From the NCBI GenBank assembly GCA_002410925.1, contig DHPR01000023.1, positions 1 through 32,120 on the forward strand: 32,120 bases of DNA, written 5' to 3'. Below the pieces are notes generated by a model. It ran no database searches. It was given only the letters and a program-made list of their open reading frames with translations, and had not been told where the DNA came from. Made by a program: the position numbers and the translations under genes. Shown here piece by piece: positions 1 to 32,120 of this stretch (the stretch's first letter is position 1; each line of letters opens with the position of its first letter). This DNA is from a bacterium UBP13_UBA5359. Its GTDB lineage: Bacteria > UBP13 > UBA5359.

Positions 1-1
1 A

Positions 2-88
2 TCCAAGAGCGCACCTATTCAGTATGCCTCAGATAGCGAAGCCAGAGAGAAGATGGATGAATTTATTGCCGGTAAGAGAGAAAGGTAA
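2..88 (+). CDS. ino1: 3' end (partial) of probable myo-inositol-1-phosphate (inositol-3-phosphate) synthase
   Basis: Frame 2 reads SKSAPIQYASDSEAREKMDEFIAGKRER*, TAA at 86-88. This resembles the prokaryotic Ino1 C-terminal pattern K(S/H)PPxQYxDxxAxxxxEEFIxG. Only 28 aa are visible. Confidence 0.6.
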   Translation, partial: SKSAPIQYASDSEAREKMDEFIAGKRER

Positions 89-138
89 GCCAAGGATGTA
101 TACTTTAAAAGATAGAATATATTCCGGAGGTGCGGGGA

Positions 139-1305
139 TTGAAAAAGCTTAGAGTAGGTGTCATAGGTTGCGGTAGCATAGCGGAGATAGCCCATTTCCC
201 CAGTATAGCCGGTATGCCGGATGTAGAGCTGGCGGCGGTATGTGATACCAAGGAGGAGTTTGCCGAGCATGCCGCTCGCAAATGGCAAGCCAAGGCCAGT
301 TACACTGATTACGAGAAGATGCTCAGTAAGTGCAAGTACTTGGATGCCGTTGTTATTGCTACTCCACCCAAGTTTCACCGGGAGCATGGTATGGCTGTAG
401 CCCAGGCTGGGGTCAATGTCCTGATAGAGAAGCCGTTGGCTTGCACCAATGAAGAGGCTTGGGATATAGTCAAGGCTGCTCGGGCGGCTGGCGTCAAGCT
501 GATGGTAGGCTGCGATCGACGTTTCTGGAGCCAGAACCAATGGGCCAAGGAATTGTCCCGATCCGGAGTCATCGGTAAAGTGGTCATGGGACGGGCCACC
601 ATGCATGAGCACGTCAAGTTCTATCAGGATAACATTGCTTTCACCGATTTTCGGCTTTATCCCGAAATTGCCGGCGGTAGCGCCGTCTCCGATACCGGTG
701 CACATGCCATCGATCTGTTGGTCTGGCTGATGGGCGCACCAGTAAAGAGGGTATTGGGTATAGCTGACAGGCGGGTGTTGCCGGAAGAGTATTCTCGGTG
801 CGATGATACAGCGGTAATTATGATGGAGCATGAGAATAAAGCCCTGAGCTATGTCAGTTGTAACCGCTTTAGTCCAGTTGTGTCCCAGTTTACTGAGCTT
901 TATGGCAGCGAAGGGACGATTATGACCAGTTCCGATGCGCAGAATCCTTATCAGAGCGCGCCGCTTGCGGTTTACACCAACAGAGATTACCGGCATGAAG
1001 AGCTGCCTGAACTGCTGAGAGAATACCGATGGCCTCAGGTGTTCTGGGCAGAGGATATCATTGCTGATTCAGTGCAGAAACGCTGGGTATCTCTTTATCC
1101 GCCACGGGAACCGAATAACTATGCCAACCTATGGAGGCACTTTGCCGATTGCATCATCAGCGCCACGGAGCCGCTTACAAGCGGCGAAGATGGAGCTCAT
1201 GCCGTTGAAGTTATGTGCGCCGTTTTCAGGTCAATGGAGACCGGCAGTTGGGTTGATCTGCCGCTACAGCAGGAAGTAATCCCGCCATATTACTGCAGAG
1301 ACTAG
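139..1305 (+). CDS. Gfo/Idh/MocA family NAD(P)-dependent oxidoreductase (inositol/sugar dehydrogenase-like)
   Basis: N-terminal VGVIGCGSIA Rossmann motif, DAVVIATP, IEKPLA, GG..DTGAHAID. ORF track start is 130. TTG at 139 lies 8 nt after GGAGG (126-130) and is preferred. Confidence 0.92.
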   Translation: MKKLRVGVIGCGSIAEIAHFPSIAGMPDVELAAVCDTKEEFAEHAARKWQAKASYTDYEKMLSKCKYLDAVVIATPPKFHREHGMAVAQAGVNVLIEKPLACTNEEAWDIVKAARAAGVKLMVGCDRRFWSQNQWAKELSRSGVIGKVVMGRATMHEHVKFYQDNIAFTDFRLYPEIAGGSAVSDTGAHAIDLLVWLMGAPVKRVLGIADRRVLPEEYSRCDDTAVIMMEHENKALSYVSCNRFSPVVSQFTELYGSEGTIMTSSDAQNPYQSAPLAVYTNRDYRHEELPELLREYRWPQVFWAEDIIADSVQKRWVSLYPPREPNNYANLWRHFADCIISATEPLTSGEDGAHAVEVMCAVFRSMETGSWVDLPLQQEVIPPYYCRD

Positions 1306-1325
1306 TCGATTAGGAGCGTAACGCC

Positions 1326-2228
1326 ATGTGTGAGTATGATTTGATAGTTATTGGGCACATACTCAAAGAATGGATAATCTTTGCCGATGAACGAGAGATG
1401 GGGCCATTGTTGGGCGGCCCTGCTGCCTACAGTGCTGTGGCTGCCGCTCGATCAGGCGCCAAGGTAGGCCTGGTCAGCAGGGCCGGTAGGGATATGTCCG
1501 ATGAACTTCTGGAGGTACTGCGGAAGGCAGGTGTAGACATACTGGGTGTAGAGATAACGGATAGAGGTACTGAAAACAGGCTTGTTTACGATGAGGCGGG
1601 CAATAAACGGCTGGAGTTTCTGCATAAGGCGGGATTGTTGAAGTTCGGAGATATACCCGAAGCGTATCTCGATGCTCGGATGTTTCTGATTTGCCCCATA
1701 GACTATGAGATTCCGTTATCATTGTTAGAAGAGCTCTCTCTGTATCAGACAAATATGGCCGTAGACCTGGGAGGATATGGTGGCGCTTCCTCCCAAGTAG
1801 GCCGTTTGAGCGTACAGGAGAAGATATGCTATCTTGATGAGATACTGCCATGCTTCAACGTGGTAAAGGGCAGCAGGGAGGACATACAGCGGCTGTATAG
1901 AAACAGCATCTTCGGAGACGAAGAGTTTTTGACAAAGCTTAAGTTCAGTGGAGTACCGTTGGGCATAGTGACATGCGGAGCAGATGGCGCTCTGCTGCAG
2001 ATTGGGGAGGAAACTCACCGAGTGCCCGTGTTTACAGATAAAGCTGTAGATACTACTGGTGCCGGGGATGCCTGGTTCGGAGCCTTTTTGGCCGAATATA
2101 TAAAAGAGAAAGATGCCTATCAGGCTGCTGTATATGCTTCCAGGTTTGCCTCAATTATGGTGGAGAGCAGCGGAGGAGTGAATATGCTGCGCCTGCCTGG
2201 AAGGAGTGAGATACAAGAGAGGATTTAG
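1326..2228 (+). CDS. PfkB/ribokinase family carbohydrate kinase
   Basis: LGGPAAYSAVAAARSG N-terminal motif, VTCGADGA, and C-terminal VDTTGAGDAW PfkB signature. RBS AGGAG upstream. Confidence 0.93.
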   Translation: MCEYDLIVIGHILKEWIIFADEREMGPLLGGPAAYSAVAAARSGAKVGLVSRAGRDMSDELLEVLRKAGVDILGVEITDRGTENRLVYDEAGNKRLEFLHKAGLLKFGDIPEAYLDARMFLICPIDYEIPLSLLEELSLYQTNMAVDLGGYGGASSQVGRLSVQEKICYLDEILPCFNVVKGSREDIQRLYRNSIFGDEEFLTKLKFSGVPLGIVTCGADGALLQIGEETHRVPVFTDKAVDTTGAGDAWFGAFLAEYIKEKDAYQAAVYASRFASIMVESSGGVNMLRLPGRSEIQERI

Positions 2229-2291
2229 TGCAATTGGAACAGGTATAAGGATAAAGAAAGAGAATTATATATATATAAGGGGGTGTGACGA

Positions 2292-2987
2292 ATGTCAAAG
2301 ATTGGCATAGGAACAGGGCGAGAAAGACATAACCTAATAGGATTTACACTTATTGAATTATTGGTCGTTATTGCTATAGTTGCAATTCTTAGTGCTATAC
2401 TCTTTCCTGTCTTCGGCAATGCCAGAGAGAAAGCCCGGCAGGCTGCATGTGCCAATAACTTGAGACAGATAGGCATGGCAATAAGCATGTATACGGAGGA
2501 TTATGATGGCTATTTCCCAGCAGCGCTGAAACCGGGGGTGGCAAAATGGGCGGAATTGCCTACCTTCCCGATTCCGGCAATGGCAGGCTATGGCAAGATG
2601 CCGATAGTCGAGTTTCAAAGTGATGGAGTTCAAACAATATTTCGTTGCCCATCCATGCCGCCGAAGGCAAGAGTGCCGGCAACTGAAATGGGTTATACGG
2701 ATTACACCGTAAACGTTTATGTATTTGCTTATCCGGGGCATAGCACGCCAATTTTTGCTGCCTTCAAGAACCTATCGGATATACAACGGCCTTCTGAAAT
2801 ATTGATGGTAGCCGATAAAACAAAAACACGCCCAGATGGGCTGGCTTTTACAATTGCTTCTTATTCTACTTTTTTTGGTACCAATCATTCTGGCGGCGGA
2901 AATGCCTGCTTTGTAGATAACCATGTTGAATGGATGCGCCCATTCGGGATAACGGATAAAAACGTGGATTGGCGATTATCACCATAA
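2292..2987 (+). CDS. Prepilin-type N-terminal cleavage/methylation protein, DUF1559/H-X9-DG type (pilin-like 1)
   Basis: [48 protein letters not shown], and C-terminal [14 protein letters not shown] (H-X9-DN variant). Confidence 0.93.
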
Positions 2988-3058
2988 GCAAGATGGAGTT
3001 TCTAGTTTTTATTACATAGTTATTACGAAAATCTGAAATTATGGAGGGAATGTTACAA

Positions 3059-6000
3059 ATGAAAATTAGGGCATATATAGCTGTAGTGCTTCTTTATATT
3101 GCTATTACCTTTGCCGGTAGTTGTTTTGCTTGGGGAAACTCGTCTCAGCTTCCTCGAGTAGCGCTGATTTATAGTGATAGGTTGGAGAGCCCTTCTCCTA
3201 AAGATGATTATGATGGCATATGCGGCAAGCTGGGATGGGTATTGGGAAAGTGGGAAAACAGGCAAGTAAGCGAACTGATAAAAAAATTAGATACCTACGA
3301 TGTGGTTATCTGTGGTAGACAGTATAATCTAGCAAACAAGCAGAATTTCGCTATATATGCTCAGGAGTGGAAGGCTTTTCTGGAGCGAGGAGGGATAATT
3401 CTCGTTGCGCCGGTTATGGATAGTGATACGAACTGGATACATGCCCTTGGCTCAGGATTTTTATTCAAGACCGAATCTAGTGGCGGCGGTGGACAGAATA
3501 CCGTCACTAATCCGAATGCTGACATGAGTTTTGAAAAAGTTGTATCACGTTGGGCTGCATTTAAAGATTGGTCATCGGAATGGTCTGTTGCAAACAGCAC
3601 TCCGGAGGGTATGCCGATAGTCATGTACCAGAGAGTAGGCAAAGGGATTATACTTGTTTCCACTGCTTACAGGGCAGGAAATAGCAGTTGGAGTTTCCCC
3701 TCCGAAAAAGACCTGAGCAGTATTTGGAACTATATGATCATGGAGCGTAATAAGGCCTCCTCAGTGGAAGTATCATTGCTATCTTGGGGAGATATTTCTC
3801 TTGGAGAGAATAATGCCTCGGTCGATATTAAAAATTTACGCAAAGAAGCGATAGATATAGTTATCAATATAGGCTCTGTAAAAAACAGAGAAATAACCTC
3901 TTGCAATACAACCGTAGAAGGCCGTATTGCTGCTGAGGGATCAAAAGCCTTCTCTATCCCTTACCGTATAACAAGCGATATACCTGACTTTCTGTTTCTC
4001 ACAGTAGCGGAAACAGGAAAGGGAACCTATTTTAGAACATGGCAAGGCGTCAATATAGAGGATTTGAAAAGGCTAATTGAAAGCATCAATGAAAAGAATG
4101 GAAAAATCGATGAGGGCTTTAATTCAATAAGAAAGTTCTGTGAGAAAATCCCTTCTTTGGGATGGATGGTTGCATTTGCAAATAGGCATGTTTGTGAGAA
4201 GGGAGATATTGATAAAATACTGGAGAAGTTGGAGAAACAAGTAATAGCCATAGCGGCTGTTGGCGATAAGCAAGCGTGGAAGAGTAAGTCGCTGGCTATA
4301 CACGATGTGCTCGCAAAAATAAACACCGAAGCTTTAAAAGTAGAAATCATGAAGAAGAGATTAAAGTCTTACAATGGCCTGGAAAGCCAACTTATAGCAA
4401 GAACAGCTGTTATTGCCAGAGTAACTTCACCTTACGATAAAATTTTTTTTGATCAACCCTTCTCTCTCTCAAGTAGTGACAGCTTGAAGTTTAAAATGGC
4501 TGCCAACGAGTATGAGAACGCACAGCTTGTTCTTATTCCTATTTCCAGAGAGGTGAAGAATATAAACATATATTGTTCCGATTTAAAGGATGTAAGGGGG
4601 CGTAGAATAACCGCCGGCAACATTAAAGTATGGAGAGTCGGTTATGTATATGAACAGGGGAAATGGTATCCCGATCCTCTTATACCGTGTAATGAGACAA
4701 GTATCGAGGCCAATAAAGTTGTCCAACCTTTTTGGGTAACAGTCCATACGCCTCCGGGAACAATTGCCGGTGAGTATACAGGAGTATTAACTGTCAGGAC
4801 AGGGCAGCCTGAACAGAGTATCTCTGTTCCTATATCTGTAAGCGTGTGGGATTTTGAGGTGCCTCGGGAATTAAATTTTCCTACTGATGTTACGTTACGT
4901 GTTAATCTCTTGGCCCGTTTTTTCTTTGGCGATAAAGCGGCTGAAGAACCGGAGAAATATATATCTCCGCAACTATGCAGGAAATATATGGAATTTCTGC
5001 TTAGCTATCGTTTGACGCCGACAAGGCCTTGGAGTTTTGAGGGAAGTGCTTTGGCCGGTATCCCGTATCTAGGCTGGAAAGAGAAAAACGGCCGCTGGCT
5101 GTTTGATTTTAAGGAATATGATAAGAATATCCAACTTATTTTGAACAAAGGAGGCAAGATGTTCTGCGCAGCTACCTTGCCAGGAGTACACCTTGCCGCT
5201 GGGATGAATTCTGAGAAGCTGAATTTTTTGTCATTAGATGTATATATCCCGAAAATTTACGAGCATCTAAAGAAAAAGGGATGGCTGAGTAAAGCCTACT
5301 TCTATGGTTGGGATGAGCCGTCAGCCAGAGTGCTTGATAAGGTACAAGCAGAAGCCGTTTTGTGTAAGCAGCTTGCACCTGAAGTCAAGATATTGGTCCC
5401 TTATAATTTGGGAAATGTTCTGGAGAACGGTCACGAAGATTGCGCGGATATATGGGTGCCGATGAGAGGGCTTTGGCGCAAGTCTCTTGAGGCACTGAGA
5501 GTAAAGGATAAAATCGTCTGGGGTTATCAGTGCGGTGGCGCCACAGCCGGATCATTGTATGGAATACCTGGTCCTAATATAGATAAATATGCATTGTTGT
5601 GGGTTGTAGAGAAGCTAAACCTGGAGGGGTTTCTTTTTTGGGGTACTGTCAGCCCGTGGAGATATAATGGAATTAATGACATTGAAAGGGATGGAACTCC
5701 AAAAATATCTTGGCGCTCCGGTTTTGGCGATGGATTGCTGGCATATCCGGCCGGCCATAAACCTGAGGATGGGCTTAATCCCTCTTTACGCTTGGAATTG
5801 TTAAGGGATGGATTGGAAATGTGGGAGTATTTTCATCTTTTAAAATTGAGGATTGGTGAATTGGAACGTAATGACAAAAAAGATGAAAAAGACATGGCGC
5901 TACTGATTAAGGAAAGCAAGAGTATTATCAAAATCAGCGATGATTTGGTTAAAGACGAGATGACATATAGTAACGATCACGAAAGATATGCAGGCAAGAG

Positions 6001-6061
6001 GGCGCTTATAGCAGAAAAGCTTGAGAAGATTAATAGTTGTCTGAAGAAGCGATCCAGATGA
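3059..6061 (+). CDS. Large secreted putative glycoside hydrolase, DUF4091/GH123-like C-terminal half
   Basis: Sec signal peptide (MKIRAY..GSCFA/W). Motifs AANEYENAQLV, WYPDPL, QPFWVTVHTP..GEYTG, YGWDEP, GDGLLAYP, SLRLELLRDGLE. The N-terminal third has a GATase-like alpha/beta domain and a helical linker. ORF track start is 3041; ATG 3059 fits GGAGG at 3043-3047. Confidence 0.72.
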   Translation: MKIRAYIAVVLLYIAITFAGSCFAWGNSSQLPRVALIYSDRLESPSPKDDYDGICGKLGWVLGKWENRQVSELIKKLDTYDVVICGRQYNLANKQNFAIYAQEWKAFLERGGIILVAPVMDSDTNWIHALGSGFLFKTESSGGGGQNTVTNPNADMSFEKVVSRWAAFKDWSSEWSVANSTPEGMPIVMYQRVGKGIILVSTAYRAGNSSWSFPSEKDLSSIWNYMIMERNKASSVEVSLLSWGDISLGENNASVDIKNLRKEAIDIVINIGSVKNREITSCNTTVEGRIAAEGSKAFSIPYRITSDIPDFLFLTVAETGKGTYFRTWQGVNIEDLKRLIESINEKNGKIDEGFNSIRKFCEKIPSLGWMVAFANRHVCEKGDIDKILEKLEKQVIAIAAVGDKQAWKSKSLAIHDVLAKINTEALKVEIMKKRLKSYNGLESQLIARTAVIARVTSPYDKIFFDQPFSLSSSDSLKFKMAANEYENAQLVLIPISREVKNINIYCSDLKDVRGRRITAGNIKVWRVGYVYEQGKWYPDPLIPCNETSIEANKVVQPFWVTVHTPPGTIAGEYTGVLTVRTGQPEQSISVPISVSVWDFEVPRELNFPTDVTLRVNLLARFFFGDKAAEEPEKYISPQLCRKYMEFLLSYRLTPTRPWSFEGSALAGIPYLGWKEKNGRWLFDFKEYDKNIQLILNKGGKMFCAATLPGVHLAAGMNSEKLNFLSLDVYIPKIYEHLKKKGWLSKAYFYGWDEPSARVLDKVQAEAVLCKQLAPEVKILVPYNLGNVLENGHEDCADIWVPMRGLWRKSLEALRVKDKIVWGYQCGGATAGSLYGIPGPNIDKYALLWVVEKLNLEGFLFWGTVSPWRYNGINDIERDGTPKISWRSGFGDGLLAYPAGHKPEDGLNPSLRLELLRDGLEMWEYFHLLKLRIGELERNDKKDEKDMALLIKESKSIIKISDDLVKDEMTYSNDHERYAGKRALIAEKLEKINSCLKKRSR

Positions 6062-6149
6062 TAGAGCTATTTGGGCAGATTTGTAAACGTATGAAGAACA
6101 TCATGTATTGGTGTAAAGAATAATAAGCATCGAACGCGAGGGAACTGAT

Positions 6150-7457
6150 ATGAGAAAAATAATATCCTCTATCTGCATATTGTTGCTGGCGGCTTCTTTT
6201 ATGATGTTGTCTGGCTGCGGCAATAAAACTGAAGATGCCGACAAGGTCGTTATTTCCATAGCATGTACTTATTCGCCGACGGATACGGGATGTAAGATTA
6301 TCAATAAATCAATCGATGATTTCATGAAAATAAATCCCAGTATACAGGTGAAAAAGATGTGGTTTACCAAGGATTACTACCCTAAGTTGGCCACAATGAT
6401 TGCCGGTGGCACGCCCCCGGATATATTCAGAGTAAGTCCTGATATGGTTCCAATATATATACAAAAAGGTGTTGTGATGGCTTTAGATAGTTTTATCACC
6501 AAAAGTAACACGGTAAAGCTGGATGGGTTTTATCCGCAAGTCCTTTATAAATATATGTTCGACGGCAAAGTAATTGGTAAAGGGAAAATATATGGTTTTG
6601 GTACAGACTGGTCTCCTGATTATGCTCTATTTTACAATAAGGATATATTTGATAAAGCCGGACTGCCTTACCCGGATAGAAGCTTGAGTTGGAAAGAATT
6701 TAGAGATGCATCCCTAAAGCTGACAAGTAGGCAGGGGAAAAAGAGGGTGTTTGGGAGCTTGATAAATAACGTGTTCCTGCTGATCTATCAAAACGGGGGC
6801 CGGGTTTTTTCAAAGGATGGAAAGAAATGCCTGCTGGATAGCCCGGAAGCTATAGCAGCTTTTCAATATTTGGTCGACCTCAGAGTCAAAGACAAGGTTA
6901 TGCCTTCATATGCAGATATGCAGGAGGCCAGCCAACTGGAACTATTTCAGACTGGCAGGCTGGCTATGTTTCTATCCGGCAGATACTACGTTCCTATACT
7001 GAGAGATACTGTCAGCGGCTTTAGATGGGGAGTAGCTCCCGGGTTGCACAGCAAGGAGAGAGTCAACATGGTAACAGGCCCATGTGGCTGGGTGATGAGC
7101 AAGCGCACGAAGCATCCTGAAGCCGCCTGGAAGCTGATGGAGCATCTGGTGGTGGGAGATTGTGAAAAGGAGCTGGCCAAGGCCGGCTATAATATACCTG
7201 TAATCAAGAAGATAGCCGAATCGGAGCTTTTCCTAACCAATCCGATGCATCTGTCAGGGGTAAATAAAACCTTTATGGAGGAGGTGCGATATACTGTGCC
7301 CAGCCCGCTAACGCCATATCTGGCTACTGACAGATGGCAGAGCGTTGTCAAGGATGAATTGGATCTGGCTTATCTGGGAAAGCAATCTGCTGGGACTGCG
7401 GCGGTTAAGGCTGCTAAGATGATTAATCAGCTTCTTAGTGATGCAATGTCTCAGTAG
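6150..7457 (+). CDS. Sugar ABC transporter solute-binding lipoprotein (family 1)
   Basis: Lipobox LSG/C, AGGTPPDIF, LFYNKDIFDKAGLPYP..SW, FQTGRLAM, TKHPEAAWKLM. Confidence 0.92.
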   Translation: MRKIISSICILLLAASFMMLSGCGNKTEDADKVVISIACTYSPTDTGCKIINKSIDDFMKINPSIQVKKMWFTKDYYPKLATMIAGGTPPDIFRVSPDMVPIYIQKGVVMALDSFITKSNTVKLDGFYPQVLYKYMFDGKVIGKGKIYGFGTDWSPDYALFYNKDIFDKAGLPYPDRSLSWKEFRDASLKLTSRQGKKRVFGSLINNVFLLIYQNGGRVFSKDGKKCLLDSPEAIAAFQYLVDLRVKDKVMPSYADMQEASQLELFQTGRLAMFLSGRYYVPILRDTVSGFRWGVAPGLHSKERVNMVTGPCGWVMSKRTKHPEAAWKLMEHLVVGDCEKELAKAGYNIPVIKKIAESELFLTNPMHLSGVNKTFMEEVRYTVPSPLTPYLATDRWQSVVKDELDLAYLGKQSAGTAAVKAAKMINQLLSDAMSQ

Positions 7458-7498
7458 CTGCTTACAGAGGGCTGTTAAATATGAAGGAGAATTTGCAA

Positions 7499-8878
7499 AT
7501 GAATAAAAACAATATCCTGATTCCTGCGCAAGAAGTTCCTATTTTAAGGGAAGCGGAAGTAGTAGTAGCCGGTGGTGGCATTGCCGGTTTAGCGGCAGCA
7601 ATAGCGTCTGCCCGCTGTGGCGCTAAAACACTTCTCATTGAAAGATATGGATGTCTTGGTGGAACTGTAAGCGGTGTGCCTATGAAATGGGTAGGAGGCT
7701 ATAATGCCACAATTCACGGTGGTATCATGGCTGAACTTATAGATAAGCTTAGACAGGCAGATGGGATTATACGCGAATTTTACAATGAGAATGTCTCCGG
7801 CTATATGGTCGGTATGTATATTGATATTTTCAAAGCTGTTGCTTTGAAAATGCTTGAAGATGCAGGCGCCGAGTTGTTGCTGCATACATTGATAACGGAT
7901 GTAGTATCCGAAGGGCGTGAAATCACCGGCCTTGTAGTAGAAAATAAATCAGGCCGCCAAGTAATTTTAGGAAAGAGGTTTATAGATGCTACAGGGGATG
8001 GAGATGTAGCAGCAAGAGCCGGTGCTGCTTATTGGAAAGGGGATGAAGAGAGCGGCAAGATGCAAGCTATGACGCATTATGGTCCTGTTCTGGAAGGTGT
8101 GGATAACGAAGTATTGCTTGATTATATGCTGAAATATAAAGATAAATACCCTGAAGAAATCGTGGAGTGGAGCACCGACCTGCCAAGGTTCAGTTTTGCA
8201 GGATTTTCCAGGTTACTTAAAGATAGCCGTGAAAAAGGGATAATACATATGAATTACGATTGCATATGGATAAGTGGAGAGATTGGCACCAACAGAGTAA
8301 CCATAGACGGGAGTTTTATTCCATTTGTGGATGGTACTAACGTTTTGGATTTGACTTATGCTGAAACTGAATCGATAAAGCAGATCACGTCTTTTGTAAG
8401 TTTCATCAGACAGAATTTTCCCGGTTTTGAGAACAGCCATAGAAAGGATCGAGGAGGGTTCTCTATCGGCGTTAGAGAAACTCGGCGGGTAATGGGAGAA
8501 TATCTGTTGACAGAAGAAGATATATTGCAGGGAAAGAAATTTCTTGACGGCATAGGATGCAATTGTACTCCTATGGACATCCATAGCTCCAGAGGACATC
8601 AGAGCTGGACGCAGGTTAAGACTTACGATATACCGTATAGATGCCTTATATCTGCAACTATCGATAATCTTTTTATGGCCGGAAGATGTATCTCAGCTAC
8701 GCATAAAGCGTTGGCATCTATCCGTTTCATACCTTGCTGCGTTATTACTGGTCAGGCTGCAGGAACGGCTGCTGCTTTGACCGCCAAAAGGAATGTCTCT
8801 CTCAAAAAGCTGGATACAAATAAATTATTGACAGAGCTGAAGAAACAAGGAGCGATATTAAAAGCCAGCAACGTATGA
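7499..8878 (+). CDS. FAD-dependent oxidoreductase (FAD_oxidored family)
   Basis: VVVAGGGIAG..AAIASAR.GA..LLIER, FIDATGDGDVA..AGA, GVRETRR, YDIPYRCL, AGRCIS, GQAAGTAAAL. ORF track start is 7481; ATG 7499 follows AAGGAG. Confidence 0.92.
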   Translation: MNKNNILIPAQEVPILREAEVVVAGGGIAGLAAAIASARCGAKTLLIERYGCLGGTVSGVPMKWVGGYNATIHGGIMAELIDKLRQADGIIREFYNENVSGYMVGMYIDIFKAVALKMLEDAGAELLLHTLITDVVSEGREITGLVVENKSGRQVILGKRFIDATGDGDVAARAGAAYWKGDEESGKMQAMTHYGPVLEGVDNEVLLDYMLKYKDKYPEEIVEWSTDLPRFSFAGFSRLLKDSREKGIIHMNYDCIWISGEIGTNRVTIDGSFIPFVDGTNVLDLTYAETESIKQITSFVSFIRQNFPGFENSHRKDRGGFSIGVRETRRVMGEYLLTEEDILQGKKFLDGIGCNCTPMDIHSSRGHQSWTQVKTYDIPYRCLISATIDNLFMAGRCISATHKALASIRFIPCCVITGQAAGTAAALTAKRNVSLKKLDTNKLLTELKKQGAILKASNV

Positions 8879-8977
8879 AGGAAGATACATGTGAATACTA
8901 TACGAGCATAAATGACTTCCCGTCTTAGCAAGTTAAGATAAAAATGTTGACAAAAATAAACTAGGAGGAAAAGTGAA

Positions 8978-9916
8978 ATGTCTGCTCGACGTATCCAAAC
9001 AGCTATTATGAAACGGCACCCAAATAATCCGCTCATTACACCGGCAGATTTACCTGGCGCAGAGGCGGTTTACAACTGCGGAGCTGCTTGGTTCCAAGGA
9101 AAGCATTTGCTGTTGCTATCGGTTTACGACAGCAATACCACCGCCAGGATGCATATAGCCACCAGTGAAGACGGAGTTGGCTTTGAGATACGGGAGAAGC
9201 CGTTTATTGAAGCCGCTACGGACCCGGAATTTGCCCCATATGATGGATGGACAATAGATCCGCGGATCACTAAAATAGATGATACTTACTATATAGTGTA
9301 TCCAGCCTATTCACGCAATGGAGTGGTAGGTATGCTGGGAAAAACTACCGATTTTGAGACTTTTGAGAGAATAGATATCATCTCTTTGCCGGATAATAGA
9401 TGCCCCGTACTCTTCCCCGAAAAAATTAACGGCAGGTATGTGCGGCTGGATCGCCCGGTTGGCCATGTACGCCCAGGACAATTGTGGATCTCCTATTCAC
9501 CAGATCTGTTACATTGGGGGCATCATCGGTTGCTGATGGACTTTGGCATGGAAGTTTGGAATAGGCGAAAAGTCGGCCCCTGTGCACCTCCTATCAAGAC
9601 GGAAAAAGGATGGCTGGTAATCTATCACGGTGTGAGCGAATTGAGGCTTCAGTATTCTCTGAGCTGCGCCTTGCTCGATTTGGATGATCCATCAAAAGTG
9701 ATCGGCCGAGCTCCTGGCTGGATAATAGCTCCTGAAGAGCCCTATGAAAGGGTTGGAGTAACGAACAACGTTGTCTTTTCTACTGGAGCTATAGTTGATG
9801 CCGGGACGAAGGAATTGAAGCTTTATTATGGTGCAGCCGATACCTGTATCGGCCTGGCTACGGCGCCGCTACAGGACTTGATAGATCTTTGTCTGGTCAA
9901 TGCGGAGAGGGAGTAG
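8978..9916 (+). CDS. Glycoside hydrolase family 130 (beta-mannoside phosphorylase-like)
   Basis: KRHPNNPLI, AVYNCGA, SEDG, DPRIT, LFPEKINGRY..LDRP, YSPDLLHWG, KVGP..PPIKTEKGWLVIYHGV, YERVG..NNVVF, YYGAADTCIGLA. Strong AGGAGG RBS. No signal peptide. Confidence 0.92.
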   Translation: MSARRIQTAIMKRHPNNPLITPADLPGAEAVYNCGAAWFQGKHLLLLSVYDSNTTARMHIATSEDGVGFEIREKPFIEAATDPEFAPYDGWTIDPRITKIDDTYYIVYPAYSRNGVVGMLGKTTDFETFERIDIISLPDNRCPVLFPEKINGRYVRLDRPVGHVRPGQLWISYSPDLLHWGHHRLLMDFGMEVWNRRKVGPCAPPIKTEKGWLVIYHGVSELRLQYSLSCALLDLDDPSKVIGRAPGWIIAPEEPYERVGVTNNVVFSTGAIVDAGTKELKLYYGAADTCIGLATAPLQDLIDLCLVNAERE

Positions 9917-9955
9917 AAGCTAGCAAAGGAGTACATCGTGTCGGAGGTAAGAGAG

Positions 9956-11089
9956 ATGCCATTGAATGAAAGAGAGTTGGAGCAAAGGAGTTGGCCACAG
10001 GCAGATTTCCCGATTGGGCAGGAGGTAGTAGGCAGAGGACCGGGGGAGAACAGCTATTACGATGACAGCGGCATTATGCTGCAAGCACGGGCAGGTTTTA
10101 TATGTACCAAGAAGCTCTATCCTCAGGATTATTTGGAATCGTGTTACGTGCAGGCAGGCAATGTGGAAGCCGTTGCGCTGCCGCTGCCAGCTGAGGAATG
10201 TGCCATAACTTCCATGGTTTACAGCGGCCGGCTCTATGGAACCACCGCCGGAAGGCGGGTTCATCTCTTTGTTTATGCAAACGGCCAGATTAGCAATCTA
10301 GGTGTAATAGAGGAGAATTGCCGAAAGAGTATTCTGGTCGTTGCCGATGGAGGGCTGTATATCGGAACGAAACCGGAGAATGGAGAGGGCTCTATTTATG
10401 CTTACCGGAAGAATCGCTTAGTGAAATTGATGTCTCCTGTGACCGGCGAAGGCGTGGCATCTTTGACAGCCGACCGAGAGCGCCTCTATGGCCTGACCGA
10501 TAGAAGCGGTACTTTTTTCATCTATCACCTGGCTGAAAGAAGGCTTGAAGTCAAAGAAGAGGTAGAGTTGCCGTTTTCACCCGTTTTGGCTCTTGCTTCC
10601 ACAGGCGATGTTTATGGCGTATCGGGATGGAATAAACTATTCAAATACGTCAAAAAGGATGAAAAGATGGTAAAACTGGATGTGCAGATCCCGACGCTGA
10701 AGGGGCGTGAGATGTACAACAGGGTGGAGAGCTTGATTTGTCACGGTGATTATCTTTACGGCGGCACCAACGCCGACGGCTGGCTCTTTCGATTTAGCCT
10801 GAAGAGAGCGAGGATGGATTCTTTGGGCAAGCCATTGAATCAGCCTTACATTCGTTGCCTGGCAGTAGCTACGGACGGCGCTCTTTACGGAATAGCCGGC
10901 CGGGATTGCTGCCATTTGTTCAGGTATGGCGAGGGAGACTTGAGAGATCTGGGCATCTTGCGGGTTACCTCCCCGCGTCTCTGGCATGGCTACCGATTTG
11001 CAGCCATGGCTGCCGGTCGACAGGGAGAGATATACCTGGGAGAGGCGGACAGGATAAGCCATCTCTTCATCTACCGCAATTCAGTATAA
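9956..11089 (+). CDS. Hypothetical beta-propeller repeat protein
   Basis: Recurring blade motifs (GRLYGTT, GGLYIGT, ERLYGLT, GDVYGVS, DYLYGGT, GALYGIA, GEIYLGE). ORF track start is 9938; ATG 9956 follows GGAGG 9943-9947. Confidence 0.75.
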   Translation: MPLNERELEQRSWPQADFPIGQEVVGRGPGENSYYDDSGIMLQARAGFICTKKLYPQDYLESCYVQAGNVEAVALPLPAEECAITSMVYSGRLYGTTAGRRVHLFVYANGQISNLGVIEENCRKSILVVADGGLYIGTKPENGEGSIYAYRKNRLVKLMSPVTGEGVASLTADRERLYGLTDRSGTFFIYHLAERRLEVKEEVELPFSPVLALASTGDVYGVSGWNKLFKYVKKDEKMVKLDVQIPTLKGREMYNRVESLICHGDYLYGGTNADGWLFRFSLKRARMDSLGKPLNQPYIRCLAVATDGALYGIAGRDCCHLFRYGEGDLRDLGILRVTSPRLWHGYRFAAMAAGRQGEIYLGEADRISHLFIYRNSV

Positions 11090-11110
11090 TTTTCGATGGG
11101 GGGAAGAACT

Positions 11111-12289
11111 ATGCGATCGATAATTTTCGATAAGCTGCCCATGCACGACACCTGTTGGTCCATAACCACCGGCAGGGATGGCAATATTTATGTGGGTGTC
11201 TGCGGAGAACTGGTGGACGGGCTAAGCGCCTTCATCGTCAGATACGATCCGCAGCAGGATAAAACGGAGTATATGCTGGAAGTAGGTCCGGCGCTGAATG
11301 AATCACCAGATAATGGACGTGCTCCCGTTTGTAAGATTCACTACGGCTTATTGCCTGCCAGCGACGGCAGATTTTACTGTGCTACTCACTATTCGGGACC
11401 GCCTGCCGGAGATTTTATTTGGCGTGCCTGGCATACTTGGGACGATCCCGAGCGCATGGCTCGAGGCTTTAACATTTTCAGCTACGACCCGGTTACCGAA
11501 AAGGTGAAGAACTTCGGGGTGATGAGCCCTAATGAAGGTAGCCGAGCTATGGCACTGGCCGAGGAAAGATGTTTGCTGTACGGTGTTACCTGGCCGCGAG
11601 ATCATTTCTACATTTATGATTTAAAAAAGAGATGCTATCGTGATCTGGGAAGGATAGGTGATACCAATGCCCAGTCCGTCTGGGTAGACGCAGACGGCAA
11701 CGGCTATACGGCGGATGATCTAGGCTACATTGTGAAGTATGATGCAGATGCTGGCAGACTGATGCAACTTAAAGTTCGTGTCCCCAGAGATCCGGCGGCA
11801 CCATCTGAGGAACGTTCGGTTTATGACGTTACGCCCGCTCCTGACGGCGAGAGCGTTTACGGCGTTACCTGGAACATGGAGAGAGTTCCTTTTATCAACA
11901 GGTTTTTTCGCTATCACTTTGCCGATAACCGTATTGATGATCTAGGGCCTGCTCCCGGCACGGATCCTAGCAATCATGTCGGCGGCCTGATCTGCGACGA
12001 TGACGGCTGGCTCTATTATGCTGCTTCACGCCAAGATAACAACAGAAGGATGCCTTACCGAATGTATCTCTTCAGGATGAACCCCGATACCCTGGAACAG
12101 GAAGAGATATGTTCCTTCGATGATGGCAACTATCATTCGGCGTATATCGCCAAGGCAACCAGAGATTATGCTGGCAATCTTTATTTTGCCGATACCAACA
12201 ACCGGCCTGAGAGAATATATGTCTACACGCCGCAGGGCAGCGGCAAAAGCTATACGCCGAGATGGCCCTTAGTTAGGGCATGGGGTTAA
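11111..12289 (+). CDS. Hypothetical beta-propeller repeat protein
   Basis: Blade motifs DGNIYVG, YDP, DGRFYCATH, LLYGVTWP, DLG, DGESVYGV, DGWLYYA, GNLYFAD. ORF track start is 11096; ATG 11111 follows a G-rich RBS. Confidence 0.75.
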   Translation: MRSIIFDKLPMHDTCWSITTGRDGNIYVGVCGELVDGLSAFIVRYDPQQDKTEYMLEVGPALNESPDNGRAPVCKIHYGLLPASDGRFYCATHYSGPPAGDFIWRAWHTWDDPERMARGFNIFSYDPVTEKVKNFGVMSPNEGSRAMALAEERCLLYGVTWPRDHFYIYDLKKRCYRDLGRIGDTNAQSVWVDADGNGYTADDLGYIVKYDADAGRLMQLKVRVPRDPAAPSEERSVYDVTPAPDGESVYGVTWNMERVPFINRFFRYHFADNRIDDLGPAPGTDPSNHVGGLICDDDGWLYYAASRQDNNRRMPYRMYLFRMNPDTLEQEEICSFDDGNYHSAYIAKATRDYAGNLYFADTNNRPERIYVYTPQGSGKSYTPRWPLVRAWG

Positions 12290-12329
12290 GAGAGATGCTA
12301 TTGAATGAAAGAGAATTGAAACAAAAGAG
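12287..12329 (+). repeat. Degenerate second copy of 9948-9990 (start of the first beta-propeller gene)
   Basis: TAAGAGAGATGCTATTGAATGAAAGAGAATTGAAACAAAAGAG vs TAAGAGAGATGCCATTGAATGAAAGAGAGTTGGAGCAAAGGAG, 38/43 identical by hand. Encodes MLLNERELKQK vs MPLNERELEQR, then stops at 12357. Confidence 0.85.
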
Positions 12330-12545
12330 AGGTGTTGGCTTCGCTATGCCTTCATGAAAGAATATGGACATCGTAATTGTTACGAGAGATAATAGGTATG
12401 ATGTCGATGATCTTCTGCAGAAAGCATTGCACGATGCTGAGTACATCGAATATCTGGCTTTTTTCAGAGAAAAAAGACCTAAAATTCGGGTGTCCTGAAA
12501 CAAATGAAATATCCGTATTGCAAAAAAATCATCTTCTTGCTATAA

Positions 12546-12860
12546 CCTGACTTTTACAGTAAAGCGGAAGCAAAACAGCCGGTATCCCAGTAAACAAGCG
12601 GATTACCGGCTGCTTTTGCTTCTCAGAAAATTGTAGGGAAACAGCTACTTCTTCGTAGCCGCCAATAAACTTCTTATCTCATCCCAGGGAAGTATCCGCC
12701 TTGAGAAAGCTATACCCAGAGTATTGCCGATGCATTCTACCATCTTGTCATAGTAGTCAAACATGTAATGGTTCTGCTGAAGATGCACGCCGGATACGGC
12801 GTTTAAACTGTCAATCATACGAGCCGGAGATAAGTTATACTTACCAAAATAGCGCTCTTC
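12546..12860 (-). mobile_element. Truncated IS1634-family-like element (transposase C-terminus and right end)
   Basis: ORF 12645..12917(-) contains GKYNLSPARMIDSL..HLQQNHYMFDYYD..IGNTLGIAFSRR..EIRSLLAATKK*, recalled as an IS1634-type transposase C-terminus. It is followed by a hairpin and a terminus reading CCTGACTTTTACAG at 12546. The DDE core is absent and the boundary near 12860 is approximate. Confidence 0.65.
12567..12622. terminator. Long inverted repeat / probable terminator within the IS remnant
   Basis: GAAGCAAAACAGCCGGTA ... TACCGGCTGCTTTTGCTTC, about 18 bp stem with one bulge, lying between the convergent beta-propeller operon and the transposase remnant. Confidence 0.6.
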
Positions 12861-12989
12861 TCTTTCAAAGTTTTTCAGCTTGGAGGCAGGTTCCAGGATA
12901 CGCTGAAAGGTCAGCATCTTCAGAACCTCATTTCCTTGGAGTTGATCCCATTCTCTTCCCTTTCAATCCCTCTGCGCTGAATTTTTTCC

Positions 12990-13018
12990 TTGACAAGCAA
13001 GCCGCAGGCGGCTATAAT
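12990..13018 (+). promoter_or_regulatory. Consensus sigma70/sigmaA promoter
   Basis: TTGACA (12990-12995), 17 bp spacer, TATAAT (13013-13018), a perfect consensus. The spacer holds the palindrome AGCCGC-AG-GCGGCT. Confidence 0.88.
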
Positions 13019-13029
13019 CATTTTATAAA

Positions 13030-13057
13030 TTATAAGCAGTTATAAGCAGTTGCAGTT
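13030..13057 (+). promoter_or_regulatory. Tandem direct repeat, putative operator
   Basis: TTATAAGCAG x2 (13030-13049) followed by partial TTGCAGTT, just downstream of the predicted +1 and with 10-bp helical periodicity. Confidence 0.55.
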
Positions 13058-13134
13058 AACAAGCGTCACTATCGCTTTTAACGATTGCCTGCTAAGGAAA
13101 TAGAAAGTTGCTCGTAGAGAGTCTGGAAGTTGCC

Positions 13135-13239
13135 ATGGCTACAATGCCAGCAAACAAGCCGGAACCGTTATACTTACAGTTAAAGGACGAGGATATCGAT
13201 CTTTATTGTTGTCGGCGGCACTTTGAATGTGAGAGATGA
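13135..13239 (+). pseudogene. Collapsed GntR-family regulator remnant
   Basis: MATMPANKPEPLYLQLKDE matches the GntR first helix (PLYxQL). It is joined out of frame to IVVGGTLNVRD, which resembles a LacI-type C-terminal strand (compare KILRGRLIVRQ in the intact regulator). Confidence 0.5.
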
Positions 13240-13266
13240 TACATCTTTGTTTGAGGAGGATTTGTA

Positions 13267-15522
13267 GTGAAAGCGCTTATTCCTTTCTATGCTATATTGG
13301 CGTTATGTATAAATACAGTCGGCTTCTGTGACGACAGCGTTTTAAACGGTGGAGGGCAGGAAATGCATGCTCTGGTAAATTCGGATAGCGGTGTGCCTCT
13401 TTTAATGCTCAATGATAAGCCTTTGCCGGTGATCGGCTATAGAGATCACCAGCCTGTTGCCCATATGGAAACCACTGCCAACTTTGCCAAGGCCGGGGTG
13501 CAAATCCATTTCCTGTCTATCAATCCCGGCGGCCGGGCATATCAGGGAGATGGGCTTTATAAGGGGATAGATAACGATGCTGAAAGAATCTTAAAAAAGT
13601 GTCCCGATACATACTTTCTGATCCTGGTTAGCGTAGATATTCTAAAAGCCAGAGAGCCGCGCTGGTTTGCCGGCAAAGCTGATCAGTTGGCAATTTGGCC
13701 GCCGAATATGCGCGAAGGTGATCGTGCCTCCATGGCATCCAAAATCTGGCGCGAAGAGGTAAAGGGCGATCTGCGCCGGCTCGTGCAACATGTGAAAGGC
13801 ATGCCGTATGCAGAGAGGGTATTGGGCTTTTTTTTAAGCGGCGGATCGGGTGAGTGGGGAGATTATTGGGATTACAGCACACCGGCCCGGCAGGGGTTCA
13901 TTGAATGGCTGAAAGCTGAATATGACGACGATGTTCAGCTTTTGCGAAAAAAATGGAATAATGCGGACGTTACATTTGAGAGAGTTACCATACCCGCCTG
14001 GAAGGAGCTGAGCCTGGCCGACGACGGCATCTTCTATTCCCCGAATAAGAGCCGGAGAATGATAGATTTTCTGACATACCATCATCAGCTGGCGGCGGAT
14101 GTAGCCATAGATTTCTGTAAGGTAATTAAGGAAGAGAGCGGTAATAAGAAACTGGCCGGACTCTGGAACGGTTATATGTTTTTGCCGGAGTGGTGGCAGG
14201 ATGGGGATGCAGCAGGCAATATAATCGCCAACAGAAGAGTAAAGATGTTCTCCCGAATACTGGAATCGCCCTATGTGGATTTTATCACCGCACCCTACTC
14301 ATATCAAGCAAGGCATAGCGGGGGCGCCTTCGTCTCTCAAATACCCCTGGACAGCATAATCCTGCATGGGAAACTCGCGCTTATAGAGGAGGACACAAGA
14401 ACATATCTTGTCACTCCGGCTCCGAATGCCGCGTATGCAACTTGGGGTGACAATTTTGGCCAGGCAGCTACCGAGAAAGAGACTATCGATATATGGAAAA
14501 GGAACTTTGCCGGGATTTTGACCAAACCGGGCAGCGGTCTATACTATTTCGGTCTTGGTAATGACGGTAATAAATGGTTTGACAGCCCGGCGCTTCTGAA
14601 AGCAGTGAGTAGCTTCAGGGAAATAGCCGGAACCACGCTTGCCAAAGATAAGAATGTTTCGAGCATTGCCGTTATCGTCAGCTACAGATCGTTCCTGTAT
14701 CAGAAAATAAATGATCTCAGCCGTGATTTTCTGCTCAATCAGATGTACCACAGTCTAACCATGATAGGCGCTCCGTTCGATATCTATCTGGATAGCGATC
14801 TTAGCAATAAAAACTTCCCGTTTGATAAATACAAGATGTATCTCTTTTTAAACAGCTTCTATCTGCCTGATGCAGAACGCAAGCTGATCAGGGAGAAGAT
14901 CTGCGGCAACGGTCATACGGTGGTCTGGCTTTATGGCAGCGGCTATGTCGGTGATGAGAATGCTCAGGTCGACAATATATCCGGCCTTACCGGTATAAAA
15001 GTGAGTAAATATGAAGGTAAGCTGACCCGCCTGAATTGCGTTATCGATAATTATACTCATGAAATAACCAAAGGTCTGCCCACCTATATGCGCTTCGGGT
15101 GCGAGAGAACGTTGGAACCGGTCTTCTGGGTTGATGACCCCGAGGCCCAGATTCTGGGCGAGCTATCCTGCACTACAAATGAAGGAGCAGTATTTACTTT
15201 TAGAAAACCCGGCCTTTGTATGAAGCGTTTCAAGGATTGGACATCGATATGGTCGGGAGTTCCTAACCTGCCGTCCCCCTTGCTGAGAAATATAGCCAAA
15301 TCCGCCGGCGTTCATATTTATAGCGAAGGGGATGATCAGGTCTTTGCCAGCGAGAGAGTATTTTCAATTCACGCCGGATATGACGGAGTAAGAAAAATAA
15401 GCTTCCCGCGTAAAACCACTATCTATGATCCCTTTAAAAAGGAATATGTCGCACGCAATGTGGATAAAGCGGAGAAATTTATGAAGAAGGGCGATACCTT
15501 GTTCTGGTTACTAAGCATGTAG
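13267..15522 (+). CDS. Secreted GH42-like (beta-galactosidase-like, clan GH-A) glycoside hydrolase
   Basis: GTG start with GAGGAGG RBS and a signal peptide. Motifs SMASKIWR, GGSGEW, DYS..ARQGFIEWLK.EY..LRKKWN, EEDTRT, and a trimerisation-like C-terminal domain (YKMYLFLN..VVWLYGSG). Confidence 0.72.
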   Translation: MKALIPFYAILALCINTVGFCDDSVLNGGGQEMHALVNSDSGVPLLMLNDKPLPVIGYRDHQPVAHMETTANFAKAGVQIHFLSINPGGRAYQGDGLYKGIDNDAERILKKCPDTYFLILVSVDILKAREPRWFAGKADQLAIWPPNMREGDRASMASKIWREEVKGDLRRLVQHVKGMPYAERVLGFFLSGGSGEWGDYWDYSTPARQGFIEWLKAEYDDDVQLLRKKWNNADVTFERVTIPAWKELSLADDGIFYSPNKSRRMIDFLTYHHQLAADVAIDFCKVIKEESGNKKLAGLWNGYMFLPEWWQDGDAAGNIIANRRVKMFSRILESPYVDFITAPYSYQARHSGGAFVSQIPLDSIILHGKLALIEEDTRTYLVTPAPNAAYATWGDNFGQAATEKETIDIWKRNFAGILTKPGSGLYYFGLGNDGNKWFDSPALLKAVSSFREIAGTTLAKDKNVSSIAVIVSYRSFLYQKINDLSRDFLLNQMYHSLTMIGAPFDIYLDSDLSNKNFPFDKYKMYLFLNSFYLPDAERKLIREKICGNGHTVVWLYGSGYVGDENAQVDNISGLTGIKVSKYEGKLTRLNCVIDNYTHEITKGLPTYMRFGCERTLEPVFWVDDPEAQILGELSCTTNEGAVFTFRKPGLCMKRFKDWTSIWSGVPNLPSPLLRNIAKSAGVHIYSEGDDQVFASERVFSIHAGYDGVRKISFPRKTTIYDPFKKEYVARNVDKAEKFMKKGDTLFWLLSM

Positions 15523-15547
15523 ATTATTTAATGTGAGGTGATTGCAG

Positions 15548-16216
15548 ATGAAGAGGAATAAAGGAACTCAGGGATTTACGGTAAATGAATTACTGACAAT
15601 GATCTCAGCTATCGTATTATTAACCGCCATAGCGCTTCCGGTATTCTCCAAAGTCAGAGCGGGCAGCGAAGAGGCCACATGTATGAATAACCTTAGGCTT
15701 ATAGGGGCTGCGTTAAAGATGTATGCGGAGGATCTGGGGGGCGGTTCGGCTTTCCCTCCGGTTTATAATCCCTCGGGTGTAGCCGGTCAGGGAAGATACT
15801 GGGTGGATTTTTTGGCTCCATACGCTGAGGCAAAGGGAAAATACGATAAAACTGCCAGGCCTTGCTATGCCGGTACAATCTTCGATTGCCCCAGTCTTAA
15901 GGATTACTCTGCGACTATGGTAACGGATTATGCTTATTTCAGAGTACTATGGGCAAATTCCGGTAATGCTGCAAATGATATCAAAGATATCAAGAAACCG
16001 CAGGAGGTAGGTATAATTGCCGATGCGGAATTCTTTACAGACGGGACCCCACCGTCAGCTAGAATTGGAACGCCGGGAGTTTCCAATAGCCGGACCATAT
16101 TAAGAAACAGACATAACAACGGTCTTAACATACTCTATTGTGACGGGCATGTAGAGCACGTGTCGGCTCAAACGGGTGATAATTTAAGGGACATATTCGA
16201 TGCTTCCAGGCATTGA
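15548..16216 (+). CDS. Prepilin-type DUF1559/H-X9-DG protein with non-canonical N-terminal helix (pilin-like 2)
   Basis: [57 protein letters not shown] track start is 15542; ATG 15548 fits the GAGGTG RBS. Confidence 0.9.
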   Translation: MKRNKGTQGFTVNELLTMISAIVLLTAIALPVFSKVRAGSEEATCMNNLRLIGAALKMYAEDLGGGSAFPPVYNPSGVAGQGRYWVDFLAPYAEAKGKYDKTARPCYAGTIFDCPSLKDYSATMVTDYAYFRVLWANSGNAANDIKDIKKPQEVGIIADAEFFTDGTPPSARIGTPGVSNSRTILRNRHNNGLNILYCDGHVEHVSAQTGDNLRDIFDASRH

Positions 16217-16255
16217 TCTATATAATTCGTTACAAAAGAGAAAGGGTGTAGGGCT

Positions 16256-16927
16256 ATGACCAGAGAAAAAAGGTCGCGGGGATTTACACTGATAGAATTA
16301 CTTGTCGTCATTTCAATCATAGCATTGTTAGCTGCCATACTTTTTCCGGTATTCGGCAAGGCCAGAGAGAATGCCAGAAAGACTACCTGCATGAATAACC
16401 TTAAACAGATAGGCACGGCGCTGTGGATGTATGCTCAGGATGAAGGCAACGGTTCCGTCTTTCCGCTGGTATATAATTCGGCCGTTGCTGCCGGTCAGGG
16501 AAGATACTGGGAGGATTTGCTGGCGCCGTACGTGGGAGCTAAAGGGAAATATTCCAATTCCGCTCGGCCGTATTATGCCAATACGGCCTTCGATTGCCCC
16601 AGCCAGACGGATTATACGGCAGGCTTCCCATCGGATTATGTATGCTTTCAAGTGTTGTTCTTCTGTCCGGGTACCATTACTATCAACGATACCACACAGA
16701 TAGAGAAGTTAGCGGAAACAGGCATAATAGCCGATGCGGAGTTCTATAATAATGCCAACCCGGGATCGGCTAAAATCGGCACCAAAGGGGAGAACAACAC
16801 CAAAGCCGTGCTACGGAATTGGCATAATGATGGGTTGAACATTCTTTATTGCGACGGCCATGTTAAGTACCAATCTGTCCGGATAGGTGACGACTTAAGG
16901 AATATATTCGATGCAACTCGGCATTGA
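16256..16927 (+). CDS. Prepilin-type DUF1559/H-X9-DG protein (pilin-like 3), tandem paralog of pilin-like 2
   Basis: [54 protein letters not shown]. Colinear with 15548..16216. Confidence 0.93.
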
Positions 16928-16964
16928 TCTGCCAATGGAAGGGAAGCCATTCCGGGAGGTTGAC

Positions 16965-19091
16965 ATGGATGCGAAATCAAATATGTGGGGCAATCTATCA
17001 TCCCGTGCTTATGGTGCTAATGCAGTTTTTATTCCGGAGTATGGCAAGCCGGAGGGAATAGAGTTTATTCTGGTCCTTACCCAGAATTATCCCTCTTTCA
17101 AAACGCATCCTGTCCTGGATACCTGGCAGGGATATACAAAGGGTAGGGAACGTTTTGACGACAATAGAAATATGCGTGTTCTGGGATGGAAAAGCGATTC
17201 TCGGGAGAATTACTGGTCCTTTCTTTATTTGCCGGATAATGACGGCCAATGCCGGCTTACAGCGGAATTTATGGCCGTAGAAAGAGGCAGGCTTGATCTA
17301 CGTCTGTGCATGGAGAATCACTCCTCCGATGTCAGGGAATGGCAATGGGATATCTATGCTGCACCGATTCATACGGATGAACTGCCTGGTCTGAAGTTAC
17401 AGGAAAATGCCGGGAATAACCCGGCATTCTCCTTATGCGGCATGGAGTGGCGGATGACCAATCCGGAGATGCCTTTCAGAAGGATAAAAGCGGTTGATTC
17501 AAGCTTTTGGATTAACTTTCCGGTTAACGTAGATGCCGGCGACTCTTTGGAAGCGGCCAAGCTCCGTTTGAGAATGGAAGCTGAGCCGATAACCGTTGCT
17601 GGCGGAGAATGTCGTAATCTTTTTCTTACTTTGAATTGCATTTCTGGCAGCGAAGAGGCCGATCCTGTCTGGCCGGAGATTGAAGCACCGTCTGGTGAGG
17701 ATCTGCCGTATGCGCACCAATGGTGGGAGATATTGCATAATCGCCATTACGTTCGCTCTTTTAACAGCGATGCCATGGTCTGCCGCCTCTTTCCTGCTCA
17801 TCAGTGGGGGCGTTTTTACATCTGGGATGCCGGGATGACCATCCTGGGTGCATTGGAAGAGAGTATCTCTCTGGCGGAGGAGCAACTGGCTGAGATGCCT
17901 GACCCCGCTGCTATGAAAGAGGATGTTTTTAACGGCGTGGGTTCGTTTATCCCTACTTGTATTCTGGCCTGGTGGGAAGTGTACTCTTTTACGGGAGATA
18001 AAGAGATACTGAAGCGGCATTACGATCATATGAAGCGTCTTTGCCTGGCCTTCTATGCCTGGCCCGATTTGTTGCCGTTTCCTGATCATAACGGCCTGAT
18101 CAAATCGAGAAACAACCGCAACGGCATAGATGATCATCCCTCGCTGGTATACTGTGACGGGCGTCCCTTTGCCTGGGATTACGAGAGAACATTACCGGTT
18201 AACTCTGACCGATGCTTCAGACAGGCGCAGCAGCCTGGGTTAACCGCTCTGGCCATAAGATATGCCAAGATTATCAGACTGGCGGCTTATGTCCTCGGCC
18301 GGGACCAGGATATGGACTATATGAAAGTCCTGATAGACAAATCGGAGGCAAGCCTTAACAAGGAGCTCTGGAGCGAGGATTACGGCATCTATGTCTGGAG
18401 GACTGAAGAGGATGGGCAACTCCCGATGTACGGTCTGGATGGATGTTATCCGCTGCTGTCCGGCTCCGTTCCTTCAGAACGTCTGAAACGGATAACCTTT
18501 CACCTTTTTGATTCGGATGGCCTGTGGACGGAATACGGCCTGACAGTAGTGCCGCAAAACAGTCCTTATTACAGGGATAAAGGTTATTGGAACGGCGCTG
18601 TCTGGATACCACCGCAATGGTTTATGTGGAAGGCTTTTTATAATCACGGGTATATGGATAAGGCCGTAATCCTGGCCGATAAATTGCTGGCTCTGTGGGA
18701 GAGAAACCATGCTGAAGATTTATGCTGCTGGGAAAAGTTCGATATCTTCAGCGGCGGCAGAGGTGCCGGTAACAGCCGTTTTTCAGGGCTTAGCGCTCCT
18801 GTAATCTCTTTGGCGCGGGCACGGCGCAGGCCGGGGCGGGTTCAATTCGGCCATGATGTTCTGGGCAAATATGAAGTTGATGATAATTACAATAGTTTTG
18901 AAGGCGTTTTTCATAGCCCTTTTGACAGCCGGGAGACAGGAATAAGCGTTGTCCTGCAGCCTTTGACCGATTATCGGCTTTGCAGAGAAGGCTCTGAAGA
19001 TGTCCGGCTGAGAAGTGACCAATGGGGATATTTAGGCTTTACCGTCAATTTAACTGCCGGCAAGAGCGCTGAAGTAAGGGTGGAAGCGTAA
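16965..19091 (+). CDS. (alpha/alpha)6-barrel glycoside hydrolase, GH63/MGH1/trehalase-like
   Basis: FYIWDAG, GIDDHP, LWSEDYGIY, LWTEYGLTVV..SPYY..GYWNGAVWIP.QWF, CWEKFD. No signal peptide. ORF track start is 16911; ATG 16965 follows GGGAGGT. Confidence 0.8.
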   Translation: MDAKSNMWGNLSSRAYGANAVFIPEYGKPEGIEFILVLTQNYPSFKTHPVLDTWQGYTKGRERFDDNRNMRVLGWKSDSRENYWSFLYLPDNDGQCRLTAEFMAVERGRLDLRLCMENHSSDVREWQWDIYAAPIHTDELPGLKLQENAGNNPAFSLCGMEWRMTNPEMPFRRIKAVDSSFWINFPVNVDAGDSLEAAKLRLRMEAEPITVAGGECRNLFLTLNCISGSEEADPVWPEIEAPSGEDLPYAHQWWEILHNRHYVRSFNSDAMVCRLFPAHQWGRFYIWDAGMTILGALEESISLAEEQLAEMPDPAAMKEDVFNGVGSFIPTCILAWWEVYSFTGDKEILKRHYDHMKRLCLAFYAWPDLLPFPDHNGLIKSRNNRNGIDDHPSLVYCDGRPFAWDYERTLPVNSDRCFRQAQQPGLTALAIRYAKIIRLAAYVLGRDQDMDYMKVLIDKSEASLNKELWSEDYGIYVWRTEEDGQLPMYGLDGCYPLLSGSVPSERLKRITFHLFDSDGLWTEYGLTVVPQNSPYYRDKGYWNGAVWIPPQWFMWKAFYNHGYMDKAVILADKLLALWERNHAEDLCCWEKFDIFSGGRGAGNSRFSGLSAPVISLARARRRPGRVQFGHDVLGKYEVDDNYNSFEGVFHSPFDSRETGISVVLQPLTDYRLCREGSEDVRLRSDQWGYLGFTVNLTAGKSAEVRVEA

Positions 19092-19137
19092 TTACAGGCT
19101 GTGGATTCAAGAGATGCTAATGGAGGAAGTATAAATT

Positions 19138-20130
19138 ATGAAGTGCGCATTACTGCTGAAAGAAGACATATGCGGCAAAATTTTCGGTGAACAAATGATT
19201 GATGATCTCTCCAGGGTTGTTGAGATTATAGGGCGGCCGCAGCCGGAAGTAAGGATTGATTATGTGATGGACCTAATCGGCGAAGCGGATATTGCTATTA
19301 CCTCCTGGGGGAGCGTAAAGCTCGAAAAGGCCGTCCTGGACCGTGCCCGCAACCTGAAACTGGTGGCACATGCGGCCGGAAGCGTTAAACCGGTGATCAG
19401 CCGGGATTTCATCCACAGGAACATTCCCATAACTACAGCAGCCCCGGCCATAGGCATAGGAGTGGCCGATTACTGTATGGGAGCTATCCTGATGGGCGGC
19501 AAGCGGCTGAAAGAGCAGATGCAGGCGGTGGATGCCGGAGGCTGGAAATGTAAGGAGTCGGCTAAGGCCATGGAGCTCTTTGGTGCCGTGGTGGGCATAG
19601 TGGGAGCCGGCTTTGTCGGGCGCCGATTGATAAAGTATCTCCAAGCCTTCGAAGTTACCACCATATGGGTATTCGATCCGTATTTGTCGGAAGAGGGAGC
19701 ATCCGCCCTGGGTGTCGAAAAGAGAAGCCTTGAAGATATCTTCTCCCACTGCGATTACATAAGCATCAACGCTCCCTCCACCAAAGAGACGGAAGGCATG
19801 ATCGCAGCGAGTCTGCTTCATAAAATCAAAGATAACGCCCTCTTTATCAATACCGCCCGCGGCGCTATCGTAGATGAGCAGGCGCTGATAAGGGAATTGA
19901 AAACGGGCAGGTTCTGTGCTTTTATCGATGTGACCGAACCCGAGCCGCCAGCGCCGGATCATCCTCTGCGCAATCTGCCCAATGTAGTGATGACACCGCA
20001 TATAGCCGGTGCCGTCTCAAGAAATCTGCGGCGGATAGGAGATCTTGCTTTAAAGGAAATCAACAGCTTTGTCAACGGTAAGTCGCTGCAATATCCTGTA
20101 GACCTGAGTAAAATAGATTGCATAGCCTGA
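19138..20130 (+). CDS. D-isomer-specific 2-hydroxyacid dehydrogenase
   Basis: HAAGSVK, VGIVGAGFVGR, FDPY, FINTARGAIVDEQAL, DVTEPEP, TPHIAG. GGAGG RBS. Confidence 0.95.
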   Translation: MKCALLLKEDICGKIFGEQMIDDLSRVVEIIGRPQPEVRIDYVMDLIGEADIAITSWGSVKLEKAVLDRARNLKLVAHAAGSVKPVISRDFIHRNIPITTAAPAIGIGVADYCMGAILMGGKRLKEQMQAVDAGGWKCKESAKAMELFGAVVGIVGAGFVGRRLIKYLQAFEVTTIWVFDPYLSEEGASALGVEKRSLEDIFSHCDYISINAPSTKETEGMIAASLLHKIKDNALFINTARGAIVDEQALIRELKTGRFCAFIDVTEPEPPAPDHPLRNLPNVVMTPHIAGAVSRNLRRIGDLALKEINSFVNGKSLQYPVDLSKIDCIA

Positions 20131-20215
20131 GTTGCAGGGGCCTTTAAGGAATAAGCCGCCATATCAAAAAATATATTTATGTTGAGCGAACTAAAAGTAT
20201 CTTGGGGGAGAAGTA

Positions 20216-21319
20216 ATGAATAGCCGTGAAAGATTCATCAGGACATTGCTCGGCCGGGATGTTGATCGGGTACCGTTTATAAAAGTATTCGGTGGAAAGA
20301 ATACCATCCTGCCTCAATGGGAAGAGGAGATGGCTGGATTATCTATATGCATTGATAATCTGTTGCAGTTTGAAGGGGCAGATCGGGGATGGCAGAGATC
20401 GCCGGTTAACATGCGCCTTTCGCAACGAGGGATACCGGTGGTAATAAAGGAAACGGATGAAGAGGTTGTCAGCAAATGGAATGACGGCACTATTGATGTT
20501 TACCGTCCCGGCATGGATTATTATCGCCACACTATCGAATGGCCGGTTAAGACGAAAAAAGATTGGGATTACGTTAAGGAGCATCACCTTCAAGCTGATG
20601 ACCCTGAACGCTTTCCAGCCGATTGGCATGAATATTTACAAAAAGCAAAGAATCGCGATTATCCTTTACAGCTTTTCCACGGAGGTGTCTATGGCTTTGC
20701 GCGTACATTGATGGGTGATGTAAATCTTGCTTATGCTTTCTATGATTGCCCGGAATTAATACATGAAATAATGGATTATTATACGGAAATGGTTATCAGT
20801 ATCTGGACGAAAATGGTCCGTGAAACAGATTATGACCTGATTGAATGTTGGGAAGATATGGCGTGCAAAAGCGGCATGCTCGTATCTTCGAAAATCTTTC
20901 AGGAGTTTATCCGGCCGCGTTATCTTAGAATTGCGCAATTTGCGCGACAGTATGATATCAAAATTATTCTGGTGGATTCCGATGGTCTTATCGACGAGTT
21001 AACAGAATTACTGCTGGAGAGCGGGGTCACGTCAATCTATCCATATGAAGTACAAGCAGGCAATGATGTTGCCGCGATGCTGGAGCGATTCCCGAAGCTG
21101 AGCATTATCGGAGGCCTGGATAAAAATGTGATGGCTAAAGGCAAGCCGTATATTGATGAAGAATTAGAAAAAGCGCGTGAATTTATACAAAAAGGACGAT
21201 ATATCCCCGGTCCCGATCACTTTGTATTATCGGATGTTTCATGGAAAGATTATCGATATTTTATGGAGGGCCTTAGAGAAGTAGTAATGACTACCAAGCC
21301 CGGTATTTGCAAAGGATAG
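20216..21319 (+). CDS. Uroporphyrinogen decarboxylase (URO-D/MtaA-CmuA-like) family protein
   Basis: MNSRERF..DRVP, WPVK, GVYGFARTLMG..L.YAFYD.PELIHEIMD, WEDMACKSG.LVS, VDSDG, IGGLDK, GRYIPGPDH. Confidence 0.85.
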   Translation: MNSRERFIRTLLGRDVDRVPFIKVFGGKNTILPQWEEEMAGLSICIDNLLQFEGADRGWQRSPVNMRLSQRGIPVVIKETDEEVVSKWNDGTIDVYRPGMDYYRHTIEWPVKTKKDWDYVKEHHLQADDPERFPADWHEYLQKAKNRDYPLQLFHGGVYGFARTLMGDVNLAYAFYDCPELIHEIMDYYTEMVISIWTKMVRETDYDLIECWEDMACKSGMLVSSKIFQEFIRPRYLRIAQFARQYDIKIILVDSDGLIDELTELLLESGVTSIYPYEVQAGNDVAAMLERFPKLSIIGGLDKNVMAKGKPYIDEELEKAREFIQKGRYIPGPDHFVLSDVSWKDYRYFMEGLREVVMTTKPGICKG

Positions 21320-21343
21320 GGATTGTATGCCTGCCCCCCGATT

Positions 21344-22159
21344 TTAATAAAGCCCCAGCCATCCCGCTGCTGTGCCGCCCATAATCTCATGCTGAATCTC
21401 TTTTGGCACCCCAATTCGTGCAAGCGTGTGGTTGTACCAGTCTTGTGCCGCCTCAAAGGGTGTGCGTATACTTGTGTAGGAATCGGAGCCCAGAAGCAGC
21501 TTGTGAAAATAGCTGAATGTAGAATCTATCTCCTTTGACGGGTCGGAGAGGAGTTCTGCAAGATCATGGGAGCGCACCGTAAACCAGCTTCCGCATCCGG
21601 CAAGGTCTGCATAAAGATTTTGGTGAAGCCGAATCATCTCCGCACCTTCCTGCCGGAAGAGTGTGGTTCCCATGTGGGCCATAACAATCTTCAGATTTGG
21701 GAATGAGCGAGCGATTCTATCCAGCGTGAGGGGGCGCATATTCGTAAGCATGGGGCGCTGGTGAAGTGCGTCTGCCTTGCACGCTCTCCAGAGGCCGGTA
21801 TGGAATACGGCGGGGAGCCCCGCCTCTTCCGCCTTCTGGTATGCGGGCATGTAGAGATCGTGGTCATATGGGTGGTAGGGGGAGATGAACTTAAGCCCGC
21901 GGAAACCCTGTTTAGCAAATTTATCTATTTCATTGGTATCCACCCTGTCCCATAGATCTACAAATGCAAAGGGTACAAGCACGTCAGGATGTGCCTTTGC
22001 CACCGCAAGCGTCTCTTCATTGGTGCAGTAGTGGTGGCCGCACCTTGGACCTACGGAGTAAATACAGGCAGCAGTCTCATTCTTCCGGCACATCCCGGCA
22101 AAGGCTTCTACCTCTGCCGGATCTGTAGTATCACAGTGTGTATGAATATCTAATCTCAT
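21344..22159 (-). CDS. Amidohydrolase family 2 protein
   Basis: DIHTH, GFRGLK, PAVFHTG, FPNLKIVMAHMG, NLYADL, KLLLGSD. ORF track start is 22189; ATG at 22159 follows GGAGG. Confidence 0.9.
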   Translation of the reverse strand: MRLDIHTHCDTTDPAEVEAFAGMCRKNETAACIYSVGPRCGHHYCTNEETLAVAKAHPDVLVPFAFVDLWDRVDTNEIDKFAKQGFRGLKFISPYHPYDHDLYMPAYQKAEEAGLPAVFHTGLWRACKADALHQRPMLTNMRPLTLDRIARSFPNLKIVMAHMGTTLFRQEGAEMIRLHQNLYADLAGCGSWFTVRSHDLAELLSDPSKEIDSTFSYFHKLLLGSDSYTSIRTPFEAAQDWYNHTLARIGVPKEIQHEIMGGTAAGWLGLY

Positions 22160-22462
22160 AATGTCCTCCGGTAACATTTCCCTCTGCACAAAGACGTGGG
22201 GATTCTTGATAGTAATTCCCTTATAATAGCATTTATGATTGGTTTGGTATAGCTACATAGTCTGATCGATTTCAACTAACTGATTTCAGCTATATCTCCG
22301 GGTTTATATACACTTGAACCCGGTGCGGACAGGAAACGCTTGCAGGGCGGAGGGGTATAAGTGGTCAAGCCGCCGGGCTGTCAAATGTGTAGACCTGACT
22401 CCGGTTATCAATTTCGATCCGAAGATTATTTCGAGTAGATTTTTAATGAGGCAATTCAGCAC

Positions 22463-22511
22463 TTGACACAGGAGCATGACAGCCTTATACTGGTACAGTA
22501 AGATGTACCAG
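22463..22511 (+). promoter_or_regulatory. Promoter/operator cassette copy 1
   Basis: TTGACA (22463), 17 bp spacer, TATACT (22486). The overlapping perfect palindrome CTGGTACA-GTAAGA-TGTACCAG spans 22490-22511. Confidence 0.88.
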
Positions 22512-22531
22512 ATGTCATCCTGGTGGTATCA

Positions 22532-22626
22532 GTGAAAGAAAAAAGCATATTTATAGGTAATGCGTTTCAGACCGGCCCCAGGGTGCACAGGACGGGTTTT
22601 GCAGCCCGGCACGGCATGCTCACCGT
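22532..22626 (+). pseudogene. Fragments of a deleted copy of the GntR/LacI regulator
   Basis: GTGAAAGAAAAA matches the regulator start (27223). CCAGGGTGCACAGGACGGGTTTTGCAGCCCGGCAC matches 27497-27531 (PRVHRTGFAARH vs ARMHKIGFVTWH). MLTV matches EMLTVD. Confidence 0.7.
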
Positions 22627-22699
22627 CGGCGGCTATGCAAAACGGCCGCCGGCAAGGCCTTCTATTGCCGGAGCGGCAAGCAAAGGGAGGGTGATATAC

Positions 22700-25600
22700 T
22701 TGAAAACTTACAGATATGCTTTGATCATAATTGCAGTGATCTTATGTCCCTGCGCTTCTCACGCCAGGACGCCGAAAGGGCTTGAAAAAGAGGTAAAGTC
22801 CTTGCCGATGGCGATATTCTCGCAACGTCTCGACATATCGAAGGCCGTCGATGAGACCGGAAGATGGAAGTATGTAAAGATCAAGGAAGCGCCCGATGTG
22901 AATCTTCTTACAGGTTCGGGTGAATCTGGCTATATTCCCTTTACGGTTATCTCTCCCGGCAGGCACAGCATCTGGCTCAGGTTTTATACCGATAAAGATA
23001 GAGCCGCCAACATTCTGGCGATCGTGCGTGCTCCTAACGGAGAGGCTCTTTGTGCTGAGCGTATCGATGCACCGATTCACAGGCTCAACCCGGCCAAACC
23101 TTATCTTGAGCAGAAGATCAGCCGTGAAGCAGGATTCCGCTTCTGCAGGTTCGAGACGGTATTTGAATATCCCGGTGCATATTCTATTAACCTTTCCAAC
23201 GCCGTCGTCCGCGAAGGAGGCAGACGACTTATCGAAAGCATCTACATAAGCAACGACGCGGCTTTCGATCCGGCCGTGAAACCCGCCGTTTCGACGATGC
23301 CGCCTCAAGCGATTGCAGGGGTTCCCGCAGGCTTTTTGCCGGCAAAGGTTTATCCGCTGTATGTTTCCCTTTATACCGGCATCCGGGATGCAAAAAAACG
23401 ATTCAAAACGGGGCTGATTCAAAACGGGGCCGTATACCTCGATCCCTCTGCCATGGTATTGATGGGTGTCACGCACCAGCAGGGGATATGGTGTGGCAAC
23501 GAAAAGATAAATTGCGGCCTTCTTACCTTCGGGCTTGGGGGCACACTCTATGGTAACAGCCCTGCGTTTGTAAAATCCGCCAAGTCCCCGGAAGGGCGCT
23601 TCGTCAATGCCGAAGGGACCGTAGGTTCCGGATTCAGCCTTTCCTATGATCCTGCCTTGCAGGATGCCCTGGCGAACGGCAGGGAGAATATGCTCAAGTT
23701 GATTGGCGACAGGGCGATGGACAGGACGATAGATGCCTGGTGCATCTGCGGCGAGGCAGGCGGAAATCTTGATTATAGTTCTTATTCCGTGGAGAAATTC
23801 CGCGCCTGGCTGAAGGATAAATACAGCACCATCGAAAGGCTGAACAGCGCCTGGCGTTCCGATTTCAAGGACTTTACAGCTATATATCCGGCAAAGAATC
23901 CTGAAGAGAATAAGACCAACTGGCTGGAATTCCGCGATTTTTCAAGCAAGTTATTTGCAACGGGCATAACACAGTCGGTCAAAACCGTCAATTCAGCCGA
24001 TCCTTTGAAGAGGCCGGCGACAACCCAGCTTTCCAACCTTGATCTCTTTGCCTCCGACTATGCCCGTTTCCGTCCGAACAACTTTGAGGATATGATCCTT
24101 ATCGGTCTTAAAGAGACCGATAACATAGGCTGGGACGCCTACTGCGCCGATGATTATATGGGTGCCGAGATGGACCTGATGGATTCCCTCGGCCGCGGCA
24201 AGAAGATGCTTCAGCGAGAGTTCAATACCCATAATCAGAATGTGGAGATTGCCGCCCGCACATACTGGACGATCTTTGGCAAGGGCGCCAAGGGTATTTC
24301 GCTTTTCCAGTTTCATGAAGGCGGAGGGCACGATTCTTACCCGAAATGGGCGCTGACCAACAAGGATATGACCCCGCGTGACAAGCTGGGCGCCTTCAGC
24401 GATCAGATGCAGGAGATCCACCGCATGGAAAACATCGTCGCCGGGGCCAGGAAGATCTATCCGGTGAAACCGGTGGCCATATTCTACAACAAGATAGATA
24501 TGACCCTCTCGAAGGCGCCGCTTGCTTCGTCGTGGGGAGAAGGCATCGATACTCCTTACCATCTCTACGAAATGCTTCGCGGGCGCGGCTATCCGGTGAC
24601 CTTCACTACCGACAGCCAGATCCGCGACGGCTTCCTGAAGAACTTCAGCGCGGTGGTCTTTGCCGATGCGCAGCATATATCCGCCGAGGCCTGCGACAGA
24701 ATAGTCGAATGGGTCAATGCCGGCGGCACGGTCATAGGAGATACCTGGCCGGGCGCCTATACGGAATTGGGGCATCGCCAGAATACTCTTCTTGATCTAT
24801 TCGGCATTCGTCCCCGCGATATCAAAAAAGTGGATAAGATAAAGCTGGAGGAATCCCCTCAGGGTTACGGAGAAATAACCGTAACCGCTATAAACCCCGA
24901 CACCCTTTACAACACGGTCATGGAGACGTGGCAACAGTGGGATTCTCAGCATCCGGTCGCCAGGAAGACCGGCAACTGGATGTTCAGCGGTTACGGCCGG
25001 TCGGATATTGTTTGTACGGCCGGAGAGGTTGTGGGCATGGTATTCGACGGGCATCCCGGTGCGGTTATCAACCGCACCGGTAAAGGGCATAGCCTCTATA
25101 TCTCCACGATGCTGGGATCACTCTACGGAGGCGCTGCTTCCAGGTATGAATGGGATTCTGCCCATTCCGATCTATCGGCGCCTCGCCTGCTTGATGCCTT
25201 TCTGGAATTTGCCGGCATCAAAAAGCTTTCCGTTGCCGGACTTTCGGAACTGCAAGCATACAAGCTGCGTGTCGAGGCCCCGCTGATCGACGAGAAGGGC
25301 AACGGTATTGTCACCATGGTAAGCTACAATGATACCCCTCTTCCGGCATTTCATTTGAAAGTCGCCTGGCCTGCCGGGGTCAAGCTTCCTGTAAAGATAT
25401 TCAGCGTGACCGGGGGAAGCCGGAAAGCGGTGGAACTTCCTTTCAAGTTCACTAACGGCAGCATCGAGCTGGATGTGCCGGGGTTCAACTCGCATGCCGC
25501 GCTTCTGGCGATCAGCGATTCCGTTCCTCTGCTCTCCCTGGAGTTTACAGATGCGAGCCGCGGCGTTGCCGGCCTGGTCACCATGACCCCGAACAGGAAA

Positions 25601-25873
25601 GCAAAGGTCAGGGTTACCGTTCATAACGTCTCCGGCAAAGCGGTCTCCGGCAGGGTTACGGCCCGTATTCCCGAAGGCTGGTTCTATGACAAAGAGTCGG
25701 TTGCTGTAGGAAAGATAGCCCCCTGGCGGTCGGCGACAGCTGTCTTTACGATCAAAGCGCCCTCCTTCTGTGCGGCCAGGCGGGTTCGCCCGATCTCCTT
25801 TCTCTTCGAGGGCGACAGAGCATGCTCTATGCCGGCAACCGAAGCGGTCTGGTGGCAGGCAAAAGAAAAGTAA
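22700..25873 (+). CDS. Large secreted multidomain GH42-like glycoside hydrolase
   Basis: Signal peptide from TTG 22700 after GGGAGG; the 22523 extension in the ORF track is regulator debris. Motifs DYS..SVEKFRAWLKDKYSTIERLNSAW, WLEFRDF, QREFN, GAKGISLFQF. It has a trimerisation domain (PVAIFY..WVNAGGTVI) and a C-terminal NEW3-like Ig domain (VTVHN..PEGW). Confidence 0.8.
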   Translation: MKTYRYALIIIAVILCPCASHARTPKGLEKEVKSLPMAIFSQRLDISKAVDETGRWKYVKIKEAPDVNLLTGSGESGYIPFTVISPGRHSIWLRFYTDKDRAANILAIVRAPNGEALCAERIDAPIHRLNPAKPYLEQKISREAGFRFCRFETVFEYPGAYSINLSNAVVREGGRRLIESIYISNDAAFDPAVKPAVSTMPPQAIAGVPAGFLPAKVYPLYVSLYTGIRDAKKRFKTGLIQNGAVYLDPSAMVLMGVTHQQGIWCGNEKINCGLLTFGLGGTLYGNSPAFVKSAKSPEGRFVNAEGTVGSGFSLSYDPALQDALANGRENMLKLIGDRAMDRTIDAWCICGEAGGNLDYSSYSVEKFRAWLKDKYSTIERLNSAWRSDFKDFTAIYPAKNPEENKTNWLEFRDFSSKLFATGITQSVKTVNSADPLKRPATTQLSNLDLFASDYARFRPNNFEDMILIGLKETDNIGWDAYCADDYMGAEMDLMDSLGRGKKMLQREFNTHNQNVEIAARTYWTIFGKGAKGISLFQFHEGGGHDSYPKWALTNKDMTPRDKLGAFSDQMQEIHRMENIVAGARKIYPVKPVAIFYNKIDMTLSKAPLASSWGEGIDTPYHLYEMLRGRGYPVTFTTDSQIRDGFLKNFSAVVFADAQHISAEACDRIVEWVNAGGTVIGDTWPGAYTELGHRQNTLLDLFGIRPRDIKKVDKIKLEESPQGYGEITVTAINPDTLYNTVMETWQQWDSQHPVARKTGNWMFSGYGRSDIVCTAGEVVGMVFDGHPGAVINRTGKGHSLYISTMLGSLYGGAASRYEWDSAHSDLSAPRLLDAFLEFAGIKKLSVAGLSELQAYKLRVEAPLIDEKGNGIVTMVSYNDTPLPAFHLKVAWPAGVKLPVKIFSVTGGSRKAVELPFKFTNGSIELDVPGFNSHAALLAISDSVPLLSLEFTDASRGVAGLVTMTPNRKAKVRVTVHNVSGKAVSGRVTARIPEGWFYDKESVAVGKIAPWRSATAVFTIKAPSFCAARRVRPISFLFEGDRACSMPATEAVWWQAKEK

Positions 25874-25880
25874 CAGGCAT

Positions 25881-25929
25881 TTGACAAAAAAGCATGACAG
25901 CCCTATACTGGTACAATAAGATATACCAG
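25881..25929 (+). promoter_or_regulatory. Promoter/operator cassette copy 2
   Basis: TTGACA (25881), 17 bp spacer, TATACT (25904). Operator CTGGTACA-ATAAGA-TATACCAG (25908-25929). Confidence 0.88.
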
Positions 25930-25996
25930 TCCTTCTCTGACTACTTTGGCGGTCCTTTTTTTGAATTGGGCAGAGAGCCGGCCGGTTTAGAGATGA
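25930..25996 (+). pseudogene. 3' fragments of a deleted copy of the GntR/LacI regulator
   Basis: TCCTTCTCTGACTACTTTGGCGGTCC..TGAATTGGGCAGAGAGCCGGCCGGTTT matches 28164-28223. It is followed by AGAGATGA, matching the regulator stop region at 28313-28320. Confidence 0.88.
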
Positions 25997-26053
25997 GGGG
26001 TGCGCGAGTAAGCTCGTTAAATATAAATAATAAAGATAAGCGGAGGTGTCGTT

Positions 26054-26767
26054 ATGAAAAGAATTAATTCGGGTTTTACACTTACAGAGTTTCTGGTCGC
26101 TATTGCCATTACTGCTTTGCTGTCTGCCATACTTTTTCCGGTATTCAGCAGAGCCCGGGCTAAAGATCAACAGGCAGCCTGTGCAAGCAATCTCAAACAG
26201 ATATATAATGGCCTCATGATGTATGCCGCCGATTACGACGGCAATCTGCCGTTGGCGGACGCCAATCAGCAGGGCTACGGATGGGCATTGGCAATACTGC
26301 CCTATTCGACCGGTACCAAGCAGGGCAACGTCTTTCCGGCAGATGGTATCTTTACCTGCCCGGCCGCTGTTCTGCTGTTTCCGAGCCCTCCCAACCCTGA
26401 TCACTGGCGGTTGACTTACGGCTTCAATATTTATGTGGGCACGTATGGCGGCGGCTCCTTGATATCCGGAAACGTGCCTGCGGGGTTGCAGGCGGCGAAG
26501 GAGGGGCCGCATGCGGACAGGGTGGTGCTGTGCATGGATTCCTTACACCATAGTATTACCTGGCCCGGATCTGAAATTATCTGGTCCAATCCGAACTATA
26601 CCTATGCGCATAATGAGAATAAGGCGGCACGTACGGCGGAGGTCAACGTACTTTTTATCAACGGCAATGTAAGGCGTCTCAAATACCCGGAAGAGAAGGG
26701 CACTTGCATGATCGGGCCCTATCTGCGCACTGCCGGCCCGCATGTGTATGAAGAGTTTCCCCGTTAA
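26054..26767 (+). CDS. Prepilin-type DUF1559-like protein (pilin-like 4)
   Basis: [47 protein letters not shown], and C-terminal [20 protein letters not shown]. Confidence 0.92.
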   Translation: MKRINSGFTLTEFLVAIAITALLSAILFPVFSRARAKDQQAACASNLKQIYNGLMMYAADYDGNLPLADANQQGYGWALAILPYSTGTKQGNVFPADGIFTCPAAVLLFPSPPNPDHWRLTYGFNIYVGTYGGGSLISGNVPAGLQAAKEGPHADRVVLCMDSLHHSITWPGSEIIWSNPNYTYAHNENKAARTAEVNVLFINGNVRRLKYPEEKGTCMIGPYLRTAGPHVYEEFPR

Positions 26768-26803
26768 AACCCACTATATCGGTCGGCAAGGAGGCGTATG
26801 ATT

Positions 26804-26863
26804 ATGCGCTTGATAACTTGGCCGATTGCGGTGATACGGACTCTTGCAGCTAACCGAGAATGA
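26804..26863 (+). pseudogene. Remnant of the start of the 29116 gene
   Basis: CAAGGAGG..ATGCGCTTGATAACTTGGCCGATTGCGGTGATAC (MRLITWPIAVI) vs CAAGGAGG..ATGCGTTTGATAGCTCTGGCAATTGCAGCGATAC (MRLIALAIAAI). Confidence 0.75.
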
Positions 26864-26931
26864 CCGGAAAATATTCAGTGCGCAAGTCCGCGAATGCTGC
26901 TCAGGTTAATATCCGCTAACACAGATAGGGA

Positions 26932-26952
26932 GGGCGGGCCTGAGGCCCGCCC
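26932..26952. terminator. GC-rich hairpin
   Basis: GGGCGGGCC-TGA-GGCCCGCCC, a perfect 9-bp stem. The U-tail is weak, so terminator function is uncertain. Confidence 0.45.
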
Positions 26953-26962
26953 GAGGTTGTTT

Positions 26963-27082
26963 TCAGACCATATGGTCGCCAATAATGCGTTTGCCTATCC
27001 GGGCGGCATGCATCAGGGATTGGGCGCAGGCGTTGCTAATCTTACGGGCTTTGCCGGCAGCAAGGCGATGGATTTCATCACC
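26963..27082 (-). pseudogene. Fragment resembling the C-terminus of a transposon-associated ExeA-type AAA ATPase
   Basis: DEIHRLAAGKARKISNACAQSLMHAARIGKRIIGDHMV recalls the ExeA-family tail (EI..SxG.xR.IN.xC..SL......RIIDDHMV). No Walker motifs remain. Confidence 0.5.
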
Positions 27083-27154
27083 AGGGGGCAGGGGTTGTAG
27101 GAGTTTATGTTGAAGTTCAGTAGAAAGCGGATTTCCTCCGGGCAATGCGGGCAT

Positions 27155-27202
27155 TTGATAAAAAACATGACAGCTCTATACTGGTACAATAAGATATATC
27201 AG
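27155..27202 (+). promoter_or_regulatory. Promoter/operator cassette copy 3 (regulator's own promoter)
   Basis: TTGATA (27155), 16 bp spacer, TATACT (27177). Operator CTGGTACA-ATAAGA-TATATCAG (27181-27202). Confidence 0.82.
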
Positions 27203-27222
27203 GTAGCGTGCGGGTGATATTT

Positions 27223-28320
27223 GTGAAAGAAAAACAGCATGTAATTTTAAATAACAAGATCAATCAAGAGAGTCCTGTTCCTGCTTTTTGGCAGATAAGC
27301 CAAACTATAACGGAAGCTATAAGGCTGGGTAATTATAAAAAGGGGGACAGGTTGCCGTCCGAGCGGCAGTTGTCCCTCTTCTTTAATGTTGCCAGGGGAA
27401 CCGTAAGGCATGCTCTGGAACATCTGGTTGCCGAAGGAATCCTGGTAAAGGAGGCCTCTCGGGGTGTATTTATCGGTGATGTATCCCCGGCCAACGCCAG
27501 GATGCACAAGATAGGTTTTGTAACCTGGCATATCAGGGGAGTGGAATTTCATCTGGCGACGCTGGAAATTCTGCGGGGAATAAATGATGCTCTGGAGCAA
27601 CAGGATTACAGTTTGGAGATGCTGACTGTAGATCCATTTATGCTGCCGAAGATAAAAGAGATCGTTTCCAGAAAAGGCTGGGAAGGCATAATTTTGGTAG
27701 GCCAGCAATTTTCGGATAGCACGATCAGGGAATTGAGCCGAGAAACGGTGCTGGTTTCCAGCCGCGCGGAGGCCGATTTCAAGGTGCTCATCGATTATCA
27801 GGATGCTGCATACCGGGTGACCGAGCATTTATTGGCATTGGGGCATCGTCAAATCGCCTTGATCAATGGAAAAAAAGAGCTGCCTGTGGTTGGAGCGATC
27901 TGCGCCGGCTATCACCGGGCTCTGGCGGAATACGGTGTTGCTGCGGACAGCCGCTTGATACGGTGCGACAGCTACGATCCCAAAGCAAGCTGGACATTTA
28001 CCAGGGATCTTCTGTCATCAAACAATCCCCCTACCGCCATAATTACAGGGGACGATTATATGGCTGTCGCCGCCTTGCAGGCCATGAAAGAGCTGGGAGT
28101 TGCTTGTCCCGACGATCTTTCACTGGCGTCATTCAATAATTTCAACTTTACGGAATATACCAATCCTTCTCTGACTACTTTTGCTGTCCCCTTTTCTGAA
28201 TTGGGCAGAGAGCTGGCCGGTTTGTTGAAAATGAGAATAACCGGAGAGGATGCTCAATCGGAAAAGATCCTGCGTGGCCGGCTGATTGTCAGGCAATCCA
28301 CGGCTGCGGCAAAGAGATGA
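27223..28320 (+). CDS. AraR-type transcriptional regulator (GntR wHTH plus LacI-type sugar-binding domain)
   Basis: GDRLPSERQLS..FNVARGTVRHAL..L..EG, then HLLALGHRQIALI, PPTAIITGDD, PDDLSLASFNN, PSLTT, LIVRQST. ORF track start is 27208; GTG 27223 is preferred because it is conserved in the remnant copy at 22532. Confidence 0.93.
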   Translation: MKEKQHVILNNKINQESPVPAFWQISQTITEAIRLGNYKKGDRLPSERQLSLFFNVARGTVRHALEHLVAEGILVKEASRGVFIGDVSPANARMHKIGFVTWHIRGVEFHLATLEILRGINDALEQQDYSLEMLTVDPFMLPKIKEIVSRKGWEGIILVGQQFSDSTIRELSRETVLVSSRAEADFKVLIDYQDAAYRVTEHLLALGHRQIALINGKKELPVVGAICAGYHRALAEYGVAADSRLIRCDSYDPKASWTFTRDLLSSNNPPTAIITGDDYMAVAALQAMKELGVACPDDLSLASFNNFNFTEYTNPSLTTFAVPFSELGRELAGLLKMRITGEDAQSEKILRGRLIVRQSTAAAKR

Positions 28321-28370
28321 GAGATGCGTGAAAAGAGCCGTCAAATACCAATAAACAGGGGGGTGCGATT

Positions 28371-29081
28371 ATGAAAAGGAGAGCTTCAGGCTTTACTCTT
28401 ATAGAGCTCCTGGTTGTTATTGCCATTATCGCTTTGCTGTCTGCCATGCTTTTTCCGGCATTCAGCAGGGCCCGGGCCAAAGCCCAGCAGACAGCCTGCA
28501 CAAGCAATCTCAAACAGATATATAACGCTCTTATGATGTATGCCGCCGATTACGACGGCAATCTGCCGTTGTCGAACGCCAATCAGCAGGGCCATGGATG
28601 GGCATTGGCAATACTGCCCTATTCAGTCGGCACCAAGCAGGGCAACATCTTTCCGGCGGGCAGTATCTTTACCTGCCCGGCCGCTGTTTTGCAATATCCG
28701 AGCCCTCCCAACCCCGATCACTGGCGGTTGACTTACGGCTTCAATGTTTTCGTGGGCATGTACGATGGCGTTGGTGTAATGGGTAACAAGCCTGCGGGGC
28801 TGCAGGCGGCGGAGAACGGGCCGTATGCAGACAGGGTGGTGCTGTGCATGGATTCCTACCACCATAGCATTACCCATCCCTACTCTGAAATCACCTGGTC
28901 CAGCTTAAGCTATACTTATGCGCATAATGAGAATAAGGCGGCACGTACGGCGGGGGTCAATGTACTTTTTATCAACGGCAATGTAAGGCATCTCAAATAC
29001 CCGGAAGAGAAGTACACTTGCATGATCGGGCCCTACCTGCGCACTGCCGGCCCGCATATCTATGATGAGTTTCCCAATTAA
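28371..29081 (+). CDS. Prepilin-type DUF1559-like protein (pilin-like 5), close paralog of pilin-like 4
   Basis: [29 protein letters not shown]. About 80% aa identity to 26054..26767 (about 47 differences in 237 positions by hand). Confidence 0.93.
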
Positions 29082-29115
29082 ATCTATTTTATCAATCAAC
29101 AAGGAGGTCTTGGGT

Positions 29116-32052
29116 ATGCGTTTGATAGCTCTGGCAATTGCAGCGATACTGGCGGCTCTCTGCCCGGCAGGCATCGCCCGGGGGCAGAATAATAATACGG
29201 TTGTTGTCGATGAGCCGTTGGGGGCAAGGTACAGCCTGGGCATGACGCTATGGCATATGGGCCATAACGTGGAGATGATCGCACGTTTTCACGATTATGT
29301 CCGGCAGGCCGGATTGGCCCCGGAAAAGTTGCTGCCGGTCGCTGATCTCAAACCGCCGGCGTCTGTGGTGCGGATACTGGTGGAGCCGGAATTGCTGGGC
29401 AATGAAAACCTCAACGGCTGGAAGGCAAACGGTGATTATATTGTTGCTCCCGGCGGTGACGGCGGGCCCACCACGGCTATCTCGCTCTTTGTGCCGCGGG
29501 CCGGGCTTTATCGGTTGTGGGTACAGTACCATGCTAGAGTCGGCGGGCGCGGGGTCACCTTTATGAAGATCTATCGCGCCGGGCAGGAAGAGCTCGGTCC
29601 TGTTTGCCAGCCGGATGAACTCTATGATATGCCGCCGGCCGTCACCGGGCCGGCCTGGAAGGATATGCTTGTCGACCTGCCGGCAGGCGAGCTGATCATC
29701 AAATTCGGTCCCGTCCTAAATGTATGGCACGGCAAAGGCAGCTATGATCAGCGCCAGGTGGATTGCCTTTATCTGACGGATGAGCTGTGGGCGGAGCCGC
29801 CGTCGGCCGATATTCGCAGGGCTATGAGAGAAGCGAAATCTCCCGTCGGTATTCAGTGGATAGTCAACGCGCCGCTGTCGCCGGCCGATATCGATACCTG
29901 GCGATGGTGGCAGGTGCGTCCTCTGTCCTGGGAGGAGGCCGGGGCCAATCCGCGGCTCTTTGATCTGAGCCGCCGCTTCTGGCAGGAGACCGTCGACAAG
30001 CTGTCTTTGCAGGAATACGAGGAGAAGGATAAGCCCGATTACCGTCTTCCGGAGCGGCAGGTGATTTACAACGATACCTGGAATATGGTGGCCAATCTCG
30101 TAAGAGCACGGAGGCAGATCGAGACTCTCAATGCCGATATCAGCCGCAGGGAGCTCGGCTATCGGTATGTCTGGCACGATGTGGCCGGTAATATCGACGG
30201 TCTGCGTGCCGATACTCGGTATGACAAAGACGGGCCTTATGCCCGATACGGCGGTTGGTTCCGTTGGTCCCATGCCGGCGGGTGTCTCTATGCCTCATAC
30301 GGTGCGTCTCGGGGCACGGTAACGACCTGGGTGCCGGTAGCCGAGCCGGGAACGTATACCGTATGGGTGCTTTCCAACCCGGTGAACCTGAGCTATACCG
30401 CGCCGTGGTACGGCAAAGTCAGCGTCGATGGTGTGGAGCAGTTCACTTATCATCATGCCGGAAAGATCTCCGCGGTGTGGATGAAGATGGGCGAAGCAGT
30501 CGTACAGAAGCCCGGCCGGGTGCAGGTGGACTTTATTCTGGATGGAGCCGGCTCGGGAGGGACCGACCGGCGTATCTATACCCTCTTTTTGGTAAACGAT
30601 GCGACGATTCTTCCCAACGGCACCGTGCGTCCGCCGTGGACAATGGATATGTACCGCCGGCGGGCAGCCGCCGCCGGCGCTCAGGACAAAGATAAATTGT
30701 TGCTTTGGCTGAGCGAGGATCCCTATCGTCCTCTTTCCCAGGAAGTTTGGGCAGATCGCACCTCTGCCGGGGACAGCTGGCCTCATGAGCCGATCAGGGG
30801 TACCGTGCGGGCCAAAGAGATGTTGATGGCACGTGATACACAGGCCGCCGTGCAGGTCGGCCTGCGTAATCTGACGGACAAACCTCTTCTTCTGGAGGTG
30901 CAACCCGGCCCGCTGCGCGGAAAGGGAGGCGTCTTTCGCGGGGCCGTCACCTGGCGGACGGAAGCCTTTGTGCCTTATGGTGCGGACAGGCAGCAGTGGA
31001 CGCCGTTTTTTCTCATGCGCAGACCGAATATCACCGTTCCGCCGTTGAATGTGGCCGGGGTATGGCTTACCGTGGATACCCGGCAGGTGCCCCCCGGAGA
31101 TTACGAGGTCGCAGTGATCTTCCGCGGCCGCGGCATACCGGCATATACCGTTATGCTCAAGGTGCGTATCTCTGCCGTAAAACCGGAACCGAGGCAGCCC
31201 GTTTTAGTGAACGGCTGGACGCGGCCGCATGAAGGAGAGGCGTACCTGCGTGATTTCGTCGAGCATGGCATGAACGTCTGGTACGTTCACGCCGGCAGCC
31301 CGATGAGCAAGGCGGATATGCAGAAGTGGGGTATCCGTCAACTTCACTTGCATTGCGGCGGCATGCAGGGTATTCCCGAATGGCTGGCCAACCTCAAAAA
31401 ACTGGGTTTGAAGTATGACGATTATTTTATAGGCATCAAAGACGAGCCGAACGCCGGTACGGAGGAAAAACTGAAGCCCTATCTGGAGATTGCCGAAGAG
31501 ATACGCAAAGCGGACCCAAAGGTGCGCATAAGTTTCAATCCTGCGGAAGAGGCTACATTGGCGACCTTTCAGATTCTTGATAAATATTGCGATTTCTGGC
31601 TGCCTTATACAAAGCATGTCTTTTCACCGTACTACGATAACCCGGCCAAACGAGCGCTTTATCATCCCAAGCCGTGGATGTGGTATACCACTCCCTGCTT
31701 ATGGGACAAGACTGCTCGCGATCCGGGCATTCGTCAGGTGCCGTCGCAACCGGGCAATTGTGTGGGAGTAGCCTTTTTTGCGCTTAATTACCCTTGGCGT
31801 GATCAGTGGGACACCGGCTACGAGCACATTTCCGATGCTTCTACCATGGGGGCGGTTATCTCCCGCCATGGTCCGGTGGCCACGATCGTCTGGGAGCAGA
31901 TTCGCGAAGTTCTGCAGACCGCCAATCTGGCGATGATGGTACGGGAACGTCTGGGGGTCAGGACTTTTAACGAAGTAACCGATACCGATATGCAGAGATT
32001 GATCCGCGAAGGCACCTCGGCGGAACTGATACGCTGGCTGGAAACACATTAA
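29116..32052 (+). CDS. Large secreted protein, putative glycoside hydrolase (two CBM-like modules plus a GH123/DUF4091-like barrel)
   Basis: Signal peptide MRLIALAIAAILAALCPAGIARG from ATG 29116 after AAGGAGG (ORF track start 29062). Repeated VPRAGLYRLWV and VAEPGTYTVWV modules, then GVWLTVDT..VPPGDY, GIKDEP, DFWLP, WWYTT. Confidence 0.62.
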   Translation: MRLIALAIAAILAALCPAGIARGQNNNTVVVDEPLGARYSLGMTLWHMGHNVEMIARFHDYVRQAGLAPEKLLPVADLKPPASVVRILVEPELLGNENLNGWKANGDYIVAPGGDGGPTTAISLFVPRAGLYRLWVQYHARVGGRGVTFMKIYRAGQEELGPVCQPDELYDMPPAVTGPAWKDMLVDLPAGELIIKFGPVLNVWHGKGSYDQRQVDCLYLTDELWAEPPSADIRRAMREAKSPVGIQWIVNAPLSPADIDTWRWWQVRPLSWEEAGANPRLFDLSRRFWQETVDKLSLQEYEEKDKPDYRLPERQVIYNDTWNMVANLVRARRQIETLNADISRRELGYRYVWHDVAGNIDGLRADTRYDKDGPYARYGGWFRWSHAGGCLYASYGASRGTVTTWVPVAEPGTYTVWVLSNPVNLSYTAPWYGKVSVDGVEQFTYHHAGKISAVWMKMGEAVVQKPGRVQVDFILDGAGSGGTDRRIYTLFLVNDATILPNGTVRPPWTMDMYRRRAAAAGAQDKDKLLLWLSEDPYRPLSQEVWADRTSAGDSWPHEPIRGTVRAKEMLMARDTQAAVQVGLRNLTDKPLLLEVQPGPLRGKGGVFRGAVTWRTEAFVPYGADRQQWTPFFLMRRPNITVPPLNVAGVWLTVDTRQVPPGDYEVAVIFRGRGIPAYTVMLKVRISAVKPEPRQPVLVNGWTRPHEGEAYLRDFVEHGMNVWYVHAGSPMSKADMQKWGIRQLHLHCGGMQGIPEWLANLKKLGLKYDDYFIGIKDEPNAGTEEKLKPYLEIAEEIRKADPKVRISFNPAEEATLATFQILDKYCDFWLPYTKHVFSPYYDNPAKRALYHPKPWMWYTTPCLWDKTARDPGIRQVPSQPGNCVGVAFFALNYPWRDQWDTGYEHISDASTMGAVISRHGPVATIVWEQIREVLQTANLAMMVRERLGVRTFNEVTDTDMQRLIREGTSAELIRWLETH

Positions 32053-32084
32053 AGATGATGATATAGGGAAAAGGGAAAGACAGT

Positions 32085-32120
32085 ATGAAAACACGTATTC
32101 AATACCAGCCGGATGCTCTG
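32085..32120 (+). CDS. Possible start of the next gene (partial)
   Basis: ATG at 32085 after a purine-rich AAAGGGAAAG tract. The frame is open to the window end (MKTRIQYQPDAL). Confidence 0.4.
   Translation, partial: MKTRIQYQPDAL

Follow-up and report, generated by a model that had tools for sequence, protein, structure and literature searches.

Gene content of the locus

The window analysed here is a 32,120-nt stretch of DNA from the genome of an uncultured bacterium, which is small (2.25 Mb) and 98% complete. Five genes for prepilin-like proteins stand beside genes for large glycosidase-like proteins, together with a sugar-sensing repressor, an ABC-transporter binding protein and a promoter/operator in three copies (Table 1). 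Gene calls and signal-peptide calls follow our own heuristics, with signal-like N-termini read from the translations.

Table 1. Features of the window discussed in the text (positions count from its first nucleotide)
Feature	Position	Strand	Evidence or remark
Pilin 1, prepilin-type, DUF1559-like	2292..2987	+	PF07596 E 3.3e-9; PF07963 E 4e-7
Exported GH123-like protein	3059..6061	+	GH123_cat E 4.8e-17; GH123_N E 1.5e-8
ABC-transporter sugar-binding protein	6150..7457	+	SBP_bac_1 E 9e-35; in the gene run of 3059
Exported GH42-like protein	13267..15522	+	homologues with PF02449/GH42; no Pfam match of its own
Pilin 2, H-x9-DG present, degenerate alpha1 stem	15542..16216	+	PF07596 E 8.7e-7
Pilin 3, typical family member	16256..16927	+	PF07596 E 3.6e-12; PF07963 E 3.6e-9
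GH63/MGH1-like glycosidase	16911..19091	+	MGH1-like_GH E 4.9e-30; 17-base overlap with pilin 3 end
Promoter/operator copy 1, before GH42-like 22700	22463..22511	+	sigma-70-like site 11/12; operator pattern exact
Exported GH42-like protein	22700..25873	+	Glyco_hydro_42 E 7.8e-12
Promoter/operator copy 2, before pilin 4	25881..25929	+	promoter-like site 11/12
Pilin 4, without His and Asp of H-x9-DG	26054..26767	+	PF07963 E 1.9e-6; PF07596 E 7.4e-5
Terminator-like hairpin after pilin 4	26932..26952	+	nine G-C pairs; strongest such site in 21300-32120
Promoter/operator copy 3, before regulator 27208	27155..27202	+	promoter-like site 10/12
Sugar-sensing repressor type	27208..28320	+	Peripla_BP_3 E 4.5e-34; GntR E 8.2e-15
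Pilin 5, without His and Asp of H-x9-DG	28371..29081	+	PF07963 E 5.8e-9; PF07596 E 5.2e-8
Exported protein, predicted GH123 fold, Pfam-less family in several phyla	29116..32052	+	AF2 + Foldseek

All five of the prepilin-like genes originally predicted are real, with PF07596 detected in each and PF07963 in four. The PF07596 gathering cut-off (23.3 bits) is reached by all five at 23.4 to 47.3 bits, pilin 4 being borderline (23.4 bits in one scan, 20.2 bits in another), and the match is limited to profile positions 2-72 of 268. The complete H-x9-DG motif is absent from three of them, while 29 of 38 paralogues carry it exactly. Pilins 2 and 3 exceed the TIGR04294 cut-off of 19 bits (24.4 and 24.6 bits, respectively; H-x9-DG is present in pilin 3 as well). 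Pilin 1 ends in H-x9-DN instead and stays below that cut-off at 15.8 bits, and pilins 4 and 5, which are 81% identical to each other, gave no TIGR04294 match.

Aligning the 38 paralogues revealed a class III signal with invariant Phe at +1 and Glu at +5 and nearly invariant Gly at -1, followed by a nearly invariant stem; the heads average 23% column identity. These heads are enriched in Trp (2.7-fold), Tyr (2.1-fold) and Asn (2.1-fold), an aromatic-rich composition that is due in part to conserved structural Tyr and Trp residues. The AF2 model of pilin 3 (pLDDT 82.9, pTM 0.80) shows a pilin fold, with a long N-terminal helix packed on an antiparallel sheet. Its best 25 VIA matches are all pilins or pseudopilins, but with Z-scores of just 6.2 to 2.8; they include PilA4 (6xxd, Z 6.2), a type IVb pilin (9iuf, Z 5.5), EpsG (4lw9, Z 5.3), ComP (5hz7, Z 5.0) and PulG (5wda, Z 4.2). 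Foldseek returned no match for this model at E <= 1e-3, and the pilin head had no match among PDB sequences. Judged by signal and modelled fold, the window proteins can be placed in the type IV pilin/pseudopilin superfamily, and they are predicted to assemble into filaments. Identity with GspG was considered and rejected: TIGR01710 and PF08334 score 16.4-41.5 bits against a cut-off of 88.85, through the N-terminal helix only.

Large enzymes beside the pilins

Four large proteins beside the pilins carry hydrophobic, signal-like N-termini, two of them GH123-like and two GH42-like, in agreement with the large secreted glycosidases that had been proposed. The first GH123-like gene lies in an open reading frame opening at 3041, with the signal peptide from 3059 (N-terminus MKIRAYIAVVLLYIAITFAGSCFA), and its GC content of 0.424 is under the 5th percentile of the genome's genes. 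For the GH42-like protein at 13267, PF02449 occurs in 11 of 31 proteins listed (the query record being one of the 31), and its Atlas feature score reaches 0.99 to clusters with PF02449 in about half of their members; the C-terminal 750 aa of C40_132955, itself encoded behind another pilin, share 41% identity with it. The second GH42-like gene likely starts at the TTG at 22700, behind a putative GGGAGGG ribosome-binding site. The enzyme whose gene overlaps pilin 3 (16911) is glycosidase-like, but it is not exported: its translation has no signal peptide, so that it is cytoplasmic.

No Pfam domain and no PDB sequence match was found for the 29116 protein, and none of its 87 homologues besides its own record has a Pfam domain. 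Its AF2 model (pLDDT 89.0, pTM 0.88) nevertheless indicates a GH123 catalytic-domain fold: the best 18 structures listed by Foldseek are all GH123 beta-N-acetylgalactosaminidases or -hexosaminidases (E 2.4e-21 to 4.7e-15), the closest being 8k2j (E 2.4e-21) and 5l7u (E 1.5e-20), with TM 0.53-0.60 by target. The gene has a GC content of 0.578, over the 95th percentile of the genome's genes.

With its GH123-like, GH42-like, GH130 and GH63-like genes, GntR/PBP regulator and ABC binding protein, the window qualifies as a CAZyme gene cluster. Families for SusC/D, TonB receptors, PilB/C, secretins and prepilin peptidases had been reported absent, and indeed occur in none of the 22 window proteins scanned.

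A local operator links pilins and glycan enzymes

The operator originally described as common to a GH42-like gene and pilin genes proved to be a 37-base element with three copies in the window; none was seen in 100 shuffles, and none elsewhere in the genome. The copies head the GH42-like gene, a single-gene pilin unit and the regulator-pilin-GH123-like operon. The regulator of that operon combines a GntR helix-turn-helix with a LacI-like periplasmic-binding-protein fold, and pilin 4, followed by the hairpin, apparently forms a transcription unit of its own. One operator therefore stands over two closely similar pilins (26054 and 28371) that lie beside different enzyme families. We take this as a hint that the pilin goes with the regulon or substrate and not with the enzyme.

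Genome-wide neighbourhood of the pilin genes

The 2.25-Mb genome carries 40 DUF1559/H-X9-DG-type pilin genes. Testing their co-localisation across the genome placed pilin adjacency to sugar regulators and glycan enzymes far above chance. A sugar-type regulator lies immediately upstream of 23 of the 40 pilin genes and of 1 of 118 non-pilin controls (Fisher p = 7e-16), and that sole control gene itself adjoins a pilin. These regulators are mostly GntR helix-turn-helix domains fused to a LacI-like sensor, with LacI, AraC and DeoR types also represented. Immediately downstream, a GH, CBM or Laminin_G_3 gene follows 18 of 38 pilins (17 at E <= 1e-5) versus 7 of 118 controls (p = 3e-8). Counted independently of Pfam, a same-strand downstream protein of at least 600 aa with a hydrophobic N-terminus follows 15 of 38 pilins versus 77 of 1837 other genes (p = 4.5e-11). 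Laminin_G_3 proteins are found within two genes of a pilin in 10 of 21 cases, against a background of 7.4%. For several pilins the first downstream gene encodes a cytoplasmic-type enzyme, and glycan context is absent for 6 of the 40. The shared operator and the genome-wide regulator-pilin-enzyme order support the claim that pilin genes are co-regulated with glycan enzymes. Divergence of the pilin heads correlated neither with that of the regulators (r -0.07, p 0.64, n 17) nor with that of the downstream proteins (r -0.01, p 0.54, n 20).

A search for core machinery located the (pseudo)pilus machine outside the window, as had been expected. A type IV pilus cluster on contig C1 encodes PilB, PilT, PilC, PilD, a family pilin, PilM and a secretin, and a complete canonical type II secretion system (T2SS) with its own GspG-K lies on contig C13; three further PilT-like ATPases are present in the genome. 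A head-only HMM, built without the C1 pilin, matched that pilin at E 7e-16 and the genome's GspG at E 1.5. By this profile the C1 machine's own pilin is assigned to the same family as the window pilins, and the T2SS pseudopilin GspG falls outside it. SusD (PF07980) has no match in the genome, and the TonB-dependent receptor family (PF00593) has a single one, on contig C23.

Other genomes and phyla

The DUF1559/H-X9-DG prepilins are among the largest uncharacterised families of the PVC group, Armatimonadota and allied phyla; our profile search collected 42,915 clusters at 50% identity (E <= 1e-30). Literature searches found no publication on the function of this family, and none describing the sugar-regulator/pilin/exported-glycosidase pattern. 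In a sample of 63 family loci from other phyla, a sugar regulator lies upstream in 1 and a glycan-type gene downstream in 5. Because most of these loci are non-glycan, a glycan role does not extend to the family as a whole, and a SusD-like role cannot be generalised; certain lineages are enriched in the regulator-pilin-enzyme pairing, which is not universal.

Discussion

The window pilins share with type IV pilins of the PilA type and with GspG the class III signal (G/F, Glu+5), the long alpha1 helix and the beta-sheet head; they differ in that there are 40 paralogues here, of which 39 lie away from any machine cluster and the majority stand under sugar regulators. With the DUF1559/H-X9-DG family (PF07596, TIGR04294) they have the N-terminal part of PF07596 in common, but they are short (about 210-250 aa), and the sampled planctomycete and verrucomicrobial members are mostly outside glycan loci. 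The logic of the Bacteroidota polysaccharide utilisation locus (PUL) is recognisable in the substrate-sensing regulator, small surface protein, exported glycosidases, import components and many parallel loci. The window is nevertheless not a SusC/SusD-type PUL: here the small protein is a pilin, and import components are ABC binding proteins.

We tentatively propose, giving it a little under an even chance, that the products of the five window genes serve as alternative subunits of a single retractile type IV pilus, each of them induced together with the enzymes for one glycan. Release by a sugar-sensing repressor would allow co-transcription of an operon that starts with regulator, pilin and exported glycosidase and in many cases goes on to an ABC binding protein and cytoplasmic sugar enzymes. 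Because cleavage site and hydrophobic stem are nearly invariant in the family, PilD could process the new pilin, and the single PilB/PilC/PilM/secretin machine of C1 could add it to the fibre. The fibre would then display the pilin's divergent head with its many Trp, Tyr and Asn residues, and this head would most likely bind the inducing polysaccharide or particles bearing it; such glycan capture by the heads is plausible. Retraction driven by PilT may then pull the polymer in to the cell surface, within reach of the enzymes expressed along with the pilin, so that capture by the pilus would stand in for the SusC/SusD route missing from this genome. A bolder form of this proposal, in which some 40 interchangeable heads, each induced by a different sugar, let a single retractile pilus fish for polysaccharides and take them up, much as the competence pilus does with DNA, we regard as improbable.

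Polymer binding by pilins has precedents. Caldicellulosiruptor PilA and Ruminococcus albus CbpC/GP25, type IV pilins of cellulolytic Firmicutes, bind polysaccharide; in competence pili, DNA is bound by minor pilins such as ComP and drawn in by retraction. Each of these cases is known to involve just one pilin or a few in a genome, rather than one for every sugar regulon. In planctomycetes, pili-like fibres of Planctopirus limnophila and Gemmata obscuriglobus bind gold-labelled dextran; these fibres arise from crateriform structures, and their encoding genes are described as unknown (Boedeker et al. 2017, PMC5394234). The parallel with our model is one of function: polysaccharide is bound, and polymer reaches the periplasm without a SusC-type route.

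The pilin could instead have the enzyme as its partner, docking, displaying or helping to export the adjoining glycosidase as a scaffold or a cargo-matched export piston, with a head that binds the enzyme (for example through its LamG or CBM-like N-terminal domain) and not the glycan. The immediate downstream gene does usually encode a large signal-peptide protein, and 8 of the 21 Laminin_G_3 proteins directly adjoin a pilin. Moreover, the clade of pilins 15542, 16256 and C40_136041 pairs with the 41% identical enzymes 13267 and C40_132955, a pairing retained in both other genomes of the genus. Several observations nevertheless make this reading unlikely. Among homologues of the 29116 enzyme (37-74% identical), an upstream pilin was found in none of 34 informative metagenome loci and the class III signal motif in just 1 of 59 loci; homologues of 13267 in one Lentisphaeria and one Armatimonadota genome have a pilin in 1 of 10 loci, with flanks of only 1.5 kb. 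In other organisms these enzymes do not need a pilin. Within the window, the two pilins that are 81% identical flank different enzyme families, and GC content is atypical for the enzymes but not for the pilins, suggesting that enzymes were plugged in behind resident pilins. Export is also already served by a complete T2SS with its own GspG-K.

Sugar might also simply raise or vary the pilus subunits for adhesion, biofilm formation or motility on particles, the variety of heads then reflecting antigenic or phage-receptor variation rather than glycan specificity. This would fit with head divergence tracking neither regulators nor enzymes, with the many kinds of context in which family members occur in other phyla, and with the somewhat faster divergence of the pilins, whose orthologues are 69-71% identical (71% for the G002 orthologue of pilin 2) versus 79% for the neighbouring enzyme. 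To keep some 23 separate sugar regulators, one pilin to each, would however be costly for a generic function, and a dedicated single-gene pilin unit under the local operator sits poorly with it; we consider this reading unlikely.

Very unlikely, in our view, is that the proteins form no fibre and remain anchored in the inner membrane by alpha1, acting in the periplasm in sensing or in handing oligosaccharides to ABC transporters. ABC binding proteins are indeed encoded in several such operons, the pilin frequently comes directly after the regulator, and Pfam's historical name for the family is SBP_bac_10. However, the modelled fold is that of a pilin and not of a solute-binding protein, the invariant Glu+5 and nearly invariant cleavage site are both needed for filament assembly, and the pilin within the type IV pilus cluster on C1 comes from this family too. 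Finally, the CAZyme-rich background (GH, CBM or LamG domains in 7 of 118 random genes) might speak for adjacency by chance, both gene families being abundant in the genome, but this reading is refuted by the three Fisher tests and the shared operator.

The pilus reading, with subunits induced by individual glycans, gives a very large family a testable role in polysaccharide handling. This genome offers a clean test case, being small and nearly complete, with most of its 40 pilins individually under sugar regulators, a local regulon with a defined operator, a single type IV pilus machine and essentially no TonB/SusCD route. If the heads do bind glycans, polysaccharide capture would have a second general design besides that of the Bacteroidota PUL, and this could also explain the glycan-binding fibres of planctomycetes. 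Should the full polysaccharide-fishing pilus hold true, it would explain how polymer is transferred to or across the outer membrane in bacteria without SusC/SusD, identify the genes behind those planctomycete fibres, and provide a function for part of a family of at least 43,000 sequence clusters.

Pilin genes and exported enzymes in the window

The window spans contig C39 in full; the genome to which it belongs measures 2.25 Mb in 40 contigs and is 98.4% complete. Pfam annotation of 22 ORFs bears out the original prediction of five prepilin-like genes (2292, 15542, 16256, 26054 and 28371, named by their starts), with PF07596 found in all five and PF07963 in four. The large glycosidase-like neighbours with signal peptides that had been proposed were also recovered: four proteins carry hydrophobic signal-like N-termini, two of them GH123-like or of GH123 fold and two GH42-like. 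The rest of the window holds, as had been claimed, cytoplasmic sugar enzymes, together with an ABC binding protein and a GH130 phosphorylase.

Enzyme genes and repeated promoter element of the window
Feature	Position	Description
GH123-like protein	3059-6061	Hydrophobic signal-like N-terminus; Pfam match
GH42-related protein	13267-15522	Signal-like N-terminus; no Pfam match of its own, homologues bear PF02449
GH63/MGH1-like enzyme	16911-19091	Overlaps pilin 16256; no signal peptide
GH42-like protein	22700-25873	Hydrophobic signal-like N-terminus; Pfam match
37-base element, three copies	22475-22511, 25893-25929, 27166-27202	Near-consensus promoter overlapped by palindrome CTGGTAC...GTACCAG
GH123-fold protein	29116-32052	Signal-like N-terminus; structural match of AF2 model

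A PDB sequence search gave no match for enzyme 13267, and enzyme 29116 matched neither Pfam nor PDB by sequence. The AF2 model of the latter (pLDDT 89, pTM 0.88) is closest to a GH123 beta-N-acetylgalactosaminidase (Foldseek E = 2.4e-21), and the top 18 among the matches listed are all GH123, a family treated in PMC11087588. In this model roughly 400 aa of extra beta-sandwich domains precede the GH123 fold, for a total of ~970 aa. It belongs to a widespread and strikingly conserved family that lacks a Pfam entry: beyond its own record there are 87 homologues at 37-71% identity (60 of them at 55-71%), and those with named records are from Planctomycetota, Omnitrophota, Lentisphaerota and Armatimonadota.

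An additional N-terminal LamG domain is present in P0002 (867 aa), a homologue that shares 85% identity with 13267, and also in C40_132955, a paralogue within the genome; enzymes of this type seem to acquire and shed LamG domains rapidly. Elsewhere in the window, two adjoining ~390-aa proteins of the glycan operon (9938-11089 and 11096-12289) have no Pfam family, save one weak Reg_prop repeat match, and contig C2 holds a paralogous pair (34% and 43% identical).

Genome-wide association of pilins with sugar regulators and glycan enzymes

Among the 1914 genes that we called with our own codon-bias heuristic, a family HMM identified 40 such pilin genes, of which 38 are full-length and two truncated. 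Genes up to two positions away from each were compared with Pfam, and 119 genes (118 non-pilin), drawn at random as 17 blocks of seven adjoining genes, served as control. A sugar-type regulator lies immediately upstream of 23 of the 40 pilins, compared with 1 of 118 control genes (p = 7e-16), and that lone control regulator itself adjoins a pilin. The 23 comprise 13 GntR-HTH + Peripla_BP, four LacI, four AraC, one GntR-UTRA and one DeoR protein. Immediately downstream, a GH, CBM or Laminin_G_3 protein follows 18 of 38 pilins (17 at E <= 1e-5; two contig-end pilins have no downstream gene) as against 7/118 controls (p = 3e-8). The signal persists when Pfam is set aside: a same-strand downstream protein of at least 600 aa with a hydrophobic N-terminus follows 15/38 pilins, compared with 77/1837 (p = 4.5e-11). 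Of the 21 Laminin_G_3 proteins, 10 are no more than two genes away from a pilin (background 7.4%), and six of the 40 pilin genes lack a glycan context, one of these residing inside the pilus cluster. The predicted co-localisation thus extends across the genome, and these enrichments rule out chance adjacency of pilins and glycan enzymes.

The two truncated genes, which encode stems only (C17:1136-1393, 85 aa; C40:56190-56444, 84 aa), are probably pseudogenes or remnants.

Local regulon and candidate operators

Two pilin genes had been placed behind the same operator as the GH42-like gene, and this arrangement was recovered: a 37-base element occurs three times in the window, is absent from 100 shuffles and has no further copy in the genome. 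Within 21300-32120 its copies rank as the top three promoter-like sites, and the strongest terminator-like hairpin of that interval lies 3' of pilin 26054. We infer that one operator serves three transcription units: the GH42-like gene, a pilin gene standing alone, and an operon in which the gene for the sugar-sensing repressor-type regulator 27208, pilin 28371 and the GH123-fold enzyme would be co-transcribed. The regulator would bind at all three copies.

The 1-kb gap 5' of 13267 contains a long perfect hairpin, GAAGCAAAACAGCCGGTA...TACCGGCTGCTTTTGCTTC (12566-12623), and a consensus promoter (TTGACA, 17 nt, TATAAT) followed by the tandem direct repeat TTATAAGCAG, present twice (12990-13049). 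This repeat may be the operator of the 13267-pilin-pilin operon; no regulator gene lies near the gap.

Conserved stems and divergent heads

Across the 38 full-length paralogues the alignment shows an invariant cleavage site (the G of G/F nearly so), Glu+5, two cysteines and three tyrosines. Stems are near-identical and heads average 23% column identity; the exact H-x9-DG motif is present in 29 of 38 and is absent from pilins 26054 and 28371. The AF2 model of pilin 16256 (pLDDT 82.9) adopts a pilin fold. Foldseek against PDB returned no match for it at E <= 1e-3, and VIA-align placed type IV pilins and pseudopilins best, at modest Z scores of 6.2 to 4.2. The heads are enriched in Trp (2.7-fold), Tyr (2.1-fold) and Asn (2.1-fold), a composition that is only suggestive of sugar binding.

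Pilin 15542 (15542-16216) departs from the otherwise near-invariant family stem with the degenerate sequence GFTVNELLTMISAIVLL, and the stem of its same-genus orthologue (71% identical) is degenerate too. Pilin 15542 is possibly a minor or tip subunit with a specialised role.

A pilus machine is encoded elsewhere in the genome

The core genes of a pilus machine, anticipated outside the window, were found there. Contig C1 carries a type IV pilus cluster with PilB, PilT, PilC, PilD, three pilin-like genes, PilM and a secretin, and contig C13 a canonical T2SS, GspD through GspM including GspG. From the positions of family matches, a Tad-like set appears to be encoded as well. Further ATPases comprise three tandem PilT-like proteins and a third PilB-like one. 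The genome has four secretins, one TonB-dependent receptor and no SusD match. The tandem PilT-like retraction ATPase genes, additional to the PilT of the pilus cluster, lie at C23:13734-17016.

We built a head-only HMM from 37 orphan pilins, trimming off the alpha1-N segment and excluding the C1 pilin. Its match to the first pilin in the C1 cluster (E = 7e-16) spans the entire head, Cys pair and H-x9-DG included, as against E = 1.5 for the genome's GspG. By this comparison the orphan family is paralogous to the pilus cluster's own pilin and not to the T2SS pseudopilin. Descent as GspG paralogues is ruled out by the GspG-model scores as well as by the head-only HMM.

Enzyme or regulon as the partner of the pilins

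The pilins might each be tied to a particular enzyme. In favour, the pilin clade 15542/16256/C40_136041 goes with the enzyme pair 13267 and C40_132955 (41% identical), an arrangement conserved in the two remaining genomes of this genus. Other observations speak against an obligate enzyme partner. The 81%-identical pilins 26054 and 28371 stand behind the same operator, one flanking a GH42-like and the other a GH123-fold enzyme. Metagenome loci of the 29116 family with at least 800 nt upstream had a pilin in 0 of 34 cases, and a class III signal motif occurred in only 1 of 59 metagenome loci of this family. In one Lentisphaeria and one Armatimonadota genome, homologues of 13267 occupy 10 loci, of which one has a pilin within the short flanks (1.5 kb) that were inspected. 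Enzymes 29116 (GC 0.578) and 3059 (0.424) fall outside the 5th-95th percentile range of 0.427-0.551, and the pilins fall within the norm. Taken together, the differing enzyme neighbours, the pilin-less loci and the GC outliers suggest that enzymes were acquired and then placed behind resident pilin genes. A search of 60 other genomes at E <= 1e-10 did not find 29116; given its outlying GC and its absence from the two same-genus genomes in that set, the gene was probably acquired horizontally.

Mantel tests found no correlation between pilin-head divergence and regulator or enzyme divergence, a result that neither supports nor excludes specificity because saturation may cause it. Complex prediction that paired residues 25-751 of 13267 with residues 36-223 of pilin 16256, its head, scored 0.00 with no verdict, which is evidence neither way.

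Distribution in other lineages

The examined genome set includes only three species of the phylum, all of one genus, with 29 to 51 PF07596 matches each. From other phyla we sampled 77 family loci, called a pilin ORF in 70 using our own crude gene calls, and scanned 63 upstream and 63 downstream genes. A sugar regulator lay upstream in 1/63. Glycan-type genes lay downstream in five and upstream in four; the source of these glycan-type genes was Armatimonadota, Lentisphaeria or Phycisphaerae, apart from a single Isosphaeraceae locus and a single unclassified Planctomycetota locus. Since so few such neighbours occur there, the cassette is lineage-enriched and not a property of the whole family.

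Ten planctomycete and verrucomicrobial loci (L067, L091, L097, L099, L115, L118, L125, L126, L129 and L130) carry a longer DUF1559 gene (~280-390 aa), followed in most of them, on crude gene calls, by a same-strand ORF of 110-220 aa that matches no Pfam family. This small ORF may be a different conserved partner in these lineages.

A putative role in glycan capture

Literature searches found nothing relevant for H-X9-DG, for pseudopilins with glycoside hydrolases in Planctomycetes, or for a link between the DUF1559/H-X9-DG family and glycan operons. The available portions of the DUF1559 literature hold no statement of function, and those on prepilin-type proteins and CAZymes in Verrucomicrobiota nothing relevant. 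Planctomycete pili-like fibres are described as binding gold-labelled dextran, which reaches the periplasm; the fibre genes are unknown (PMC5394234).

Docking of enzymes by the pilins is a reading weakened by the evidence. We propose tentatively, at slightly less than an even chance, that sugars induce the pilins of the window as alternative subunits of a retractile type IV pilus. The most likely function of their heads would be glycan capture.
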